A stretch of DNA of 64,000 nt from a virus. The notes under the pieces are model-generated. The model did no database searches, was not told the origin of the DNA, and worked only from the letters and a program-made list of their open reading frames with translations. The position numbers and the translations under genes were made by a program. The stretch lies in the IMG/VR virus record IMGVR_UViG_3300044949_002468, positions 2,250-66,249 of that record. One strand, given 5' to 3'. The first letter of the stretch is position 1. The number at the start of each line of letters is the position of its first letter. Of this stretch, positions 1 through 64,000 are shown in pieces.

Positions 1-300
1 ACGCCACCCCCGTGCCTCCCACTTTTTTTTTTCACGGCACCGTCCGTGATTTTCCCTTTCCTCGCTGAAAAGGTGGGACGCCACCAATATCGGAAGCCTC
101 GTCGAACAAACGCGCGCGTGTTCGGAGGATTACCCGACGAGGAACCCTTTTTTGACACGGCTCCGTAGATTTCGCCGGTAACCCCGGCCACATTTCCTGC
201 GTTCCACCATCTACGCAGAACAAATGTGCATGGGCCGCGCCAATCGGCGCGTTTGCACAGGGCCATCCCGCGGTGGGCGGGGTGGCCCACCTCTTTCCGA

Positions 301-360
301 GTCACCCTCATCAGGTGGCCGTCTGACTTTTGTAAGTTCCGTCCGTGTTCGCGGAGCTTA
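301..360 (+). promoter_or_regulatory. Early promoter/leader motif copy 1 (GTCACCC-N17-GACTTTTG plus hairpin)
   Basis: Same motif and spacing recur at 2778-2835; hairpin TAAGTTCCG-N10-CGGAGCTTA; precedes the first early gene. Confidence 0.6.
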
Positions 361-392
361 CCCACCGAACCGAACACGCAAATCATTCAAAC

Positions 393-593
393 ATGAGCAA
401 ACACGAGTTCCTCACCTCGACTCTGACGCCCAACGTCGAAGTCGCGGGTCAATCGGTCGATGCCAAGCCCATGCAATACAGCACGGGTTCCGTCGGCTAC
501 AACCTCAACGGCAAAATCACTCTGCCCAACGGCATCCGCCTCCAAGTCTCCGGCAATGCCGTCGTTATCGGCAGCAAGGAGTGGTCGGCCTGA
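393..593 (+). CDS. Hypothetical protein (STGSVGYNLNGK motif)
   Basis: ATG at 393 after an A/C-rich leader; codon usage like the other early genes. Confidence 0.75.
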   Translation: MSKHEFLTSTLTPNVEVAGQSVDAKPMQYSTGSVGYNLNGKITLPNGIRLQVSGNAVVIGSKEWSA

Positions 594-600
594 TTCCCTC

Positions 601-626
601 GCGGCGGGTGGGCAACCACCCGCCGC
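601..626 (+). terminator. GC-rich hairpin with GCAA tetraloop (terminator or stabiliser)
   Basis: GCGGCGGGTGG-GCAA-CCACCCGCCGC just after the stop at 593; weak T-tract. Confidence 0.5.
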
Positions 627-1082
627 AATCAATTTTATGAAACCCATCCGTATCGTCCTGCACGTGGCCGTCATGCTGCTCAAGCCGTCCACGTGGAAAT
701 TCCAGCTCGCGGGCATTTACCGCGAGTTTCACCCGTGACGGCCATACCCGTCCGGATTCCCTCACCCTCGGTCTTCACGCTTCGCCGCGTGTTGTCCGAG
801 CGGATCTGCCACCTCTGGCCCGTGCGCCATAGCCGCGACCGCAACAAGCGCGACTACGCACGGGAAACCATCCGCCAGTTTGTCGGAATCATCCGCCAAC
901 TGTCCTGATTCATCCGCCAACAACCCAAAATCACCCGCTAACTATGAAATTCCGTCCCTACAACCTCGCCCGTCTCGTCACCGCCAAAGCCCTGCGCCCC
1001 CTGCCCAAATCCGAGCGCAAGCGCCGTCCCTACCGCCCCCTCACGTGGCAACCCTTCCGCATCCTGCTGGTCAATATCTGAC

Positions 1083-1259
1083 ATGAGCCTACAGCAATTC
1101 CTCAAAAAGAATCGGAAGCAAATCGACGAGTGCATCATTGAAGCCCTCGGGGGGGATCCCAAAAGCCACCGCTATCGCAATGATGAGGAGCGCCGTCTAT
1201 GGGTTCTCAACGACGAGGGTCTTTACAACTGGGCGCGCAACGAGGGTGTAGCCATATGA
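1083..1259 (+). CDS. Small phage protein (DEERRLWVLNDEGLYNWA)
   Basis: 58-aa ORF read manually; ATGA-coupled to the next gene. Confidence 0.65.
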   Translation: MSLQQFLKKNRKQIDECIIEALGGDPKSHRYRNDEERRLWVLNDEGLYNWARNEGVAI

Positions 1260-1489
1260 AGTTCGAGTTCTGCAGCACCGCCATCGGCTACTGGACGCGC
1301 ACGCGCACCATCGAAGCCGAATCGCTCGATGAAGCGCGCCGCAAACTCGACCATGATGATGAGACAGTCGAATACGAAGACGACTTGGAATCTGCTGAAT
1401 GCACCAGCGAGCAACTGACCGCCATCTGTGCCGATGGAAAAACGCACTTCATCGGACACGAGGGCAACGTAGTCGCCACCATTCCATGA
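1256..1489 (+). CDS. Hypothetical protein
   Basis: ATGA overlaps on both sides; IEAESLDEA motif typical of small phage proteins. Confidence 0.65.
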   Translation: MKFEFCSTAIGYWTRTRTIEAESLDEARRKLDHDDETVEYEDDLESAECTSEQLTAICADGKTHFIGHEGNVVATIP

Positions 1490-1665
1490 AACGCGTTCTG
1501 CCCCCCGCGCCTTTCGTGCGCAACAGCCACGGCGACAATCTCTGGCCTGCCGAAGTCTATATGCGCCTCTGGGCGCCACCGGAGCCGCGGCGCCTCAACG
1601 CCTTCCAGCGTTGGCTGCGCCGCCGCCGCATCAGCCGTCTGAGATTTCAAATTTCTAATCCATGA
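1486..1665 (+). CDS. Hypothetical protein
   Basis: ATGA coupling on both sides. Confidence 0.5.
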   Translation: MKRVLPPAPFVRNSHGDNLWPAEVYMRLWAPPEPRRLNAFQRWLRRRRISRLRFQISNP

Positions 1666-2018
1666 CAACATTCACCGACATCGAAGTAGTCAAAGACAAC
1701 ATTCGGCTCGTGTGGGAACACATCGGCGAAGGGTGGAACGGCGACTACAATGCCGAAGATCCCAATGACAAGCCTCTCCTGCGCTTCTCAATCGACTGGC
1801 GCAACAACGGCGATTGGGAAGGACTCGATGATGCTTCTTACTGCACGGGGCTACCCACCGACACCAGCCCCACCACGCTGCGCGAGTATGCCGATAGCAT
1901 CATAGCCAGCTTGAGCAGCACCAAAGAACAACCAACCGGACACAAACGCACCTTGGAGCGTTGGTCTTGGGTTGGGATTGAGGATGCCAACCTCCCCCAA
2001 GCCACCAACAACTCATGA
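1662..2018 (+). CDS. Hypothetical protein (IGEGWNGDYNAEDP..LLRF, DASYCT)
   Basis: ORF with ATGA coupling. Confidence 0.7.
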   Translation: MTTFTDIEVVKDNIRLVWEHIGEGWNGDYNAEDPNDKPLLRFSIDWRNNGDWEGLDDASYCTGLPTDTSPTTLREYADSIIASLSSTKEQPTGHKRTLERWSWVGIEDANLPQATNNS

Positions 2019-2266
2019 CTTGTCCCCAATGCGGGGGTCGCATGGAGCAAGGTCGCGCCGACCTTGGTTTGGCCGGATGCCTCTCCTGCGCGCAAGCCCG
2101 CCCCGTCACCCGCTATCGCGGCGCCATGATCTACGGACACAAGACTGCCGGTGCCGTCTGCCTCATGTCGCCTGACGAATTTTCCCGCTACAAAAAACTC
2201 ACCAACCGAAAAGGACAATCCAGCGTCCTGCGCAACGTGCTGGTCGCCGCCGGGAGAGCCTTGTGA
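2015..2266 (+). CDS. Zn-finger protein (CxxC...CxxC)
   Basis: CPQC and CLSC motifs; coupled. Confidence 0.65.
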   Translation: MTCPQCGGRMEQGRADLGLAGCLSCAQARPVTRYRGAMIYGHKTAGAVCLMSPDEFSRYKKLTNRKGQSSVLRNVLVAAGRAL

Positions 2267-2778
2267 AAAAACTAACCAGTAAATATCTCACCCACGCCAA
2301 ACTCGTCACCATCCGAGCCTGCGAATCACCTGCCCCCAGCATCGGCACCCCCGAAAAAGTTCACGGCCTCTGGCAAGACCACGTGACCAAGACCGACTGG
2401 TATGAATCCCACCGCGAGCACTTCGTCCTATTCACCATGGACACCCGCTATCGCGCCACCGGCTTATTCCTTATCTCCGTTGGCACATTATCCGAGACGC
2501 TGGTGCATCCGCGCGAGGTCATGCGCCCTGCCATCGTTGCCGGTGCCTATGGCATGGTCGTCGCTCACAATCACCCATCCGGTGACCCGACCCCCAGCGA
2601 AGCCGACCGATCCATGACGCGCAAGATCCGCGAGTGTGCCGACCTTTTCCAGATACAACTCCTCGATCACCTGATTGTCGGTGAGGCCGCCGTGACCAAT
2701 GCGCCGGTGCCGAGGGGAGCGCCGGGGCAGCGATCCGTCCCGCCATACTTCAGCTTCAAAGAGCACGGGTTGATTTAG
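2263..2778 (+). CDS. radC: RadC-like JAB domain protein
   Basis: VHPREV, HNHPSGDPTPSEAD and LLDHLIV motifs. Confidence 0.9.
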   Translation: MKKLTSKYLTHAKLVTIRACESPAPSIGTPEKVHGLWQDHVTKTDWYESHREHFVLFTMDTRYRATGLFLISVGTLSETLVHPREVMRPAIVAGAYGMVVAHNHPSGDPTPSEADRSMTRKIRECADLFQIQLLDHLIVGEAAVTNAPVPRGAPGQRSVPPYFSFKEHGLI

Positions 2779-2835
2779 TCACCCGCTCCAGATCCACCCC
2801 CGACTTTTGTAAGTCCGTTCGCGTTCGCGGACTTA
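2778..2835 (+). promoter_or_regulatory. Early promoter/leader motif copy 2
   Basis: GTCACCC-N17-GACTTTTG then perfect hairpin TAAGTCCG-N10-CGGACTTA, upstream of the 2867 operon. Confidence 0.6.
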
Positions 2836-2866
2836 TCCTATTGTTGAACGCATCTCCATACCGCAC

Positions 2867-3742
2867 ATGATCGACACCATCGCCTCAAAAGTGCTCGTCG
2901 TGAAGCCGTCCATCAGCATGGTGGGCAAAAGCGTCACCGACGAAACACTGACCAACGAGGTGCAGTCCGAGCATAGCATCGGACGCGATGGCGGCGCATG
3001 GGTCAAAAAGCTCTACCCGTCCAAACACGGCGAGCCGTCCGCCCTCGCTGCCATCAACTCCATCGTCACCCAAGCCCGCAAGTTCCACGGGATGCAGACT
3101 CTGCGCTCATCCTTCGGCGATTTGCTGCCTTCGGTGGCTTACTCCGACTACACCGACCGCATGGAGGAATTCCGGAAGAAGTTCGATGACGAAGCCGACT
3201 ACTTCGCCGTCCGCTTCCCGCAGATCCTCGCTGATTGCGCCGAAGTTCTCAACGGCACCTTCGACCGCAAAAACTACCCGAGCGAATACAACGTCCGCTC
3301 GCGCTTCAACTTCACCTTGGCCACGGCGCCGCTGCCCCGTAGCAGCGACATGCTTGTGAAATACTTGGGTGAGGAACAAACCGCCGCCGTCCAAGCCAAC
3401 CTCGCCCGACAGGTCGAGATTGCCGCCAAAAACGGCGTGAAACAAGCCATGGAACGCGTGCTCCAACAGGTCGCCCACATCACCGATGTCCTGACCCGAC
3501 CAAGCACGAAAATCTACGATAGTCTCATCGAAAACCTCGCTGACCTGCTCAAGCTCGTTCCGGCCTTCAACCTCACCAACGACCCGCAGCTCTCCCAGCT
3601 CGTCCACCGCTGCCAAGCCGATCTGCTCGTCGCACCGGATGTCCTGCGCGATAGCGCCGTCAACCGCACCATCGTCGCCAGCAAGGCCAAGGTCATCGCC
3701 GACACCTTCGGCGGCCTCGGCAACCGCAAACTCGCGGCGTGA
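2867..3742 (+). CDS. Helical phage protein, possibly DUF3150-like; C-terminus RKLAA
   Basis: 291-aa ORF with strong codon bias; first gene of the AAA module. Confidence 0.75.
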   Translation: MIDTIASKVLVVKPSISMVGKSVTDETLTNEVQSEHSIGRDGGAWVKKLYPSKHGEPSALAAINSIVTQARKFHGMQTLRSSFGDLLPSVAYSDYTDRMEEFRKKFDDEADYFAVRFPQILADCAEVLNGTFDRKNYPSEYNVRSRFNFTLATAPLPRSSDMLVKYLGEEQTAAVQANLARQVEIAAKNGVKQAMERVLQQVAHITDVLTRPSTKIYDSLIENLADLLKLVPAFNLTNDPQLSQLVHRCQADLLVAPDVLRDSAVNRTIVASKAKVIADTFGGLGNRKLAA

Positions 3743-3889
3743 ACTGCATCATCCGGCGACTCCTGCAAGAAGCCGATATTCTCCTCACGGACGGCGAGAG
3801 CCTTACCTCTCTCGCCGTCCAATGGGGCGAGGACGATTCCACTTACCTCTGGGCCAGCCAAGTGCGCGCCCTTCTTCACCAAACCGCTT

Positions 3890-4327
3890 ATGTCACACGT
3901 AGCGAAAATACAACTGCAAATCACCGACCTTGACGCCCTCGATGCGGCTTGCCGCGAACTGGGCCTTACCCTGACCCGCGACCAACGCACCTACCAATGG
4001 TTCGGCAGGCACGTGGGCGACTACCCGCTGCCCGATGGTTTTACCCAGCATGACCTCGGACGCTGCGAGCACGCCATCAAAGTGCCAGGCACCACTTGGG
4101 AAATCGGCGTGGCCCGTGCTCGCGGCCACAACCACTACACCCTGCTCTTCGACTTCTACGGCTCCCAAGGCCGACCGATCAGCAATGCCATCGGCGGCAA
4201 CGAAGGCACCAAACTCAAACGAGCGTATGCCACCCAAGCCGCCATCCAACAAGCAAGAAAGCAAGGCTGGACCTACACCCGCCGCGACCTCAACGGCAAA
4301 ACCAAGCTGACCATCAATGTCCCATAG
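3890..4327 (+). CDS. DUF1257 (Ycf35-like) protein
   Basis: MSHxxxI...ITDLDALxxAcxxLG N-terminus; YA..A...A...G C-terminus. Confidence 0.8.
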   Translation: MSHVAKIQLQITDLDALDAACRELGLTLTRDQRTYQWFGRHVGDYPLPDGFTQHDLGRCEHAIKVPGTTWEIGVARARGHNHYTLLFDFYGSQGRPISNAIGGNEGTKLKRAYATQAAIQQARKQGWTYTRRDLNGKTKLTINVP

Positions 4328-4514
4328 CGACCAAGCCATCGAACAACACGAAGCCCGCGAAGCCTTAATCGCTGCGCTTCGTCAGTGTCTTGTCCCCTTG
4401 CAAGACGCCCAGAACAACATGCGATCCGCTCGCGCCGCCGAAGCCTTCGTTACGGCCAAACGCGCCATCGCCACTGCTGAAGGATGGAATCCTGCCGGAC
4501 CTTTTCCATCATGA
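4317..4514 (+). CDS. Hypothetical protein
   Basis: Fills the gap between DUF1257 and DUF2997; coupled. Confidence 0.5.
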   Translation: MSHSDQAIEQHEAREALIAALRQCLVPLQDAQNNMRSARAAEAFVTAKRAIATAEGWNPAGPFPS

Positions 4515-4696
4515 AAACCATCGAAATCACCATCGACGCAGAGGGCAAGACCATCGTGGAAGCAAACGGCTTCACCGGATCGTCCTGCACCGATGCCACC
4601 CAAGCCATCGAACGCGCCCTCGGCGCCGTCAGCCATGACACCAAAAAACCGGAATACTACCAAACCGCCCACGTTCAAGCACATCAACGTGCGTAA
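4511..4696 (+). CDS. DUF2997 protein
   Basis: IEITIDAEG...GFTGSSCTDATQAIERALG...KPEYY. Confidence 0.85.
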   Translation: MKTIEITIDAEGKTIVEANGFTGSSCTDATQAIERALGAVSHDTKKPEYYQTAHVQAHQRA

Positions 4697-4832
4697 TTAC
4701 TGCGCGCGGTGCGGCGGCGAATTGCCCAAATATCCCGCCCTCTCCCGAAGAGACAACCACACCCGCATTTGTTCCGACTGCGGCTTCCTTGAAGCTATGG
4801 AGGACGCCGGAATGTCCATCCGCTACCCATGA
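4689..4832 (+). CDS. Small Zn-finger protein
   Basis: CARCG..PALSRRDN..ICSDCG. Confidence 0.65.
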   Translation: MRNYCARCGGELPKYPALSRRDNHTRICSDCGFLEAMEDAGMSIRYP

Positions 4833-5005
4833 AATTCCGCATTACGGCCACCTACGAGACTTACTGCTACCTCGATGTCGAAGCCGACACCCTTGAGCAA
4901 GCCCTCGACACCGCCCACAACACCGACGGCGGGGATTGGACCAACATGGACTACGGCGATTGGCACATCGACCAAGAACCTCAACACCTCAACACATCTC
5001 CATGA
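4829..5005 (+). CDS. Small protein (VEADTLEQA motif)
   Basis: 58-aa ORF read manually; ATGA overlaps at both ends. Confidence 0.6.
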   Translation: MKFRITATYETYCYLDVEADTLEQALDTAHNTDGGDWTNMDYGDWHIDQEPQHLNTSP

Positions 5006-5235
5006 CGCTAACCATCACCCATGAAGGGGACATCGTGACCCTCTACGATGACCGCTTACATAAGTTGAGCCTCGGCCGCATGACCATGCGGCGCGCTTCC
5101 CACGTGGAATTCAACGCCGCCTCACAGGAATGGGAAGTCTCCCTCCCTGACACCTCCGGCGAAGTCATCTTTGCTCACCCCGACCGATCCACCTGCCTCG
5201 CATGGGAACGCGAATACTTCACCGAACGCTTATGA
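5002..5235 (+). CDS. Small protein with RRASHVE motif (AAA-module associated)
   Basis: LGRMTMRRASHVEF...CLAWE; coupled. Confidence 0.7.
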   Translation: MTLTITHEGDIVTLYDDRLHKLSLGRMTMRRASHVEFNAASQEWEVSLPDTSGEVIFAHPDRSTCLAWEREYFTERL

Positions 5236-5429
5236 CCCTCGCCGCCATCGCCAAGAATCCGTGCCGCCATCCGGCGGTTCTTTTCCCCGAACGCTACCGC
5301 CAACGCATCTACGAGCTGATGCACCTTTACAGCTGCGATCACTCGGACGCCGAAGGCATCGCCGAAGTCGAATACTGCGAACTCGGCCACATCCCAAAAC
5401 CATCTACCGATGAAATCCCGCATCATTAA
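5232..5429 (+). CDS. Hypothetical protein
   Basis: Coupled ORF. Confidence 0.5.
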   Translation: MTLAAIAKNPCRHPAVLFPERYRQRIYELMHLYSCDHSDAEGIAEVEYCELGHIPKPSTDEIPHH

Positions 5430-6927
5430 CTACCTCAAAGCCGGTTATCCCGGCCTTGCCCTGCAATCGCACGAGGAGCACCGCTGCCAAGCCATGATCC
5501 GCTCGGTCGCCGCCGACCTCGAATACAACCTGTATTCATGGAGCATCACGACCGGACGCACCGACGTAAATACCGGCGCAGGATTCGGCGAGGACGGCAA
5601 CCCCATCGAAGTCTTCGACGGCATCATTGCCGCACCGGAGAAAAGCATTGTCCTGCTCAACGACTACCACCACTTCCTCGACCAGCCCAATCCGGTCATC
5701 TACCGCAAATTCAAGGAAGTGCTCTGGCACGCCAAAGCATCGCAAAAATGCATCATCCTGCTCGCTCCGACCATCAAGCTGCCGCCCGACCTTGAAAAGC
5801 TGATCGTGTTGCTCGACTTCGAGCTACCCACCAGGGACGAGCTGACCAGCGTGATCGACACTTTATGTAAGTCGAACGACCGCCCGATGCCCGATGAGCA
5901 AACGCTGGGCAAGGTGCTCGATGCGCTCTCCGGCCTCACCACCACCGAAGCGGAGGATGCCCTCGCCCTCACCATCATCGAAACCGGCACCTTCGACACC
6001 AAGATCATCACCCGCGAGAAAGCTGCCGCCGTGAAGAAGAATGGCCTCCTCGAAATCATCGAACCCAAGCTGACCCTCGATGATGTCGGCGGCCTCGATG
6101 TCCTCAAAGCCGACCTCCTCTCCAAGCGCAAACTCTTCACGCCGGAAGCACGGCGTGCCGGTGTCGAACCACCGCGCGGCTTTCTCTTCGTCGGCCAAGC
6201 GGGCACCGGCAAATCCCTCACCAGCCAAGTCTGCGGCAGCAACTTCGGCATCCCGACCTTGCGCCTCGATGCGGGTAACATCTTCGCCTCCCTCGTCGGC
6301 GAATCCGAACGCAACTGGCGCACCGCCTTCGCCACGGCCAAAGCCATCGCCCCCTGCGTGTTCTGGATCGACGAGGTTGACGGCCTCACCTCCGGTGCCG
6401 CTTCCAGCGGCAAAACGGACGGCGGCACGACCAACCGCGTCTTCAAATCCATCCTGCAGGATATGCAATACAACTCGCACGGGATCTTCTTCGTCTTCAC
6501 CGCGAATGACATCGACGCCATCCCCGACCCGCTGATTGACCGCCTCAAAGTCTGGTCCGTCGAACTGCCCAATGCCGACGAACGCGAAGCCATCTGGCGC
6601 ATCCACATCCCCAAGCTGCGCGAGGAGCAAACTGAGCCGTGGGACATCAACAAGTTCGACCTTCCCACACTCTCCGCCGCCACCGAAGGCTTCTCCGGTC
6701 GCCAGATCGAAGACGCATGGCGCAAGGCCATCGAACTCGCCTTCAACGCCGGACGTGCGCCCGGCATGGTGGATTGCGTTGACGCACTCTCCGGCTTCAC
6801 CCCAACCAGCGTCACCATGATCGAGCAGATCGAAGCCCGGCGCCGCCGCCTTGCCGGTAAAGCAACCAACGCCTCCACCCCCACGCCAACCAAAACTAAC
6901 ACCAACATCCGCAAACTCGCCGCATGA
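5410..6927 (+). CDS. Ycf46-like AAA+ ATPase; C-terminus RKLAA
   Basis: Degenerate N-terminal AAA domain (YPGLAL..HEE..R, LNDYHHFL); DDVGGLD, Walker A GQAGTGKS, Walker B WIDEVD, TAND. Confidence 0.9.
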   Translation: MKSRIINYLKAGYPGLALQSHEEHRCQAMIRSVAADLEYNLYSWSITTGRTDVNTGAGFGEDGNPIEVFDGIIAAPEKSIVLLNDYHHFLDQPNPVIYRKFKEVLWHAKASQKCIILLAPTIKLPPDLEKLIVLLDFELPTRDELTSVIDTLCKSNDRPMPDEQTLGKVLDALSGLTTTEAEDALALTIIETGTFDTKIITREKAAAVKKNGLLEIIEPKLTLDDVGGLDVLKADLLSKRKLFTPEARRAGVEPPRGFLFVGQAGTGKSLTSQVCGSNFGIPTLRLDAGNIFASLVGESERNWRTAFATAKAIAPCVFWIDEVDGLTSGAASSGKTDGGTTNRVFKSILQDMQYNSHGIFFVFTANDIDAIPDPLIDRLKVWSVELPNADEREAIWRIHIPKLREEQTEPWDINKFDLPTLSAATEGFSGRQIEDAWRKAIELAFNAGRAPGMVDCVDALSGFTPTSVTMIEQIEARRRRLAGKATNASTPTPTKTNTNIRKLAA

Positions 6928-7109
6928 AGAACTTCACCGTCTTTACGATCTTCTTCGCCGCTTCTTGGTTCCTCGGAGCCACACCCATCATCATCGGCGT
7001 CTTCCTCGTCTATGGCATCGCGTGGCTTCTTGCTCGCAACAGCCGACCAGCGCCTCCAAGCCCGCCGCCGCCAACCTTCGGCAATGGCTCACGCAAACTG
7101 CATTTATGA
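6924..7109 (+). CDS. Small membrane protein
   Basis: Hydrophobic N-terminus; coupled. Confidence 0.55.
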   Translation: MKNFTVFTIFFAASWFLGATPIIIGVFLVYGIAWLLARNSRPAPPSPPPPTFGNGSRKLHL

Positions 7110-7465
7110 AAACACAGACAAGCAGCAGATTCACCACGGACCACAAAGAACCCATCCTCGCCTTGTTAGACCAGATCGGCGGCGATGGTCACTCCGTCTA
7201 CAAACCGACCATCTTGGCTGCCTTTCCCAAGGAGATCCAAGACCGGTTCACCCACGAGATCAAATCCGACGAGAGCGACTGGAAAAGCACGCTCCGTGAC
7301 CACGATGGCAACATCATCAAATCCATCGTCGCCGTCTACTCCCTCTCTGTGCATGAGGGCATCTGTGCCGATTTCGGCCTGACGGAACATCGCCAGTATA
7401 ACGGCAGGGGATTCCGCGCCCAAGCCTGTTGCGCCGCTATTCGCCGCCACTTGGAACAATCATGA
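7106..7465 (+). CDS. Hypothetical protein
   Basis: ATGA coupling; GRGF motif. Confidence 0.7.
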   Translation: MKTQTSSRFTTDHKEPILALLDQIGGDGHSVYKPTILAAFPKEIQDRFTHEIKSDESDWKSTLRDHDGNIIKSIVAVYSLSVHEGICADFGLTEHRQYNGRGFRAQACCAAIRRHLEQS

Positions 7466-7977
7466 AACCAACCACCACCACCATCGACGTTCAAGAAATT
7501 GTCGATGCGTTCCGCGCGCAAGAGCAGGAACGTCTCGACCGTGAATCTGCCGAGCGCCGTCACCGCTTGCAGCAGATAGTAGACAACCGCGACAAGTGCC
7601 GCTGGGCACTTCAAGCCATCATAAAACCTCTGTGGCCCGCCGTCCTTGCGTTGCCGCACGGTAAATTCAATGCAGACGCCTTCGGTGATCCTGTCATTTT
7701 TGACACCGACCATGCCGCCGTCTTTATCGAGTTCAGCACTGTTGCGACGGCATACCTCTACCCTGTAGACCGCAAGCTTGAAGTGTGGTGGCGCCCACAC
7801 TCCCAAAGCGTCATGTTCACGCTTAAACACGGCAAGCGTGGAGGATGCCTGCTGGATCCCGTTGGCAAACGGCATCCGCTTGGCCATGAGACTTACGAGA
7901 ACCCTGCCGATCTCATCGTGCGGATTGCCGAATGGGCGGGGATCTGCAAAGCGCGGCAACCAAAGGAATGGTCATGA
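7462..7977 (+). CDS. Hypothetical protein
   Basis: ATGA coupling. Confidence 0.65.
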   Translation: MKPTTTTIDVQEIVDAFRAQEQERLDRESAERRHRLQQIVDNRDKCRWALQAIIKPLWPAVLALPHGKFNADAFGDPVIFDTDHAAVFIEFSTVATAYLYPVDRKLEVWWRPHSQSVMFTLKHGKRGGCLLDPVGKRHPLGHETYENPADLIVRIAEWAGICKARQPKEWS

Positions 7978-8231
7978 CCAACGAAGATATCGTAGACGCC
8001 CTCGATCGCCTGACCAAAGCGGTCGATACCATCAACCTCCAACCACGGCGGCGCTACCACTACGCCACACTCCCTGCCGAGGATGTCCTCCAATCGGCGC
8101 GCGTCTGCACCGATCCCGACAGCTACACCGCCGACGATCCGATCAGTGCCGCCGCCCGTGACCTCCTCAAACAAGGCTACCGATGGGTGCGTTGCGACCA
8201 CGGCCTCGCCGTATTCGAGAAACAGGCATGA
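7974..8231 (+). CDS. Hypothetical protein
   Basis: ATGA coupling. Confidence 0.65.
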   Translation: MTNEDIVDALDRLTKAVDTINLQPRRRYHYATLPAEDVLQSARVCTDPDSYTADDPISAAARDLLKQGYRWVRCDHGLAVFEKQA

Positions 8232-8575
8232 CCGACACCGACGAACTTCCGTTTATCTTCGACGAACTCGACCACATTTACCTGGCCGAACGCATCGAAT
8301 ACCACCTCCAATCTATGCGGGTCTGCTGGCCCGAGTGGGACGGACCCAAAGTGGGCGGACGCTGCGAAGTCCATAGCGGGGTTGTCCATAGCCTGACCCA
8401 CAACGAAACCCGCTACCACTACATGGCCCCCTGCGTCCTGCTCGCCAATGACGGCGAATACTGGACCGCCCGTGTCGATTACGACCACGGATGGTGCAAG
8501 GAAGCCTACAACGGAGAAATGCTACGACTCCATATCACCGACATCTGGGCGCCCGTTGGCCTATTACGCTCATGA
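8228..8575 (+). CDS. Hypothetical protein
   Basis: ATGA coupling. Confidence 0.65.
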   Translation: MTDTDELPFIFDELDHIYLAERIEYHLQSMRVCWPEWDGPKVGGRCEVHSGVVHSLTHNETRYHYMAPCVLLANDGEYWTARVDYDHGWCKEAYNGEMLRLHITDIWAPVGLLRS

Positions 8576-8940
8576 AAGATCCGATCATGATCCTGCTCCG
8601 CAACAGCGGCGTCGATCTCTCCGCTTACGGCGCCGACAGCTATTCGCTCGAAGATGGCTGCTACTTCTTCGTCCGCTATGTCGAAATCATGGGCGACTCC
8701 GCCAAAGACTCCGCAGGGTTCTTCTTGGAGTTTCTATCTTGCGACCACGAGGCGGAACACGGATGCGTCGAAGTCACCCGTCATAAGCACCTCATCCGCG
8801 ACTCCGGCAATGGCTATCTGCAATACCATTGCCACGGACGCGCCTACGACTACTTGGACATCTTCGACGCCAAGCACGCCAAAAGCGCGCTCTACCCCAA
8901 ACACCTCCTCGTCCCTACACCAACTTATGACAGCACCTAA
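8572..8940 (+). CDS. Hypothetical protein
   Basis: ATGA coupling. Confidence 0.6.
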   Translation: MKDPIMILLRNSGVDLSAYGADSYSLEDGCYFFVRYVEIMGDSAKDSAGFFLEFLSCDHEAEHGCVEVTRHKHLIRDSGNGYLQYHCHGRAYDYLDIFDAKHAKSALYPKHLLVPTPTYDST

Positions 8941-9316
8941 CCTGACCTACCTCTGGCGCTTTGTCGCCAAAGACACCCAGCAAGACGAAGATGGCTTCTG
9001 GTATGGTCACTCCTTCTGGCGTGACCTCAAAACCGGACGCGTTTCCATCTGCGATATGTCCGGCGACCGACCGGATCTCACCGATGACGGCGTGCTCTGG
9101 ATCGACACCCACAAACCTTGGGTTCTCACTGACCGACAAGGCAAACTGCGGGTGGACGTTCCCCTGCTCGCCGACGACGAGAGGCCGACCGGCACCTTCA
9201 TGTGCGGATACGATGGCGTCCGTATCGCCCAGAAGCTCGGCGCGCAAATCAAGGTCGATGCGACAAGCGACATCGGCAAACTCCTGCCCCTCATCCGCAG
9301 CTACCACGTGGAATGA
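8927..9316 (+). CDS. Hypothetical protein (DMSGDRPDLTDDGVLWID)
   Basis: ORF with early-region codon usage. Confidence 0.65.
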   Translation: MTAPNLTYLWRFVAKDTQQDEDGFWYGHSFWRDLKTGRVSICDMSGDRPDLTDDGVLWIDTHKPWVLTDRQGKLRVDVPLLADDERPTGTFMCGYDGVRIAQKLGAQIKVDATSDIGKLLPLIRSYHVE

Positions 9317-9513
9317 CAACCTTTCTATGATAACAAACCTTGTAGGTGTCTATACACGCACACATCCCGCTCATGCGTGGATGTTTGAACAGCAATGTAG
9401 CCCAGACATGGCCGAGATTGCCCGACAAATGAATCAAGGCTTCGGCGGCGTCCAAACACTCGTTGTGCCACCAGTCGATGGACAATTCCCGCAGTGGCTC
9501 TGCTCAACCTCCA

Positions 9514-9825
9514 ATGACCACCACCGAGCTTCACATCGCCCTTAACGAATGCGGCTTCTACCGCACCGGCACCGGCGGCGGATGCGATGCGTTTATCCGG
9601 ATGTTCAACGACAAAAACGCAGGCTGCGACCCTCTGTGTGTCTTTGAGGACTGCCCCGATGCCTACATCATGATGACCCAATCGGAAGATCCCTCCGCAC
9701 CCGAAGGCAATGAGGATGTGTATATCGGCTTCTACGCCGAGAACGGCGCAACCCTTACTTGGACTGCCACCGCTGAAGATGCCCTCAAATTCGCCCGATC
9801 TCTCACTTACGAAAACCGAGTATGA
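9514..9825 (+). CDS. Hypothetical protein (TGGGC motif)
   Basis: ORF; coupled to the next gene. Confidence 0.65.
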   Translation: MTTTELHIALNECGFYRTGTGGGCDAFIRMFNDKNAGCDPLCVFEDCPDAYIMMTQSEDPSAPEGNEDVYIGFYAENGATLTWTATAEDALKFARSLTYENRV

Positions 9826-10055
9826 CCGAACAAGCATGGGTCAACGCCGCCGAGAAAGCACTTCTTGGCAAGACCATCATCAAATGCCGCTACATGACCC
9901 CAGCGGAACAGCAAGACCTCGGATGGCGCCATCGCCCTCTGGTCATTGCCCTGCATGACGGAAACCTCCTCTACGCTTCCCGCGACGACGAAGGCAATGA
10001 TGCCGGGGCGCTATTCATGAACGAGGAACCGGGCTGCTTGCCTGTCATGCGATGA
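9822..10055 (+). CDS. Conserved small phage protein (SRDDEGNDAGALF)
   Basis: ORF; coupled. Confidence 0.7.
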   Translation: MTEQAWVNAAEKALLGKTIIKCRYMTPAEQQDLGWRHRPLVIALHDGNLLYASRDDEGNDAGALFMNEEPGCLPVMR

Positions 10056-10318
10056 GGAACCATCCGTTCAATCGCTTCCATCCGCTCATGACCGACCGGA
10101 TGGCCGATGCCGCCGCTCTCATTGCTTTGGGCTATATCAACAAGGAAATCGCAGACGAACTCGGCGTGAGCATCAAAACCGTGGAGAAATTCCGGCAAAT
10201 GCTGAAAGACAAATTCGGCACCCGTGGCACGGCGGACATTACCCGCCTCGCCATCTACCTCGGCCTCATCGACCTAAATAACTCGATGCACCTTTTTCAT
10301 GACACCAACTATCCCTGA
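10052..10318 (+). CDS. LuxR-type HTH regulator
   Basis: GYINKEIADELGVSIKTVEKFRQMLKDKFG...AIYLGLI. Confidence 0.85.
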   Translation: MRNHPFNRFHPLMTDRMADAAALIALGYINKEIADELGVSIKTVEKFRQMLKDKFGTRGTADITRLAIYLGLIDLNNSMHLFHDTNYP

Positions 10319-10805
10319 CACACTGCGCATCTACAACGTCCCGCAACAGGAAATCCTCGATTGCAATGTCTTCCCCTTCATCGAGCGAATGTCGCCGTTC
10401 GTGCTCAACCCCAAGGCGGAATACGTGGATACCTTCGCCGTGCTGGTCGACGGATACAACGATATCGACGAAGAAATCTACGCCATCCCCGAGGTCCGCG
10501 CTTACTGGCAAAAGCTGGATACCCACTGGCCCTACATTTTCTTTTTCGGGAGCGTCCTGGCCGAGATGCCGCAAATGGTCGCGTGGTGCTGCCACAATAA
10601 TATCTCCTCCTACAAACGCCCCGGCCACATGGCCACGCTCATCGACTACGACAAGCCGGAACTGATCCAGTGGATACACCGGCACTGGCCCTACATGAAC
10701 GCCCTTTACCAACTGGCCTACGAAGATCCGATGCAGCGCGAATGGGCCATTCTCGAGCGCACCAAGCAAATCTTCGCCGCCTTTAACATCGACTTCTCAC
10801 CATGA
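10299..10805 (+). CDS. CRR6/DUF1817-like protein
   Basis: GYND..EIYAIPEVRAYWQKLD..WPYIFFF. Confidence 0.65.
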   Translation: MTPTIPDTLRIYNVPQQEILDCNVFPFIERMSPFVLNPKAEYVDTFAVLVDGYNDIDEEIYAIPEVRAYWQKLDTHWPYIFFFGSVLAEMPQMVAWCCHNNISSYKRPGHMATLIDYDKPELIQWIHRHWPYMNALYQLAYEDPMQREWAILERTKQIFAAFNIDFSP

Positions 10806-10996
10806 AATTCGAAAACCCTTGGGACCCCCAAGACTCCGACCGCCTCATCTGGCAAGCTCTGACCCTCGCTATGGACGCCGTGCTTTCCCTGCGCATCGTC
10901 CGATCACTCCTCGCCATCAACCCGTTCGCCGAAGCCGACATCGCTCCGATCGCTCCGGTCGCCAAACCCAAGCGCAAGCGTGCAACCCCTGCTTGA
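10802..10996 (+). CDS. Hypothetical protein
   Basis: Coupled ORF. Confidence 0.5.
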   Translation: MKFENPWDPQDSDRLIWQALTLAMDAVLSLRIVRSLLAINPFAEADIAPIAPVAKPKRKRATPA

Positions 10997-11249
10997 GCTG
11001 GACTACGAGCGCCGCCGCCGCCTCGACGCCTGCGACTACTTTGCCGTGCACCGCGTCGGCAAAAAGAAACACTACTTCGTCGGCAATATGCTGGCTCGTG
11101 ACGAGGACGAAGCCCTGCGCATGGCTAAACGCCAGTGTTTCAGCACAACCAAAGAGCGCACCTACTGGCAAGTGACCCGCATCGGACTCAAAGGCTACGC
11201 CGCCGACATGAAGAGAGCCATGATCGGCCTTGGCACCGTCACTCCCTAA
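10980..11249 (+). CDS. Hypothetical protein
   Basis: ORF ending at a terminator. Confidence 0.55.
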   Translation: MQPLLELDYERRRRLDACDYFAVHRVGKKKHYFVGNMLARDEDEALRMAKRQCFSTTKERTYWQVTRIGLKGYAADMKRAMIGLGTVTP

Positions 11250-11290
11250 AAAGTGAAGCGGGTGCATAGCACCCGCCTCACCCTTTCTTC
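11248..11290. terminator. Bidirectional intrinsic terminator
   Basis: AAAA-GTGAAGCGGGTGC-ATA-GCACCCGCCTCAC-CCTTTCTT between convergent genes. Confidence 0.7.
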
Positions 11291-11303
11291 CCCACAAGAA
11301 AAC

Positions 11304-11630
11304 TTACTCCGCCGCAACGTCCACGCCGGTCGCTTCTAGATTGAAACTGAACGTGAAACTGGTCGTGAACTCGTTGTTCGCATTGATCGCGCCGATGGTT
11401 CGCGAAACCGTCATTTTGGTCGGGCGATTTGCTGTCGCCAATCCGTTGAACACGGAATGAATGCGATGCAGCAAAGCAAAGATTACCTTGCGACTGTCGC
11501 CGCCGGCTCCGGTTGTCGCACTGGCTTCGGCGCTACTCAACTCAGGAAAAGCCGCAATCGGGATCGAAAGGGCTGTTCCGTTGGAAGAATAGCTGGTTCC
11601 GAAAAATACTGTAGGCGCCGCGTTAAACAT
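11304..11630 (-). CDS. Putative virion protein, displaced into the early region
   Basis: S/T/A-rich 108 aa; preceded by the TTGACA-N16-ATG late motif. Confidence 0.7.
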   Translation of the reverse strand: MFNAAPTVFFGTSYSSNGTALSIPIAAFPELSSAEASATTGAGGDSRKVIFALLHRIHSVFNGLATANRPTKMTVSRTIGAINANNEFTTSFTFSFNLEATGVDVAAE

Positions 11631-11655
11631 GATGCCTCACCCCTTTTGTCAACCT

Positions 11656-11859
11656 ATGGAAACCGAAACCACCCGCACCAACAGCAGCCTGCTTTGCCGC
11701 TCCAAGGTCAAAGCCTACCTGCTCGACCACGCCAAGAAAGCCCGCCACCACAAGTTCACCCGCGTCAGCGCGGAAACCCTGGACAAACTGGAGGCCGTCA
11801 TCCGCCAAGCCTGCCGCACCCATGTCGATAAGCACCCTTCCAAGGGAACCACTTTGTGA
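11656..11859 (+). CDS. Putative histone-fold protein
   Basis: LLCRSKVKAYL..(RVS)AETLDKLEAVIRQACRTHV..KGTTL fits the alpha1-L1-alpha2-L2 pattern of short prokaryotic histones. Confidence 0.6.
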   Translation: METETTRTNSSLLCRSKVKAYLLDHAKKARHHKFTRVSAETLDKLEAVIRQACRTHVDKHPSKGTTL

Positions 11860-12217
11860 TGCCGCCTCCATCGGGGCGCTGACCTTCAGCGAGTTCCGCG
11901 ACGAGTTAGAAACCAACGCGCGTTTTCGCAAACGCTGGAAAAGTCAGTGGCGGCGGGAAAAAGGGCATCCGCTCTACCCGACTCTCTTCTGCAAATACCA
12001 CCACTGCACCGGCATCGAAGTCCTGCATTGCGGGCATCCCACCGCTCTCCGCCCTTGGTATGCCTACTTGCCCGATGGAACCAGAGTGATCCACGGCAAT
12101 TTCTACGCTTTTCGCCACCTTGAAGACTGCCGAGTGGCAGCCTTCATTTTCTGGTGGAACCAACTATGCCAACAACAACAGCAGAACGCAAAGCCCCGGC
12201 CAAAGCCGCAGGCTTGA
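11822..12217 (+). CDS. Hypothetical protein (HCGHPTALRPW)
   Basis: ORF. Confidence 0.55.
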   Translation: MSISTLPREPLCDAASIGALTFSEFRDELETNARFRKRWKSQWRREKGHPLYPTLFCKYHHCTGIEVLHCGHPTALRPWYAYLPDGTRVIHGNFYAFRHLEDCRVAAFIFWWNQLCQQQQQNAKPRPKPQA

Positions 12218-12831
12218 AGAAAGTGAACCTCGGCGGCATCGCCACCAAGTCGGCCAGCAAAACCAAGACGGCTTACCCCGTCCTACCTGACCCGACCGGT
12301 GACGTTGCCAAACTCGTGGCCGACATCCGCCGCGAAACCGCCGAACTGGAAGCCCTCGAAGGCAGCCTGGACATCAAGAAAGCCGAGCTGCGGGGCACCG
12401 CGCAGGAGTATTACTTCGACCACTACTCCGGCAAACACGACATCGCCTCGTCCATCGAGGCTCACGATCCGAACGGTGAATCCGTGCTCGTGTCGTTCAC
12501 CAGCCGCTACAAAACCATCACCGACGAGGACTCGCTCATCGACACCATCGGAGAAGATCGCACCGCGCGCTTCTTCCGGCAGTCGTTCGAACTCAAGGTG
12601 GACGGAGACAAGATCCCCGAAAGCGAGGCGGAAACCCTCATCGAGGAATTGAGCGCCCTGTTCGCCCGATTCAATGCCGGTGATGCCCTGACCGCCAAAT
12701 CGGTGATCAAGCCCACGGCGGAATTCCACACCGCGCGCCACACCGCGCTGTCGGTGGACGAAAACCGCGCCGTCGACCTGATCTGCCCGATCATCGCCTC
12801 GGTCAAAACCAAGGGCCGCAAGAAAGACTGA
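12166..12831 (+). CDS. Hypothetical protein with basic N-tail and coiled coil
   Basis: 221-aa ORF; strong codon bias. Confidence 0.8.
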   Translation: MPTTTAERKAPAKAAGLKKVNLGGIATKSASKTKTAYPVLPDPTGDVAKLVADIRRETAELEALEGSLDIKKAELRGTAQEYYFDHYSGKHDIASSIEAHDPNGESVLVSFTSRYKTITDEDSLIDTIGEDRTARFFRQSFELKVDGDKIPESEAETLIEELSALFARFNAGDALTAKSVIKPTAEFHTARHTALSVDENRAVDLICPIIASVKTKGRKKD

Positions 12832-12834
12832 CCC

Positions 12835-13449
12835 ATGACCCTCCCCTCCTACCCAGCCCGCCCCATCAACGGCGGGCCGTTGGAGCGGGCGCGCCCTAAA
12901 TCGGGGCATTGGACTTACGAACCCAAGCTGAACGGCTGGCGCGCGTTAGTCCATGCCCCGACCGGGCGCATGTGGAACCGGCACGGCGAGAGGCTGTCTA
13001 TCGAAGACTGCTTCAAGCCGGTGCTGGACACGCTCGCCAAAGCCGACGTTCCCGAATGGCTCGACTGCGAAGCCTTGGAACGCCGCCTCAACCTCGGACG
13101 CGGCAGCCTCGTCGTATTCGACTACATCCCGTCCGGAACGGACCGGATCACCCCCTACGACAAGCGCAAAGCCAAACTGGAGGCCGCCATGAAAACTCTG
13201 CCCAACTGGCAGCCGTGGCAATTCGGTCCTCCGGTGCAATGCGCCGTCTACACCATAGAAGGCGTCGTGCCTTACGAGAGTGACCAGCTCGACGAACTCT
13301 ATCTTCACCTCAAATCCGAAAACCAAGCCCTTGATGCCGATCTCTACGAAGGACTCGTCGCCAAGCGCACCAACTCACCCTACCCCGTCCAACAACGCTC
13401 GTCCTCCGAAGAAACCACCTTCTGGGTCAAGCATCGCTGGGCATTCTAA
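12835..13449 (+). CDS. ATP-dependent ligase / nucleotidyltransferase domain only
   Basis: Motifs I YEPKLNGWR, III LDCE, IIIa VFD, IV EGLVAK, V WVKHR; no OB domain. Confidence 0.8.
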   Translation: MTLPSYPARPINGGPLERARPKSGHWTYEPKLNGWRALVHAPTGRMWNRHGERLSIEDCFKPVLDTLAKADVPEWLDCEALERRLNLGRGSLVVFDYIPSGTDRITPYDKRKAKLEAAMKTLPNWQPWQFGPPVQCAVYTIEGVVPYESDQLDELYLHLKSENQALDADLYEGLVAKRTNSPYPVQQRSSSEETTFWVKHRWAF

Positions 13450-13451
13450 CT

Positions 13452-13757
13452 ATGACACCCGCTGACCTCTCCTCGCTCGCCGACGATCTGGAAAAACGCT
13501 GCGAGAATGTCGATCAACTCGACTTCCTCGTGGGGTTCCTCGCTTGGATCTCCGACCAATCGTTCGATCTGTTGGTCAACGACTTCTCCGTTTTGGCCGA
13601 CCACTGCTACGAAATCGCCGACAAGCTCTCCTGCGGCATCCTTGCCAGCCAGGATCCCAACGGGCAAGCCGACGATGCCGAAGAAGTCGCCGAAGCTATC
13701 ACCAACCTTCACGCCATCCTCGGCGCCAAATATTGCAAGGCCGTAGGCCGTGCCTGA
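13452..13757 (+). CDS. Hypothetical acidic protein
   Basis: ORF in operon. Confidence 0.65.
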   Translation: MTPADLSSLADDLEKRCENVDQLDFLVGFLAWISDQSFDLLVNDFSVLADHCYEIADKLSCGILASQDPNGQADDAEEVAEAITNLHAILGAKYCKAVGRA

Positions 13758-13760
13758 CTT

Positions 13761-14213
13761 ATGACATCGCTAACCGCACAGATGGCCGCCATCCGAGAGA
13801 GCACATCTTGGCACGACTACAACAAACGCACCGAGGCTTTCGCCAAGCTATGGGGAATCACTCCTGACAACCGCCGCAAATACATCAACGATTGCGGAGT
13901 CTTTATCCGCCGCACCAAGGAGGCAATTAGCTTCGGCAGCTGCAAGGTGGGGATCGAGGTCGCAGAAGCTCCCGGCGGGAAATATGCCGTCGCTTACAGC
14001 CATCATGTCGGCAACGGAGGATTCTCCTTTGCCCCCAGCGTGTGCAACGAAGAAATCTATGATGATCCGCACTCTGCCAAGCTCGGAGCAATGGCAACAC
14101 TCTCGCAGCGCATCAGCCGCGAAGCCGTCGTGGCGGAAGGAAAAGCGCACAAAGCCGACGCCTTGAAAATGCTCGCCTACCTCAACGCAGAACAGGAACC
14201 TCTACTACTATGA
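13761..14213 (+). CDS. Hypothetical protein
   Basis: ORF in operon. Confidence 0.65.
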   Translation: MTSLTAQMAAIRESTSWHDYNKRTEAFAKLWGITPDNRRKYINDCGVFIRRTKEAISFGSCKVGIEVAEAPGGKYAVAYSHHVGNGGFSFAPSVCNEEIYDDPHSAKLGAMATLSQRISREAVVAEGKAHKADALKMLAYLNAEQEPLLL

Positions 14214-14629
14214 ACATCATGAACATCATCATGCCGTATCGGCACCCTGATTCACCCGACATCTGGGTGTTCGACGATGAAGCGCGCGACCTCGTGCGCG
14301 AGCCGTTTATCGGCGATGCAAATCAGTTACTCGACTACGCCGACGAGCAACTGGGCGGAAAAGGTAAGCTCGTCGTGTTTTTCCGATCCGACATGGGTGT
14401 TGATCCCGTGCATCAGCACTATGATAGCGTGTCCGTCGAAGCCAAGCTCATCGAAACTGATGCCACCGGATCCACTTATTCCGCTGAAGTCAGCCACGAT
14501 GGCGCAGTGCACTTCATGGCGGACAATATGTGGCTGTGCCCAGCCTTGTTGAAATACTTCGACAAAGCACCAAAGCGCATTCACGCCGCCATCGTCAGGC
14601 GCAACTCACGGCACAAATCTCGGAAGTAG
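14210..14629 (+). CDS. DUF6717-like protein
   Basis: WVFDD...LVREPF.G and WLCPALLKYFDKAP. Confidence 0.75.
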   Translation: MNIMNIIMPYRHPDSPDIWVFDDEARDLVREPFIGDANQLLDYADEQLGGKGKLVVFFRSDMGVDPVHQHYDSVSVEAKLIETDATGSTYSAEVSHDGAVHFMADNMWLCPALLKYFDKAPKRIHAAIVRRNSRHKSRK

Positions 14630-15364
14630 TGCCGTGCCGCCGCGCTTAAATCCCATCTTCTTGGCGATGCGCGTGTAGCTCTTGAACAATTTTCCGGTCT
14701 GCGTCACAGCACCCTTGTTGCCGCTATCGGCCATGGCATGAGGATGGAAATCCACCGACACCTTGTTCTTCTTGAAGTGCTTCATCAACGATCTGATGTT
14801 TCTGGCGCCTTTGGGTTTACCGATCATGTCATTGTCGGAATCTAGCAAGTCCCACACTGCATTACGCGGACCGTATTTGGTAACAATCGCACTTGTCTGA
14901 CCTCCACGCCCGACCACTTCAATCCGGCGCGGATTTGCATAAGCGGTTCCATCCGTGTCTGCGGTTCGACTGCGATACAACTTGGACTGAGGTGACATGA
15001 CGCCCCTGTAAATTCTCGTGTAGTTTGCGTCCCGCGACGATGGGCGGGGTATCATTTGAAATCCTTGCGGTGCAGGATTAACAGTGCGCGTTGAAACGCT
15101 GGGTGAAGCGGGGCTGACCCGATCACCTTTGCCAACGATCCAGCTGTCCTCCAGCCGAGACGATGAACTTCCGGTAGCAAGGATGCGCGCATCACGATCG
15201 CGCATTTTGCCAATTAACCGGCGATACCGCTCCGCTTTCGGACCCGAAGCATCGCCTTTTAGTTGCGTATTCGGCGCGCGCTCGGATCCAAAGTTGCCCA
15301 TGTAGCGCGCGATACCAAACTCCAACGCGGCAATTCTGCTGGCAACAAGATCGAGCAATCTCAC
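14606..15364 (-). CDS. Basic protein with N-terminal ASRIAALEF propeptide-like motif (putative head-packaged cargo)
   Basis: TTGACA-N13-GTG late motif; antisense within the early region. Confidence 0.65.
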   Translation of the reverse strand: MRLLDLVASRIAALEFGIARYMGNFGSERAPNTQLKGDASGPKAERYRRLIGKMRDRDARILATGSSSSRLEDSWIVGKGDRVSPASPSVSTRTVNPAPQGFQMIPRPSSRDANYTRIYRGVMSPQSKLYRSRTADTDGTAYANPRRIEVVGRGGQTSAIVTKYGPRNAVWDLLDSDNDMIGKPKGARNIRSLMKHFKKNKVSVDFHPHAMADSGNKGAVTQTGKLFKSYTRIAKKMGFKRGGTALLPRFVP

Positions 15365-15387
15365 CACGATTTAGCCCTGTCAATTTT

Positions 15388-16134
15388 ATGAGCAAAATAA
15401 CCAAATTGGTTATCCCAACGACCGCGCCGAGTCCTGCGCGCTCCACCAAGTGGAACAAAGGCCTCACACTGCAATCCGCCGACCTCCTCGAACCGATGAG
15501 CGCGGCTTCCAACGACACCACCCGCTATGTCCTCAACGGCATCTGCTTCGACCAGGACAGCATTATCGGCACCGATGGGCGGCGCCTCCTCCGCATCGTG
15601 CATGACGTTACCCCGCTCATGCACGGCAAGGAACCGACCATCCTGCCGAACGACAAGCAAACAGTCCGATTCATCAAGGATGCTCCGATGCTCCGCATCC
15701 AGTTATCCACCGATGGACAATGGTTCAAACTCACCGCCTTTGGCCGTGAGCACTGCGTCAAAAAAGTCGCGGGCCAATACCCCAACTGGCGCCAAGTCCT
15801 GCCGGATTCCAAAAATCGCTGGCACCTGACGTTCGACAGTGAGCAAGTGGCCAAGGTGCTGCGCGACTTGCCGGTGGACAAGAAGGAACCCGCCGCGACC
15901 ATCGAATTCCGCGATGGTTACAGTAAGGCAACTGTGGGCAAGACCAGCGTGCTGTTCCACTGTGTCGGCAACGCTGCCGCGACCATCCGGCTCAACGCAA
16001 TCATGCTTGCCCAAGCGGTCAAACAGGGGTTTGCTACCGCTTACCTCAACATGGACAAGCTCGAAGAACCCGTTCTCTTCACCAAGGCGAACGCCGCATA
16101 CGTGCAAATGCCGATGGTGATGAAAGCATCATGA
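15388..16134 (+). CDS. DNA polymerase III beta-clamp-like protein (partial)
   Basis: SNDTTRYVLNGI, GTDGRRL, GQYPNWRQVLP, QMPM. Confidence 0.75.
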   Translation: MSKITKLVIPTTAPSPARSTKWNKGLTLQSADLLEPMSAASNDTTRYVLNGICFDQDSIIGTDGRRLLRIVHDVTPLMHGKEPTILPNDKQTVRFIKDAPMLRIQLSTDGQWFKLTAFGREHCVKKVAGQYPNWRQVLPDSKNRWHLTFDSEQVAKVLRDLPVDKKEPAATIEFRDGYSKATVGKTSVLFHCVGNAAATIRLNAIMLAQAVKQGFATAYLNMDKLEEPVLFTKANAAYVQMPMVMKAS

Positions 16135-16346
16135 CCGAGAAACAACAACAACGCCGGCAAGAACTCGACGATAAGTTCTGGGCCGACTTCGCCAAGTATC
16201 GTCCGAACCTTGAGCGCATCATCAGCAACCAAGAAGTCCAACCAAGCGACACGAAGCTGGTTGTCCTCATGGCCCTGCACATGATGGGTTCGCTCGACTT
16301 CTGGGAAGCCGAACAAATCGACAAACTGCCGCCTCCGCAAGTGTGA
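16131..16346 (+). CDS. Hypothetical protein
   Basis: Coupled; last gene before the terminator. Confidence 0.6.
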   Translation: MTEKQQQRRQELDDKFWADFAKYRPNLERIISNQEVQPSDTKLVVLMALHMMGSLDFWEAEQIDKLPPPQV

Positions 16347-16389
16347 CTTTGGCTAACGCCGCGCGAGTGCGCGGACTGTTACCATAGCG

Positions 16390-16424
16390 CCCCCGATCCG
16401 AAAGGGTCGGGGGTTTTTGCTTTT
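16390..16424 (+). terminator. Intrinsic terminator ending the early region
   Basis: CCCCCGATCC-GAAA-GGGTCGGGGG-TTTTTGCTTTT. Confidence 0.85.
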
Positions 16425-16467
16425 ACGCCGATTTGCTGGTTATCCGCTTTTTTTACACCATTGCGGG

Positions 16468-18288
16468 TTATCCGCCACCCACCTCGTGCAGCTTGAGCGC
16501 GCCCTGCGCGTGGGCGTATTTCTCGTGATCTTCGCTGATCACCCCTGCGCACAGCGCATTCACCACCTGCATGGCCTCGCAGTCGAGCAAGTGGTTGTCT
16601 TTCCGCACCTGCTTCCACAATACCTGATACCGGCCGGTGCGCGGATTCTGCTTCATGATCTTGATCTCGGCATTTAAGTGCCTTGTGTATTCTTGCGGGA
16701 TGTCCCCGTGCACATGCCAACGACGAGGCTCCGCGTGGCGCATCACCGCGAGAATGTCCTTCACCGGATCATTCGCCCAATACACGTAACGCGCGCGGTT
16801 GTTCCGCTCGCTCTGCTGCACCGTGCCCAAAAACGGATCGCGCCATTGCACGGGCGACACTAGCCGTTGCACGCGATTCCCGTTCGGCAGACTGTGGACA
16901 AAGCCCTGCTTGCTGCTGCCCCACGCCCCGCGCCAATCTCGATCAACAAGCCATTTGCAGACCAAGTTGGTCTGGTCGGCACAGTCGATCATGACCAGAT
17001 TCGGATTCACCGCATACTTGGTCTGCAATGCGTCGCACTCCTCGATCGTTTCGAGAAAGCCAGCATGCAACAGCCAGCTTTCGCCGGTCTTGCTCCATGC
17101 CCGCACCACCGCCCAGAAGCCCGGCCTCTGAACGTCGATCGTCATGAGCGGCACCCGATCACGCTGCATCTCGGCAGGCACGTAGATTTCCGTCGGCACC
17201 GGCTCCTCGTCGTAGGCGTTCTCGCCATCCCAAGGCTCGGCCAAGGTGGAGTTCACAAAGTTTTGCCTGCCATCCAAAGTCGCCTTGCTCTGCAGCCAGC
17301 GCACCGCCAAGTTCCCCCATCGCGTTTGCTTCCACGGCGCGTAAAGCGCGGACAAATGATAGCTCCGGCGGGTCTTCTCAGCGGAAGGGTTGTTCGGCCG
17401 CCACTCTCCCGCCAACAGCATTCCCTGCTTGTAGACATCGGTGAACTTCTGCTCGCACTCCTGACACACATAGTGCGTGTTTTTCCGCACCTTCTCCATG
17501 TCCCAATCGCCGCCGGTCTTGGCCTCCTCCTGCTCCTTGTCCCACCACCTCACCTGCTTCCACAAAAGGCGGATCATCTGCTTACAGTGCGGACAGGGCA
17601 TCCAGTAATACCTCTGGTCCCCTTTCAAAAATTCCTGCCAAATCTCGCCGTACGCGATCGTCGGGGTCGACGTTTTCACCCTCTTGGGAAAGGTGAAGGA
17701 CTTCGTGCGCTCCTCGGCATTTTTCAGTGCCCCCGCCTCACGATCGTTTCTCAGCCCGAATTTATCGCACTCATCCATCAGAACACAGCCGCAAGGACGG
17801 CTACTGATTTGCGAGGCGGAGTTCGAACCCACGAAGAACAAGGCCGCACGAGCAAACCTCTGCTCGCGAGTGGTCCATAGAATCCGGTTCGACGGCTTCA
17901 AATCCGCCAACGGACGGCAATCATCGACCCACGGCATCCACCGGTTTCGCGAAAAGCTGCCGCCCAATTCCTTGTCAGGCATCACCCACAGCGTGTCGCG
18001 AGGATCGTTCACCAGCAACCAGCTTGTCCCCGCCATGACGATAGTTGTCTTGGCCACCTGCGCAGCAAAGCAAAGCGTCAGATCCTCGATCTGCTTGTCC
18101 TTGAACCCTTCCAGCGGCTCCCTCGCATACGGCGTCAGCGTTGTCGAGTAGGCGCCCTCGTTGTCGCCGCGCACATAGCAGTTCCGCTCCGCCCACTGCC
18201 ACACCGGCTCATCCGGTGCCGGCGCCAAAGTGTCGCGGCAAAACTGCTCCAGGCGCCCTCTGGCCTCGCTATGCCAGGACTTGCTCAT
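16468..18288 (-). CDS. terL: Terminase large subunit (lambda GpA family)
   Basis: TPYAREPL, AAQVAKTT, VLMDECD, TSTPT, GDQRYYWMPCPHC, nuclease TIDVQ, NHLLDCE. Confidence 0.92.
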   Translation of the reverse strand: MSKSWHSEARGRLEQFCRDTLAPAPDEPVWQWAERNCYVRGDNEGAYSTTLTPYAREPLEGFKDKQIEDLTLCFAAQVAKTTIVMAGTSWLLVNDPRDTLWVMPDKELGGSFSRNRWMPWVDDCRPLADLKPSNRILWTTREQRFARAALFFVGSNSASQISSRPCGCVLMDECDKFGLRNDREAGALKNAEERTKSFTFPKRVKTSTPTIAYGEIWQEFLKGDQRYYWMPCPHCKQMIRLLWKQVRWWDKEQEEAKTGGDWDMEKVRKNTHYVCQECEQKFTDVYKQGMLLAGEWRPNNPSAEKTRRSYHLSALYAPWKQTRWGNLAVRWLQSKATLDGRQNFVNSTLAEPWDGENAYDEEPVPTEIYVPAEMQRDRVPLMTIDVQRPGFWAVVRAWSKTGESWLLHAGFLETIEECDALQTKYAVNPNLVMIDCADQTNLVCKWLVDRDWRGAWGSSKQGFVHSLPNGNRVQRLVSPVQWRDPFLGTVQQSERNNRARYVYWANDPVKDILAVMRHAEPRRWHVHGDIPQEYTRHLNAEIKIMKQNPRTGRYQVLWKQVRKDNHLLDCEAMQVVNALCAGVISEDHEKYAHAQGALKLHEVGGG

Positions 18289-18904
18289 ACACCCGCTGCC
18301 CGTCAGCAATCGCCCGCTCGATATCCTGACGGATGATCTCCGCCGCCGTTATGTCATCCGCCGGATTGACCTTTGGCGCCAAAATCGCCGGAAGCCCGCG
18401 CAACCGCGCAAGCAAAGCCCCCCAGCCCTTCCCAAACATCTCACGCGCCTCATCGAAGGGTATCAGCACCCGCGCCTTCTCCTTGATCTCCAACACCATT
18501 TTCTCCGAGGCCATTCGGCCCTCTTTGGCGCGATTGTAGGTCTGAATTAAAAGTGGCAGCTTCTCCACCGAATCCGCCGCAATCGCCGCCTCCACCAGAT
18601 ACTTCGCCTGCTCCTCAATCTCGATCGACGCCTTCAGCGAAGCCTCCATCTCTGTCAAACTCCGCCTTTTCGGCAACCGCACTCGCGGTGCTGCCTCACC
18701 TTCTTCCACTGTCTCAACCCTCTTGCTCCGAAAACCCACGCCGCCGCGCGCATGGCTCAACCTCCACTCCCGCGCCGCCTCCAAAGAATCAACAGGACAC
18801 CCCTTCTGATTCTTCATGCGGCTCACATAGGCCACACTGGTCCCCCAGTCCGCCGCAATCTGAGCCAAAGTCACCTTCCCGCTTTCTGATACTTCCTTCT
18901 CCAT
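18269..18904 (-). CDS. terS: Terminase small subunit
   Basis: N-terminal HTH (TLAQIAADWGTSVAYVSRMK..GCP); Nu1-like C-terminus; directly upstream of terL. Confidence 0.8.
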   Translation of the reverse strand: MEKEVSESGKVTLAQIAADWGTSVAYVSRMKNQKGCPVDSLEAAREWRLSHARGGVGFRSKRVETVEEGEAAPRVRLPKRRSLTEMEASLKASIEIEEQAKYLVEAAIAADSVEKLPLLIQTYNRAKEGRMASEKMVLEIKEKARVLIPFDEAREMFGKGWGALLARLRGLPAILAPKVNPADDITAAEIIRQDIERAIADGQRVYEQVLA

Positions 18905-18966
18905 AACACTACCCCCACTTTCAACCTTAACTTGTCAACCAGAACTCAAGTCACAGGTTAATGTAA

Positions 18967-19012
18967 GGGTCGCTTCGCTCAAACCTGACGGATTTGCAGG
19001 TTAATAGATTCC
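18967..19012 (-). other. Putative cos packaging site (lambda cosN-like)
   Basis: Minus strand ATCCGTCAGGTTTGAGCGAAGCGACCC aligns without gaps to lambda ATCCGACAGGTTACGGGGCGGCGACCT (recalled); lies upstream of terS. Confidence 0.65.
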
Positions 19013-19223
19013 TTTACCATGGTGGTGGCTTGCCAGCCTTGCCACCCTAGTCGACCTTTTTGCTATGTCTCCTTATATACAGGTCATTTCTTTTTTCTAA
19101 GAACATACAGGATTTGGTTGGCAAGGGTGGCAAGCACAGCAACAAACAGTCTGAGTGTTATTCAAGACAAATCCTTCTCTATTATAGAGATAGAACGAAA
19201 GAGAGAGCGCTAGACTGAGAGCG

Positions 19224-20570
19224 CTATTTCAATCCGATGCCATTCATGAACCGTTTTTGCTGCCCATTAACGACGTGGCGCGAGACGGTGATGTTTGGAT
19301 TCCGCTCATACAAAGCACGAAAGAAGTATTCTCGCGTGCGGTGCGGAAATTGATGGGCATCAAGAAATTCTGTAAATGCGTCGATGACATCCTCTTTCGG
19401 AGTTCTTAACTCTGGTGACAGGACGCAAGTCTCTCGAATAAAGCACCCAACGGGATCATTCGACAACTCAAACCGCTTTAAGACGGCCGTGCTGTGTGAC
19501 CCACCCGCAGGCGCCGGAAAGCCCTGCATAATGGCTTGGAGACCATCTACCAGCCAACCCAAAATGCCATCTCTTTCCAGACGAAGCTTGTCTTTCAAAG
19601 TAGGGTCTTTTTCGACCGGCTTCTTATCAAAAGCCAAAAATCTCGCCCTTCGATACTCGGCGTCCGTGCCACTTTTGAATCGGGGCAGTGCATTGCTCAA
19701 AAACCACAACTTACAAGTTGTCTGCATCTTGAAAGGCTTGCCGTAAATTGAACGAGCGACGATCGGCTCACCCGAAACGATCTGTTTGAAGTTAGCGCTC
19801 TCGTCCATCTCAACGGTATCAAGCTCAGTGCCAAGATTGACCAGTGCGGTCTGAAGGCCGGGCAAGGAGTAACTGCCGGGCCCACTGCTGCAAATCTGTG
19901 CAAGGGAAAGCCTCGTAACCAAGACATCATCGGAAAATGCGTTCACGATGGCGTCAGCTAATGTGCTTTTGCCAGTGCCTCCGGGTCCGTAGCAAATCAA
20001 GAACACCTCATGCTGCTTGCTGTCTGGGTAGAGACAATAGCCCGCAAACCATTGGAAGAGCGCTATGTCCTTGTAGTCATGCAGAACCTCATGAAGCGTT
20101 TTCGTAAAAAGCGGTGTTTCCACGATACCGTTCCAATTCGCGCCCAGGCATCCGGTGAACATGAGATCCTTTGAGTGCGGCTCCACGGTTACGCTCTCAG
20201 CAGTAACTCGCAGCACGCCGTTGTTGACGTTCACCAAGACCGAGTCACCGTCCCACGCCACTGCGCTCCGAAACTCCATCTCTGCCGTGCACTGCCTCTT
20301 TTCCTCCACGTGATCCCTGATGGCCTTGCTATGGCGCGCGCGCTGATGCTGAACCGGCAGCACCTCCATGGACAGCGAACGAAAAGTATCCTTTGATCGC
20401 GGGCGCCAGCACTTGCCGTCGTAGGCAAACCAATCATCACCCTTTGCCAAGATCGGCGGGGCCTTGCGCATAAAGGACGAGGCATATTGTGCCTCATCGA
20501 ACTTGTCCTTGCCCGCATCGGCCATCGGCATGATGGGCAGCGGTCCCCTTTTTTTCGGCGCAGTGCTCAT
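19224..20570 (-). CDS. P4/D5-family SF3 helicase
   Basis: D5_N region (NVNNGVL..HSKD); Walker A GPGGTGKST; FKQIVSGEPI.AR..Y, SNALP. Confidence 0.9.
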   Translation of the reverse strand: MSTAPKKRGPLPIMPMADAGKDKFDEAQYASSFMRKAPPILAKGDDWFAYDGKCWRPRSKDTFRSLSMEVLPVQHQRARHSKAIRDHVEEKRQCTAEMEFRSAVAWDGDSVLVNVNNGVLRVTAESVTVEPHSKDLMFTGCLGANWNGIVETPLFTKTLHEVLHDYKDIALFQWFAGYCLYPDSKQHEVFLICYGPGGTGKSTLADAIVNAFSDDVLVTRLSLAQICSSGPGSYSLPGLQTALVNLGTELDTVEMDESANFKQIVSGEPIVARSIYGKPFKMQTTCKLWFLSNALPRFKSGTDAEYRRARFLAFDKKPVEKDPTLKDKLRLERDGILGWLVDGLQAIMQGFPAPAGGSHSTAVLKRFELSNDPVGCFIRETCVLSPELRTPKEDVIDAFTEFLDAHQFPHRTREYFFRALYERNPNITVSRHVVNGQQKRFMNGIGLK

Positions 20571-21625
20571 GAGCGGCGCCTCCGTTTCCGCAGGCCCTTC
20601 TCGCACCAAGAACGCAGCATCTCGCACCACTCGGCACTGGTCGTTTCGTAGGCCCTGTGCACATCGTTAAAATCCTTCAAGCCATCATCATTCAACGTGT
20701 AGATAAATGGATGCACCGCCTTGCATCGCAAGCGCAGCGCAGTGACCAACGAGTCAGGCTTTAGCCACTCCTCTCCCGCCGTGTCGCCATCGGCAAAAAC
20801 AAAAGCCTGCACCTTCTGTCCCCAATCGTAGCTCATAAGTTTTCTCCAGCTCGAAGCACCCCGAATACCGACAACAGCCACGCCGCGCGGAAATTCAATC
20901 CCGTCAGACAGTGCATCGTAGAACGAAATCGCATCCCACTGGCCCTCCAGCACCACCAAGACCTTGCAGCTCTGGATGTCGCCAATGACAAAAGGCCATG
21001 AGCCAATGCCAGCCGGTTCAAAGCGAAATCGCCCCTTCAACTCCTTCGTGTGCACGTGAAAGCCTGCTTGAAAGCTCTCTTGGTCGCTCGATCCCGGCAC
21101 CCATACCGAAAACGCTTCCCTGCGCTGCGCTCGGTAGATCGGCATGCCCAAGACTTCTAACTCCACCATTTTTGCCACCGTCTGAACGCGCCACCCCCGC
21201 CAATCAGCGATCCTCTTCTGCTCCTGCATGTTATCGCCAAGCCAATGCAACCCGTCGCTCCAGATCCTCGCCGTTTTCTCATCCATCGGCTTCAGCTCAG
21301 TCTCCTCGATGCGCACCACCGGCTTCTGCACCGGCGCCTCCCAAGCGATCCCTCCCATTGCGCGCAGCGCCTCCGTAGCACCCGCCAAATCCGTATTCCG
21401 CGACAGCTGCCAGTAGTCCAGCACATCGCCGCCCTTGCCGCAGCCGAAGCACTTGAACCGCTCCATGCCATCTCGGCCGGTAGCCAGATAGAAAGATGGC
21501 GTCTTCTCCTGATGCAAGGGACAACAGGCCGCCCAGCGCGATCCTACGCGCCGCAGCGCCACGCCATCACGCGTCAGCACATCGCGCAGACTTACCCGCG
21601 CCTTGATATCCTCGATTTTACTCAT
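20567..21625 (-). CDS. DNA primase (CHC2 Zn finger plus TOPRIM)
   Basis: CPLHQEKTPSF..FKCFGCGKGGD; LEGQWDAIS; DGDTAG; KDFND. Confidence 0.9.
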   Translation of the reverse strand: MSKIEDIKARVSLRDVLTRDGVALRRVGSRWAACCPLHQEKTPSFYLATGRDGMERFKCFGCGKGGDVLDYWQLSRNTDLAGATEALRAMGGIAWEAPVQKPVVRIEETELKPMDEKTARIWSDGLHWLGDNMQEQKRIADWRGWRVQTVAKMVELEVLGMPIYRAQRREAFSVWVPGSSDQESFQAGFHVHTKELKGRFRFEPAGIGSWPFVIGDIQSCKVLVVLEGQWDAISFYDALSDGIEFPRGVAVVGIRGASSWRKLMSYDWGQKVQAFVFADGDTAGEEWLKPDSLVTALRLRCKAVHPFIYTLNDDGLKDFNDVHRAYETTSAEWCEMLRSWCEKGLRKRRRRS

Positions 21626-21650
21626 TCTTGTGGGGTCTCTTAGGAAAAAT

Positions 21651-22256
21651 TCAATTCATCGTTTGCCATCTCTCTCCGTTGCGAACAGCCAACACTCGCG
21701 CAGCCATCAGTCCCGCCTCATAGCCCTTGCGCACAGCCAGCACCGCATCATGTGCACAGCGCGCGGCTATCAACGGCGCGACATCCTCGCCCATCCACGC
21801 CAGCTCCATCGGCACCGCGCCATCGCGCCGTGCCCGCCACGCAACCAACTCCGCGTTAGACATCGACACCAGCCGCCGCCGCATCTCCTGAGCGGCGGGC
21901 AAGGACCGGCACCGCACATTCACCCGCAGGCCTGCGCGCGTCACCGCAGCGACAAACTGCCCGCGCGCGCGGTCATACCACACACCCGCTCCTCTACACC
22001 GGCCCACGAGCAAATTCTCCCGCCGGCAATCCGCCATATCGCCATTGGCATAGACCACACGCCCCCGCACGTGAGGCAGCAGCACTCTAGTCAGCAGCAC
22101 ACGCTCGTCGGCGCAATAAGCGCCACGACGGCAATTCCAATACCACTTGCGGCTCTCCACCAACGGAACATCCGCCGCATCGACGACAACCCGCCTTTGC
22201 GCGCGCCCGTCTAGAGCGAATTCCGCACGATGCCCCCTCACCTGCACACGTGTCAT
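21651..22256 (-). CDS. Degenerate HNH/AP2-like protein
   Basis: VDAAD...KWY; VVYANGDMADCRRENL (HNH-like, His lost); GVWYDR..QFVA. Confidence 0.5.
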   Translation of the reverse strand: MTRVQVRGHRAEFALDGRAQRRVVVDAADVPLVESRKWYWNCRRGAYCADERVLLTRVLLPHVRGRVVYANGDMADCRRENLLVGRCRGAGVWYDRARGQFVAAVTRAGLRVNVRCRSLPAAQEMRRRLVSMSNAELVAWRARRDGAVPMELAWMGEDVAPLIAARCAHDAVLAVRKGYEAGLMAARVLAVRNGERWQTMN

Positions 22257-22260
22257 AATG

Positions 22261-22479
22261 TCAGCGCGCGTTGAGAGCTTCATCCATGGCAGTCCGCGCC
22301 TCATCGAAGACACGAGCCAACTCATTCGCCGCCGCCGTCCGCCCAGCCTGCGCGATCCGATCCGCATCGTCCCCTGTCAGCCGCTCCAAAAGCAACTGAC
22401 CCGACTCAGCGAACGCCTGCCGCACCTCGCGCACCGTCTCCAGCCGCCGCGCTGCCTGAGTGATCTGCTCGGCGATCAC
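22261..22479 (-). CDS. Hypothetical protein
   Basis: GTGA coupling. Confidence 0.55.
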   Translation of the reverse strand: MIAEQITQAARRLETVREVRQAFAESGQLLLERLTGDDADRIAQAGRTAAANELARVFDEARTAMDEALNAR

Positions 22480-23171
22480 TGCGCCACCCCTTTCGTCGCC
22501 GCAACCTTCGCCGCCACTTCTTGATAGAGAGACACGATCTTCTCCACACCCCTCATCCAATGCTCCATATCGTCCACCGGCAGATCCAGCACCGCTGTGC
22601 GCCCGCCGATGCGACGAGCCCACGACTCAAATGCCCAATCCAACTCATCGAGGAAACCCAGCCCCCCGCTCTTCTTGCCCGAATCCTCATCCATCTCGGC
22701 ATCCGTCACCACCTCACCCCGCTCGATCGACCTCTTGAGAGCGCGCGCCGACAATTCGTGATCCACCACCTTGCGCGCCCACTGCTCCTGCAACTCATGC
22801 CCCTTGAACTCCAGCGAAAGGATCACCAGATGCTCCGCCGTCAGCCCCGTCCACGTATCGAAAGACAACTCCGCCTGCGCCAAAGCCAACGCCTTCCGCG
22901 CCTCCGCCAGCGGCAACTCCAACTGCGCCAGGATCACCTTCGTCTCCTCCTCCCCGTGCCACGCGATCGTCTGCTTCACCGCAGAGCCGAAGCACAGATC
23001 AAAGTGCTGGCCCAACATCCGCAACGTCCGCAACAACTGCGTGCACTCCTGCACCGACAACTGATCGAAGAACTTCAGCCCCCGCGGCGTCAGCTCGAAC
23101 TTCCTCTCGCCCCCCGGACTCGGCAACAACAACTCGAGTCCGCCATCATTGTTATACTTTGTGTTTTCCAT
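22476..23171 (-). CDS. Hypothetical protein (possible DNA-binding)
   Basis: ORF; LSARALKRSI motif. Confidence 0.7.
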   Translation of the reverse strand: MENTKYNNDGGLELLLPSPGGERKFELTPRGLKFFDQLSVQECTQLLRTLRMLGQHFDLCFGSAVKQTIAWHGEEETKVILAQLELPLAEARKALALAQAELSFDTWTGLTAEHLVILSLEFKGHELQEQWARKVVDHELSARALKRSIERGEVVTDAEMDEDSGKKSGGLGFLDELDWAFESWARRIGGRTAVLDLPVDDMEHWMRGVEKIVSLYQEVAAKVAATKGVAQ

Positions 23172-23184
23172 AGAAGAAATTTTG

Positions 23185-23541
23185 TTAGTCCCGCCGCATC
23201 TCCATCCAATCCGCCGAACGCTGCACCTCATCCGCCAGCAAATGCTCGTCCACGCCCAGATACTCGGCGGTCTGCTGCGTCGTCTTCAGCAACGACCGCC
23301 GCATGAACACCCACACCCGTAAAGCCAGCGCCACCGAAAACGCCGCCAACCTCGGCTCACGCGCGCCCGACAAACGCACGATCAACTTATTCATCAACCA
23401 CGCATTGTAATTCCGCGCCTCCGCCCGCAACCGCCGCTCGTGCAAGGCCACGATGTCCTCCGCCAGCTCCTTACGGAAACCGAATCGCTCCCGTAGCAGC
23501 GCCACCTTCCGCTCATGATCTTGTGCGTCGATGATATCCAT
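23185..23541 (-). CDS. HTH-containing protein, paralog of 23544..24317
   Basis: TTQQTAEYLGVDEHLLADEV; shared WL.NK...RL motif. Confidence 0.65.
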   Translation of the reverse strand: MDIIDAQDHERKVALLRERFGFRKELAEDIVALHERRLRAEARNYNAWLMNKLIVRLSGAREPRLAAFSVALALRVWVFMRRSLLKTTQQTAEYLGVDEHLLADEVQRSADWMEMRRD

Positions 23542-23543
23542 AG

Positions 23544-24317
23544 TCAGTTCCAGCCAAACACCCGATGCCGCCAGTGATTCGCACCCGCCTGCGCGCGGCG
23601 GAACGACTCCACCGCTCCCTGCCCCTTCATGTGCAGCCCCTCCTTGATCCCGAGAAAATCCGCCGCCTTACGCACCTCCTTCGAAAGATTCTGCCGCGTC
23701 GTCGCCAGCGCCCGCGCCGCCGCCATTTGAGTGCGGCACGGCACCCGACGCATCCTGCGCTGACCATCATCCTCCGTCACATGCCGCATGATCCACACCT
23801 CCGGCACTGAGAGAGCAAACGCCACCGCCACCGAAGCCACCTTCGCATTCGTCGCCGCCGCGAGACGCTGCAACACCTTATTGAGCAACCAATCCGAATA
23901 CGCCAACCCCCGCGGCCGCGCCTCCTGCTCATCCCACTGCGCCAAGGCCGCCGCCGTCTCCCGATCCAACCCGAAAGCCTCCTGCAACTCATCCGCCAGC
24001 GAATCCAACTCCGCCGCCATATCCACCTCATAAGAAGCCCTCGACGAATTGGCCACATCCTCATCCAAGCCCGAATCCGACCTGCCTCCCACGACCTCCC
24101 CATGCACCAAGGCCAACTTCTCCGGCGCCGACAACTCATGCCACCGCTGCGCCACCCGTGCATACGCCGCCGACAGCAAAGCCAAATCCCGCTCCTCCCG
24201 CGACAGCCCATCCAACCACCGCAACATCTCCGCCTCCGCCGCACGGCGCCATCCCTCGGCCCGCACCTCATACGGCAGCTGCGCCTCCACCTCCTCCTTC
24301 TGTAAATCATCCCTCAT
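23544..24317 (-). CDS. HTH-containing regulator (possibly sigma region 4-like)
   Basis: TQMAAARALATTRQNLSKEVRK. Confidence 0.7.
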   Translation of the reverse strand: MRDDLQKEEVEAQLPYEVRAEGWRRAAEAEMLRWLDGLSREERDLALLSAAYARVAQRWHELSAPEKLALVHGEVVGGRSDSGLDEDVANSSRASYEVDMAAELDSLADELQEAFGLDRETAAALAQWDEQEARPRGLAYSDWLLNKVLQRLAAATNAKVASVAVAFALSVPEVWIMRHVTEDDGQRRMRRVPCRTQMAAARALATTRQNLSKEVRKAADFLGIKEGLHMKGQGAVESFRRAQAGANHWRHRVFGWN

Positions 24318-24490
24318 TGCAGACCCATTGCCTCCTCACGTGTTCTGCGGCGCTGCAGCGCTCTTTGCTGAGAAGCCGCCGCTACGCCGCCCCGAGCGCC
24401 CACCCGACGGCAACACTCACGGAAAGGCAGCCGAGTCCGCTGCATCATCTCCTCCACAGCCTTCAGCCAATGGCGGCGCGGATCTCTCAT
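24314..24490 (-). CDS. Hypothetical protein
   Basis: ATGA-coupled to the next gene. Confidence 0.45.
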   Translation of the reverse strand: MRDPRRHWLKAVEEMMQRTRLPFRECCRRVGARGGVAAASQQRALQRRRTREEAMGLQ

Positions 24491-24835
24491 CGCGCACCTC
24501 CGCTCCACCAGCGCCGCCGCTGCTCCTCCGCACGGCCCGCCTTGCGTCCGAGGTGAAAACCAATGTCGTAGGCCGAAAAAATGCAGAGAGCACCGGCAGC
24601 GCCCACCAGCAAAGCCACCAACGCGATCACCCCGTAATCGCTCATGGCCGCCCCCTCCGAGGAATCCGATTGATCGGCCTACTAAGTGCTGCACTTTTTT
24701 TCCGCCGCGCTGCACTAACCGGCACGGCCTTTTTGATTCGGGATAACATTTTCATTTTATTGCCATGCTCCTTTCGCCTTGCTTAATCCACGGCAAAGCC
24801 CGAGAATCCACCCCATGCCGCATTCGAAGAACACA

Positions 24836-25012
24836 GTGTCACCAGTGACACCAAAAGTGACACTCTTCGTAAACCGTTGATCTATTAGATACTTACATTG
24901 CCTCGTGGTGTAACGGTAGGTCCAAGCAGCACACTTTGCTTCTCTGTTAATCCACGTTGTTCCACCGAAAAAACCGCTAATCTTCTTGTGTCGAGTGACA
25001 CTCGGTGACACT
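24836..25012. mobile_element. Putative attP: tRNA-5'-like core flanked by GTGACAC arm-type repeats
   Basis: Core TGCCTCGTGGTGTAACGGTAG (24899-24919); GTGACAC copies near 24845, 24857, 24995 and 25005, plus an inverted copy at 24836; immediately upstream of the integrase. Confidence 0.7.
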
Positions 25013-25020
25013 TTGCGGGT

Positions 25021-26124
25021 ATGGCCTTCCTGCGGAAAAAGCCCCGCTCCCCCTACTGGTTTCTGCGCTCCCGCGATCCGGACACCGGCGAGTTGCGCGA
25101 GGAATCGACCAAGCTGCGCCATGACAATTTCGAGCAGACGCGCACGGCCCGGCGCCAAGCGGAGAAGGCCACGCACGATGAAGCACGCTTTGCCACCGCG
25201 GACGGGCCGCGCGACGCCGCGCACTTCTCTCATTGGGTCGCCACCTACATCGCCTCGCACTACCAGCGCGGAGCCAGCCTGCGCCGCTATCAAGTCGCTT
25301 GGGCCAACCTCTGCGTCTTTCTGACCGAACACAACTTGCGCCACCCGCGCCAGATCCGCTACGAGCACGCCGCCGAATACGTGGCGTGGCGACTGAAGCT
25401 GGGCATCAGCAGAAACACCGCGCGGCTCGAGGTGAAGTTCTTCGCCTTTATCATGGCCGAGGCCATCCGGCGCGAATACTGCGAGCGCAACGCGATTGCC
25501 TTGGCCCGCGTGCCGCGCTCGCCCGTCGTGCCCCGCCCCGACCTCGATGCCGATGACCTCGCCCGCGCCCGCGCCATCTTCGTCAATCGCCCGAAATGGA
25601 TGCGCACCGTTTTTGAAATTCAAGCCCACTTGGGTTGTCGCTTTTCGGAAACGTCCATTCCCTTCGCCCACATCGACTTTGACCGTGGCATTATCCACCT
25701 CACCGATTCCAAGCGGCCCGACGACGACCCGCGCAAACTTTACGCCGTGCCCCTGCCCGAGAGCCTGCGCCCCTACCTCCTCGCGCTCAAGGAATCCGGC
25801 GCAGAACGCACCGTCCACGTTCTGAGCGGCGACGACAACCGCTGTTTCAATATCTACCTCAAGGCCGCGACCGGAGCGACCAGCCACAGCCTGCGCGTGG
25901 CCTTCATCTCCCGCTGCCATCGCGCGGGGCTCTCCGAGATGCAGGCGATGAGGTTGGTCAATCATAGCTCGCAGCTTGTTCACCGCATTTATTCACGCTT
26001 GTCGGTGGAGGATATGCGCTCGGCCATGGAGAAACTTCCGGCGGTCTTGCCCCCACCGCCCGTGCCTGCTCCGGGGTCGCCCCCGCGCGGTCATTCAAAA
26101 AATCCCTCACCCAGCGCAAGGTAG
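25021..26124 (+). CDS. int: Tyrosine integrase
   Basis: N-terminal arm-binding region (SPYW..ESTK); LGCRFSE, K, HSLR, NHSS..VHRIY. Confidence 0.92.
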   Translation: MAFLRKKPRSPYWFLRSRDPDTGELREESTKLRHDNFEQTRTARRQAEKATHDEARFATADGPRDAAHFSHWVATYIASHYQRGASLRRYQVAWANLCVFLTEHNLRHPRQIRYEHAAEYVAWRLKLGISRNTARLEVKFFAFIMAEAIRREYCERNAIALARVPRSPVVPRPDLDADDLARARAIFVNRPKWMRTVFEIQAHLGCRFSETSIPFAHIDFDRGIIHLTDSKRPDDDPRKLYAVPLPESLRPYLLALKESGAERTVHVLSGDDNRCFNIYLKAATGATSHSLRVAFISRCHRAGLSEMQAMRLVNHSSQLVHRIYSRLSVEDMRSAMEKLPAVLPPPPVPAPGSPPRGHSKNPSPSAR

Positions 26125-26293
26125 TCTTGCGACCAAAGAACGGGCACCCAACTCGCTTGAGGGCATTGATTTGGTTTACGCCGAGTCCGATGGCAGAGCA
26201 AAGCTGGCGCGGATAGTAAAGCGTATCGGGATCAATGACCGCGTGGTCGTAAGTCGCACCGCTTGTTTGCGCTGGGGAGGGCAAAGTGATCAT
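25958..26293 (-). CDS. Excisionase-like DNA-binding protein
   Basis: LYYPRQLCSAIGLG...GCPFFGRKTTLRWVRDFL winged-helix pattern; convergent with and overlapping int. Confidence 0.5.
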   Translation of the reverse strand: MITLPSPAQTSGATYDHAVIDPDTLYYPRQLCSAIGLGVNQINALKRVGCPFFGRKTTLRWVRDFLNDRAGATPEQARAVGARPPEVSPWPSAYPPPTSVNKCGEQAASYD

Positions 26294-26526
26294 TGCGGGA
26301 CTTGTTGGAGGTGCGCGATGCCGCGCTTGCGCTTTGCTTCCGCAAGGACGAGACGAGTGAGTAGTTCACTGACGCCGCCATGCAACTTGCGAGCGAAAAC
26401 CAAGTCGCGCGCCGCGATGTCGATGTCCTGCGACCAGCGAATCGTGCGATTCCTGTGAGTGGTTTTGGCACCTAGACAAAGAGCCTTGGCACCGGAAATG
26501 AGGACGGTTGATCTGTTTTTGGGCAT
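26290..26526 (-). CDS. Ribbon-helix-helix-like regulator
   Basis: RTIRWSQDIDIAARDL...GGVSELLTRLV. Confidence 0.6.
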   Translation of the reverse strand: MPKNRSTVLISGAKALCLGAKTTHRNRTIRWSQDIDIAARDLVFARKLHGGVSELLTRLVLAEAKRKRGIAHLQQVPQ

Positions 26527-26631
26527 ATATCTTTACGTGTAGGGGTTTGATATCGGGACGGATCATACGGATCAGCCGTATCATGCCAATAAAAAATTGC
26601 GGTGGGCGCGCTCCATGCGTATGCTGACAGA

Positions 26632-26814
26632 GTGAACAAGAGCAAAAATAGTGCCGACCGGAAGCGCACTGTTAAGTGGAGCGAAGACGTTGATGCACTT
26701 GCCATTACACTTGCCGCTTCCCACGGCTATTACCCCGAGAAGAGCAAGGGGGGGGTCTCGAAGTTCTTGGCCGATCTGGTCCTGCGGGCCAAAAAAGCCA
26801 ACTCCTCTAAGTAG
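26632..26814 (+). CDS. Ribbon-helix-helix-like regulator (divergent paralog)
   Basis: RTVKWSEDVDALAITL...GGVSKFLADLV. Confidence 0.6.
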   Translation: MNKSKNSADRKRTVKWSEDVDALAITLAASHGYYPEKSKGGVSKFLADLVLRAKKANSSK

Positions 26815-26827
26815 GGTCTTTCCCTAC

Positions 26828-27508
26828 CTACGCCACGCTTGGCCTGATGCGCAGAAACGCGCGGGCCAAGCTCCGCCGCCGCACTTTGACATAGACGCCA
26901 TCGCCATCCCGGCTTCCTGCGCCATTAGTATTGCCCTCCACTGCCTCGAAATAGTTTTCGTCGATGTTGCGCTTCACGATCCCGATGTGAGAAAAGTCAT
27001 ATATGACAAACATCCCCGGCTCTGGCTCCGCCGTGTCCGGCAGGATCTGCACTGTCGCAGGGCGAGCCTTGGCCCACTTGAGAAACCCATAGGCCAGGGC
27101 GGTCTTCGGCCTCCACGCCTGCGGCGAGGTTTTCTTCAAGCCCAGCCATTTCCGATTGTCGGGATCATCGAGCCAGCGATCGAGACACCAGCAGCAGAAC
27201 GCGGCGCAGTATGGCCACGCACCGGGATCGAGATTCGACGCGCTCTGATACTTGCGCACCTCGGGCCCGAGATTATTGCCCTTCGTTTCCTTTTTTCCCA
27301 CTTCCCGCGCGGCGATGATCGGAAGCATCGCCATGCGATTTGCGCCGCTCGGCTTCCCTGTGTATACGCTGGTGCGCTGCGGCAAGGACTTCGGCGAGGT
27401 CGCCGAGGTCGAGCCTTTCGACGAGTGCGAGAGCGACGGCGCGGCGATCAGCTTCGGGCCAGCCGCGTAGCCCGCGAATAAGTTCCTCAACCATGAGAGC
27501 ACGTTCAC
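26828..27508 (-). CDS. CHAP-domain endolysin
   Basis: PYCAAFCCW, SHIGIV, VEGNTN. Confidence 0.85.
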   Translation of the reverse strand: MNVLSWLRNLFAGYAAGPKLIAAPSLSHSSKGSTSATSPKSLPQRTSVYTGKPSGANRMAMLPIIAAREVGKKETKGNNLGPEVRKYQSASNLDPGAWPYCAAFCCWCLDRWLDDPDNRKWLGLKKTSPQAWRPKTALAYGFLKWAKARPATVQILPDTAEPEPGMFVIYDFSHIGIVKRNIDENYFEAVEGNTNGAGSRDGDGVYVKVRRRSLARAFLRIRPSVA

Positions 27509-27645
27509 TTCTTCAGACCCGGTTCCAGAGGCCGCTCGATTTGCAGAAAGAACTCCCGCGTATCGAACTTATAGCCCGTGCCCACCCTCATTCCCTCGCA
27601 GCCCGCGAGGAAAAACAAAACCACAACCGCCGCCACGAGACGCAT
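27505..27645 (-). CDS. Small lipoprotein (spanin-like)
   Basis: MRLVAAVVVLFFLAGC lipobox; between holin and endolysin; not in the ORF track. Confidence 0.65.
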   Translation of the reverse strand: MRLVAAVVVLFFLAGCEGMRVGTGYKFDTREFFLQIERPLEPGLKK

Positions 27646-27648
27646 AGC

Positions 27649-27813
27649 CTAACGCTGCTTGGTGAACACATTGATCAAGCCGACGAGGGACAGCCCCACG
27701 GCAATGATCGCATTGGCCTGCATGGGATCCAGACTCACGCCAGCGGCGGTCAGGAGCATCAGAATGCCTCGCCAAGTCGAATCTTCACGCAACCGGTCGA
27801 GTATGTAGTTCAT
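27649..27813 (-). CDS. Holin
   Basis: RLREDSTWRG plus two TM segments; TTGACA-N14-ATG. Confidence 0.75.
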   Translation of the reverse strand: MNYILDRLREDSTWRGILMLLTAAGVSLDPMQANAIIAVGLSLVGLINVFTKQR

Positions 27814-27844
27814 ACCCACACCGGCACTGTCAATCCGGGGAGCT

Positions 27845-29056
27845 TTATCCCACGAGCGACCCGGTAAAGATTGCGCCAACGGCCAGCCCTCCAGTGTCTA
27901 GCCAGACGCTCACATAATCATTTGCGTTTAGCTGGATATTCGCGGCCAGAGACATCGACGTATAGGCGGGGAAGCCGGGGGCAAGATTCACCTGATATTG
28001 GCTCGTTGTCGTTCTTAGAGCGGGCGAAAGAATGGCACTATTTACCCTGAACTGAACAGTGGTCCAAGCGGGTGCAGACGTAACATGAGTCATGCCGGTG
28101 AATAAAAAAGAGTAAACACCGGCTGCTGGTGCTGTAAATCGCCCGCTTGAGAAACTAAAGGCGCTGCCTCTGTTTAACGGGGCCGAGCCATATGTGATTT
28201 CTTGAGCAGTCGTCAGATGCGCGGAGGATACAGCCGTGAACGCAGGGTAATTGTTCGTTCCTGCTATCTCACTATAAGCAGTTCCGTTCCAGACATACAC
28301 TTTACCGTTGTCTGAGGTCACATACACAGAGCCACCTTGAGATACAGTAACACCTGTTGTAGGAAGAGCGGCGAAATTGGCTACGCTAACAAATATATCC
28401 AAGGCGTCTCGTTGCGCTTGTGCATTTGCGGCAAGCAACAAATTACGCCCGGCGGAAGTGCTGTCGCTGATATCGCTGGCGGCGTGAGTATGGGCTACCA
28501 CAAACGCATGGCGGTGATCAGCCCTAGCATACTGATCAGAAGTGCCAACGGCAGAAGTGGTGCCACCAACATCCGTCGGCGTGTTGATCGACGCGCTAGG
28601 GGCTCCTGCCGAAGGAGACACCTCGACGTAAGCCGAACCAGACCAGCGATAAATCTTGTTTGTATCTAAAGCCACGTAGATTTTGCCGCTCTCGCCACTC
28701 ACGCTTTGAATTGCCGCGACGTTGGCGTATTCCAGAATATCATCCACGTAGCTTGGGAGTTGGCTGGCCGGAACTTTTCCGCTCTCCAACGTGGCATAGG
28801 TTCCACTGGCTTGTTTTCCGTCGAGCGAGGTTTGCAGGTTCGTTACATCGCTGATGGCGTGCGCGTGCGCGGACGGGGTGAAGGTAGAAGGCTTGTTCGT
28901 CACCGCGCTCCAATCAACCGCCGTCGCCGATGAACCCGCTGGACCCTGCGGCCCCACCGTCGGAAAGCTAAACGTCGCATTGAGGCTGGCTCCGAGCAAC
29001 TCAGCCGTCTCCAAGGTCACACCACCCAGATCAAAATCGACGCGCAGAAAGTTCAT
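27845..29056 (-). CDS. Tail fibre protein with C-terminal C1q-like domain
   Basis: NKPSTFTPSAHAH; VPASQLPSYVDD..GKIYV..YRWSG; GRFTAPAAGVYSF..LNANDYV. Confidence 0.85.
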   Translation of the reverse strand: MNFLRVDFDLGGVTLETAELLGASLNATFSFPTVGPQGPAGSSATAVDWSAVTNKPSTFTPSAHAHAISDVTNLQTSLDGKQASGTYATLESGKVPASQLPSYVDDILEYANVAAIQSVSGESGKIYVALDTNKIYRWSGSAYVEVSPSAGAPSASINTPTDVGGTTSAVGTSDQYARADHRHAFVVAHTHAASDISDSTSAGRNLLLAANAQAQRDALDIFVSVANFAALPTTGVTVSQGGSVYVTSDNGKVYVWNGTAYSEIAGTNNYPAFTAVSSAHLTTAQEITYGSAPLNRGSAFSFSSGRFTAPAAGVYSFLFTGMTHVTSAPAWTTVQFRVNSAILSPALRTTTSQYQVNLAPGFPAYTSMSLAANIQLNANDYVSVWLDTGGLAVGAIFTGSLVG

Positions 29057-29059
29057 ACT

Positions 29060-29392
29060 TTAGGAGGCGGCCAGTGTTGCCACCGGGGGGATGTTAAGCG
29101 CACCACCCTGCAATGGCGCGGCGTAGCCCGCAGGACTCAGCGCCTTGAAGTCATAAACAAACACCCCCGCCTCCGCCGTGTCATTCTCGTCGATATGGAA
29201 TGAAACACTGGTGCCCATGGCCGGGGTAGCTATTTTCTGAAAAATAGCGGCGGCATCGAGGTCGTTCAGTGATCTTTTGGCTGTTAGCCAGAACTTCCAC
29301 CCCGACACAGCAAGCGGCGCTCCTCCCGCAGTAAAATGCGCCTCAAATAAAAAATCACTCCGGCGCGGGATCGTTAAGTCTCTTTGTATCAT
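29060..29392 (-). CDS. BppU-N-like tail/baseplate adaptor protein
   Basis: beta-rich; LTAKRS..D.AA, GVFVYD; GGAGG RBS. Confidence 0.65.
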   Translation of the reverse strand: MIQRDLTIPRRSDFLFEAHFTAGGAPLAVSGWKFWLTAKRSLNDLDAAAIFQKIATPAMGTSVSFHIDENDTAEAGVFVYDFKALSPAGYAAPLQGGALNIPPVATLAAS

Positions 29393-29422
29393 GTGCCTCC
29401 CCCAACTTGTTTGCAGTGTCAA

Positions 29423-29998
29423 TCAGAACCGAAGAACGCCCGCCATCTTCACATTGGTGATTCCCATCGCATGGTTCTCCGCATCCTTTCGGAAGCGGAT
29501 CGTGATCTGCGATCCAGGCCTTACCCTCGCTTCAAGCTGCACTTCGCGCGGCGCGCTACGATTGCCAGAGACAACTCCAGTAGCCACCACAGCATCGTCC
29601 TCAAGAATTTGGTGGGTCATGCTATAGACAGTATAAGCCGGGTTGGGAAACGGATTGTCCACGTAGAACTTTAGTGCGACGACACCGCAGCAACTACGGC
29701 CAACGGCCTGTTGGAAAAACACAGAATTGGGCGGCTCGCGCGTAAGCGTGTGCAGATTTGCAAACAACATATTGCCAAACTCGCGCACATTGAAGACCGA
29801 CCTAATACCGGCCCACCCATAAGGAACCCCCTCATACCAGCCTATCGCGGGCTGGCCATTGAAGATCGGATGCCGGATCAGCCCGGTGAGATTCTGGAAA
29901 TCGCCGTTAATGACCGGATTACAGCGCCCCATCAAAACTCGTCCGCCCACAATCGGCACTCGAGGGCTTGGCACTGTGCATACTTTTACGGTGTCCAT
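29423..29998 (-). CDS. Tail-associated carbohydrate-binding-like protein
   Basis: VINGDF motif; position in the tail module. Confidence 0.55.
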   Translation of the reverse strand: MDTVKVCTVPSPRVPIVGGRVLMGRCNPVINGDFQNLTGLIRHPIFNGQPAIGWYEGVPYGWAGIRSVFNVREFGNMLFANLHTLTREPPNSVFFQQAVGRSCCGVVALKFYVDNPFPNPAYTVYSMTHQILEDDAVVATGVVSGNRSAPREVQLEARVRPGSQITIRFRKDAENHAMGITNVKMAGVLRF

Positions 29999-30046
29999 TG
30001 CTCCCTGGTGCTACAATCCCCGCGGATGACCGCAGGGCATTGGTCA

Positions 30047-30652
30047 TCATAGCTCGTAAACAGAAGTAATAATCCCGTTGACCACTTGGACGGCCATAGT
30101 GACGTTCCCGTTTTCCGGGTCAGGCATGTAGAATGTGCCAGTGAAAAGATTTGTGCTCAAAGCCAACGCGCGCATCATCCCGACGTTCGACGTATTGGTC
30201 AGCGCCGGAAGCCCCAGCCCCAGATTCGTTCTTGTCCCGGCAATGTTTGCTCCGCTGTTAAAGGTAATCGCCGAGCCTGCCCCTACGGTAAAACTTCCGC
30301 TGAAACCGCCCGTGAAATCTGTTGCTGCCACCGAATTGCTGAAAATTTGCAGTCCGGAGACCCCGCCGACCACCGCCACGATCCGATCCGGCCCCTGCGT
30401 GTGCATAAATCCGGTATTCGTCGCGGCGATCTTGATCGCAGGATTGGTCAGCGCCCCGCCGCCAAACACCCCCAGCATGACCCCGTTCGTATTGGTCAGC
30501 ACCGCACTGGTCGAGGGCGCATTGGCCCAGAAATTGGTCGGACTCACCACCACGCCATTGGTGTTCACCATGACCGACCGCGCAACCGTCTGGGCATGGC
30601 CACAACAAAGCGCAGCCATTAGCACATAAGAGATCAAAAGCAGTCTTTTCAT
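30047..30652 (-). CDS. Tail-region protein with signal-peptide-like N-terminus
   Basis: MKRLLL..AHAQ; T/N/G-rich; RTNLGLG fibre motif. Confidence 0.7.
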   Translation of the reverse strand: MKRLLLISYVLMAALCCGHAQTVARSVMVNTNGVVVSPTNFWANAPSTSAVLTNTNGVMLGVFGGGALTNPAIKIAATNTGFMHTQGPDRIVAVVGGVSGLQIFSNSVAATDFTGGFSGSFTVGAGSAITFNSGANIAGTRTNLGLGLPALTNTSNVGMMRALALSTNLFTGTFYMPDPENGNVTMAVQVVNGIITSVYEL

Positions 30653-31344
30653 AAAGGTCGTGTTTCGATCGTGTAGACCCCTCCTTCAACAACTGGAACG
30701 AGCCGCACCCACGCTACTCCGTCGGCTGACAACTCTAGACTTCCATCAGATCCAAGCCTCGCTCTTGAGGTCGCAAACTTCATAGAGTCAAAAGCCTGCT
30801 TGGTGCGCAAGGGGGTCATCCATGTCGTATTGTTTGTCCCATTTTGAGATTGAGCCTGTGTGGCCTTGAGATCGACTTCAGCGACAGGAAGAATGGTATT
30901 AGGGCGGATGATATCATTCGCCACGATCACGTTGAACGTCGCGCTCGTTATCACGGAGTGATCCTGCTCTACGCTGACTTCGGCGATTAGAGCCACACTC
31001 TCAGGCTCCTCAGCAAACAGTGCATTTAGTTCGACCGTGTTAAGATTCAGATCAAAAACGTAAACCCTGCCCGAGCCGAAGCCCGATACAGTCCAATCGC
31101 TAGCTACGGCGACATAACCCGCCGCGGCAACAATACCCGCAGGGCCAGGGCGGATCCCCAGACTCCTTTTCAAAGCCAACATTCCTTGGGCCGTCTCCGG
31201 TAATTCAATGTTGATACCATCGACCCTAAAGACGGCCTCAACTCGCAATCGGTCTGCGCGCTTGACCCGCCGCGCCGTGGCGCCGCCAAGCCCCCCGTTC
31301 CAATCCGTCACCGCGCCGGTATCCAAGTCGATGGCCAGTTTCAC
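30649..31344 (-). CDS. Tail adaptor/fibre protein
   Basis: GTNNTTWMTPLRTKQA fibre motif; TTGACA-N14-GTG. Confidence 0.75.
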   Translation of the reverse strand: MKLAIDLDTGAVTDWNGGLGGATARRVKRADRLRVEAVFRVDGINIELPETAQGMLALKRSLGIRPGPAGIVAAAGYVAVASDWTVSGFGSGRVYVFDLNLNTVELNALFAEEPESVALIAEVSVEQDHSVITSATFNVIVANDIIRPNTILPVAEVDLKATQAQSQNGTNNTTWMTPLRTKQAFDSMKFATSRARLGSDGSLELSADGVAWVRLVPVVEGGVYTIETRPL

Positions 31345-31391
31345 CAGACCAAGCTACCTGTCAATTTAGGTATTCGGTTCGAGCCAGACTG

Positions 31392-32159
31392 CTACGGAGT
31401 CCATGTCTCACCCGAGCTACAATCTGCCCCCGGCACCGCGGCGTAGAACTGGCCGTCCTTCACATAGAGAAAGCCATCCTCCACCGGCAACATCGCCTTG
31501 ATCCACTCGTCAAACAAAGCCCGAATCTCAGTCACAGAAGGTCCACCACCACCACCGCCGCCACCGCCGCCGCCACCGCCGCCGCCACCGCCACCGCCGC
31601 CGCCACCGCCACCGCCGCCGCCACCGCCACCGCCGCCGCCACCGCCACCGCCGCCGCCACCGCCGCCACCGCCACCGCCGCCACCTGGGGCGGAGATCCG
31701 TGGCGAGATGTAGCCGAATTCCATGACTACCGGCATCGACTGGGACGAGTATGTCTTGCCTCCCAACGTCCACTCCAACTCGGTCACGCAAGATAGAGAC
31801 TCATCGACCCGAATTCCCTCTGCGTTGGCGGAAAGAGCAGCAATGTCTGGCTCGATAACAAAGTAAGGATGATCTTCATCCGTGAAAGCCTGTGGCTCAT
31901 CAAGAGTCTGTGAAGCTACTATCTCCATGTTACGCCCGTCTCGAAGCGTCCACGTTAGGCTGTCGACGGACGATCGCGCCGTGTCATTGGTATCAAAAAG
32001 CAACACCAACAGTTTGAAATAATTGCCGCTTCGCAGACGCAATGTGCCGTTTTCGCTCAACGTGCTGCGCAGGAAGCCGCCCCGCATTTCAGCCTGCAAG
32101 TCGATAAATGACCACAACTGGCCAACCCAGGGAGCCCGAGCTGCGGCAACGGCGTCCAT
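31392..32159 (-). CDS. Tail protein with a 48-residue poly-Gly tract
   Basis: N-domain homologous to the C-domain of 32168..34138; Gly codons span 31542-31685. Confidence 0.7.
   Translation of the reverse strand: MDAVAAARAPWVGQLWSFIDLQAEMRGGFLRSTLSENGTLRLRSGNYFKLLVLLFDTNDTARSSVDSLTWTLRDGRNMEIVASQTLDEPQAFTDEDHPYFVIEPDIAALSANAEGIRVDESLSCVTELEWTLGGKTYSSQSMPVVMEFGYISPRISAPGGGGGGGGGGGGGGGGGGGGGGGGGGGGGGGGGGGGGGGGGGGGGGGGPSVTEIRALFDEWIKAMLPVEDGFLYVKDGQFYAAVPGADCSSGETWTP
31542..31685 (-). repeat. GGC/GGT trinucleotide repeat (poly-Gly)
   Basis: 144 nt of Gly codons, largely an 18-nt period. Confidence 0.95.
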
Positions 32160-32167
32160 GGCAGCAA

Positions 32168-34138
32168 CTAGGGGCGAGAGACATCCAACTCCAGATGAAC
32201 CGGGAAGGTGCGGCTAGAGTAGACTTTGTTGTCCTTGGTCCATTCGACATCAGCAGCGCACAACAGAGGTTCGTTCTTCGCGTTTTCCTCGGCCCATTCA
32301 AGCACGACCTCCCGTTCTGCCGCACCGGTGACGACTTCCATTAAATAGTAAGGCGTCTGCTCTTGAAACGAGGCCGATCCAAAGGCGACAGTTTTCTCAA
32401 GCAACACATCATCCAAATTGTCAGCCTTGCGCACCGACAGGCGCAACTGACTTGGAGCCAATTCAAAGATTGAATCCGACGCATCGACAAAAAAGATACC
32501 AAGATTAACGGTGTCGCCGATCTTCATTCGCAGGGCCCCATCTTCAAATAGAGTGCTCTGCACGACCTTACTTCTTGCTTGCACCTGAAGATCGGTAATT
32601 TCCCACTGATTCAGCAACCACGGCGCGCGCAGGATCGCATCATCGTTGTCCTCTACCGCTTCACCAGTAATGATGAATTTGATTGTGAAAGGGATACTCT
32701 GAAGGTGGTTTGACGCGGGCACGGAAATAGCCGTGATCGAGGCCAAGTATGACCCCGGGCGCCGATACGTTCCGGCGATCAATCCCTCGGAAGATATGCT
32801 CAAGCCCGGTGGCAGCCCAACAGCAGTCCATGTGGCCGGTGACGGCGTAGCTTGCAGGGCTAGATTTACCGTCTCCCCCACTATACCCAAAGTCCCATCA
32901 CGACTGATCGAGGCGTTGGAGGAAATAATCGTTCGCACAGGCGTGATGATCGTCAGCACGCAGGTATGATCACGAAAATTGACGGCATCCCGGGCGGCAC
33001 GCAGATTGATGCTGAACGTGCCACTGGAGGGGGGCGTCCCCACCATGGCCGTGCCGAAGAAAGGCCTTATAATTGTCTGCACCGGAGTTCCCGGCGCCCC
33101 TGGCGGCGGGCTGTCGTCTTGGATCCGTAGCCAGCCTGGGTTATTCAGAATAGTCCAATTCGCCGCATAATTGGATGTCAGCTGCACGGTGATTTCTTCT
33201 CCCGTTTTGCCATTGGCAGACGATGGCACGCTGGTTGTCCATGGCGCGACGGGCGGAGGCGCTAGCATACTTATATTCCCGCGAAATCCGTCATCATTAG
33301 GCTCCAGCCTGTAGAAATACTGCGCCAATCCCCCAAATTGTCCGGGCCCGACAAACTCCTGGTGCACAGTAAGCGAAGACATCGACCGGCGATTCACGTT
33401 TGCCACGAGTTGAGTTCCAGCTGGCTCAGTAGGAAGCGAGGTCGTTAACGCATTCACCGGAATGGAGACATTACCAACACTGATGTTTCCCTGCGGAGTT
33501 ATTTTTTGCCATGAAACCCAGTCAGGCGACACGAAGTTTCCGACGTAAGTGGAATTGACGACCAGTTGTTGTGCCTCGCTCGACTGCCACGGAGCGCCTG
33601 AGTAACCAATCAGATTCAACTGATCGTTTGTCACCGACATAACCCCAGCATTGAGTGTCGCGGCCCGCGTCGGATGGATGCCATATTCAGCCACAGTCGG
33701 TGTCGAAAGTGCTCCCGAATCCGAAACATTGGTCAGCGTAATGCGAACACCGAAAGGAGCCTGTGACGCAAATAGGCCGGATCCGGCGTTCCAAAAAATA
33801 GAACCCGCGGATCCATACAGCTGTGCGGCAGTTACGCCCCAAATACGTCCTCTGAATTGGTTTACACCCGCTACTGACGTATCCAAGTAAGCAGTAGAAT
33901 ACGTAAGCCACGAAAAACCCGAAGAAGTCCCATTCGACGTAGCCCCCCTCATCAAATCGACCTTAACTTTCGTGTAATGCGGCGATACGACTGCATCGCT
34001 CCAAGCGATCGTTACGTCCAAAAACACGCTGCGATAATATGCGGGGAAAGACCTATCGTTAATACGAACGCCGTCCATACGCTCCAAGACGCGTATGGGA
34101 TCGGTCAGCGTAATGTTACTCGGAGCGGCGATTGACAT
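32168..34138 (-). CDS. Tail protein with putative Ig (He_PIG-like) domains
   Basis: GLPPGLSISSEGLIAGT; GTPPSSGTF. Confidence 0.75.
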   Translation of the reverse strand: MSIAAPSNITLTDPIRVLERMDGVRINDRSFPAYYRSVFLDVTIAWSDAVVSPHYTKVKVDLMRGATSNGTSSGFSWLTYSTAYLDTSVAGVNQFRGRIWGVTAAQLYGSAGSIFWNAGSGLFASQAPFGVRITLTNVSDSGALSTPTVAEYGIHPTRAATLNAGVMSVTNDQLNLIGYSGAPWQSSEAQQLVVNSTYVGNFVSPDWVSWQKITPQGNISVGNVSIPVNALTTSLPTEPAGTQLVANVNRRSMSSLTVHQEFVGPGQFGGLAQYFYRLEPNDDGFRGNISMLAPPPVAPWTTSVPSSANGKTGEEITVQLTSNYAANWTILNNPGWLRIQDDSPPPGAPGTPVQTIIRPFFGTAMVGTPPSSGTFSINLRAARDAVNFRDHTCVLTIITPVRTIISSNASISRDGTLGIVGETVNLALQATPSPATWTAVGLPPGLSISSEGLIAGTYRRPGSYLASITAISVPASNHLQSIPFTIKFIITGEAVEDNDDAILRAPWLLNQWEITDLQVQARSKVVQSTLFEDGALRMKIGDTVNLGIFFVDASDSIFELAPSQLRLSVRKADNLDDVLLEKTVAFGSASFQEQTPYYLMEVVTGAAEREVVLEWAEENAKNEPLLCAADVEWTKDNKVYSSRTFPVHLELDVSRP

Positions 34139-34140
34139 AA

Positions 34141-34902
34141 CTATTTGGTGCCGAGATGCAGGTAATAGGCCACATACCCACGAGGATCGCGGACATCATT
34201 TTGCGTGTCGAAGTAGGAAAGCCGGATGCGTAGTACAAAATAAGGATTGGTCGGCAACTGCGCGGCTATCGCCCCGACTGCTTTATCATAGCGGATAATG
34301 TCGCCGCTGAACCCCTCCTCCGTGGGGCTCAAGCGCTCCCGCGTGAGCTTCACCCCGAAATTGTGTGTAGAGACCACATCGGTAATGTGCAACTGCTGCT
34401 CGATCAGCGGCTCGCGCCAGACATATCCATCTAAGTTCGGGCCGACCGGTGCGGGCGAAGCTTGCTCCGTGCGCATACCAATCTCCCACACCATGCTCCA
34501 GACCACATCCGTGTTATTGGAAAACAGCCTCACTTGCAGCGTGCGCAGCAAAGTGAACGTGCTGCCCAAAGTCAGGGCTTGCGGCGTGAAGGCGATGGTA
34601 AAAAGTGTGCGCGAGAAAGCCCGAGGATAGTAGGAATTGGTCTGTTTGTATCGCTGGAGCGGATACCACAACCGGCCATCGCATCCGAAATGCTCGCCGG
34701 GTTGAACTCTTTGCGGCGGCCAGCTCTTGAAGGCTGGCAAGACGATGCTTTCATTGCGCCCATTCACCATGACCACGGAAGACCCCAGCGCGGGCGCGGC
34801 GGTGCCGAGATGCACTTCTGCTGTTGCATCATGAATGGCCGGAAGCAGCCCCAAGGCCGGCTGAGGCAAGGCCTCGATTTCACTCATGGATTCGATGATC
34901 AT
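34141..34902 (-). CDS. Tail protein, paralog of the C-terminal domain of 34899..37667
   Basis: Shared LLPA, DGR.Y, YP, VLR.RL..FD and DPRG.VA. Confidence 0.75.
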   Translation of the reverse strand: MIIESMSEIEALPQPALGLLPAIHDATAEVHLGTAAPALGSSVVMVNGRNESIVLPAFKSWPPQRVQPGEHFGCDGRLWYPLQRYKQTNSYYPRAFSRTLFTIAFTPQALTLGSTFTLLRTLQVRLFSNNTDVVWSMVWEIGMRTEQASPAPVGPNLDGYVWREPLIEQQLHITDVVSTHNFGVKLTRERLSPTEEGFSGDIIRYDKAVGAIAAQLPTNPYFVLRIRLSYFDTQNDVRDPRGYVAYYLHLGTK

Positions 34903-37667
34903 AGCTTTTGCCGGATGCTCAGTTTTGAACTGGGTGCGATCAGAGCCACTTGCCCCCGAGGATCAAATATCTCGTCGCTCTCGTCCGCAAAGGCATCATC
35001 AATGTCAAAACCCGTCAGGCGGAGGCGCAAAACCGCAGGCAGCGGAAACGAGCTTCCATCCGCAGCCTTGCCGTAAGCCTGCCAACTCGTGCTGGGACCT
35101 GTTGCCTCCCTGAGAATAGAAAGCGACCAATTAAACATTTCCATACTTGATGAAAGCCCGATGCGCGTATTACCAAGCGTGATCGGAGTTCCCGCTGGCC
35201 CAACAAAACGGCTGGTTCCGATTAGCGGAAGCGCTTCGCAGCGCAGAAAATACTGGCCCCCGAAATCGACTCTACCGATCCCTCTCGCATCGTCATCAAA
35301 GAAACTGCCCAGCATCCGAATCCGGATTTCGCCGCTTGCGGCGAGGATCGCACCAAGCGGGAACTGGTCCTCGGTCAAAACGACACGCCAAAGCTCTCGA
35401 TCCATCTCCAGCGGATAAAAGGTCTTTGCTTCTTCATCCCGATAAACCCGGTAATAGCATCGGCCATCAGCCGCGAAGTAACTCCCTGCTGGCGCCCACT
35501 GCGACTTCCGGCCGCCCCCAGCCGGAAGCATGAATCCTGGCGTGGCGCCGCCGCCGTGAACCTTGTAGACGACAGGGGAGCGCGTCGATCCGCCCATCGA
35601 AGGCAATGAAACGACGACCTGAGGCTCGCTCGCCGAGCCTTGAAAAGTGACAAGACCGCTGTTGCTGCCAAAATACTGATTGCCGCCGAAGGAAACGGCG
35701 GAGCCGTAATAAACCGCCGGAAGCAAATACGGCCATCGCCCCGCTTTTTCCATCGAAGCGGAGCGCATCGGCCAGCTCTCCGGTTGAGCCGGTTCCTCAG
35801 GCGTTGCTTCGACCAATACATTGCCCTTGTCATCCACCTCGGCTTTCTTGCCCTTGCTGGCCACGCTGCCAATACCCGGAAGGAGGGCGCGATAAAGAAC
35901 CCCCGGCGGCAGGGCATCTGGATCATCCGCCGCCGCTTCAGCAGCCGCCACCGCCTCTGTCTCTTGCGCGGCAACATCCGTGCCCGCGGGCGCCTCGGTT
36001 GTGCCTTTTTCGTTGGTAATGACTATCTGCGAGGCGAGAGTTCCCTCGGCATCCACAGAGGCCACGTCTGGCAGGATCTCTCCCACATTAGGCAACTCGA
36101 AGCTGATCATCGGCTGCCCGCTGGTCACCCCTGCAACACCTTCGCTCGGTAGCATCTCCTCCAACACGGCAATGCGCAGCAACATAGCGTCTAACAAATC
36201 TTTCAGCCCAATGATCTGCTCCTGCGTATGAGTGTGAGGCTCCCAATCCCTGGCCGATGAAGCCGCCTGCACTGAGACGATCATCGAATTGGGCGCGGGC
36301 ACCGATGCTGTTCCGAACGACAGAGCCACCGAGTTAGTCCCCTCGATGCGCGCGGTGAAATCTACCCCTTCGGTCAGCGTCTCCCACTCTTGAGTGTTCC
36401 GGCGCACCGAGAGATTCGAAAGCGCCGCAGTATTGAGGCCGTGGTCGATAACAAAGTTGCGCGTCTGCCCATCTCCAAAAACCGCTTGATAGGCCTGAGG
36501 CCCGGTCACCACCTGCTGAGGAGTGAAGGGCACATAGTCCGGTGGATTCAAGCGCAACCAATCCACGCTGGGCGCTTCGGCCATGTAGGGCATGATCTGC
36601 GGGCGCAAGATCGTCAGATTCGTCTGCCAGAGCTTGCGGGTCATGACCCCTTGGGTGGGATCGTTCGGATCGTTGTAGAAGTCGGCCTCGGCCTCGAACG
36701 GCACCGTGATGCTTGGTTGGTCTCGCAAGGCGAAAAACATCTCCGCGCGATCAAGGGGCAGCTCGAACGTCCAATCGCCGGGCGGGGCGGAAAAAACAAC
36801 CACCTCTAGCTCTTCAACATCCGTTCCTGCCAAATCTCCAACGAATTCTATGTGCGCGACATCATTAAAAGGATTAGTCACCTCAACCGAACCCACGCGG
36901 CCGGTCGGCAAATTCAGCATGTCATTGATCGCCTGCTGGATCTGGGGCGCACCATCGTCGATGTCCAGCAAGCTGGTCTTCGCATATTGACCATACCTAA
37001 TCTGGTAAACTCCTCGGAAAAGCCGCGGAATTCTCAACTCCTGTATCTCGTTCCAGAATACAGTGTTAGACGAGTCCGCACCGCCATTGACCAGCGTTCG
37101 GATCGTCGGCGGGTCCGGCATCACCTGAGCCGCTGAATCAGAAAAGGCATAAGGAGCGACCACCAAGCGCAGCTCGTAGGACCATTCTCCATCGGTTTGC
37201 ACACCCGTAAACCGGACAAAACTCACCGGCACCAGCCGGTTGGCATTCACCGACAGCACCTCTTCGGCCCCATCGGTGCGGCGAATCATGACGCCGCCGC
37301 CTACATCCATACAAACAAAGGCGCTTTGCTTGCCGGTCAAAGCATTGAGCGCCGCAGCGATGTCCACGGCCCTGGATGCGGGCGAAAGAAAAGTGGTCGT
37401 GTTGACCCCCACTTGCGTGGCCCCAAGACCAATCTTGATGCGGTAAACCCCACTAAGTGGACGTTGATCCACCGGCCCGACGCCCACTCGCAGCGCCGCT
37501 AAAGCCTGATCCTTTTCCACAAATTGGTTCTCTATGAACTCTAAAAACCTCAGTCCATAGCTCAACGTGCCTCCGGCCACCACCGACGGAAAGGCAAGCG
37601 GATCTCCCGACAGTGAACCTACCGCCCGCCCATTAAAAAGGTCGACATAGAACACGTTGGCGCTCAC
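34899..37667 (-). CDS. Large tail tip/baseplate protein
   Basis: 922 aa; IDHGLNT and HTHTQEQIIGL fibre motifs; start moved to GTG after TTGACT-N15. Confidence 0.8.
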   Translation of the reverse strand: MSANVFYVDLFNGRAVGSLSGDPLAFPSVVAGGTLSYGLRFLEFIENQFVEKDQALAALRVGVGPVDQRPLSGVYRIKIGLGATQVGVNTTTFLSPASRAVDIAAALNALTGKQSAFVCMDVGGGVMIRRTDGAEEVLSVNANRLVPVSFVRFTGVQTDGEWSYELRLVVAPYAFSDSAAQVMPDPPTIRTLVNGGADSSNTVFWNEIQELRIPRLFRGVYQIRYGQYAKTSLLDIDDGAPQIQQAINDMLNLPTGRVGSVEVTNPFNDVAHIEFVGDLAGTDVEELEVVVFSAPPGDWTFELPLDRAEMFFALRDQPSITVPFEAEADFYNDPNDPTQGVMTRKLWQTNLTILRPQIMPYMAEAPSVDWLRLNPPDYVPFTPQQVVTGPQAYQAVFGDGQTRNFVIDHGLNTAALSNLSVRRNTQEWETLTEGVDFTARIEGTNSVALSFGTASVPAPNSMIVSVQAASSARDWEPHTHTQEQIIGLKDLLDAMLLRIAVLEEMLPSEGVAGVTSGQPMISFELPNVGEILPDVASVDAEGTLASQIVITNEKGTTEAPAGTDVAAQETEAVAAAEAAADDPDALPPGVLYRALLPGIGSVASKGKKAEVDDKGNVLVEATPEEPAQPESWPMRSASMEKAGRWPYLLPAVYYGSAVSFGGNQYFGSNSGLVTFQGSASEPQVVVSLPSMGGSTRSPVVYKVHGGGATPGFMLPAGGGRKSQWAPAGSYFAADGRCYYRVYRDEEAKTFYPLEMDRELWRVVLTEDQFPLGAILAASGEIRIRMLGSFFDDDARGIGRVDFGGQYFLRCEALPLIGTSRFVGPAGTPITLGNTRIGLSSSMEMFNWSLSILREATGPSTSWQAYGKAADGSSFPLPAVLRLRLTGFDIDDAFADESDEIFDPRGQVALIAPSSKLSIRQKL

Positions 37668-37697
37668 TGAACACCGCGCCGCAGTCAACTTTTGAGG

Positions 37698-37889
37698 TCA
37701 ACCCCGAGGTGGGGGCGGCGCGTCCGATGGTTCGGCGAAAAAAAACAGATCGTCGAAGCCCACCACCTCATACGGGAATACCGGCTGCAACGGAGCCAGA
37801 CCGTCCGGATCAGTGTTTAGATCCCGCAGACGGCGCTCCTTGTTCAGACCATAGCCGTCTGAAAGCATGAGTGAGCTAATGTCGGCCAT
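37698..37889 (-). CDS. Small tail-region protein
   Basis: ORF abutting the upstream stop. Confidence 0.55.
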   Translation of the reverse strand: MADISSLMLSDGYGLNKERRLRDLNTDPDGLAPLQPVFPYEVVGFDDLFFFAEPSDAPPPPRG

Positions 37890-38855
37890 TTACGCACTCC
37901 AGAATTTGCCCAGGTTCTTTTTGCTGTTCATTGCCGTTGTCAGTATGGACTGCGTGATCGACTCGAGCGCGCCAAGCGCCGCCGCTGGCGCGGCCGTAAA
38001 GCGCCCCACGAAGAAGGCCAAGAAAGGGTCCAACTGGAGCCGAGGAACAGTGTAGGGGCGATCATTCTTCCAGTTGTAAAACAAGTTCCAGAACAAATTG
38101 TGCTTCACGTAAGTCTGCCACCCCGGCCCAGGCTGATCGTCGCCGCCATCCTCCGGGCTGATGAAGTAGACCGTGGCGATAAGCAGATAATCCACCCCAT
38201 CATCCTCGGTGGCAACAGGCTGCCCGGCGGAAAGGCCAGCCATACTACCGGCCGCGAGGGTCTTTGTCGGCATGACTCCAGCCCTTATCAACGGGTCCAT
38301 GCCCAACACTCCAATCGTAGAAAGATCAAGAGCGACGTTCGTCTCATAAAGATCGCCCGTGACAAGATTGCCAATGATCAGGGTGTCCAATTTGTAGGTA
38401 GGACGCGCCTGCGCCAAATACACTTGCGCCTTCTTCAGCGTGCGGGTTCCGGCACCTGCTCTTTGCGTTTGATCAATGCTAATGCTCAGGTTTGCCGCGT
38501 CGAATGACACGCTCTCTCGAAGGTTCACCCCCATCCGCTCGAAAAACTTCTCGTCCGTTTTACTAAGCTCGGTTCCCTCGCCAAGCGCACTCTCTGAAAT
38601 CGGAATCAATGGATTGTCCAATAAGGTCACCGCAGGGGTTTCGATATTGCCCTCCTTGTCTTTCTTCGCACGCTGCCATACAGGCGCCACGCCATTGACA
38701 AAGCCGGGCTTTACTTGAACGGCCCAACCCCCGCCCTCATGCGTCACCGTCGTTTTCCACGGATGATCAAACTGCGAGGAGTCTGTTTGCTGTCCATACC
38801 ACGTTTCCACCTTGCGGAAACGGCGACCAACCGTTCGTTTGTAGACGAGTTTCAT
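37890..38855 (-). CDS. Tail protein (HPW..V.PGFVNG)
   Basis: ORF in the tail operon; coupled. Confidence 0.75.
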   Translation of the reverse strand: MKLVYKRTVGRRFRKVETWYGQQTDSSQFDHPWKTTVTHEGGGWAVQVKPGFVNGVAPVWQRAKKDKEGNIETPAVTLLDNPLIPISESALGEGTELSKTDEKFFERMGVNLRESVSFDAANLSISIDQTQRAGAGTRTLKKAQVYLAQARPTYKLDTLIIGNLVTGDLYETNVALDLSTIGVLGMDPLIRAGVMPTKTLAAGSMAGLSAGQPVATEDDGVDYLLIATVYFISPEDGGDDQPGPGWQTYVKHNLFWNLFYNWKNDRPYTVPRLQLDPFLAFFVGRFTAAPAAALGALESITQSILTTAMNSKKNLGKFWSA

Positions 38856-39433
38856 GCCACGTGAAAGTAGTGACGGAAGCCCGTGCCGCGCGTTCCAAAC
38901 TGATCCCGGAGGCGAGCAGTGCTGTGTCGATAACTGAAATAGGCAATCTGGTAAATACTCGGTATACCTCGTGTCGTATCTATCATCGCCAACGGCGCAT
39001 AACCGAATTCCGCGTTCCCGCCCATATCGCCCCCCTTAGCACTGTCATAGAGACTGACAGAAAGATTTTCCGGTGATACGTCCTCTTGCGTTTTGGCCGT
39101 CATGCGTCCCGTCTCGGTATCAATCTGCACCTTCAAGCACAGCCAGGACTCACCGGCAGGCAGCTGCATATCGAGAGTGGTTTGCGAAATAACAGCGCCA
39201 TCCGGGCCGACGGGCTCCAACCCATTGACATAGCCCTTCGTCATTCCTCCTTTCAGCGAGCCTTGATCCACGCTGGCATCAGACAAAGAAAAAGCCCCGC
39301 GAAAAATAGAGCCTCCCGCGGAACCATAGACAGTAGCGCGGCGGCGGCGCCCCCTGCCCACCACTCGCATGTATAAATTCGCACCGGCATGCACGTGGGC
39401 CGAAGCGACCGGTATTAGTAGTGGAATGATCAT
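38852..39433 (-). CDS. Tail protein (GYVNG.EP)
   Basis: ORF in the tail operon; coupled. Confidence 0.7.
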   Translation of the reverse strand: MIIPLLIPVASAHVHAGANLYMRVVGRGRRRRATVYGSAGGSIFRGAFSLSDASVDQGSLKGGMTKGYVNGLEPVGPDGAVISQTTLDMQLPAGESWLCLKVQIDTETGRMTAKTQEDVSPENLSVSLYDSAKGGDMGGNAEFGYAPLAMIDTTRGIPSIYQIAYFSYRHSTARLRDQFGTRGTGFRHYFHVA

Positions 39434-40152
39434 GTGCCTTTATAGAGCATTTCCGACCAGCCATCCGAAGAGAACAGCCACTCTTCGACCACTTCCTTTG
39501 ACCCCCCGAAGTTGCGCGAATTAGCACCACTTTTTAGCCAAGAATTTTTTCCTCCACCCATATCCCACGGTGGGGTGTCGATAAACCCCAACTTATCAGT
39601 CTCGGGATTGCCCCCGAAAGTGCGCAATTTCAGCATCGCGCGCGGGGCGAAGTAACTCGTGACGCCGTAGAGAGGATTCAGAGTGATAGAATTGCCCTCT
39701 GCGTCGACGCCTTCGCGGGTGCCCTTACCGCTTGGGTCTTCCAAGGGAAAATTCAGCTGGCCATCCTGTATCGTTCCGCCGTGCGCTTTCATCAACGAGT
39801 CTATCTTGGGGTGCATGGTCAGCGGAACCTGATCGGCCCAAATATCCAGCGTCATCGAAGTGCGCCTAACGTCGTAGTCGGGCGAGCCACCGCCACCGCC
39901 GCCGCCACCACCGCCATCAGAAACGCCGCCCATGTAAGTCCAGCGAATCGTTCCGAATCCGCCATCCATCGGATCGTTGGTCTCAAAACCGACATACTTT
40001 ACACCGCTTACCGGGCATGTCGGCGCACCGATGTTTGGATTGGTTCCGAGATAGTAACCCACCATCGTGACCGTCATCCCGCCGGGAAATTTCCATTCGA
40101 TCGTCTCCAATCGCGGCGCAGGAAGCGTGCCTACCAATCTTGTTGCACTCAT
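39430..40152 (-). CDS. Tail protein (distal-tail-like), paralog of 40152..40904
   Basis: PLTMHP, LNPLYGV, G.I..PP, WL..GA; TAATG coupling. Confidence 0.75.
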   Translation of the reverse strand: MSATRLVGTLPAPRLETIEWKFPGGMTVTMVGYYLGTNPNIGAPTCPVSGVKYVGFETNDPMDGGFGTIRWTYMGGVSDGGGGGGGGGGSPDYDVRRTSMTLDIWADQVPLTMHPKIDSLMKAHGGTIQDGQLNFPLEDPSGKGTREGVDAEGNSITLNPLYGVTSYFAPRAMLKLRTFGGNPETDKLGFIDTPPWDMGGGKNSWLKSGANSRNFGGSKEVVEEWLFSSDGWSEMLYKGT

Positions 40153-40904
40153 TAGTATTCGTAAATGGCTGGCTCCCAGCCTCCGGGCCCACTCAGCATC
40201 CAAGTTTTGCGCACGATGAAGGATGTGCCTACCTGCTGTGCTGAAGCGCCTACGTAAAGCCAGTTGCGCGTGCTATCGCCGCCCTTGGCCGCAGAACGAG
40301 CACCGGGCGGATTGCCGATTTTTCCCACATTGTTAAAGAGCGTACTCAGCTGCCCCTTGTTCATTGGCTCCTCGATGATAAAGGTTGCGGCAACGTCATA
40401 AAAATCATTGACCCCGTAGAGAGGATTCAAATTGCTTATTTTAGCTCCGTCTTTGCTTAGGCCACGCCGCCCGCTCGCCTGATTGGGATCCTCCGCTTCC
40501 CAGATAACCTCGCCGCCGCTCACCCGTCCATATTTGGCACCAGTGATCGGATTGCGATAACCTATCCACTTGCCAAAGTCTTTGTGCATGGTTATGGGGG
40601 ATTTATTCAATGACCCCTCGTACATAGAAACGTCACCCGTTGGCTGGTAAGTTGCCCAAGAATCCGGATCGACCGCCTCGTATTTCCACACATAGTCGGC
40701 CACACCTATATCAAAGCGCGCGCTGGCCGAAGTGAGTTGCATGCCCGATGGCCCGCGCGGCGCAGGCACCAAATCCACCGGAGGGCCACCGCCTTGCCAA
40801 TAAAAACGCGCGCGGATGATCTGAAAACGACGCCCCTGCGAAATGCCATAGTCGACCACACGAGACAGCTCACTATTGCTGCTTAATCCGCCTAAAGTCA
40901 TCAT
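40152..40904 (-). CDS. Tail protein (distal-tail-like)
   Basis: PITMH, LNPLYGV; directly after the tape measure gene. Confidence 0.75.
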   Translation of the reverse strand: MMTLGGLSSNSELSRVVDYGISQGRRFQIIRARFYWQGGGPPVDLVPAPRGPSGMQLTSASARFDIGVADYVWKYEAVDPDSWATYQPTGDVSMYEGSLNKSPITMHKDFGKWIGYRNPITGAKYGRVSGGEVIWEAEDPNQASGRRGLSKDGAKISNLNPLYGVNDFYDVAATFIIEEPMNKGQLSTLFNNVGKIGNPPGARSAAKGGDSTRNWLYVGASAQQVGTSFIVRKTWMLSGPGGWEPAIYEY

Positions 40905-40910
40905 ACGCTT

Positions 40911-43900
40911 CTAATCGCTTAGTGCCGCGGCTTGTCCGCGCGCCCACTGCGCCATTTCGTTGTTTAAGTTGTAAATTCGGTCCATCGCCTGTCGCTGTTG
41001 CTCGGCAATTTCTTGCAGCTTTTTGATCTCGCTGGCCGTGTCCTGCACCAGACCGCCCCACCCTGCGCTGCCACCGACCGAAGCCATCTCCGACATGCGC
41101 GGCTGCTTCATCTCGTTAATGTTCGACATCGCACGCTCCATGTCTACTTGATAGCCCGCCAGTTCTTTGGCGTTGGCAGCGTTCTCCTCGGGCGAAAGAT
41201 TGGGGTTGCTCATCGTCTTCCCGATTTCACGCGCCCGATCTTCTTTGAGAGCTTCATCTTCCAGTCGATCGGCGGCTTCTTTGGCACCCCGCCGATCCGT
41301 GCCGAAGTTTTCCTGCACCCGCAAGGCTTGGATCTGAGCCTGCCGATTCATGTCCGATACAACCTTGGCCTGACTTTCCTGTGCTGCCACCTGCTCGGCT
41401 TGAATCTCGTCTGCACTTCGGCCACCCCCGCCCACCGCCGCCAACTGCACCTCCGCCGCGCGGACGGCGGCTTGGGCTTGTTGCGCCTGCTCCTGGTTGC
41501 CCGGCGCCACATTCGCCGCCGCTTCCTTTGCCGCCTCCAACTCCTTCAAGGCATCTGCCCTAAAGTTCAAACGCCATTCTTGATTGGCCTTGGATTGCAG
41601 ATCAATAAGCGCCGCATCCAAAGCTTCCACATCTTCCAAGCCCGTCATCTCAAGGGCTACTTCCACAATGCGCTGTTCATCCTCCGTCGCGGTCCCTGCC
41701 AGCACCTTGTCGACCTTGGGCCGAAGCTCGTTTTGAATTACCTCCGGATCCTCTGTCTTCAAATTCAACCCGCGTGCCGCGGTCGATGTGGCCTCTTGAG
41801 CTTGTTCCAAATCACGCTGCGCTTCATTGGCCGTTAGGTTCGGCTGCTCCTCCAAATAGTCCTCGGCTCGGACTTCGGCGTTTTTCACCCGCTCCTGCGC
41901 CTCGTCAAACGCCGCCGCATTACCCTCCTTCACCGGCGCCGCCGCCACTTTTTGCGCCTGTTCCAAAGCCTGTGCCGCCTTGAGCTGCGCCTGCAATTCT
42001 TCCTGCGCCACTTGGGCGCCGGTTTTTTTCAGCTGCATGATCATCGTTTCGTTGCGGAGTCTTTGCATGGAGAACTGCGCTTCCGCTTCGGCCACCGCTT
42101 GCCCTTGCAAGAGCTTGGCATTGGATTCATCGGCTTGTATGGCGCGCGGCACATTGGCTTTTTCCATGCCTTCATCGCGGCGGAACTCCAACTGCTGGAT
42201 GGACGCCCCGCTCAACTGCTCTGCCCCGCCAATCGAAGTTGTCAGCTCGGACACCGCCCGGAGTAGCGCCTCCGCGGCGGCCTTCTGATCTCTTGTTGGG
42301 CCGCCATCCTCTTCGGAGGTTGGATTAGCGAGCACTTCAGTCGCTTGGCGCGAAGCATCATTGAGCAACTGCCGCTGCGCGATTTGCGCATTGGTCTGTG
42401 TCACCCCGAAATCATTGCTCGGCGCCGTGGCCTCGACTTCCTGCAACTGCGAAAACGCTGTCCGCAAAGATCCCTCTTGCGCGGCCTGCGCTGCACGGGT
42501 CCGCTGCTCTTCCAGTGCACGCTTTTCTCCCTCCATTGTGGCCACCTCTTCGCGGCTAAAAGACGGCGTCCCTGCTGCTACCGGACCACCAACAAATTGC
42601 TGACCATCTGGATTCTGTCTAGCAAGGGCCAAAGATGCTTCTTTTTCTCGAATCGCAGCGTCCAATCGCTTCTCTTCATCCGAGGAGCCCACAGCGGGTA
42701 ATTTTGTATCAACCTCGGCAATCGCCCGATTGCCCTTGCTGATCTGCCCGCTGGCCACTTTGGCATCTTCCCGCCGCTGCGCGCTTTCATTCTTGATCGA
42801 CTGCAGCGCTTCTTTGCTCCCAGCCCCCATTTGCGCGGCAGCCAACCGCGCATCCTCGGCAATCTCACGCTCCAGCTTTGCCCTCTCCCTTGCCTCTTCC
42901 GTGCGCTTGGCGTCCAAAGCCAAGGCGGCTTGGTTGATGGAGAGAATCTGCTGCGCAAAGCCTTGAATTTGATCTAAGCCTCCTTGCGCCTGATCCACCC
43001 CTTGTTGCGCCAGTCCCACAAGCTCATCGCGCCCAAAACCCGGACCTGCATTTTGGGCCTCGGTCAATCGGCCCTTGGCATCATCCAGATTCTTTTGCGC
43101 ATTGGCCACCGCCTCGTTGGCCGCGTTCTTCGCCGCATCCAAATCCTCCGGCGTCTGCACCCCGCGCGCTTGGCCAGCCAAAGACCCCGCCACGGCGCCA
43201 GATTCAGAACGGGAACGCTGCAGCTCCTTGTTAAGTTCCGATACCTTCTGCCTGGCTTCGATCGCCTTGAAAGCCAATAGCGCCAGACCAGTGCCTACAA
43301 TCGTCAATGCCCCGCTCACACCGGTCATTAGTGACGCCCACGCGCGGGTTGTGCCAATCAGCCCCGCCATCGCCGCTTGCGCAACGCGCGTTTGCATAAC
43401 AAAGCCAATGATCGCCTTAGATGCCGTCAGCAACGAGGCGGCCAAAAGCGTGAGCACAGCGACCGACACCGCACCCAGCCCCTTGAAAACAGCTTGCACA
43501 GCGCCCAACTGCGCCACCGAAGCAAAGAAATTGGCAACCGCCTCCTTGGCGCCCTGCACCCCCGCCATGATGCTGGCCCATGGACCGGAGGCCGCTTCTT
43601 GCACCGCGCTGGTGAATTTCTGAAAAGAGGCGGCAGCCCTTAGTCCAGCCTTCTCACCTTCTTCAAACATCTTGCCGATTTCGGCATCACTGGCCGTCTG
43701 CTGATTAGCCAACTGCTGCTGCAACCCCGCAATGGTGTTGGACAACTCCTGCGCCGCGCCTTTGGCCTTTTGCGTATCCGCCTCCAGCAAGCGCATCGCT
43801 TCGCTGGCCGGTGCTCCGGATTGGGCCAGATCGGCAATCTTGCGCGCCGTCTGACCAGAAATCGCTCCCATTTCCACCAGCTGATTAGCTGCCGCAGCAA

Positions 43901-44366
43901 CCCCGTCGCCCCCGCTCTTCAATGCCCCCGCCAACCCACCCATCGCCGCCGCCACCGCATCGACCGGTGCACCAGTCGCCGCTGCCACATCCTGCACCTG
44001 CTTCAAAGCAGCAGTGGAATCAAAGGCTCCCTTGGAGAGCACCTGCAAGTTCAGTGCCGCTTTGCCCAAGGCTTCGAAGGCAAAGGGGGAGCGCGCCGCC
44101 TCAGCGGTTAATTCTGCCACCTTCTTGCGCGCCGCATCGGCGCTGCCCATGATGGTTTTGAACAGCGAGGTCAGGCGATTCGCCTCGCCACTGGCCTGCA
44201 ATGCCGCCTGCATTTTCTCCGCATTGAGTGCGGCCCCACCCATGGCCTTGACAAAAGCCAGCGCACCCGCGCCCAACGCGGCCATCGGGCCTACAGTCTC
44301 GTTGAGGATGGTCTTGAGGGTCTTGGCGGCGTTGGCCATGCCGCTGGGTGGTGGATTGACCGCCAT
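40911..44366 (-). CDS. Tape measure protein
   Basis: 1151 aa, Ala/Gln-rich and helical; FKTIMGSADAA..SPFAF motif; TM segments. Confidence 0.9.
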   Translation of the reverse strand: MAVNPPPSGMANAAKTLKTILNETVGPMAALGAGALAFVKAMGGAALNAEKMQAALQASGEANRLTSLFKTIMGSADAARKKVAELTAEAARSPFAFEALGKAALNLQVLSKGAFDSTAALKQVQDVAAATGAPVDAVAAAMGGLAGALKSGGDGVAAAANQLVEMGAISGQTARKIADLAQSGAPASEAMRLLEADTQKAKGAAQELSNTIAGLQQQLANQQTASDAEIGKMFEEGEKAGLRAAASFQKFTSAVQEAASGPWASIMAGVQGAKEAVANFFASVAQLGAVQAVFKGLGAVSVAVLTLLAASLLTASKAIIGFVMQTRVAQAAMAGLIGTTRAWASLMTGVSGALTIVGTGLALLAFKAIEARQKVSELNKELQRSRSESGAVAGSLAGQARGVQTPEDLDAAKNAANEAVANAQKNLDDAKGRLTEAQNAGPGFGRDELVGLAQQGVDQAQGGLDQIQGFAQQILSINQAALALDAKRTEEARERAKLEREIAEDARLAAAQMGAGSKEALQSIKNESAQRREDAKVASGQISKGNRAIAEVDTKLPAVGSSDEEKRLDAAIREKEASLALARQNPDGQQFVGGPVAAGTPSFSREEVATMEGEKRALEEQRTRAAQAAQEGSLRTAFSQLQEVEATAPSNDFGVTQTNAQIAQRQLLNDASRQATEVLANPTSEEDGGPTRDQKAAAEALLRAVSELTTSIGGAEQLSGASIQQLEFRRDEGMEKANVPRAIQADESNAKLLQGQAVAEAEAQFSMQRLRNETMIMQLKKTGAQVAQEELQAQLKAAQALEQAQKVAAAPVKEGNAAAFDEAQERVKNAEVRAEDYLEEQPNLTANEAQRDLEQAQEATSTAARGLNLKTEDPEVIQNELRPKVDKVLAGTATEDEQRIVEVALEMTGLEDVEALDAALIDLQSKANQEWRLNFRADALKELEAAKEAAANVAPGNQEQAQQAQAAVRAAEVQLAAVGGGGRSADEIQAEQVAAQESQAKVVSDMNRQAQIQALRVQENFGTDRRGAKEAADRLEDEALKEDRAREIGKTMSNPNLSPEENAANAKELAGYQVDMERAMSNINEMKQPRMSEMASVGGSAGWGGLVQDTASEIKKLQEIAEQQRQAMDRIYNLNNEMAQWARGQAAALSD

Positions 44367-44382
44367 AACAGGGTAAATCCAG

Positions 44383-45192
44383 TCAACGCGCGCCCTGTGT
44401 CACCAGCCGGTCAAGCGTTGCCTCCCAATACCTGGCTTCAGCATGTGCCAAAGCCTCGGCGTGGCCCTTGTCTTCGTCGCGCGCAATCTCCAAGGCCATA
44501 TTGGCAATCTTTTCTTTGCGGTGCTTGATCACGTGTTCCATGCGTTGATCGTCCAGCGGTGTCCACAGATTGACCTTGGCTCCCTCGACTTTGGCCATGG
44601 CCACATTGAGCCAGACCAGCTCGCCCACCGGCATATTCCACGCCAAAGATGGCGGGTGCCCGTGCCGACAGAGCAAGGCAATTTGTTCCATCGCATCATC
44701 GAGATCGCGGTCCAACTGCCGCTCTCCGGAAAATGTCTCACACTCCTTGATTTTGCCCCTGATTTGCTGCTGTTCTTCACCCTGCAGGAAAGGCAATAGG
44801 CGCCTGTAGGCATCGCCCAGTTTTCGGTAGGTGCTTCCGATCCCCTCCCATGTTTTTGGGGGAGCATTGTATTCCCGCAGGTATTCCGCGAATTTCTGCA
44901 ACTCTTTCTGCAGCGAGTAGCGGCCGAAGCGCACCCACCAGAACAAGTGCCACCACGAGCTGTAACGTGTCTTCAGCGCTGGCCGGTTCGGATATTGCGT
45001 GCAGCAGACTTTGGCTGCCAGCCACACATCCCACAGCGTCGCGCCGCCCAAGAGAACGCGCGAATTCCAGCGCTCCAGCTGCAGCTTATGCCAGAAAGAG
45101 AACGGCTGCAGGCGATACCCAAGAACTCGGTGCCCTCCGTCGTGGAAAAGGCTTTCCGCTAAACGCTCATCAACAACGTATTGGTGATCCAC
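44383..45192 (-). CDS. Tail assembly chaperone-like protein
   Basis: Position between tube genes and TMP; RVLG..L.PFS.WH and AWNMP. Confidence 0.6.
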   Translation of the reverse strand: MDHQYVVDERLAESLFHDGGHRVLGYRLQPFSFWHKLQLERWNSRVLLGGATLWDVWLAAKVCCTQYPNRPALKTRYSSWWHLFWWVRFGRYSLQKELQKFAEYLREYNAPPKTWEGIGSTYRKLGDAYRRLLPFLQGEEQQQIRGKIKECETFSGERQLDRDLDDAMEQIALLCRHGHPPSLAWNMPVGELVWLNVAMAKVEGAKVNLWTPLDDQRMEHVIKHRKEKIANMALEIARDEDKGHAEALAHAEARYWEATLDRLVTQGAR

Positions 45193-45201
45193 CCCACGTC
45201 C

Positions 45202-45528
45202 TTACGAGGGCAAACCACGGCCGTCAGCTGTGAATCGGCTGAAGTCCTCGTTTGACCTTTCGATGGTTACATTGGTCACCTTGCCACCCGCACCGGCCAC
45301 GGAGATCGCGTCCCCTAAATTGGGACCACCCGCCTCCGTGCTGTAGCCCGTCACGCTGAGGGATATGCTTTCCTTGCCAAGCAGCGCCGCAACAACTTCA
45401 CCATTTTGGTCTTTGGCGCGGGCGATGGTTCCAAAAGACTTCTCGGCAAAAGCCGAAGTTGGGTGGGTAATCCCATTGCAGCTTGCGTTTACCCCAGTGG
45501 TCGAAGACCCAAGTTTCATTAGTGCCAT
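45202..45528 (-). CDS. Putative tail tube protein
   Basis: beta-rich; KDQNGEV, SNEDF; GGAGG RBS. Confidence 0.6.
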   Translation of the reverse strand: MALMKLGSSTTGVNASCNGITHPTSAFAEKSFGTIARAKDQNGEVVAALLGKESISLSVTGYSTEAGGPNLGDAISVAGAGGKVTNVTIERSNEDFSRFTADGRGLPS

Positions 45529-45540
45529 AGTGCTACCTCC

Positions 45541-45828
45541 TTAGAAGCTAAACTGCAGTGTCTCGGTCGACTGCTTGGCCGCATCTTCGTTGGAAAATTC
45601 AACGCGCGTGCGGATAGTGGCATTGGATCCAGCGGACAGGTCCTCCAGCGCATTGCCCAGCGTGGTTGTCGTGGTGCTGGTTTCGGGCCCGGAATAAATG
45701 ACATCTTGCAAAATTCCGCCCTCGCCCGTCACCTCCACCTCGGAGGAATACCGCTTGTTGATCGTCTCGCGGATGCCGTCGCTTAAGAAATCAAGACTCT
45801 CGCCGATTCTTTGAAGTGCCTGTGCCAT
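45541..45828 (-). CDS. Putative tail tube-like paralog
   Basis: SNED motif; TTGACA-N15-ATG. Confidence 0.55.
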   Translation of the reverse strand: MAQALQRIGESLDFLSDGIRETINKRYSSEVEVTGEGGILQDVIYSGPETSTTTTTLGNALEDLSAGSNATIRTRVEFSNEDAAKQSTETLQFSF

Positions 45829-45840
45829 AATACGTGCGCT

Positions 45841-46281
45841 TCATGTCAACCGGCGCCGAAAATACAACGCGTCCTTCCCGCCCCACCGCTCCGCCGGACT
45901 ATACAGCTTAAAACCTGCCCGAATCAGGCTGTTCGCACTGGCCAGATTGCCCGCCACCACATACGTCACCACCTCCTTCAGCCCCAACCGCCGCGCCATC
46001 CGCACCCGCGCATGAACCAGCCGCCGTTGCCGACCCTGCCCACGCTGACCTGCCACTACCCCAGCCCGCGACAAATACCCCAGACCCCGATTGTAATCCG
46101 CTCCACAAACCTTCATGCCCGCAAAGGCCACCGGCTTGCCCTTCTCCTCATCAATCCACCAATACGCACCCTCCGGTTTCACCCGCCAATCCCCCGGAAA
46201 ACATTGTGCATCCAGCTCCACAATCAGATCATGCACCCAAGCGGCGCACTCCTCCGGCGTTGCTACCAATCGCAGGCCCAT
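45841..46281 (-). CDS. GNAT acetyltransferase
   Basis: RAGV...RGQGRQRRL; N.AS.NSLIRAGF. Confidence 0.85.
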   Translation of the reverse strand: MGLRLVATPEECAAWVHDLIVELDAQCFPGDWRVKPEGAYWWIDEEKGKPVAFAGMKVCGADYNRGLGYLSRAGVVAGQRGQGRQRRLVHARVRMARRLGLKEVVTYVVAGNLASANSLIRAGFKLYSPAERWGGKDALYFRRRLT

Positions 46282-46296
46282 GCGGGCCGCGTCCTG

Positions 46297-46719
46297 TCAA
46301 GCCAGCCGGATGTCCTTCTTGCGAAACGCCGACATGCTGCACTCCTTACGCCCCGTGCTCTCCCACTCAATCACCATCCGGTCGCCCTTGACCGACACGA
46401 TCTTGCCTTTGGTCCCCCGCTTGCGCGACACCACCGGCATCCCCGCTTTAGGCTCCATCGCCTTTGGCGCCACCTTCGGCGCGTTCGCTGCCATCTGGCT
46501 CACCTTCCGGTAGCCCGTGCGGCGAACAAAGCGCCCGTCCGACCACACCTTGAAATCCCGGAACTCGATGGTTCCCGCCTTGATCCCAGGATTCAGCACC
46601 TCGCGCACCCGCTCCGGCGAGCATTCCACCTGCTCCGCGATTTCCTCCCGCGTGCTCCAACCCTTCGGCCAGGCATAAGCCGAAACATTCATCCGGTTTA
46701 CTTCGGCTTTCCAGTTCAT
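46297..46719 (-). CDS. HTH plus SH3-like hypothetical protein
   Basis: PKGWSTREEIAEQVECS; coupled to the phosphoesterase. Confidence 0.65.
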   Translation of the reverse strand: MNWKAEVNRMNVSAYAWPKGWSTREEIAEQVECSPERVREVLNPGIKAGTIEFRDFKVWSDGRFVRRTGYRKVSQMAANAPKVAPKAMEPKAGMPVVSRKRGTKGKIVSVKGDRMVIEWESTGRKECSMSAFRKKDIRLA

Positions 46720-47720
46720 GCTAAAACAATCGGCGCCGTGATCGTGCGCCCTCTCTTCGAGTCGAAGAGAAAATATGTCTGCTGCGGCGGTTCATAGGAC
46801 GCCTTGATGCTGATCGCATACGCATTGTAGCCGATCAGCGACCCATTGCTCACCCACTTCGGATTCTGCTGTTGCGTGTGCCAGTGCCCGAAACAATCCA
46901 GATCCGCCACCCGCGCCTTGTTCCACGAGGCAATCGCCTTCTCCGTCGGGATGGTCAACCCGCCGATCCCGCCCTGATACTTCAACCCGTCCCCGTGGTG
47001 AAATCGCAGCGTCTTGCCGAAAAGATCCACGTAATTGAAATACGAATCCGACACCTGCCACTCCACCCCGTCCTGCACGCGCTGCGACATCACCTTGTAG
47101 AGCAACCACTCGTAGCTGTTGCGAAACCCCGTGGCATGCCTCGGCTTTTTCGTTGTTCGCCCATGGTTGCCGTAGCAACACGGAATCAAGACCCGCGCAA
47201 AATTCTGCCGCAATGAGGCAATCCCCCGCGACACCCGCTCCATCACCCACAAAATTGTCTCCGTCGGACTCAGCGCATTTGTCTCCGCCAGTTCCTCGTG
47301 GATATACCCACTCATCAAATCGCCACCCAAAAAAAGCACGCATGTGTCGATCTCCGCGCCGTTTCGCTCGATCTCCGTCAGCCGCACCACACTGTTGAAA
47401 AACTTCTCGATCCGGGCCTCCGCCACGCGCAGGTCGAAATGATTCAGCCCATTGGTCGAATCCGCCGTCACTTGCTCTTCCACGTGCCAATCACTCGCCA
47501 AAGCCACCGCCACCGCCTCGCACTTCGCCGTCTTCTTCACCGCCAACGGCTTCTGCGAGGGCTTCGCCGCATTCAACGCATCGACCACCCCCAGCTGCTC
47601 CTCCAATTCCTTGATCCGCTCCAGCCCGGCCGTAATCTGCCGCTTGTAATCCGACACCACACTGCGATGCGCGTGCTCCGCGCTCTCCCGCGCAATCGTT
47701 CCCCAGTTCTCCTTGGGCAT
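46716..47720 (-). CDS. Calcineurin-like metallophosphoesterase
   Basis: SDWH, GGD, GNHGR, HHGD, GHWH. Confidence 0.9.
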   Translation of the reverse strand: MPKENWGTIARESAEHAHRSVVSDYKRQITAGLERIKELEEQLGVVDALNAAKPSQKPLAVKKTAKCEAVAVALASDWHVEEQVTADSTNGLNHFDLRVAEARIEKFFNSVVRLTEIERNGAEIDTCVLFLGGDLMSGYIHEELAETNALSPTETILWVMERVSRGIASLRQNFARVLIPCCYGNHGRTTKKPRHATGFRNSYEWLLYKVMSQRVQDGVEWQVSDSYFNYVDLFGKTLRFHHGDGLKYQGGIGGLTIPTEKAIASWNKARVADLDCFGHWHTQQQNPKWVSNGSLIGYNAYAISIKASYEPPQQTYFLFDSKRGRTITAPIVLA

Positions 47721-47838
47721 GACCCTCTTACAGTGTCAACCCCCCGCGCCCCCCTGACATAAAGAAGTTCCCAGATAAAGCGCACAGCACTTTGACATCT
47801 GAACTTTCCACTCTGAAATGCGCGGCGCGAGCCGTGCC

Positions 47839-48261
47839 TTACATCCTCTCTACGCCGAAAGAAACCCGCAGCACGTCGGCTTGGCTTCGATCCTTGCGCA
47901 GCACGCTAGTCCCGCGCATCACCGAAAAACTTGGCCAAGTGCACATCTCCGGTGATCCCGCCTCACGCATATCCTCAACCACATCCGCCGTCCCGAAATA
48001 CAGGCCGAGCGTCCGAATACGATCTTTGCTCGCTTGCACTTCATTTGCATCGTCCAGCTGCGCCACGCTCATCACATCAATCTCGACAAAACCGGCGCGT
48101 GCATTGGGCATAATAAAACTTTCCTCCTCTGCCCGCACCACGACAAAGGATCCCGGCCGGTCCCCCGTTGTCCGCCCCGCTAGGACAGGAACCCCCAACT
48201 CCGGCTCCAGCGGCTTCAAAGCCCCCACCACCATCGCCTCGATCTCGTAAAGCGCGCTCAT
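47839..48261 (-). CDS. Putative tail terminator/completion protein
   Basis: Size and position after the head-closure gene. Confidence 0.55.
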   Translation of the reverse strand: MSALYEIEAMVVGALKPLEPELGVPVLAGRTTGDRPGSFVVVRAEEESFIMPNARAGFVEIDVMSVAQLDDANEVQASKDRIRTLGLYFGTADVVEDMREAGSPEMCTWPSFSVMRGTSVLRKDRSQADVLRVSFGVERM

Positions 48262-48263
48262 TC

Positions 48264-48632
48264 CTACCACCCCGCGCTGCTGTCAGCCCTAGATCCCAAA
48301 TTCAAAGTCACTGTCGCCCCCTGCCATGTCAGTCCCGTGATCCGGTAAGTCACCGCCTTCCACTCCACCAACCATCCGTCCCTCACCTCGGCGCCGCCGA
48401 AACCCAACCCGATCGCCTCCTCCTTCAACGGCTCCGCCTCGCACTCCAGGACAAAATTCACCTCCTCCACCCGACCACCCATGCGGTAATCCCCGCCGAT
48501 GTCGCGCGGCATCTCGATCGCCCGCACCTCGCGCGAGTGTGCCTCTTGGCCCGCTTTCCATACCCGCGCCTTCGCTGCACTCAAAATGGCAAACGCCGCC
48601 TCATCCGCCGCCGCCATCGCCTCATCGAACAT
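48264..48632 (-). CDS. Putative head-tail joining protein
   Basis: Position after MCP; TYRIT motif; start set by TTGACG-N13-ATG. Confidence 0.6.
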   Translation of the reverse strand: MFDEAMAAADEAAFAILSAAKARVWKAGQEAHSREVRAIEMPRDIGGDYRMGGRVEEVNFVLECEAEPLKEEAIGLGFGGAEVRDGWLVEWKAVTYRITGLTWQGATVTLNLGSRADSSAGW

Positions 48633-48663
48633 ATCGCCCACCCCTCGTCAACTTCTCAATCTC

Positions 48664-48700
48664 AAAACAAAACCCCCGGCAGCTTTCGCCACCGGGGGTC
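48664..48700 (-). terminator. Intrinsic terminator after the major capsid gene
   Basis: ACCCCCGGTGGC-GAAA-GCTGCCGGGGGT-TTTGTTTT. Confidence 0.85.
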
Positions 48701-48724
48701 CGTATGCAGGAGGATTGGAAATCC

Positions 48725-49705
48725 TTAGGCTGTGTAGCCGGTCTTGATCAAAGTGCCTGCGCACTCGTTGACCACATGCTCGTCGTTGTTCTGGCGAACT
48801 CGGACCACATTGCTGCGGCGGGGTTCGTCACGATAGCTTTCGACGACATACATGAACTCGGCGTCTTCTTGCCAGTAGAAGATACGGCCGGCGCCGCCCA
48901 TCTCCGGAGCACCCGCTTGCACGTTGCCCAGCCAGATGTAATCGTCGCCCCAGAGGTAGGACAACTTGTTGTCCGCCACTGCGGTGTTCTTCGCCGCCGT
49001 GCTCTCCGTCGCTTCCGCGATGAAAAGCTGGGTGATCGGAGCGCTGTCTTGGAAGATCGACAGGAAGATGTCCTTGGTCACGATCTTGCCGCCGCTGTCT
49101 CCACCGAAGATGTATTCGCGGAGCTTGGTGCTGCGACGAACACGCTTCCAAATGTTACGGCTCATCACGATGGTGTTCACCGACTCCTGGCGCTTGTGCA
49201 CGCGGGCGATGGCTTCCTCGATGTCCGTAGCAACGTCGAGCGTGGCCACATTGGATTCGGTGTAGGCCACGGCAGCGTCAGCCTTGCCCCAGATCGACTC
49301 GTTCATGACCTTGGCCGCCACACGCTTCTCTTGCGCGCGGAGGATGTTGGCCAGCAACAAGCGGGTCGAAACGCTTTCCGCGTCGAAGAAACGCTGCAGA
49401 TCGGCCTGAGTGCTGTCATCGACAACTTCGGTCAAACCGCGGTCTTGGCAGGCAAACGAAGCCTTTGAATAGGTGCGATCGACTTCTTTGTAAGCCGTGC
49501 GCGGTGCGCGCAGCGTGATGTCGCTCGAGGTCGTGGCAAGGATATTGCCGCTGCCCTTGAGGATCTTGCGATACTCGCCCGTGTTGGTCGACACGCCGAA
49601 GGGCGTGAAAATTTTGTCAGCGATGAAAAACTTCTCAGCTTCCAAAGCCTCTTGCACCACCGTTTGGAGTTCGGGGCGAATTACTGCGTCTGTGTTTGTA
49701 TACAT
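48725..49705 (-). CDS. Major capsid protein (lambda gpE-like)
   Basis: 326 aa; FIADKIF, EKRVA, NTIVM, YRDE..RS.VVRVR; strong RBS; followed by a terminator. Confidence 0.88.
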   Translation of the reverse strand: MYTNTDAVIRPELQTVVQEALEAEKFFIADKIFTPFGVSTNTGEYRKILKGSGNILATTSSDITLRAPRTAYKEVDRTYSKASFACQDRGLTEVVDDSTQADLQRFFDAESVSTRLLLANILRAQEKRVAAKVMNESIWGKADAAVAYTESNVATLDVATDIEEAIARVHKRQESVNTIVMSRNIWKRVRRSTKLREYIFGGDSGGKIVTKDIFLSIFQDSAPITQLFIAEATESTAAKNTAVADNKLSYLWGDDYIWLGNVQAGAPEMGGAGRIFYWQEDAEFMYVVESYRDEPRRSNVVRVRQNNDEHVVNECAGTLIKTGYTA

Positions 49706-49723
49706 AGTAGTCTCCTCCTTCGA

Positions 49724-50080
49724 TTAGAGCGGGTACACCTCGATGACATCGCCATCCGCTGCGGCCGAACCCAGCGCGATGCCGAAGTTCGAACCAGCGC
49801 CGTCGGTGGTCACTTTGCCGTTAGCCGCACGCTTCACCACGGCGCCGATGGCCACTGCGCCACCCGCCACCACATCGAAGCTGCCGCCGCCATTGGTCAG
49901 ATTGACTTTGACGACCTGCGTTCCGTTGTTTGTCGAGTAGTCGGTCACACCGATTTCGATATCGGATGCCCCGGCCACTTCCAGTTTGCGGCTGCTGTTG
50001 AGTTTCACGCGGATGTCAGCCGCGATCCCAGACGAACTCGCCGCCACGAAGCTGTCTGCATTGTCTCTGATGTTTGCCAT
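49724..50080 (-). CDS. Head decoration/cement protein (DUF2190-like)
   Basis: IGVT..AGGAVAIGA..GIAL..AAADGDVIEV. Confidence 0.8.
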   Translation of the reverse strand: MANIRDNADSFVAASSSGIAADIRVKLNSSRKLEVAGASDIEIGVTDYSTNNGTQVVKVNLTNGGGSFDVVAGGAVAIGAVVKRAANGKVTTDGAGSNFGIALGSAAADGDVIEVYPL

Positions 50081-50100
50081 AATCTTGTTTCTCCTTGGGT

Positions 50101-51390
50101 TTAGGCGTCAGCGAGTTTCACGATGCCGCGAGCGGCGTTGTGCTCGGCGTAAGCGCGCGGGTTGTCCTTCATCGCAAAACGGATCGCGTTCGCACGGGCC
50201 ACCGTCTTGCTCTCCCCCTTTCCCTCCAGCTCGGTCGCTTTCGCGCTAACCAGCCGGTCAAATTCAGTCACCTTCTCGTCGCCTTCCGGCGCGTTGAACA
50301 TGCGCAGGCTCTCCGTCCCCGGAGTTGCCGCCTTGATGCCCTGCAGGCGGATCGTGCGCTGCAAAGCGTCATTCTGCGCGGTCAGCGCGGTCATCTTCGC
50401 TTCGAGAACGTCGAAAGCGTGCATGACCTCGGCCTTCTCCGCGTCCTCGGCTTTCTGACCGAGTTGGCTTTCCAGTTCGACCACGCGCTTGCGCAGTTCG
50501 CTGAAAGCACCCTCGCCGCTCGCGGCACCGGCCGGAACAGCAGCAGCCTCACCGGCTTCACCAGCTTCTTGACCTTCGCCTTCGACGGCGCCTTCACCGG
50601 CTTCCGCTTCGACCGCCGCATTGTAAGCTTCGATCGCCTCGTTGACCTCATCGCGGGTGATGCCCTGTTCGGCCAATTCCGCATCGTTCATCGCAGCAAG
50701 CTCTTGCAGCTCCTCGGCGGTGATCGGGGTGTTAGCCTCGATCAAAGCATCGATCTCGGCCTGACGATTGGAGACATCGGTAACGGCCTCCTTGAGTTCA
50801 TTCAGCGCGGCGAGCACATCGGTGATCGTCGGCTCCTGCTGGTTCTGCTGGTTCTTATCCATAGAATTTTCATCGCGCGGTGTGTCAACCACCCGCCCAT
50901 CCGAAAACAAACCCGCCGGATTCGCCGCTGGCATCGCCACGCAATCCACGGCCAAAAGCTCTTCGCACCGCGCCGCCTTCTTCCCGGTCGGCAGCTTCTC
51001 GCCCTCCGGAGGACCGGCAAACGCCGCCGAAAGCCCGAAACAATCCGGCATCCTCACCGCGCGCTCCATCAGCGCATCGAATTCCTCGTGGCTCTTGAGC
51101 AAATGCCAATCCGCCACCACCTTGTCGCCCTCGCGACGGAATCCCTCCAAGTATCCGCAAATCGACTGCAAAGCCTGCGGATCTTTGTGGTTGAGTTTGA
51201 CCTGCACCCTCCCCTTGGAGTTCCCGCAAGTGACGATCTGCTCCAGCGTCCGGTCATCCACCTCCAGGTCATGACCGCGCGCGGTCACCCCGCCGGTGAT
51301 CACCGCTGCGCCACGAATGATCCCTGCCTCACGATCCACGCGGCCCGAAATGCCGCCCGCCGCAAATGAAAAAACTGCCGAGTTGTCCAT
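50101..51390 (-). CDS. Prohead protease with C-terminal scaffold
   Basis: ARGH, KLNH, FGLS, DCVAMPAANPAGLFS protease domain followed by an acidic coiled coil. Confidence 0.85.
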   Translation of the reverse strand: MDNSAVFSFAAGGISGRVDREAGIIRGAAVITGGVTARGHDLEVDDRTLEQIVTCGNSKGRVQVKLNHKDPQALQSICGYLEGFRREGDKVVADWHLLKSHEEFDALMERAVRMPDCFGLSAAFAGPPEGEKLPTGKKAARCEELLAVDCVAMPAANPAGLFSDGRVVDTPRDENSMDKNQQNQQEPTITDVLAALNELKEAVTDVSNRQAEIDALIEANTPITAEELQELAAMNDAELAEQGITRDEVNEAIEAYNAAVEAEAGEGAVEGEGQEAGEAGEAAAVPAGAASGEGAFSELRKRVVELESQLGQKAEDAEKAEVMHAFDVLEAKMTALTAQNDALQRTIRLQGIKAATPGTESLRMFNAPEGDEKVTEFDRLVSAKATELEGKGESKTVARANAIRFAMKDNPRAYAEHNAARGIVKLADA

Positions 51391-51420
51391 ACAACCTCGG
51401 CACGGTTGTCAAAGTCAGCT

Positions 51421-51552
51421 TTAGGCGAAGAGCTTCATGAACCAACGAATCACGCTGAAGCGAGCCGTGACTCGCCTCGGAGTGATTCGCTGGACAAAGC
51501 CAACCGCGCCGTAAGGCCCGTAACACAAGCCAAACTCGGTGCTTCTATCCAT
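51421..51552 (-). CDS. Small protein (MDRSTEFG...)
   Basis: AAGGAGG RBS before the ATG. Confidence 0.5.
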   Translation of the reverse strand: MDRSTEFGLCYGPYGAVGFVQRITPRRVTARFSVIRWFMKLFA

Positions 51553-51565
51553 AGTCCTCCTTTCA

Positions 51566-51886
51566 TTAGGGGTTTTTCTCCTGATGCCGCAGCCGGTCCT
51601 CGTGATCACTCACCGTCAGAGTCATCGCCTGCACCGCCGCATCCATCTTCGCCGCCCACCAGACCGTTGCGGCCAACTGAATGACCACCGCGACAAGGAT
51701 CGAATTGAACGTCGCCTTGAGAAACTTCGTCGTCTGATCCCGCTCCCTCAAAGTGACACGGATCTCGTGCGTCTCCCTTTGTAGATGATCCAAAGTCTCA
51801 GAGATCCGCGACAGCGCCGTGCTGTGGCGCTCCAGTTCCTTGTCGTGGTGATCAATCCGGTGTCCGTGGTGGTCATCGCTATTCAT
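51566..51886 (-). CDS. Coiled-coil plus single-TM protein
   Basis: ORF with hydrophobic ILVAVVIQLAATVWWAA. Confidence 0.65.
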   Translation of the reverse strand: MNSDDHHGHRIDHHDKELERHSTALSRISETLDHLQRETHEIRVTLRERDQTTKFLKATFNSILVAVVIQLAATVWWAAKMDAAVQAMTLTVSDHEDRLRHQEKNP

Positions 51887-51893
51887 GGTCAAA

Positions 51894-52667
51894 CTACATC
51901 ATTGGTTGCTCTTGCGGGCGCCCCATCATCGCCTTCATCCGCTGCACCAGACTCCGGCGCCGCATCATCTTCTCCTGCTCCACATTCCCGTAAGCCGCGT
52001 TCATGGAATTAGGATCCACCCCCGCCGTCTCATTTCCGACATACTGCCCCATGTCGTTGCGCGGACGCGGATCGACAAACTCGATCATGCCGGGACGAAC
52101 ACTAAATTCAGACGGCAGACTGTCCTGCACGTTCAATGACAGCCTGCGCCGCAGAGCGAAAGTCGTCGGCCGAGCTTTTGTGCGAGTAAACATGCTTGCC
52201 ACCTTTCCGGCGCGAAGCATGGCGGGCAACGCCGCGGCAAGAAATGGCAGCCCAAACTCGATCATGCCGGGTGTCAGCGACTCAAACCGTTTGCCCCGAC
52301 TTTCCTTGATCGTCTTCGCCGCCCAATCGCGATTGTAGCGCATCGCTCCCGTGGCCTGACCCAGCCCCTCGTCCTCGCCCCAATACTTCTTTGTCGCGCG
52401 CTGCACATTCTTCGGATTCTTCCGCAAGGAGGGAATCATCGTGCCCGACACGCCGATCTGATGGATCGACACAGGCTCCCCCGCATTGCCGATGCCCTTA
52501 GCCAACGCTTTCTTCAAAGCCGGAATCGCACGATCCCCGCGCATGAACTCGATCATGCCGGGATTCAGCGCCGACATCCCGCAAGAGCAACTGCCCTTGC
52601 TATACGGCTTCCTCCCTGGCACCGGCTTGCAACCTTTCCAGCACCGCCCTTTTTTCTTCGCAGTCAT
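51894..52667 (-). CDS. Modular basic protein with three PGMIEF linkers (putative internal head polyprotein)
   Basis: CWKG..PG..PYSKGSC module; RPRNDMGQY module; 17-bp identical repeats. Confidence 0.8.
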   Translation of the reverse strand: MTAKKKGRCWKGCKPVPGRKPYSKGSCSCGMSALNPGMIEFMRGDRAIPALKKALAKGIGNAGEPVSIHQIGVSGTMIPSLRKNPKNVQRATKKYWGEDEGLGQATGAMRYNRDWAAKTIKESRGKRFESLTPGMIEFGLPFLAAALPAMLRAGKVASMFTRTKARPTTFALRRRLSLNVQDSLPSEFSVRPGMIEFVDPRPRNDMGQYVGNETAGVDPNSMNAAYGNVEQEKMMRRRSLVQRMKAMMGRPQEQPMM

Positions 52668-53329
52668 TAGAATTTGCCTTTGCCAAAGACCGCACGAAAG
52701 ACCGCCCTTTGAAATTCCGGAGTGATCTTCGCCGCTTTTTTGCCTGCTTTCTCTGCGTTCTGGTTCTTCAAATGCAGAGCCTTGTAGTCGTTTAATTTCC
52801 GAGCGTCGGCCTTTTGAACCATCGCCAACTCAACAACCCGCGCTTTGATTTCCTGCGAGAACTTCAGTTTCCCGCCCGTGGCTACCGCAAGCCCCTTGCC
52901 CAGCGCCTTGCGGAAACGCCCGAAAAGTCCGGTGGTTCCAGCCTTGTTGCCAATCGCGCCCGGCTTGGTCGCGCGCCACGAACGCTGACCGGAAAGGAAA
53001 CCATCGTTACCAGCGTCAATCGCCCTGCCACCTATCGCGCGTCCCGACTCCATCAAGTCACGCCCCGCGCTGCGATAAGCCGACCCGCGCACTGCCATAC
53101 CGCTGCCGCCACCGCCGTAGCGATTCATGATTGCGCGATCCGCGACCAATCCGCCACCGACCGCACCGGCAGTCGCCGCTGCGCCACCCACCGTTTTGAA
53201 ATCGCCCACCGAGTTCGCCTCGGTGCCGTCCTCGCGATACCACTTGCCATCCGGCCCGCGCATCACGGCAAAAAGCTTCGCATCCACCTTGGCCTCCAAA
53301 GCCACCAGTTTGCTCTTGATCTCGTTCAT
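52667..53329 (-). CDS. Basic Gly-rich modular protein (putative internal head protein)
   Basis: RGPDGKW, Gly-zipper, FSQEIKARVVEL; TTGACT-N14-ATG. Confidence 0.75.
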   Translation of the reverse strand: MNEIKSKLVALEAKVDAKLFAVMRGPDGKWYREDGTEANSVGDFKTVGGAAATAGAVGGGLVADRAIMNRYGGGGSGMAVRGSAYRSAGRDLMESGRAIGGRAIDAGNDGFLSGQRSWRATKPGAIGNKAGTTGLFGRFRKALGKGLAVATGGKLKFSQEIKARVVELAMVQKADARKLNDYKALHLKNQNAEKAGKKAAKITPEFQRAVFRAVFGKGKF

Positions 53330-53351
53330 AAATGTTTTGGTTCAGTCAATT

Positions 53352-56300
53352 CTACTTCTTGGGATCTGGGGCCAGATAATCCGGCAGCCAGTGGCCCTTC
53401 TTGAAAGTCATCTTCTTCGGCGTCACAACTTGCAGCTTCGGCTTCCAGATTTTGCGCCCCACCAGCACGCCACCCGCCGTCCCCGCAATCGTTCCGGCCA
53501 AGGCCAACCCGCCCAAAATCTTGCGCTCCCCTTCCTTCTTCTCATACCACTCCGCCGGTCGCCGGTTGCGCTTTTTGGCCGTGGGAGAAAAAACACGCGC
53601 ACTGTTGCCGCGCGCATCGCGCAAGTCCCAGCCCTGCGTGCCGTAGTAGTCCTGATACATATCGAACGTCCGCACGGAGTTCTTCAGTCGGGCCGATAGA
53701 CCCATGATCTTGCCCAAACGGTCCTCCGCCGTAGCCCGCAGATTTTGCGCGCGGGCAATCGTGGCATCCGTGCCGCGACGGAACGACTTGGCCCAATTCG
53801 GAGCGGAACGGAGCCCGCCTTTGCGATAGACCACGCCAGCACCCAACAAAGCCGCTGCCCCCGCTGCCGTCTGCAGCTTGTTCTGGAACCAACTCTTCTC
53901 CCACTCGCGCTTCTTGGTTTTCTTACCCTGCGACACTTCCGAGACATCGCGCACCAACCCCATGCCGCGCTTGCGCGTCCGGTTGTATTCCTCCGCCTTG
54001 CGACGAGCCGCACTGATGAATGCCCCCGTGGTGATCGGTGCCGCCTCGACGCGCCCAGTCACCGGATTCTTCCGCGTCAGCGAACGCCCCTGCACGTAAT
54101 CATAGAACCCCGCCGCGCGACCCGTCTCCTCGTCGCGCGCATAGATGGCGAACTGATGCACCGCACCCTTGCGGGCAAATTTGTATTTCGTCCGCAACAT
54201 GGCCAAGGTCGCCCTCATCGCCTTACGCTCGCCGCGACTGTGCACCATCTTCATTTTGCTCCCCGCGCGGTAGCGACTCTTGATCTCCGACTCATACCGC
54301 TTGCCAATGGCCATCGCCTTGTTCGTCGCCTGATTCCTCTCCAGCGTATCCGGCTGCATGGATTTACGGATCGGCAACGGCTCGCGCTCGATCGAACCCT
54401 TCGGACCAAACCGCGCGTTGTTCACCTTGCCGCCCACCGACATGGAAGCACGGCGCTCGGCCCGCAACTGCTGGCCCAGCTTCATCCGCGCCTCTTCCGT
54501 CTGCATCGCCTTGGCCGACTTCCGCAAAGACCGCCAGCCTGCATAGCCGACCCCGGCCACCGGAGTCGCCACCGCGCCGGTGACAAGCAACTGCTGCTTC
54601 AGCCGCTCGCGCTCATCATAGACCGGATTCATCGGTGCCATCGGCGCCATGGTCTGAAATTCATACCGCGCCTCAAAAGGCAGCACCTTCATCAGCGACC
54701 GCAACTTCTGCGCCATCGCACCACGCGCGTTTTCCTTCTTGAGAACTTCTTTGATCGCCGGAGTCATCTTCATGCTCCGCATCTCCGCCGTGGAGCCAGG
54801 TCGATAAGTTTTGTCGTTCATCTCGATAAGTTCCTCCTTGGCCGAACAATTCCACCGCTTGAGCGCAGCACCTTTCGGCGTCAGCTTGCCATCCTTGCTC
54901 GTCGGCCCCTGCATCCCGCCCATACGCGCACAGAAAGATGCACGGCGCTTGGCCGCTTTGCTTCCCGGCTTGAGCTTGCTCGGATCTTTGGTCACCGGCC
55001 TTTTCAGATTGCTCCCGTGCTCGCGGTTGTATTTCGCGCGGAAGCTGTCATTCAGCCCGCCGCTTTTGGCGTGCCGCTTCTTGTTGTATCCGTGAAACGG
55101 TTTCTCCAACTCCACGAGCTGACCGGAAGCATCGAAGGCCCGCAATTTGCGGAACGTCGGGAACGTGGTCAGTTGCCGCTTGATCCAGCGCGAAGCCCGC
55201 GTAATCCGCGCACCCGCCACCCGCGCCCCGCGAGTCGCCTTGCGCGCATCGCCTGCCACCGCACCCACCTGATTCATCGCCTTGCCCGCGCGCCAACCGG
55301 CATAGCCAACCCCCGCGCCAACTCCGGCTCCCGCCGCCAAAACCCCCGATCCCGAAAGAACGTCCTTTGCCGCCTCGCTGCGAGATTCACGCCGCAGATC
55401 CCGCCAATCCTTCGACATCTCGAATTTGAAATCTTTGATCCGGCTCGAAAGCCCGTGCATCCGCTTCAGATCCTTGCGGATATTGCGGATGCTATCCACT
55501 TGCTGGCCCTCATCCGCGCCGGTTGCCGCGCCATAGGCGCCACCCGCCACCCCGCCAAGCGCCGCCGCTTTGATCGGCCCCGCCTTCTTGATCCACTGGG
55601 CCGGGCGCCATTCTTTGGCCAATTTTCCAACCTGTTTACGCACCACCGGAACCCGCCGCGCCACAAGGCCACCGGCTACTCCCAGCGTCCCGCCGACAAT
55701 GGCGCCGCCCACCGCCGCGCGTTTGGTAAAAGCCGCCCCTTCCTTTTTGTCAGGATCGCCCAAAATCGCACTGCCGAGCAAAGATCCGCCGCCAACAATC
55801 GCCCCACCCGCCGCCGCGCCACCCGCCGCCGTCCGCAATGCCGTCTTCACTCCGACCCCGCGACGAAGCAAAGGCAAAATCCCCAAAGCCGCGCCGGAAG
55901 CCGCACCCGACAACCCCGCCATCACATACGGATTCATCTGCCGCTTCTCTTTTTTGGAAAACTCGAAACGGGCATCCGACATCTTGAGGAGCTTCTTCCG
56001 CAAAATCCGGTAAGCACCATAGCCCGCCGCGCCCGCGCCGATCACCGCCGGTGCCGCCTCGGAACGAGCCGCCCAAGGCTGCCGCGCTCCGTAAACATCG
56101 CGCCCCGTCTTGTGCGTGACCGCCCGAACGCCGATCACACTACCCGCACCGGCCAAAGCACCCGCCGCCAAACGTGCCTTCAGCGGCAAACGGCCACGGC
56201 CCAAGACTGCCCCTGCTGCCGTGCCCGCGATTCCCGCACGCAAAATGTTGGAATCCCGCTTGGCAATATCCTTCTGCCGGTTCTCGATCACATAGCGGTC

Positions 56301-56390
56301 ATGGGCAATTTGGCCGGTCAAAGGAATGCCCGCCTCCCTGCCAATCGGATCCTGCCGCCTCTGTTTCGCCAAGTTCTCGCGCCGACTCAT
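53352..56390 (-). CDS. 1012-aa basic modular polyprotein (Gly-zipper modules plus a DUF6321-like module)
   Basis: Seven linker motifs; SGGLN..RAKYNRE.GSNLK..RRASFCARM..ALKRWNC; start set by TTGACA-N14-ATG. Confidence 0.8.
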   Translation of the reverse strand: MSRRENLAKQRRQDPIGREAGIPLTGQIAHDRYVIENRQKDIAKRDSNILRAGIAGTAAGAVLGRGRLPLKARLAAGALAGAGSVIGVRAVTHKTGRDVYGARQPWAARSEAAPAVIGAGAAGYGAYRILRKKLLKMSDARFEFSKKEKRQMNPYVMAGLSGAASGAALGILPLLRRGVGVKTALRTAAGGAAAGGAIVGGGSLLGSAILGDPDKKEGAAFTKRAAVGGAIVGGTLGVAGGLVARRVPVVRKQVGKLAKEWRPAQWIKKAGPIKAAALGGVAGGAYGAATGADEGQQVDSIRNIRKDLKRMHGLSSRIKDFKFEMSKDWRDLRRESRSEAAKDVLSGSGVLAAGAGVGAGVGYAGWRAGKAMNQVGAVAGDARKATRGARVAGARITRASRWIKRQLTTFPTFRKLRAFDASGQLVELEKPFHGYNKKRHAKSGGLNDSFRAKYNREHGSNLKRPVTKDPSKLKPGSKAAKRRASFCARMGGMQGPTSKDGKLTPKGAALKRWNCSAKEELIEMNDKTYRPGSTAEMRSMKMTPAIKEVLKKENARGAMAQKLRSLMKVLPFEARYEFQTMAPMAPMNPVYDERERLKQQLLVTGAVATPVAGVGYAGWRSLRKSAKAMQTEEARMKLGQQLRAERRASMSVGGKVNNARFGPKGSIEREPLPIRKSMQPDTLERNQATNKAMAIGKRYESEIKSRYRAGSKMKMVHSRGERKAMRATLAMLRTKYKFARKGAVHQFAIYARDEETGRAAGFYDYVQGRSLTRKNPVTGRVEAAPITTGAFISAARRKAEEYNRTRKRGMGLVRDVSEVSQGKKTKKREWEKSWFQNKLQTAAGAAALLGAGVVYRKGGLRSAPNWAKSFRRGTDATIARAQNLRATAEDRLGKIMGLSARLKNSVRTFDMYQDYYGTQGWDLRDARGNSARVFSPTAKKRNRRPAEWYEKKEGERKILGGLALAGTIAGTAGGVLVGRKIWKPKLQVVTPKKMTFKKGHWLPDYLAPDPKK

Positions 56391-56449
56391 CGCCACCACC
56401 GACCTGTCAATTCGGCCCTCTGAAATCTGCAATTTCAAATCTGAAATCC

Positions 56450-56623
56450 TCACGGCTGCCCCCTCCATTGATGAATAAACATCTGCATGCTGTTGCGTAG
56501 CTGCTGCAGATCGCGCCGCGCGATGGCCAGATCCATCGTCAGCTTGTCGCAGCGGTCCACGAGGGACTGCAACTCACGCATCGCCGCCGCTTCCGCTTCC
56601 GTTGTCTGGATTTCTGCTTGCAT
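56450..56623 (-). CDS. Small coiled-coil protein
   Basis: ORF overlapping the end of the portal gene. Confidence 0.4.
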   Translation of the reverse strand: MQAEIQTTEAEAAAMRELQSLVDRCDKLTMDLAIARRDLQQLRNSMQMFIHQWRGQP

Positions 56624-58325
56624 CAGATTGTTGCGGACGGCTTTCCGGCACCAGCGCCTCCGCCTTGGCGCGCGGCACCCCGTAAACGTAGACCAGACTT
56701 TGGATCGCGCTCTCGCGCTCCAGCTTGCCCTCGGCATGGGCCGTGAGCACATCAATCAACTGTGCAGCGGTCTTTTCGCCCACCTTGCCGACCAAGCCCT
56801 TAACCGGAGGCGGCGGCATTTCCGGCGGCATATTGATCGCCGCCAACATCTGGGTCGCGTTCTGCATGGACGGCACGATCAGTTCGATCGGCACCACGGA
56901 TTCCGCCGCGACTTCCTGCAACTGCTTGACCTCGCGGGCCAGCGTGCGCGCCACTTCCAGATTGCTCGATCCGTCGATCTCCTCGATCACCTTGCCGCGC
57001 GGGATAATGCCGTTCTGCAACAAAAGCATCTGCTCCTGCACATAGTTGCCGGTATCGCCGGTCAGGCGCGCCCCGAAATTCCAACTGCCCGATTTCCACA
57101 GCGGATGCGGCGTGATCTTGCCCATGGCAATGGCCCGCTCCAGCACCAGATCGCGGACTTTGTTCAAAACCTTGTCCACGAGCAACTGCTGGTATTGCTG
57201 GATCGTCCGCATCGCCTGCATCACCTCGATCCGCGCCGTCACACCGCCCAAAAGCGCCATGTTGTAGACAAAGCCGAACGGCAAATTCAGCCCCAAGGCC
57301 ATCTCGCGGATCAGGATCTCGACAAACTGCATCAGATTCCCGGACGGACGGCCCGTGCTGCCGGGGAAGGTGATTTCCTCACCCTCTTGAAGCCTTTTGA
57401 TCATGCCTGCCTGCACCTCGAAAGCATTCGGCCCGCCCGCGCCCGTGCCGCTCTTGGTCATCCAATCCAACCCGCTGCCGGTCGGGGCGCTGTCCTTGCG
57501 GCGGATGAATCCGGCAAAGGCGGCAGCAAATTTCATCGCCAATTTTTCAAAGCCAAACAGTTCATGGATGTCCCGCGCATGGGGCAAAAGCGGCGACAGC
57601 CAGCTATCCCCGTGGTATTGGTCCGCCCGCGTCGGACGGAACAAATGCAGGAACAGTTCCGGCGGCACGATCCCCGCACCCAGCCCCATGTCGAAAGTCT
57701 CCTTGGTGTATTGCGCCATCCGCGAACGGCGGTAAATCTCGTAGCCGGTCACGCGGCCCACTTGGTCGATATGGATGCCGTTGATGCAATACTCGTCGGC
57801 CTTCACTGTATCCGGCCCGCCGATCCGGTCGGCCTCGATCGGTTGCAGGCGGATCTCGTCGCCATCCGGCACGATGATCCACCCGTATTCCCCATCCCGC
57901 GCCGTGGCTCGGAACCCCAACTGCACCAACTCGGCCAGCCGGTAACGCCCCGTCACATCCGCCCGCCCGCACCAATCATGGAAATAGTCCTGGTATTCTT
58001 GGTCGATGTCCGAATCTCCCGTCCTCGACTGATATGTAATCGCCCCGCAAGTGTATTGGGTCAGCTTTTCCAGCACCCCGCGGATGAAGCAAAACTTCTC
58101 CTCCATGTCCCGCGCTTCCCAGATGCGGTTGATCCGCTGACGCTGCTTGCGCTGGGTTTCGGGCGAACCCTGCCGCGTCTTGCCGCCGCTATTCCCGCGC
58201 TGCTCGCGGTTCCAATCCCCCCGCTCGAACTCCTGCAGCCAGTGTTTTGACACCAGCCGCCGCAACCCCGCTTCGGGGGCGACAGCGGCAATCGCCTTGT
58301 CCAGAAATGTGATCTTTTGCTCCAT
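56574..58325 (-). CDS. Portal protein (lambda family)
   Basis: DKAIAAVAP..G.RR, RDGE, LQPIEADRI, GI.ID..GR..GY, HLFRP.R.DQ.HG. Confidence 0.92.
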   Translation of the reverse strand: MEQKITFLDKAIAAVAPEAGLRRLVSKHWLQEFERGDWNREQRGNSGGKTRQGSPETQRKQRQRINRIWEARDMEEKFCFIRGVLEKLTQYTCGAITYQSRTGDSDIDQEYQDYFHDWCGRADVTGRYRLAELVQLGFRATARDGEYGWIIVPDGDEIRLQPIEADRIGGPDTVKADEYCINGIHIDQVGRVTGYEIYRRSRMAQYTKETFDMGLGAGIVPPELFLHLFRPTRADQYHGDSWLSPLLPHARDIHELFGFEKLAMKFAAAFAGFIRRKDSAPTGSGLDWMTKSGTGAGGPNAFEVQAGMIKRLQEGEEITFPGSTGRPSGNLMQFVEILIREMALGLNLPFGFVYNMALLGGVTARIEVMQAMRTIQQYQQLLVDKVLNKVRDLVLERAIAMGKITPHPLWKSGSWNFGARLTGDTGNYVQEQMLLLQNGIIPRGKVIEEIDGSSNLEVARTLAREVKQLQEVAAESVVPIELIVPSMQNATQMLAAINMPPEMPPPPVKGLVGKVGEKTAAQLIDVLTAHAEGKLERESAIQSLVYVYGVPRAKAEALVPESRPQQSDASRNPDNGSGSGGDA

Positions 58326-58328
58326 GAA

Positions 58329-58574
58329 TCAGAAGGTGATCCGCGAGAAATCCGCCACCGCCGTGTAGTCTTCCGTGCTCGCATTGCGCGTCCGCAGCAC
58401 CCGATTCGCCGCCTGCAGCCGGTCCCGCACCTCCCGCAAATCCTTCGTGTAGCTCTTGCTCCCGATCTGTTGCGACGAAAGCGGAGTCGCCAGCTTCTTC
58501 AGTTGCTCGATCTCAGCCGCCAGTTCCGCACCGGAGTAAGTCGCATAGATTTCCACCCAGTCGCTCGCCGCCAT
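58329..58574 (-). CDS. gpW-like head completion protein
   Basis: SQQIGSKSYT; directly before the portal gene. Confidence 0.65.
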   Translation of the reverse strand: MAASDWVEIYATYSGAELAAEIEQLKKLATPLSSQQIGSKSYTKDLREVRDRLQAANRVLRTRNASTEDYTAVADFSRITF

Positions 58575-58589
58575 GCCCCTCCTTGTCTG

Positions 58590-58889
58590 TCAATTCGGAC
58601 AATCTGACCGAAAAACCTGCCACATCCAGAATGCCTGTCTGAAAGATGCAGGAAGCTCTTGAATTTCTGCTCCCTGCTTTACGAATTTCTTAACGATGGC
58701 GGCGAACGATCGCACGCTCGTGCGCTCCCATGTCCACTTGGTATTGTCCCATACATAGATATCAATCACGCAAATGCGGCGGTCCAGATGGTCTACGGTG
58801 CTCGTAGCCCGCTCGTGTAAAAGATACCTTTTGTCGCCGACTACCGCAGCGCAGCAACGCGGACTTGCACCTTCGATGGCGTATCTCAT
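58590..58889 (-). CDS. Hypothetical protein
   Basis: Coupled ORF with lower GC. Confidence 0.55.
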   Translation of the reverse strand: MRYAIEGASPRCCAAVVGDKRYLLHERATSTVDHLDRRICVIDIYVWDNTKWTWERTSVRSFAAIVKKFVKQGAEIQELPASFRQAFWMWQVFRSDCPN

Positions 58890-59533
58890 TTGTGGGTCAT
58901 CTCCACCGCCCCCTTACACCACTCCGATTTCCCGTGAAAGGCAAAGCTCTGCTCATGCCGCCAATCCGGAAATTCCGGCACCTCGTTCTCGTAGCTGAAC
59001 CGGATCGCCGTGCCGATGTCGGCAATCCGCATCCCCTCCCGATCCAGCACTTCCCGCAGCCGCGAATTGCGCGTAAACCACACATCGCTCGGCTCCCCAT
59101 TGTAGAAATGCCGGTTCTCCCACAAGAGGCGGCGGAACCTCCGGCTCTGCAAGGAACAACCGCCGTTACCCACCCGATCCCCGCCTTCCGGCACCAATCT
59201 CGGAGGCCACGGCGCCCCGATATAGTCGTAGTCCAGAAACCCCGGCTCCCATCGGTCGAAATGCACCGGAAACCCATCCGTCTCGATGTGCAGCATGTGC
59301 GGCGTGTGAAAATACTTGTGCAACTCGTAAGCCTGCCACCGCTGCCCCTCCTGCCAATCGCACCTCGGCACATACACCTGACGCCCCACCGGCACACTCG
59401 GCTTGTCGGCGGAGAGATGCACACAATCCCCGAACCGAATCCGCTCGCAGAGCCAGTTCACAATCCGCCCCGACAAATCCGCGTCATGCGCCGGATTGAA
59501 GATCAGCAACGTGACTGTCGGTAGCTCAAGCAC
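58886..59533 (-). CDS. DUF5672 (glycosyltransferase-like) protein
   Basis: TDGF..W...FLDYDYIGAPW..VGNGGCSL.S; FAFHG. Confidence 0.85.
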   Translation of the reverse strand: MLELPTVTLLIFNPAHDADLSGRIVNWLCERIRFGDCVHLSADKPSVPVGRQVYVPRCDWQEGQRWQAYELHKYFHTPHMLHIETDGFPVHFDRWEPGFLDYDYIGAPWPPRLVPEGGDRVGNGGCSLQSRRFRRLLWENRHFYNGEPSDVWFTRNSRLREVLDREGMRIADIGTAIRFSYENEVPEFPDWRHEQSFAFHGKSEWCKGAVEMTHK

Positions 59534-59708
59534 GTTTGAGATTTTCGACGGCGGCACGGAATTCCTTCAGCAAGGCGTCAAGACGTTCGAGAGCACCGCT
59601 TTCTGTGGAGGAGATTTGCAGCGGCCATTCCGCGTTTTCTCCCGTGTTGGTCCGAATATAGTCGTGCAGCTTGATGCCCGCCGCGATGGCTTGGTCTTTG
59701 GCTGTCAT
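59526..59708 (-). CDS. Hypothetical protein
   Basis: Coupled ORF. Confidence 0.55.
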   Translation of the reverse strand: MTAKDQAIAAGIKLHDYIRTNTGENAEWPLQISSTESGALERLDALLKEFRAAVENLKRA

Positions 59709-60271
59709 CTTACAAACACCTCGTCTTGCCCGTCCGTCTCCACCATGCGGTAGCCCTGCACACCCATCCACCGCCGGATCTCATCCCCATACGGATTGCG
59801 GTAATGCTGCCACCCCATCTCCACACAGATCAGCCACGGACGGCTCACCAGCCCCTTGATCACGTGCCACTCGGAACCCTCTGTGTCGATGGCCATCAAT
59901 TCGATGTCGCCCCGATCATAGTAATCCACGGTGCGACAAATCACCGTGACCCGATTGCTCGGTTCATTGCCCACGCTCGCGCGCGGACTCGCCACTCCGT
60001 CCAGATACGAGCTGCAGCCGTCATCCCGCAGCAAACGCGGCCCGCGCTGGTCGCTCAAGGCCACCTCATGCACCGTTACCTTGCCGCCGGTCCCGAAAAA
60101 CTGCCGCAACTCCTCGGCATAATACGGATGCGGCTCGAATAGCTCCACCCGCTCGGCATCCCCGATCAAGGGCGCCACATGCACCTGATTCGGATGGTTC
60201 GCCCCCACCTCCCAGACCACCTTGGGCCTCGGCAACTTGTGTTCTTCCAATACTCGTGCCAGTTCGATCAT
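59705..60271 (-). CDS. FkbM-family methyltransferase
   Basis: EVGAN, FEP.P, VALSD, IDTEGSE. Confidence 0.85.
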   Translation of the reverse strand: MIELARVLEEHKLPRPKVVWEVGANHPNQVHVAPLIGDAERVELFEPHPYYAEELRQFFGTGGKVTVHEVALSDQRGPRLLRDDGCSSYLDGVASPRASVGNEPSNRVTVICRTVDYYDRGDIELMAIDTEGSEWHVIKGLVSRPWLICVEMGWQHYRNPYGDEIRRWMGVQGYRMVETDGQDEVFVR

Positions 60272-60540
60272 ACCCTTTTGAAATCATGCCCCCGCGCCAC
60301 GGCCATGTTCGCCATGGCATAATCGTAAGCCTCCCTTGTGCCCCACGCCGTCGCCCACAAGACAAGGCACGGCGCCAACAAATACCCATTGCCCTTCACC
60401 CGATGCTCCCGCAACGGCTCCAACTCCATCCGGTTCTCCGCCCACACTCGCATCCCGGTGCGGCGCTTGCGCGGCGCAGCCTCGATTTTTCGCACCGACT
60501 TCCACCCGAATCGCTTCGGCCTGTTGAGAAAACTTTTCAT
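60268..60540 (-). CDS. Hypothetical protein
   Basis: Coupled ORF. Confidence 0.55.
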   Translation of the reverse strand: MKSFLNRPKRFGWKSVRKIEAAPRKRRTGMRVWAENRMELEPLREHRVKGNGYLLAPCLVLWATAWGTREAYDYAMANMAVARGHDFKRV

Positions 60541-60818
60541 TTCCATTCTCCCCTTGCTGCGTCCCATGCACTTTTGGCGTGTTTTTTCAAATCTTTGATG
60601 AACCGCACGGCATTCCGATATTTGGCTTTTTTGGTCGCCGCGTAGCTATCTTCCATCATCGTTATCGCATCATCAGCCAGCAGCCAGCGGGTCTTGCGTT
60701 TGTCGAACGTGTAGATAGCGAAGCCCATCAGTCCGGCCCAAAAGTTGCTGAGTCCCTTGGCTTCGACATACACTATCCCCTCATTGGCGATGAACTTGAG
60801 AGGCTTCGGCTTTTTCAT
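60537..60818 (-). CDS. Hypothetical protein
   Basis: Coupled ORF. Confidence 0.6.
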   Translation of the reverse strand: MKKPKPLKFIANEGIVYVEAKGLSNFWAGLMGFAIYTFDKRKTRWLLADDAITMMEDSYAATKKAKYRNAVRFIKDLKKHAKSAWDAARGEWK

Positions 60819-61150
60819 CGCGCTCCTCCGGCGCCCAGCGGCGGATCGAAAGTGAAGTCCATAGTAGCCGAACCCAGAGGCAACAAATGATCACGGCGGT
60901 CCATTTTGCACAGCCACTCCGTCACCTGCGTCATTGCTTCTATTGCATCGCGACCTCTGAACTCTTCACTGCAGCCTCGATTATCTTTGTATTCGATCGT
61001 TGTCATTTCAATGCCCCCTTTGTCATCTTGGTAAAACACCAGCCACTCTCCACGCGGTAGATTCGCAGATGCCGGCACCGCTTTCCTCGGTGCCGCCGCA
61101 GATACCCCCGCACCCGAATCGCCTCGGCCAAGGTCGGATACACGTTCTTC

Positions 61151-61513
61151 TCATGTTTGGCCTGACTCATCGTTTACCGCCTCCACCGCCGCACGCGCCT
61201 TGGCGATCATCTCCAAGGACGCCAGCCCCTTCTCCATGTCGCACCATTCGCTCGGCTTCATCAGCCCGCTGGATAGCGCGATCTTCCGTGCCGGAATCTC
61301 CTTGGCCCGCCGCAATCGCGCCACCTCGCGAGCCGCCAAGACCCGCTGCGCTTCCTCCCCGAAAACACTCCCCTTCGTCTTGCACCTCGGACAATCCTTC
61401 TCCGGTCGCACATAGACGCCGCTATCATCATTCTCCCCATCCCAAAATCCCCACGAGGCATGAATCACGCCCATGCCATCGCATTCCGGACACGTTGCTT
61501 GCAGCGCACTCAT
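61151..61513 (-). CDS. DnaJ-type Zn finger plus HTH protein
   Basis: CPECDGMG, CPRCKTKG; C-terminal Xre-like helix pattern. Confidence 0.65.
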   Translation of the reverse strand: MSALQATCPECDGMGVIHASWGFWDGENDDSGVYVRPEKDCPRCKTKGSVFGEEAQRVLAAREVARLRRAKEIPARKIALSSGLMKPSEWCDMEKGLASLEMIAKARAAVEAVNDESGQT

Positions 61514-62559
61514 GAGATCAGCTTCAACACCTCCCGCACCACCCGCGCCGGTTCCAAAGTTCCCAGCGCCTCGCACTTGCCGGTGATCGAACACGGCCCA
61601 TCCGGCGGATACGCACCGCCGCGCCCGTGCCAGTAGCACGGCGCACAACTCAATGCCCCCTGCAACGCACGGACGGTCGGCGCATACGCCGTGCGCGCCT
61701 GCCACGGAAACGATCCGTAAAGAGCCACGGTCGGCAGCCGGAGCGCCCCCGCCAGATGCGTGATCGCGCTATCCGGCGCCAGCACCACATCGCAGCACTC
61801 CAAGACCGCCGCCGATTGCCCGAACGTCTGCGCCACCTGCGCCACATTCAAAATGCTCGGATGGTTCGCTTCCAACTGGACGGTGCCCGGCGCGCCGAAC
61901 AGCGCCAATTCCGCTGCCGGTAGCTCCTGCAGCAACCCCCGAATCACCTCCACCATCAATTCCTTCGGATACGTCCGCGCCGGACTCGACGCCATCAACT
62001 GGATCCCGATCCGGTAAAGCTGCTCCTTGGGAAAATGCACCTTGGCCCACGCCCGATCCTCATCCCGCACGGCAAAGCTCAATTCCTTGCCCTCGGTCAG
62101 TTCCACCCCCGCCGACTCGGCAAACAAATCCACCGCATGACGCTCTGGCTCCTCGGCAAACTCGATCACTCCCTCCAGCCACATCTCGCGGTCATAAGGC
62201 AGCACCTCGGTCAGCTTCATCGGATACTCCCGCCACTCGACCGGAACCCCCGACAACGCCTCGCGGTATTTCGAGTGACAGCACACTGTCACCTCCTTGC
62301 CCGCCGCTACCAACGTCCGCAAAAGCGGGGTCATAAACAACAGATCCCCGAATCCGCCACTCCGCGTCAGTAGCACCGTCTTGAAATCTGAACTTTCAAA
62401 TCTTAAATCCCGATCCCGCACCTCGGTCGCCAGCCCCATCATGAGCAAATGCCCCAAGGTCGGATCTTCCACCACATACGCCCTGCCTGCCTCGAACCGC
62501 AGCCCATGGCCCTCGTAATCCTGCCTCACGCTCACCACTCGTCCGCTTATTTTTGCCAT
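61510..62559 (-). CDS. Glycosyltransferase family 9 (heptosyltransferase-like)
   Basis: RSGGFGDLLFMTP; PDSAITHLAGAL.LPTVALYG; C.PC. Confidence 0.9.
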   Translation of the reverse strand: MAKISGRVVSVRQDYEGHGLRFEAGRAYVVEDPTLGHLLMMGLATEVRDRDLRFESSDFKTVLLTRSGGFGDLLFMTPLLRTLVAAGKEVTVCCHSKYREALSGVPVEWREYPMKLTEVLPYDREMWLEGVIEFAEEPERHAVDLFAESAGVELTEGKELSFAVRDEDRAWAKVHFPKEQLYRIGIQLMASSPARTYPKELMVEVIRGLLQELPAAELALFGAPGTVQLEANHPSILNVAQVAQTFGQSAAVLECCDVVLAPDSAITHLAGALRLPTVALYGSFPWQARTAYAPTVRALQGALSCAPCYWHGRGGAYPPDGPCSITGKCEALGTLEPARVVREVLKLIS

Positions 62560-62735
62560 ACTTGAATCTCCCCTTGCTCGTTTTCCGAATATCCAAGAAA
62601 CCGCCCAGCGCGGTCGGCATCCAGAACCACACCGCGTAGCATCTCCGCATCCGCCTCGCTATACGGACCCGACAACTGCACAAATCCCTTGCTCCGCAAG
62701 GACCGCTCATCCGACACCCGCAGATGCTTCCACAT
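62547..62735 (-). CDS. Hypothetical protein
   Basis: ORF in operon. Confidence 0.5.
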   Translation of the reverse strand: MWKHLRVSDERSLRSKGFVQLSGPYSEADAEMLRGVVLDADRAGRFLGYSENEQGEIQVWQK

Positions 62736-62868
62736 ATACTGTGCAGACGGCAGCGGAAGATCCCTCACGATCCGCACCCCCTGATCGCCAGCACGATCAC
62801 CGCCCAAAAGGCCGCCGCCCATGCCAAGGCCATCACCATGATCAACCGCTGCCGCCATGCCTCCCAGT

Positions 62869-63123
62869 TCACTTTCCTCGTTCCTCCTTCGCCGCCTCCA
62901 TCAAGGTCGCCAGATGCAATGCCCCCTCGACCAATTCAGAAAGCGTTGTCTCGGCACTCTCCCGCACCAGCAGCCCGGTCAATGCCGCCGCGGCATACGT
63001 GTCAAAAGCCGTGGCCCGCTTTGTCCGCCGCCGCTGACTCCACCAATGCGGACGGTAATCCGGCAGCGGAGGGGTCGGTTCGAGCTTCTTTTTCGTTTTG
63101 GTTGTTTTTCTTGTGGTCATCAT
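62869..63123 (-). CDS. Hypothetical protein (FDTYAAAALTGLL motif)
   Basis: Motif common in small phage proteins. Confidence 0.6.
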   Translation of the reverse strand: MMTTRKTTKTKKKLEPTPPLPDYRPHWWSQRRRTKRATAFDTYAAAALTGLLVRESAETTLSELVEGALHLATLMEAAKEERGK

Positions 63124-63131
63124 TCTGTCCG

Positions 63132-63403
63132 TGGATGCACTGGGGTAGACTTCTAATTGACGCCGCACGCCTCGATCTTCGGCACCACCATGACGGAGAA
63201 GCACACCCGCCCAGACTCCCGCACGCCGTCAGCGACCAAGCCCTGCTCGTCCGTGCTCACAGAGATCGTCACCACTTCGGGCACGCTCAAGACCGCCACC
63301 GCCGATTCCGTTTGCTCCACCGCAGCCAACACCTCCCGCAGCAAGCCCTGTATGTAATTGTGCACCGTCATCTCCCTTCCCTTGGATGCACTTGGGTAGA
63401 CTT
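63132..63403. promoter_or_regulatory. Pair of 21-bp direct repeats (63132-63152 and 63383-63403), candidate operators
   Basis: TGGATGCACT(G/T)GGGTAGACTT; each lies about 10 nt upstream of a leftward start codon. Confidence 0.55.
63153..63371 (-). CDS. Hypothetical protein
   Basis: Purine-rich RBS; first gene of the leftward unit. Confidence 0.55.
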   Translation of the reverse strand: MTVHNYIQGLLREVLAAVEQTESAVAVLSVPEVVTISVSTDEQGLVADGVRESGRVCFSVMVVPKIEACGVN

Positions 63404-63446
63404 TTCCGCGCCTTGACTTGTCGCGCATCCGCGCTACGTTTCCGGT

Positions 63447-63662
63447 ATGCGAAAGACCACCCCACGGACGGATGCCCTCATGCGCCGGTTGGAGCGAGTC
63501 CTCAAAAAAGAGCACGGCCTCCACGCCGCACTTGCCGCCGAACTCCATCCCCGCAATCCCCGCGACGGCGCCACCCGCCTTTCCGAATGGCTCCACCGCC
63601 GCCGGAACCCGAACGGCGAGACTGTCCTGGCCCTTCTCGAATGGTTGGACGGGCGGAAATAA
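63447..63662 (+). CDS. Xre/Cro-like HTH regulator
   Basis: ALAAEL..RLSEWL..RRNPNGETVLALLEWL; divergent orientation. Confidence 0.7.
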   Translation: MRKTTPRTDALMRRLERVLKKEHGLHAALAAELHPRNPRDGATRLSEWLHRRRNPNGETVLALLEWLDGRK

Positions 63663-63709
63663 TTTCGGATGGACGGCGTTTTTTTAGTTATTCCTAACTA
63701 ACTTTCCGC

Positions 63710-64000
63710 GCGCGCGCGGTTGCTGTGATGCGCGAAAACCCTAGAGGGTGAGCATCAGAGAACCGCGAGAAGCGCGCTTACATAAGCGCGCGCGGTTTGC
63801 TGTGATGCGCGAAAACCCTAGAGGGTGAGCATCAGAGAACCGCGAGAAGCGCGCTTACATAAGCGCGCGCGGTTTGCTGTGATGCGCGAAAACCCTAGAG
63901 GGTGAGCATCAGAGAACCGCGAGAAGCGCGCTTACATAAGCGCGCGCGGTTTGCTGTGATGCGCGAAAACCCTAGAGGGTGAGCATCAGAGAACCGCGAG
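63710..64000. repeat. 77-bp tandem repeat, about 3.8 copies, running off the window
   Basis: TGCTGTGATG recurs at 63721, 63798, 63875 and 63952. Confidence 0.95.

Follow-up and report, generated by a model that had tools for sequence, protein, structure and literature searches.

A TTGACA-like box at a set distance ahead of late start codons in a phage group, a candidate promoter element for leaderless or nearly leaderless messages

Introduction

Promoters of the sigma70 type have the consensus TTGACA at −35 and TATAAT at −10, set 17 bp apart, and helix-turn-helix domains recognise the former on DNA. T4 late promoters have the element TATAAATA, which is recognised through phage-encoded factors: gp55, together with gp33 and the gp45 clamp. 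The 'epsilon' of T7 gene 10, a translational enhancer, accompanies a strong Shine-Dalgarno sequence (SD) and has been proposed to pair with 16S rRNA, and the consensus of the cluster A mycobacteriophage stoperators contains the complement of TTGACA.

Excerpts of published accounts describe further systems of this kind. In the Thermus phage Lalka27a, 16 putative late promoters have a −10 word of their own; the transcripts are mostly leaderless and begin on the A or G that opens the start codon, and a phage factor is proposed to shift the specificity of the host polymerase; phiYS40 is cited in the same source for dense late promoters with leaderless transcripts (bioRxiv 10.64898/2026.04.20.719267, partial text). 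Cluster K mycobacteriophages have a 13-bp Start-Associated Sequence (SAS), GGGATAGGAGCCC, which lies 3–7 bp from the start, includes an SD core, marks non-structural genes and is absent from the host, its function being described as unproven (PMC3203893, partial text).

The window analysed here is a 64,000-nt stretch of viral DNA (IMG/VR record IMGVR_UViG_3300044949_002468, positions 2,250 to 66,249), in which an earlier note had pointed to TTGACA, TTGACT or TTGACG (TTGACD, referred to here as the box) ending 13–16 nt ahead of late-gene start codons, and had read it either as a non-canonical promoter for leaderless messages or as an SD-independent signal. To our knowledge, no described promoter or ribosome-binding site fits TTGACA at this distance from a start codon.

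Results

Fourteen tight sites were recovered with the same coordinates and spacers as before, all of them on the − strand, as were three looser ones at 29392 (24 nt), 50862 (20 nt) and terS at 18904 (28 nt). Thirteen of the 16 − strand TTGACA sequences precede a start codon (ten tightly and three loosely), and none of the nine on the + strand does so. Positional enrichment was confirmed by counting 5-mers 14–17 nt ahead of an ATG or GTG opening an ORF of at least 60 aa, with the ORF start required to be within 40 codons of the upstream stop: TTGAC ranked first among 1024 words on the − strand (13/51 compared to a base rate of 0.0195, binomial P 1.4e-11), with 0/40 on the + strand. TTGACD is depleted across the window as a whole (50 observed vs 86.8 in shuffles). 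The logo of 54 sites reads R-R-TTGAC-(A>T>G), with no further conserved position around the box from −30 to +13, and the genes marked in this way include many structural, lysis and packaging genes.

The first of these sites (all coordinates are on the − strand unless noted) precedes an 81-aa gene directly ahead of the portal gene (58572..58593; TTGACA, 13 nt, ATG). Here the upstream ORF 58590-58889 ends on the TGA within the box, and L002, L006, L009, L013 and L014 have retained both box and ATG with unrelated spacers. This first site is followed by others ahead of a 1012-aa head-region protein (DUF6321; 56388..56410; TTGACA, 14 nt, ATG), a 220-aa gene without an SD (53327..53349; TTGACT, 14 nt, ATG), and a 429-aa gene upstream of the capsid gene which, from its position, we would guess to be a protease/scaffold (51388..51412; TTGACA, 16 nt, ATG); the box also precedes homologues of the last in G017 and G018, where TerL is 39–43% identical. 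An in-frame internal ATG at 50862 follows a loose site (50860..50888; TTGACA, 20 nt, ATG) and may allow a nested shorter product, and G005 has TTGACA, 22 nt and ATG at the matching place. The major capsid gene is followed by a strong intrinsic terminator (48670..48701; 14-pair stem plus T run, −35.2 kcal/mol, z −4.1), and a box starts 18 nt past this, ahead of the next gene (48630..48651; TTGACG, 13 nt, ATG). This order of T run and then box is also seen in L016, L017 and G005, and the arrangement favours a promoter.

Further sites precede a 334-aa gene (phrog_284; 47718..47739; TTGACA, 13 nt, ATG), a gene whose upstream neighbour ends on the TGA in the box (46279..46300; TTGACA, 13 nt, ATG), a gene without an SD where the box lies within the last codons of the upstream gene (45826..45849; TTGACA, 15 nt, ATG), and a 1151-aa gene with no family match, assigned as the tape measure by size and position (44364..44386; TTGACT, 14 nt, ATG). 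The last three boxes fall within 2 kb in a tight gene run, and two of them run into the end of the gene before; this is dense for promoters and weakens that reading. Beyond these are a 922-aa tail-region gene (37665..37688; TTGACT, 15 nt, GTG), a 231-aa gene (31342..31364; TTGACA, 14 nt, GTG), a loose site (29390..29422; TTGACA, 24 nt with GGGGGAGG, ATG), and a 54-aa hydrophobic protein encoded directly ahead of the CHAP lysin (27811..27833; TTGACA, 14 nt, ATG), which we would guess to be a holin and whose G018 homologue is 74% identical with a box in front at 13 nt.

The terS gene is preceded by ctggTTGACAagtta with a 28-nt spacer containing GGGGG and then ATG (18902..18938), and the terS genes of relatives have the same extended box at 18–28 nt, mostly with an SD in the leader, which suggests that a fixed distance between box and ATG is not needed and favours a promoter. 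The SD of these leaders can begin only 8 nt past the box, and if it were used by transcripts from the box, these would have to start less than 13 nt from it, which counts against a start 13–16 nt downstream. Two isolated − strand genes have the box at 15362..15383 (TTGACA, 13 nt, GTG) and 11628..11652 (TTGACA, 16 nt, ATG); gaps of 23 bp and 25 bp separate these genes from divergent + strand genes at 15388 and 11656, respectively, and G005 keeps the 11630 site and the genes on both sides of it. The box fills these two gaps without other promoter-like sequence, which again favours a promoter.

The box also corrects several ORF starts, as had been proposed. At 37688 and 29422 the longest ORF opens with the box's own TTG, a stop codon directly upstream of the box at the 56390 site in L004 and L005 places the start after it, and the ATG behind the box is conserved in relatives together with the residues that follow.

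At orthologous sites the relatives keep the box and the spacer sequence varies freely. We compiled spacers for 691 distinct TTGACD sites on the TerL/MCP strand across relatives (these are phylogenetically related, and P values from such counts are too optimistic), and found 49, 27, 26 and 28 start codons at 13, 14, 15 and 16 nt, compared to none at 11, one at 12, three at 17 and two at 18 nt. This layout extends to phages with a TerL identity of only 38–46%, where it accounts for 94/389 TTGACD on the TerL strand vs 5/259 on the other, so that the conservation in related phages which the earlier note had proposed to look for is present. A window four bases wide with hard edges favours a promoter acting at the DNA level; bacterial RNA polymerase, with its flexible choice of start site, would be expected to give such a width, and the spacing between SD and ATG is looser. 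The spacer grows to 19–21 nt at the 53329 site in L016, L013, L004 and L008, with SD-like cores in L016 (AAGGAG) and L008 (AGGAG), and to 26 nt with GAGGAG at the 45828 site in L004 and L005, and these longer spacers with SD-like cores also favour a promoter.

As the box lies 13–16 nt from the start codon, a normal sigma70 start site would fall inside the ORF. The box could be an ordinary host-type −35, with transcription starting some 30 nt downstream and the true start codons further in, since the word is the exact consensus and the −35 and −10 of Akkermansia are at the usual places (PMC4782308, partial text). We regard this as extremely improbable, as the sequence already contradicts it: there is no TAnnnT 16–18 bp past the box (0 promoter-like sites in 40000-59900 vs 4.8 expected), start-codon counts show no second peak near 29–32 nt, and coding starts at the conserved ATG right behind the box, with the following codons varying in a coding pattern across relatives. 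The claim that this is not a normal sigma70 −35 was therefore upheld. The region 10000-29900 also has no sigma70-like site except around 26562-26652, and between box and ATG we found no −10-like or A+T-rich stretch, the spacers being G-rich and free in sequence. We know of no holoenzyme geometry that matches an element centred near −17, and the promoter reading is itself weakened by the missing −10 and by the failure to find a reader.

Two features of the sequence favour transcription starting on the start codon or beside it. A pyrimidine is found at −1 in 94/145 box starts (65%) compared to 72/188 SD-led controls (38%, P 1.8e-6), falling with spacer length from 43/53 at 13 nt to 14/33 at 16 nt, and a −1 pyrimidine followed by a +1 purine is the usual start-site context; in Akkermansia, 10% of mapped start sites are leaderless (PMC4782308, partial text). 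Secondly, the +1..+41 region of box genes is looser than an internal window by 2.70 kcal/mol (P 2.8e-9) and the −13..+28 region by only 0.97 kcal/mol, compared to 2.79 for the latter in SD-led controls (between-set difference P 0.01); the low-structure zone of box genes begins at +1. At the 51390 site a hairpin (51367..51406) pairs the spacer with codons 2–5, leaving the AUG in the loop, with a U-rich run behind. Seven of the nine orthologues fold in the same way (8–13 bp stems differing in sequence, z −2.1 to −5.7, followed in several by a U run), the hairpin not being formed in L016 and L017. RNA starting at the AUG would escape this structure and readthrough RNA would not, which favours a promoter at the box.

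The box might instead act in RNA, with UUGACA, 13–16 nt ahead of the AUG, taking over from an SD in recruiting or positioning the ribosome, either directly or via a phage protein. The fixed distance to the start is what would be expected of this, and it is kept even where the box has to overlap the end of an upstream gene (46300, 45849 and 44386); the T7 'epsilon' lies at a similar distance from its AUG. The earlier note had argued that box genes mostly lack an SD and that other late genes mostly have one. This was not borne out, as the SD core (GGAG, GAGG or AGGA at −16..−4) is present in 6/14 box genes vs 9/38 other − strand genes: SDs are infrequent across all these genes and no scarcer in those with a box. 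Nor is the box supported as a stand-in for a missing SD, as about 35 + strand genes have neither, and these, like most other − strand genes without SD or box, must still be translated. A signal of this type is also at odds with the region ahead of the AUG, which is not structure-free as it is in SD-led genes, with the 51390 AUG in the loop of a stable stem, with terS boxes at 18–28 nt, and with the two isolated divergent genes, which would need a further, unseen promoter. Some relatives, G017 (TTGACAtAGGAGGtaatttt-ATG) among them, have a well-placed SD inside the 13–14 nt spacer which a leaderless mRNA would lose, and this counts against leaderless messages.

We also looked for the box in a candidate Verrucomicrobiota host (G002). 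In 400 kb of this genome TTGAC ranked only 47/1024 (6/461) with a flat spacer histogram, and the 5.3 Mb of G002 have 43 TTGACA-N13-16-ATG matches, five of these on a 29-kb phage contig. Of the conservation suggested for phages and hosts, only the first was found: the box is confined to the phage group and its layout goes unused in the candidate host, which favours a promoter over a translation signal. The candidate host 16S rRNA has UGUCA near position 447 in a hairpin-loop-like stretch, which could serve a translation signal, though chance alone would give about 1.5 such 5-mers and UGUCAA, the full complement of UUGACA, is absent. Overall, we judge a translation signal to be unlikely.

Within − strand genes the sense TTGACA/G/T counts are 4/5/1 vs 8.0/15.5/5.4 expected from synonymous-codon shuffles, and sense TTGACC is not depleted (9 vs 9.9). 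Antisense counts (13 vs 19.4) do not differ significantly, nor are antisense sites depleted in relatives (46 vs 50.7), where sense TTGACA is not depleted either (19 vs 13.7, from crude gene calls). The depletion favours a promoter, and its restriction to the sense strand weakens that reading and would suit a translation signal. It would also suit an endoribonuclease of phage or host cutting at UUGACD to leave defined short 5′ ends, as TTGACC is spared, boxes are intergenic, and the hexamer is seemingly avoided with or without a start codon behind it. We know of no precedent for processing at such a word, no candidate nuclease came to light, a promoter would still be required for the isolated divergent genes, and the −1 pyrimidine and structure-free zone from +1 point to ends at the AUG rather than at the box. 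Such processing seems to us very unlikely.

Pfam scans of 70 window ORFs found no phage RNA polymerase, sigma factor, integrase or repressor, these scans and a Sigma70_r2 search found no gp55-, gp33- or clamp-like genes, and Sigma70_r2 is absent from five phage records. The suggestion that a phage factor reads the box survives to the extent that we judge a factor to be probable, but none could be named. The only sigma-region-4-like protein found is an 88-aa stand-alone GerE/LuxR-type helix-turn-helix protein (10052..10318, + strand; PF00196, 35.2 bits) which matches the PDB entries EL222 and GerE and has copies of 69–72% identity in G004, G005, G006 and G009. This protein is not supported as the reader of the box, as there is no GerE-family match in ten more distant box-bearing records, including G011 and G017 which are both 100% complete.

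This protein is also relevant to the possibility that the box is a regulator binding site and not a promoter, acting in short gaps and in one orientation as an operator or roadblock like the stoperators of cluster A mycobacteriophages; stoperators are named as 13-bp transcription-regulating repeats (PMC3203893, partial text). The boxes are short, asymmetric and of single orientation in intergenic gaps. A specific binding protein would nonetheless have little to go on in some 13 bits of information, a roadblock needs no hard 13–16 nt window to the ATG, the GerE family is unmatched in the ten box-bearing relatives, no integrase or repressor was seen in the Pfam scans, and G005 has direct terminal repeats. 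We consider a regulator site to be quite improbable.

Discussion

Of the two readings first offered, indirect signs in the sequence favour the promoter, and the argument that the box replaces a missing SD has fallen away. We suggest, with a probability of about 0.5, that the box is a promoter element acting on DNA and specific to this phage group, with transcription starting on or near the start codon. Host RNA polymerase, probably assisted by a phage factor, would transcribe the structural, lysis and packaging genes from the box, starting some 13–16 bp past it and so on or within 1–3 nt of the start codon, and for most box genes the message would have no leader or almost none. The terS and 29392 genes begin further downstream, and their leaders would carry an SD.

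The box is like a sigma70 promoter in being the exact −35 hexamer, strand-specific and upstream of genes, and differs in having no −10 and in ending 13–16 nt ahead of the start codon. It resembles the late promoters of T4 as a single short, partnerless element ahead of many late genes, though the T4 element is A+T-rich and at −10. The T7 'epsilon', said to act beyond the SD, is likewise a short U-rich word, about 16 nt ahead of a capsid-gene AUG, but the candidate host 16S rRNA does not have the full complement of UUGACA.

From the excerpt describing SAS (PMC3203893), both sequences are asymmetric, in one orientation upstream of many starts, limited to one phage group and not found in the host. 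The box is shorter (6–8 bp), has no SD core, lies 13–16 nt from the start, and is found instead at structural, lysis and packaging genes. The partial account of Lalka27a (bioRxiv 10.64898/2026.04.20.719267) likewise describes a phage-specific short word ahead of many late genes; there it is a −10 TAGGGT six bp before the start site with a conserved C at −25, whereas the box described here is −35-like and 13–16 bp upstream, with nothing conserved at −10.

Phage genome and likely host

The window covers 64,000 bases of an uncultured virus record 66,249 bases long and has 58.5% G+C. The − strand carries genes for the portal (56574–58325), major capsid protein (48725–49705) and large terminase (TerL, 16468–18309), as well as a D5-type helicase, a DnaG-type primase, a CHAP lysin, a C1q-type fibre, a family 9 glycosyltransferase and an FkbM methyltransferase, and a block of small early-type genes, including RadC and an AAA ATPase, occupies positions 1–16346 of the + strand. 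No close cultured relatives were found by megablast or by comparing the capsid protein with the phage collection, and TerL shares just 25–30% identity with those of cultured phages. Capsid relatives were located on contigs of an uncultured Chthoniobacter MAG and one Verrucomicrobiota MAG, and the host is therefore probably a member of the Verrucomicrobiota, although a contig can end up in the wrong bin.

With 34% G and 24% C on the − strand, the composition of early messages differs strongly from that of late ones, and the upstream regions of some 35 + strand genes (1–16346) are C/A-rich with neither a Shine-Dalgarno (SD) sequence nor the box described below. Genes for a DUF5672 protein, the FkbM methyltransferase and the heptosyltransferase-like family 9 glycosyltransferase cluster at 58886–62559 (−), upstream of the structural block and without a box, and may be an accessory set that modifies the cell envelope. 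A 204-aa protein encoded at 12835–13449 (+) weakly matches the adenylation domain of ATP-dependent DNA ligase, with a sub-threshold score of 22.9 bits, and is among the few non-structural genes common to the window and the phage records G005, G011 and G017. Host-type promoter-like sequences are scarce in the record; TTGGCA-16-TATGAT is found ahead of the replication block (26562–26589, −), and TTGACT-16-TACGTT at the right end (63413–63440, +) points into the + strand block. No Rfam families were found in the window.

A start-linked box on the late strand

The box has the form R-R-TTGAC(A/T/G), and all of the positions reported in the earlier note were recovered in the window: 14 tight − strand sites, in which the hexamer (TTGACD) is 13–16 nt from the start codon, and three loose sites at 29392 (24 nt), 50862 (20 nt) and terS (18904, 28 nt), each named by its start-codon coordinate. 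The tight sites have TTGACA in ten cases, TTGACT in three and TTGACG in one, and a logo of the region from −30 to +13 showed R-R-TTGAC-(A>T>G) and otherwise no conservation, giving a conserved core of 6–8 bp. TTGACD is scarce overall (50 matches in the window compared with 86.8 expected), and TTGACA precedes a start codon in 13/16 cases on the − strand and 0/9 on the + strand. When all 1024 5-mers were ranked by their occurrence 14–17 nt before ORF-initial starts, TTGAC came top, with 13/51 starts on the − strand (P 1.4e-11) and 0/40 on the + strand. Within late genes, sense-strand TTGACA/G/T is depleted and TTGACC is not, and no clear depletion was seen for antisense TTGACD copies inside genes. 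Three boxes fall within 2 kb of one tight gene run.

Conservation among relatives and absence from a candidate host

In a close set of 14 related viral loci and two MAG loci (capsid proteins 56–98% identical), the box occurs at the same orthologous gene starts, with spacers unrelated in sequence and the ATG kept. The first codons behind this ATG vary in a coding pattern, which identifies the ATG following the box as the true start and bears out the start-codon corrections proposed earlier. On the capsid-gene strand of these 16 loci, 79/231 TTGACD sites are start-associated. The box is also kept by distant relatives: a TerL profile search of the viral collection detected 466 relatives, of which 80 were kept and 77 loci counted, and TTGACD was found 13–16 nt before a start at 111/508 sites on the TerL strand vs 10/336 on the other (94/389 vs 5/259 for the 54 loci with TerL no more than 46% identical); the sites counted in relatives are not independent. 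The same layout was seen at 20/1972 TTGACD sites in a control of 120 unrelated phage loci. The complete genome G005 (68.5 kb with 127-bp terminal repeats) has 11 box-to-start sites on one strand and one on the other.

The layout is not a habit of the candidate host. In 400 kb of the MAG G002, TTGAC ranked 47th of 1024 words (6/461) with a flat spacer histogram, and genome-wide there were 43 TTGACA-N13-16-ATG matches vs 56 for the reversed control pattern, with 5/43 lying on its 29-kb phage contig. The second MAG, G001, has 25 such matches vs 4 for the reversed control, and 5 of the 25 are on a phage contig. The box is real, conserved and specific to this group of phages.

Neither a normal promoter element nor an SD sequence

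Spacing is sharply limited, with counts among 691 distinct sites of 49, 27, 26 and 28 for spacers of 13, 14, 15 and 16 nt, and just 0–1 at 11–12 nt and 2–3 at 17–18 nt. The hexamer is close to the TTGACA of a sigma70 −35 element, and the box, like a phage-specific late word, is found before many late genes and is not used by the candidate host. A sigma70 start site would lie some 29–31 nt after the −35 element and at or upstream of the start codon; here the start codon follows at 13–16 nt and the coding sequence begins there. No −10 word (TAnnnT) was found 16–18 bp downstream at the box sites. Across the whole record, a −35-like hexamer (TTGACN or a near variant) followed after 16–18 nt by TAnnnT has just two matches, neither at a box site, and promoter-like sites number zero both in 40000–59900 (4.8 expected) and in 1–12000. 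In single-element late promoters of the Thermus phage or T4 type, a −10-type word would be expected some 6 bp before the start site; the box ends 13–16 nt before the ATG, is not A+T-rich, and shows no excess over background at 5–7 nt before the start among the 691 sites. Logos anchored on the box and on the ATG revealed no cryptic −10 or UP element, and the spacers are G-rich and not conserved in sequence.

The box also lies outside the SD position (13–16 nt rather than about 5–10 nt before the start), and TTGACA has no complementarity to the CCUCC of the 16S 3' end (the candidate host 16S ends in GGAUCACCUCCUUU, and has no UGUCAA with which the box could pair). Its spacing, the lack of TAnnnT and the unconserved spacers mean that the box cannot be classed as a normal −35, a −10 or an SD. 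The earlier suggestion that an SD is missing from most box genes and present in most other late genes was not borne out, as SD-like cores precede 6/14 box genes vs 9/38 other − strand genes, and the candidate host also has a weak SD peak. The box is no simple substitute for a missing SD. We regard it as rather unlikely that the box acts on RNA as a translation signal.

Evidence on a probable transcript start at the ATG

Our preferred reading, to which we assign a probability of about 0.5, is of the box as a compact promoter whose messages are leaderless or nearly so. Several indirect observations favour transcription from the ATG. Of 145 box starts, 65% have a pyrimidine at −1, compared with 38% of 188 SD-led controls, most strongly at a spacer of 13 (43/53) and fading by a spacer of 16 (14/33). 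The structure-free zone of box genes opens at +1 and excludes the part upstream, unlike that of SD-led genes. The capsid gene ends in a strong terminator followed 18 nt on by a box, an order retained in G005 and two related loci (L016 and L017), and two isolated − strand genes within the + strand block are preceded by gaps of 23 bp and 25 bp, each filled by the box (one of these sites is kept in G005). Before terS, an extended box (ctggTTGACAagtta) is kept at 18–28 nt with an SD in the leader in most cases; the spacers of two other genes reach 19–26 nt in some relatives, and an SD-like core is present there in four. The depletion of sense-strand TTGACA/G/T within late genes points the same way. 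At 51390 (the start of the 429-aa gene that lies upstream of the capsid gene), 7/9 orthologues have a spacer that pairs with codons 2–5 through different sequences, often with a U run next, and such a hairpin would be escaped only by a transcript beginning at the AUG. Clear AUG-in-loop hairpins are limited to 51390, with a mean z-score of −0.16 over the 14 window sites. That the box is instead an RNA processing site we consider very improbable.

Other observations stand against the compact promoter. The region to be melted carries no mark, and the searches for a reader described below yielded none. The phage record G017 has good SDs inside spacers of 13–14 nt, and the SDs of terS leaders begin as close as 8 nt after the box. 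The lack of clear antisense depletion, the crowding of three boxes into 2 kb of one gene run and the non-independence of the sites in relatives also weigh against this reading.

The 51390 region has further features of its own. The start codon of the 429-aa gene lies in the loop of an 8–13 bp hairpin (51367–51406, −), in several cases followed by a U run, whose arms co-vary between relatives (with orthologues in L002, L004, L006, L009, L014 and L015) and which is absent in L016 and L017; it resembles a terminator or a translation lock that encloses the AUG. Ahead of the 51412 box, the 175-nt gap holds a long hairpin of very high predicted stability at 51440–51500 (−), with −62.3 kcal/mol and z −3.4 for a 148-nt stretch and no U run after it. 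Within the 429-aa ORF, the 50862 site (−) is an in-frame internal ATG 20 nt after TTGACA, and the matching box in G005 has a stop codon and T-rich run upstream; together these point to a shorter product, either nested or separate, encoded ahead of the capsid gene.

What might read the box

Pfam searches found no sigma factor or RNA polymerase gene, although most early proteins were without a family, and Sigma70_r2 was absent from five phage records. BLAST of all window ORFs found no non-structural gene common to G005, G011, G017 and G018, and PDB sequence searches with the 1012-aa and 408-aa proteins gave no match. The box as the binding site of a regulator is a decidedly improbable reading. 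Stoperator sites are around 13 bp long, bound by a phage repressor and found in temperate phage; 6–8 bp of the box are conserved, and no repressor or integrase was found in Pfam scans of the window.

An 88-aa GerE/LuxR-type HTH protein is present in the window and kept in four near relatives, and was rejected as a general reader of the box as no family match was found in ten distant box-bearing records, two of them complete. The structure model of the neighbouring 168-aa gene product was unusable (pLDDT 45). The gene at 11656–11859 (+), which diverges from the boxed gene at 11630, encodes a basic 67-aa protein of unusually high conservation, with 89% identity in G005 and 48% in G018. This protein belongs to unnamed virus/Verrucomicrobiota clusters and is a candidate regulator with no link to the box.

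tRNA genes as a probe of the promoter reading

ARAGORN reported one doubtful tRNA-Ser(ACT) in the window (61595–61673, −), inside the glycosyltransferase ORF and probably a false positive, no tRNA in 17 related loci, and one doubtful match in about 110 loci. A scan of the viral collection for TTGACA followed after 8–38 nt by the common tRNA D-arm returned at least 120 stretches; among the matches listed, none has more than one box-to-start site, and thus none belongs to this phage group. Some low-G+C phage contigs (L144, L152, L162, L166, L183, L190, L194, L203, L206, L218 and L222) share an extended word, (t)GTTCTTTGACAT(a/g)(t/c)TGG, conserved 11–19 nt upstream of predicted tRNA 5' ends. These are A+T-rich, unrelated to this group, and a separate case of TTGACA near an RNA 5' end.

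Significance and comparison with described systems

We tentatively suggest, at less than even confidence, that the box represents a new promoter architecture in which a lone −35-type hexamer with no −10 would have host RNA polymerase begin on the start codon. The hexamer would be centred some 17 bp upstream of the start site and the melted region would be G+C-rich and sequence-free; candidates for its reader would be sigma region 4 in a shifted position or a small protein of the phage, and a large clade of phages, probably infecting Verrucomicrobiota (the 466 TerL relatives), would share this architecture. If the box is a promoter, a −35-type word would by itself suffice to direct bacterial RNA polymerase, at a position from which no known holoenzyme reads it, implying a new specificity factor or a re-arrangement of sigma. 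Should the box instead act on RNA, it would be an SD-independent signal of a new type, for initiation or for processing, and equally unusual. The box bears on how phages re-programme host transcription in little-studied phyla, and provides a rule by which gene starts and operon boundaries can be called across a large uncultured phage group, a possible marker for assigning contigs to it, and candidate compact promoter/leaderless modules for Verrucomicrobiota such as Akkermansia.

In Akkermansia (Verrucomicrobia), the accessible text of PMC4782308 places the −35 and −10 signals at their usual positions, with 10% of start sites leaderless. The Start-Associated Sequences of cluster K phages are also a phage-specific, start-linked repeat of unproven function, as far as the available account goes (PMC3203893). 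They comprise a 13-bp word (GGGATAGGAGCCC) 3–7 bp before the start of non-structural genes, and the box differs in word, distance and class of gene. In the literature covered, which mostly excludes subscription journals, we found no account of a TTGACA box with such a spacing. The closest described case, judged from the accessible part of the preprint, is that of the late promoters of Thermus phage Lalka27a, where 16 putative late promoters have their own −10 word, TAGGGT, transcripts are mostly leaderless, and a phage specificity factor has been proposed (bioRxiv 10.64898/2026.04.20.719267). As a promoter, the box would belong to the known class of phage-specific late promoters, among which its geometry would be without described precedent.

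Follow-up and report, generated by a model that had tools for sequence, protein, structure and literature searches.

What would three adjacent, very basic genes be for when they sit between the portal and the prohead protease of an uncultured phage, one that infects Verrucomicrobia-type bacteria, and carry a short peptide that both of those proteins also contain? In the 64,000-nucleotide stretch of DNA analysed here (the window), genes A, B and C are co-oriented, have pI values of 10.4-11.0 and lie between a lambda-family portal gene and a protease-scaffold gene (Table 1). Each is a chain of modules, and the joining peptide, or linker, ends in [LV]-x-[EQ]-[FLM]. A sequence-only reading of this DNA had described the genes in this way and had taken the linker for a scaffold-mimic tag for capsid targeting and cleavage; the description holds, and our sequence comparisons support the interpretation in part. 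Because the linker peptide also marks the portal and the scaffold, and because the genes adjoin the head protease, it is probable that the capsid takes up the modules and that cleavage separates them inside it.

Table 1. Head-region features of the window (aa, residue numbers in the protein; peaks, homology breakpoints; listed, linker named in the sequence-only reading).
Feature	Coordinates	Strand	Details
Portal gene	56574..58325	-	583 aa
Portal site VSKHWLQEF	58227..58253	-	linker-like, end of N-terminal leader; listed, confirmed
Cargo gene A	53352..56468	-	1038 aa from first start codon, pI 11.0
A, RIDRSVVAM	56388..56414	-	linker remnant/leader at start of A; not listed
A linker MSDARFEF	55959..55982	-	aa 163-170; peak aa 164
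A linker LSSRIKDFKFEM	55416..55451	-	aa 340-351; peaks aa 333, 350
A linker FDASGQLVEL	55107..55136	-	aa 445-454, immediately ahead of DUF6321; peak aa 450, 34 alignment ends
A linker CSAKEELIEM	54819..54848	-	aa 541-550, immediately behind DUF6321; peak aa 547, 29 alignment ends
A linker FEARYEF	54657-54677	-	listed; no breakpoint support
A linker FARKGAVHQF	54150-54179	-	listed; no breakpoint support
A linker LSARLKNSVRTF	53664..53699	-	aa 924-935, ahead of conserved C-terminal module; peak aa 941
A, C-terminal module	53355..53663	-	GWDxRD..RGxSARVFxP plus one hydrophobic helix; most conserved cargo module, always C-terminal
Cargo gene B	52667..53329	-	220 aa, pI 10.4
B leader linker LEAKVDAKLF	53270-53299	-	20-aa leader, ends AKLF
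B internal linker FSQEIKARVVEL	52826..52861	-	listed
Cargo gene C	51894..52667	-	257 aa, pI 10.5
C linker MSALNPGMIEF	52545-52577	-	x-PGMIEF type
C linker FESLTPGMIEF	52254-52286	-	x-PGMIEF type
C linker FSVRPGMIEF	52077-52106	-	x-PGMIEF type
Small gene D	51566..51892	-	108 aa, pI 6.4, single C-terminal hydrophobic helix
Prohead protease-scaffold gene	50101..51390	-	protease (aa 1-175) fused to acidic coiled-coil scaffold
Scaffold site 1 FSELRKRVVEL	50473..50505	-	linker-like, conserved
Scaffold site KVTEF	50260..50274	-	linker-like
Decoration protein	49724-50080	-	PF09956 Phage_cement_2
Major capsid protein	48725-49705	-	phrog_1005 major head protein

Across 73 loci, cargo genes always lie between portal and protease, inside the head-assembly block, and the space for them is variable: the portal-to-protease gap ranges from 0 to 10.2 kb and cargo proteins reach 1956 aa. 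Gene A comprises a 27-aa leader and eight modules (aa 28-170, 171-351, 352-454, 455-550, 551-604, 605-773, 774-935 and 936-1038); the 1012 aa given earlier is its length counted from the Met at 56390. It is 26% G+A and has eight TM-like segments. Gly/Ala-rich hydrophobic segments are thus evident from composition, as had been noticed, but the claim that they form Gly-zipper hairpins finds no Pfam glycine-zipper match among the window proteins. The DUF6321-like domain seen earlier in A is confirmed as PF19846, whose match spans aa 467-539 with 54.4 bits (cut-off 28.5; E = 2e-14).

In Pfam, PHROG and NCBIfam, only DUF6321-type families match A, B and C, and the same searches gave no homology to T4 proteins, IPI-III and Alt included; PHROGs gave none to P22/T7-type ejection or internal core proteins. 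Profile searches found no catalogued enzymatic domain in A, B or C, and no peptidase family in these three or in the six relatives checked. The InPase domain PF18823 occurs in relatives of A, namely P0027 (E = 3e-42) and, as precomputed matches, P0029, P0031, P0048 and P0054; profile search detected none in the window's own proteins. DUF6321 stands alone in pelagiphage and cyanophage records, and it was the only part matched when a phage collection was searched by tblastn, a search that returned no cultured relative.

Every linker listed earlier in A, B, C, the scaffold and the portal is present where it had been placed. A strict form of the earlier pattern, which was set up after the sequences had been seen, occurs eight times in A+B+C (1515 aa) and 11 times in the 57 other window ORFs (15016 aa); shuffles of A+B+C contain it 0.59 +/- 0.76 times. 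A matrix made from the junctions of 81 large homologs scores at least 7 at 12 places in A+B+C vs 26 in the other 15016 aa, where A's matches carry some circularity, as P0001, a near-identical copy of A, belongs to the training set. The motif is short and degenerate: the same threshold is also reached 21 times by proteins of the window that are not part of the head module, with the best match in a glycosyltransferase-like gene.

The most conserved linker residue is the final F (or L, M), a conservation that is partly built in because the picking rule demanded one of these three, and D, E, A or S usually follows. The residue before it is E or Q in 103/145 junction contexts, and two places further upstream L or V stands in 84/145. 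About 29% of junctions have no E/Q ahead of the F, so that a strict T4-type rule of cutting after Glu misfits some of them. C consists of four pieces split by three x-PGMIEF linkers, in which one 17-nt sequence is repeated exactly, at 52078, 52255 and 52546 (family D2); such identical copies mean that recombination alone can homogenise linkers.

Homology breakpoints indicate that the linker marks real module borders, at which modules are gained, lost and permuted. A has 81 homologs of 570-1817 aa with modules permuted or inserted. In 80 of them, 149/402 BLAST alignment ends fall within 5 residues of A's eight linkers, which cover 15% of the protein (8/10000 random placements did as well), and there is a breakpoint peak at aa 18 as well as those in Table 1. 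Domain boundaries had been expected at linkers among relatives, and in these 80 both homology breaks and large insertions are found there. FEARYEF and FARKGAVHQF, proposed as borders too, gain no support from the breakpoints.

In relatives at least 60% identical, linkers are the sites of insertions of ~83-250 aa: four proteins (P0003, P0007, P0010, P0011) have ~83-180 aa inserted exactly at the linker at aa 163-170, each insertion bounded by two linker copies. Three proteins have insertions at aa 445-454, and P0006 has one of ~250 aa at aa 541-550. Module order is permuted as well: DUF6321 precedes the aa 168-454 block in P0012, P0014, P0016 and P0020, and the linker before DUF6321 takes lineage-specific versions at the equivalent junction. 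Relatives carry 190-510 extra N-terminal residues upstream of A's RIDRSVVAM, and at that junction, behind extra modules, P0002 and P0010 read FSRIDR[SG]VVAM. The last module of C (aa 198-249) is the N-terminus of separate ORFs in L004-L006, and the Cys-rich peptide at the N-terminus of C, singled out earlier as a module, is found again in P0065 and P0068 with 71-76% identity.

The internal linker of one protein can be the leader of another. Residues 7-104 of B align with aa 179-275 of an L008 protein, so that what is the N-terminal leader in B serves there as an internal linker; orthologs in L026 and L097 keep this leader. A matrix trained on internal junctions of large proteins only scores at least 8 within the first 40 aa of 37/137 cargo-region ORFs vs 19/519 control ORFs (Mann-Whitney p = 2e-8). 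A short N-terminal leader is common to otherwise unrelated head-region proteins, and cargo ORFs without one exist, as L006 and L007 show with their DPRPRN module ORFs. The C-terminal module of A is found in 234 representative clusters (E <= 0.001), in proteins of 81-1888 aa, and in nearly all relatives GWDxRD is preceded by a linker whose last residue is F, L or M. As had been predicted for modules, it also occurs as stand-alone genes (99-171 aa), here with a 6-12-aa leader ending in F. Its AF2 model is weak (pLDDT 69.7, pTM 0.30).

A lambda-like head had been assumed. This stands for the portal, which belongs to the lambda family PF05136 (profile search, E = 2.7e-41, 142.4 bits against a cut-off of 32.9) and aligns with lambda gpB in BLASTP (E = 9e-8), but not for the protease, whose predicted fold is gp21/assemblin-type and not the S49 type of gpC. 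The protease has no match in Pfam or NCBIfam, and none to the S49 family. Its AF2 model (pLDDT 81.9) gives T4 gp21 (5jbl) as top Foldseek hit (E = 1.4e-4, TM 0.52-0.55), followed by herpesvirus proteases, which identifies a predicted capsid-maturation fold. All of 33 sequences share H40, H68, S121 and D149, and the triad presumably lies among them, gp21-type proteases having a His-Ser-Asp triad according to the available text of PMC5694885. The C-terminal scaffold part has coiled-coil matches only. Its site 1 is kept in 58/58 non-redundant protease-scaffold proteins, including that of the cargo-less locus L095.

At aa ~25-35, the portals of all lineages conserve phi-[AS]-[RK]-x-x-phi-x-x-F with GYD or ERGD behind it. 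Different-class junctions are more alike within one genome than across lineages (4.22 vs 1.45, 6 lineages), and portal sites resemble their own cargo linkers (2.41; permuted 0.40 +/- 0.67, reached in 35/20000; 15 lineages), a result that overstates independence because the lineages are related. These figures lend modest support to a co-variation of linker flavour with the phage's own portal site across the 15 lineages. Co-variation was not significant for scaffold vs cargo (1637/20000 permutations) or for portal vs scaffold (1778/20000).

We consider it somewhat better than an even bet that, in these temperate phages of Verrucomicrobiota, a T4-like system for targeting proteins to the capsid and cleaving them has been widened to take in exchangeable polyproteins. 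The peptide of ~10-25 residues that would open each cargo gene, end in [LV]-x-[EQ]-[FLM] and also join the internal modules may imitate both the site at the start of the scaffold coiled coil and the site in the portal's N-terminal leader. During procapsid assembly it would act as the capsid-targeting sequence of T4 does and bring the precursor into the core of the scaffold. The scaffold-fused, gp21-fold serine protease, once activated, would then cleave these sites in the scaffold, the cargo and the leader of the portal. The bond cut would be either the one that joins E/Q to F, as under the T4 rule of cutting behind Glu, or the one directly behind F, which lies near the maturation point annotated for the lambda portal. 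Some 15 small and strongly basic pieces, many of which contain a hydrophobic helix rich in Gly/Ala, would stay with the DNA and leave together with it at infection. That number had been predicted, and cutting at all listed linkers, including the two in A without breakpoint support, does give 16 pieces of 2-19 kDa. Because the joint would hold both address and cut site, modules could be added, lost or reordered there with loading kept.

Should the joints prove to be cut sites, a single short peptide would account for the addressing, release and swapping of capsid proteins. This would give a simple capsid-cargo rule for a large group of uncultured phages, predict which mature products >200 clusters of unannotated proteins really yield, extend the principle of T4 capsid targeting to polyproteins and to heads of the lambda type, and offer a natural design for putting foreign proteins into capsids. 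It is tempting to speculate further, as a tentative extension that we hold with less confidence, that portal, scaffold and cargo use a lineage-specific peptide code for loading and cutting, with which a lambda-like temperate phage could pack any number of exchangeable mini-proteins encoded in a handful of polyprotein genes. The default kit would be basic glycine-zipper membrane peptides that build or open a path for the DNA through the unusual Verrucomicrobiota/Planctomycetes envelope after ejection, with enzymes such as InPase swapped in by relatives.

Going by the available text of PMC9958956 and PMC3012670, T4 places a capsid-targeting sequence (CTS), trimmed by gp21, on its internal proteins IPI-III and Alt. 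Our locus resembles this in having a short N-terminal peptide on unrelated, exchangeable head-region proteins, a protease of the same predicted fold encoded beside the scaffold, a putative protease site common to scaffold and cargo, and, in most linkers, an L/V-x-E/Q resembling a cut after Glu. Unlike what those sources describe for T4, the peptide here is also an internal joint of up to eight modules per gene, the F (or L, M) behind E/Q is its best conserved residue, the head is of the lambda kind with a PF05136 portal and a protease fused to the scaffold, and the phages are a temperate group of Verrucomicrobiota whose proteins lack sequence homology to those of T4. In phiKZ-like giants, as far as the accessible text of PMC10052503 and PMC5694885 goes, SPN3US gp245 and phiKZ gp175 cut head and ejection proteins at A/S/G-x-E, and gp245 removes N-terminal propeptides, the portal's included. 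One gp21-type protease processing many head proteins is what we propose here, and those propeptides, too, may hold several sites. There, however, propeptides are discarded and each gene yields one mature protein, whereas here the pieces between sites look like the products; motif and phage type also differ.

Polyvalent proteins, in the available text of Iyer et al. 2017 (PMC5512222), combine 2 to 15 unrelated domains in a head/portal context and are predicted to be packaged and delivered, and the proposal is that embedded zincin peptidases set the domains free; that text contains none of the words linker, glycine zipper and transmembrane. A is likewise a mosaic beside portal and head genes, its eight modules permuted in relatives, some of which carry the InPase domain of that study. 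In contrast, A, B and C have DUF6321 as their only catalogued domain, with neither a peptidase nor an enzyme, and the proposed reader is the prohead protease at a repeated joint. In the lambda record (NC_001416), the homologous portal gpB has a cleaved 22-aa leader with L-R-E-Y, removed just ahead of GYHGGGSG, which matches the place of F followed by GYD in the portals of this family. Lambda differs in that its gpC is an S49-family peptidase according to the record and that cargo genes are absent from the interval between its genes B and C. We found no published description in the literature of such a linker-joined cargo polyprotein system.

The proteins might be packaged uncut, as internal, ejection or other structural proteins, with the peptide serving as an assembly contact (to scaffold, portal or coat) whose copies give avidity and as a recombination joint for module shuffling. 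We regard this as unlikely, though it deserves real weight: modularity and shuffling at joints need no cleavage, the identical 17-nt copies show recombination or conversion there, and basic hydrophobic modules have the look that one would expect in membrane-active ejection proteins. It fits less well with a motif at that place in the portal from which, according to the lambda record, a leader is removed, with the propeptide-like look of the short leaders on stand-alone modules, and with the absence of P22/T7 ejection protein homology in PHROGs. The motif also lies in the scaffold of a protease-scaffold fusion, and T4 scaffolds are protease substrates in the available text of PMC9958956.

Cleavage at the linkers by a host protease, or after ejection, instead of by the prohead protease in the capsid, seems improbable. 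The motif in portal and scaffold would then reflect common ancestry of peptides and not a single reader. The conserved F and the similar L-x-E-aromatic of the lambda portal, whose record names an S49-family protease, hint that the motif is perhaps not tied to one protease type, and scaffold-cargo co-variation is weak; yet linker flavour tracks the phage lineage and its portal site, and the genes never leave the interval between portal and protease. Equally doubtful, or slightly more so, is a role for them as membrane proteins, and not as virion cargo, that work in infected cells to cause lysis, exclude superinfecting phages or remodel the envelope. Their TM-like Gly/Ala-rich segments and a weak XhlA match of neighbouring gene D (profile search, E = 0.0029, under the cut-off) would suit such a role, but it is at odds with their place in the head-assembly block at all 73 loci, with their sizes, with the motif common to portal and scaffold, and with relatives bearing InPase, a virion-packaged class in the available text of Iyer et al. 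(PMC5512222). It is hardly credible that basic sequence of low complexity produced the linker by chance: the sequence-only pattern is post hoc and a blind seed search gave Gly/Ala-rich words only as top repeats, but this reading is contradicted by shuffles (at least eight matches in 0/5000) and by breakpoints, the leader scan and stand-alone modules, all found without the pattern.

Small gene D may or may not belong to the cargo system; it is conserved in L001-L003, is not basic and carries no linker. We found 178 relatives of the protease in viral contigs and 34 in bacterial genomes, most of them Verrucomicrobiota. One prophage of the group (locus L107) resides in a cultured strain, Verrucomicrobium sp. 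BvORR034, which offers an experimental way in.

Three very basic cargo genes, A, B and C, predicted to encode capsid-loaded proteins that are cut in the head, lie between the portal gene and a gene for a protease joined to a scaffold (Table). The virus record is linear, 66,249 bases long and estimated to be 80% complete, and the window takes in 64 kb of it. Gly and Ala make up 19–32% of A, B and C, and DUF6321, at aa 467–539 of A, is their sole family match. The small gene D keeps its place between cargo and protease in three of the related loci only (L001–L003). Window coordinates put both terminase genes, large and small (16468–18904, minus strand), about 38 kb away from the portal, past the integrase and early region.

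Table. Head genes of the window.
Feature	Position	Strand	Description
Portal	56574-58325	minus	lambda family, PF05136
A	53352-56468	minus	1038 aa, pI 11.0
B	52667-53329	minus	220 aa, pI 10.4
C	51894-52667	minus	257 aa, pI 10.5
D (small gene)	51566-51892	minus	weak XhlA-like match below cut-off; one hydrophobic helix
Protease-scaffold gene	50101-51390	minus	429 aa
Decoration protein	49724-50080	minus	Phage_cement_2
Major capsid protein	48725-49705	minus	phrog_1005

The sequence-only reading had described A, B and C as strings of modules joined by a recurring linker, and all the linkers it listed are in place. Over 145 junction contexts, the linker has L or V in 84, then any residue, E or Q in 103, and F (113), L (24) or M (8), with D, E, A or S next in 119. 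A strict form of the originally proposed pattern occurs 8 times in A, B and C together (1515 residues), compared to 0.59 ± 0.76 copies after shuffling, with 8 reached in 0 of 5000 shuffles. The 57 other window ORFs (15,016 residues) hold 11 copies. Because this pattern was defined after the sequences had been seen, we turned to tests that are independent of it. A blind repeat search with BLOSUM seed words of 5–6 residues returned Gly/Ala-rich words only and did not recover the gapped, degenerate linker.

Module borders provide one such test. A has 81 relatives of 570–1817 aa, and when it was compared with the 80 that are non-identical, 149 of 402 BLAST alignment ends fell within 5 residues of its 8 linkers, which make up 15% of the protein; only 8 of 10,000 random placements did as well. 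Breakpoint peaks lie on linkers at aa 18, 164, 350, 450, 547 and 941 and off linkers at aa 40, 333, 392, 812, 887, 989 and 1010. Two of the proposed borders, FEARYEF and FARKGAVHQF, have no peak. In close relatives of A, inserts of about 83–250 aa, flanked by a linker copy on each side, fall exactly within linker 163–170 (P0003, P0007, P0010 and P0011), linker 445–454 (P0008, P0010 and P0011) or linker 541–550 (P0006). In four other large homologs (P0012, P0014, P0016 and P0020) the module order is permuted. Residues 1–27 of A are a linker remnant; relatives carry 190–510 extra residues upstream of it.

Several modules of A look like old paralogs, given a family of 40-nt repeats (63–70% identity; 54519–54558, 55278–55317 and 55995–56034) that covers the G-Y-A-G-W-R end of three of its hydrophobic segments. 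The Cys-rich peptide CWKG..PYSKGSC (aa 8–28 of C) recurs at 71–76% identity inside two large homologs, P0065 and P0068, and is possibly a second mini-module accompanying DUF6321. A precomputed Pfam list places DUF6321 in P0065, and neither homolog has a linker after the DUF6321 end. A literature search found no paper on DUF6321. Two stretches picked out by eye, an ADP-ribosyltransferase-like N-terminal module (P0002, P0010 and the related locus L032) and a ParB-like stretch (P0058), had no Pfam match of that kind at E up to 1 and are not claimed as domains.

The linker is also found as a leader at the N-terminus of smaller proteins. The first 20 residues of B align to a joint inside a fused protein of the related locus L008, and in many lineages small ORFs of the portal-to-protease interval open with 12–25 residues ending in phi-x-x-F. 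From 127 distinct junction 8-mers within the 81 large proteins we derived a position matrix, which was applied to residues 1–40 of 137 smaller cargo-region ORFs (those above 700 aa were excluded) and of 519 ORFs outside the interval; as these are longest open frames, some in both sets are spurious. Median scores were 3.31 and 0.51, respectively (Mann-Whitney p 2e-8), and scores of at least 8 were reached by 37/137 cargo-region ORFs versus 19/519 controls. Some cargo ORFs lack a leader, a point against the targeting and cleavage reading. In some phages the interval also includes two non-cargo genes, one exonuclease-like (phrog_284) and the other a small neighbour of it, and these have no leader; the pair follows the capsid gene in the window (46297–47720, minus strand) and lies within the cargo interval in L006 (9620–11113), L007 (16104–17604) and L032 (6755–8190).

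Modules had also been expected to occur as stand-alone genes, and this holds for the C-terminal module of A (aa 936–1038, GWDxRD...). It is the most conserved, occurs in 234 representative clusters whose proteins span 81–1888 aa, and is nearly always C-terminal; in stand-alone copies of 99, 114 and 171 aa it follows directly after Met and 6–12 residues ending in F. Its AlphaFold2 model is of low confidence (pLDDT 69.7, pTM 0.30), and a protein-atlas search gave one lead at 0.77, under a useful level. Elsewhere in the window, a minus-strand gene at 14606–15367, alone amid plus-strand early genes, starts with a linker-like peptide (..LDLVASRIAALEF) followed by G; it has no match in Pfam, PHROG or NCBIfam and no relative among the fetched proteins and loci.

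What also counts against reading the linker as a cleavage tag is that it is short: the junction matrix scores at least 7 at 21 places in unrelated window proteins. The top score in the window, 15.9, belongs to WLEGVIEF (aa 127–134) of a glycosyltransferase-like gene, probably a chance match, although the gene (61510–62559, minus strand), upstream of the head block, has the orientation of the late genes.

The same peptide can be recognized in scaffold and portal. The protease-scaffold protein consists of a conserved N-terminal domain and a C-terminal half that is acidic and coiled-coil, and it contains the site FSELRKRVVEL followed by ES. All 58 non-redundant homologs aligned keep this site as [FLM]-[SA]-x-L-x-x-x-V-x-x-[LF] followed by [ESA], among them L095, which is without cargo genes; this makes the scaffold site the older of the two, with the cargo peptide apparently copied from it. 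In some leaders the likeness is close, as between an L052 leader, which ends in RLREL then SAR, and the scaffold site of L006, VKEL then SAR. In the portal, every lineage shows phi-[AS]-[RK]-x-x-phi-x-x-F at residues ~25–35, followed by GYD or ERGD. The RefSeq record of lambda annotates a 22-residue leader on the homologous portal gpB that contains L-R-E-Y, and mature gpB starts at G-Y-H-G-G-G, the equivalent place.

Homologous junctions were compared at four places: on either side of DUF6321, ahead of the C-terminal module and ahead of the NPYV module. The peptide differs between lineages and is alike within one protein; the window group, for example, has LVEL, LIEM and MIEF, a second group MKQF, VKEF and LKQF, and a third LTQF throughout. 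We compared the tripeptide preceding the final F/L/M in 18 lineages with protease domains less than 80% identical, 15 of which have a whole portal (truncated portal ORFs were dropped). Portal sites resembled the cargo junctions of their own lineage (2.41 vs 0.40 ± 0.67 permuted, reached in 35/20,000; 15 lineages), and different-class junctions agreed within one genome (4.22 vs 1.45 between lineages; 6 lineages). Scaffold versus cargo (1.65 vs 0.60 ± 0.73; 1637/20,000) and portal versus scaffold (2.20 vs 1.23; 1778/20,000) did not stand out. Support from lineage flavour is modest, as the lineages are related to one another, a rule fixed the last residue, and in two entries (L052 and L056) that residue was corrected by hand. 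The DNA of C gives a further point against the cleavage reading. The PGMIEF part of its linkers is encoded by a 17-nt sequence present in three exact copies (52078–52094, 52255–52271 and 52546–52562) with unrelated DNA between them, a sign that the joints were recently duplicated or converted; recombination can therefore homogenise joints without any reader.

By sequence, the protease had no match in Pfam, NCBIfam or PDB, and a PDB profile search gave coiled-coil matches only; it was identified by fold search alone. An AlphaFold2 model of residues 1–175, made from 33 sequences (pLDDT 81.9), found T4 gp21 first (5jbl, E 1.4e-4, probability 1.00, TM 0.52–0.55) and herpesvirus proteases next. H40, H68, S121 and D149 are invariant, and gp21-type proteases are described as having a His-Ser-Asp triad (PMC5694885). 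One homolog carries PF10123 (Mu-like protease) and another is named 'Prohead protease' by UniRef. The proposal of a lambda-like head thus fits the portal (PF05136), but not the protease, which has a gp21 fold in the predicted model and is fused to the scaffold. Complex prediction for the protease domain with residues 112–152 of C scored 0.00, which gives no verdict and no evidence either way.

The closest established system is T4, in which a capsid-targeting sequence of ~10 residues takes IPII and IPIII into the scaffold core, and gp21 then cuts small N-terminal peptides off IPI-III and Alt, besides degrading the scaffold (PMC9958956, PMC3012670). In giant phages, the portal and many ejection proteins are reported as protease substrates as well (PMC10052503, PMC5694885). 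Unlike in T4, the targeting and cut peptide here would double as the joint between modules, so that one cargo gene could deliver up to 8 products, cut apart at joints, and modules could be exchanged there. If every listed site were cut, 16 pieces of 2–19 kDa would result, close to the 15 or so envisaged earlier; almost all are basic and 7 have a TM-like segment. A cut at E/Q | F would obey the 'after Glu' rule, whereas one just after F would fall near the point annotated in lambda. From their charge and hydrophobic helices, the pieces may act in DNA association or on the membrane after ejection. The sequence-only reading is confirmed as to recurring-linker modules, and its targeting and cleavage interpretation is partly supported. 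The system would carry T4-style targeting and trimming over to exchangeable polyproteins in a group of temperate, lambda-like phages.

An InPase domain, which Iyer et al. list among virion-delivered polyvalent proteins, is found in relatives; release of polyvalent proteins is proposed to be by embedded zincin peptidases, and the passages concerned describe no joints of the present kind (PMC5512222). Among the papers listed on polyproteins and prohead proteases in bacteriophages, none deals with such a system, with the supplementary domain and site tables of PMC5512222 and the SPN3US papers outside the scope of the search; for capsid targeting and internal proteins, the matches listed deal with T4, giant phages, P1 and P22.

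In viral contigs, 178 matches to the protease family were confirmed, and the 80 that were kept represent 79 distinct loci. Portal and protease are both present in 73 of the 95 viral loci fetched in all, separated by 0 to 10.2 kb. Cultured phages of the collection gave no match to the capsid protein, nor to A apart from DUF6321. Bacterial genomes contributed 34 loci, nearly all from Verrucomicrobiota (including Chthoniobacter at 83% identity), with a few from Planctomycetes and two Betaproteobacteria fragments. One cultured strain among them, Verrucomicrobium sp. BvORR034, has a prophage (L107) whose cargo ORFs carry N-terminal leaders ending in LLTQF and LLTSF. Two leaderless ORFs of 239 and 309 aa break its cargo interval at 6345–8063, standing between an 891-aa cargo protein and the leader-bearing ORFs.
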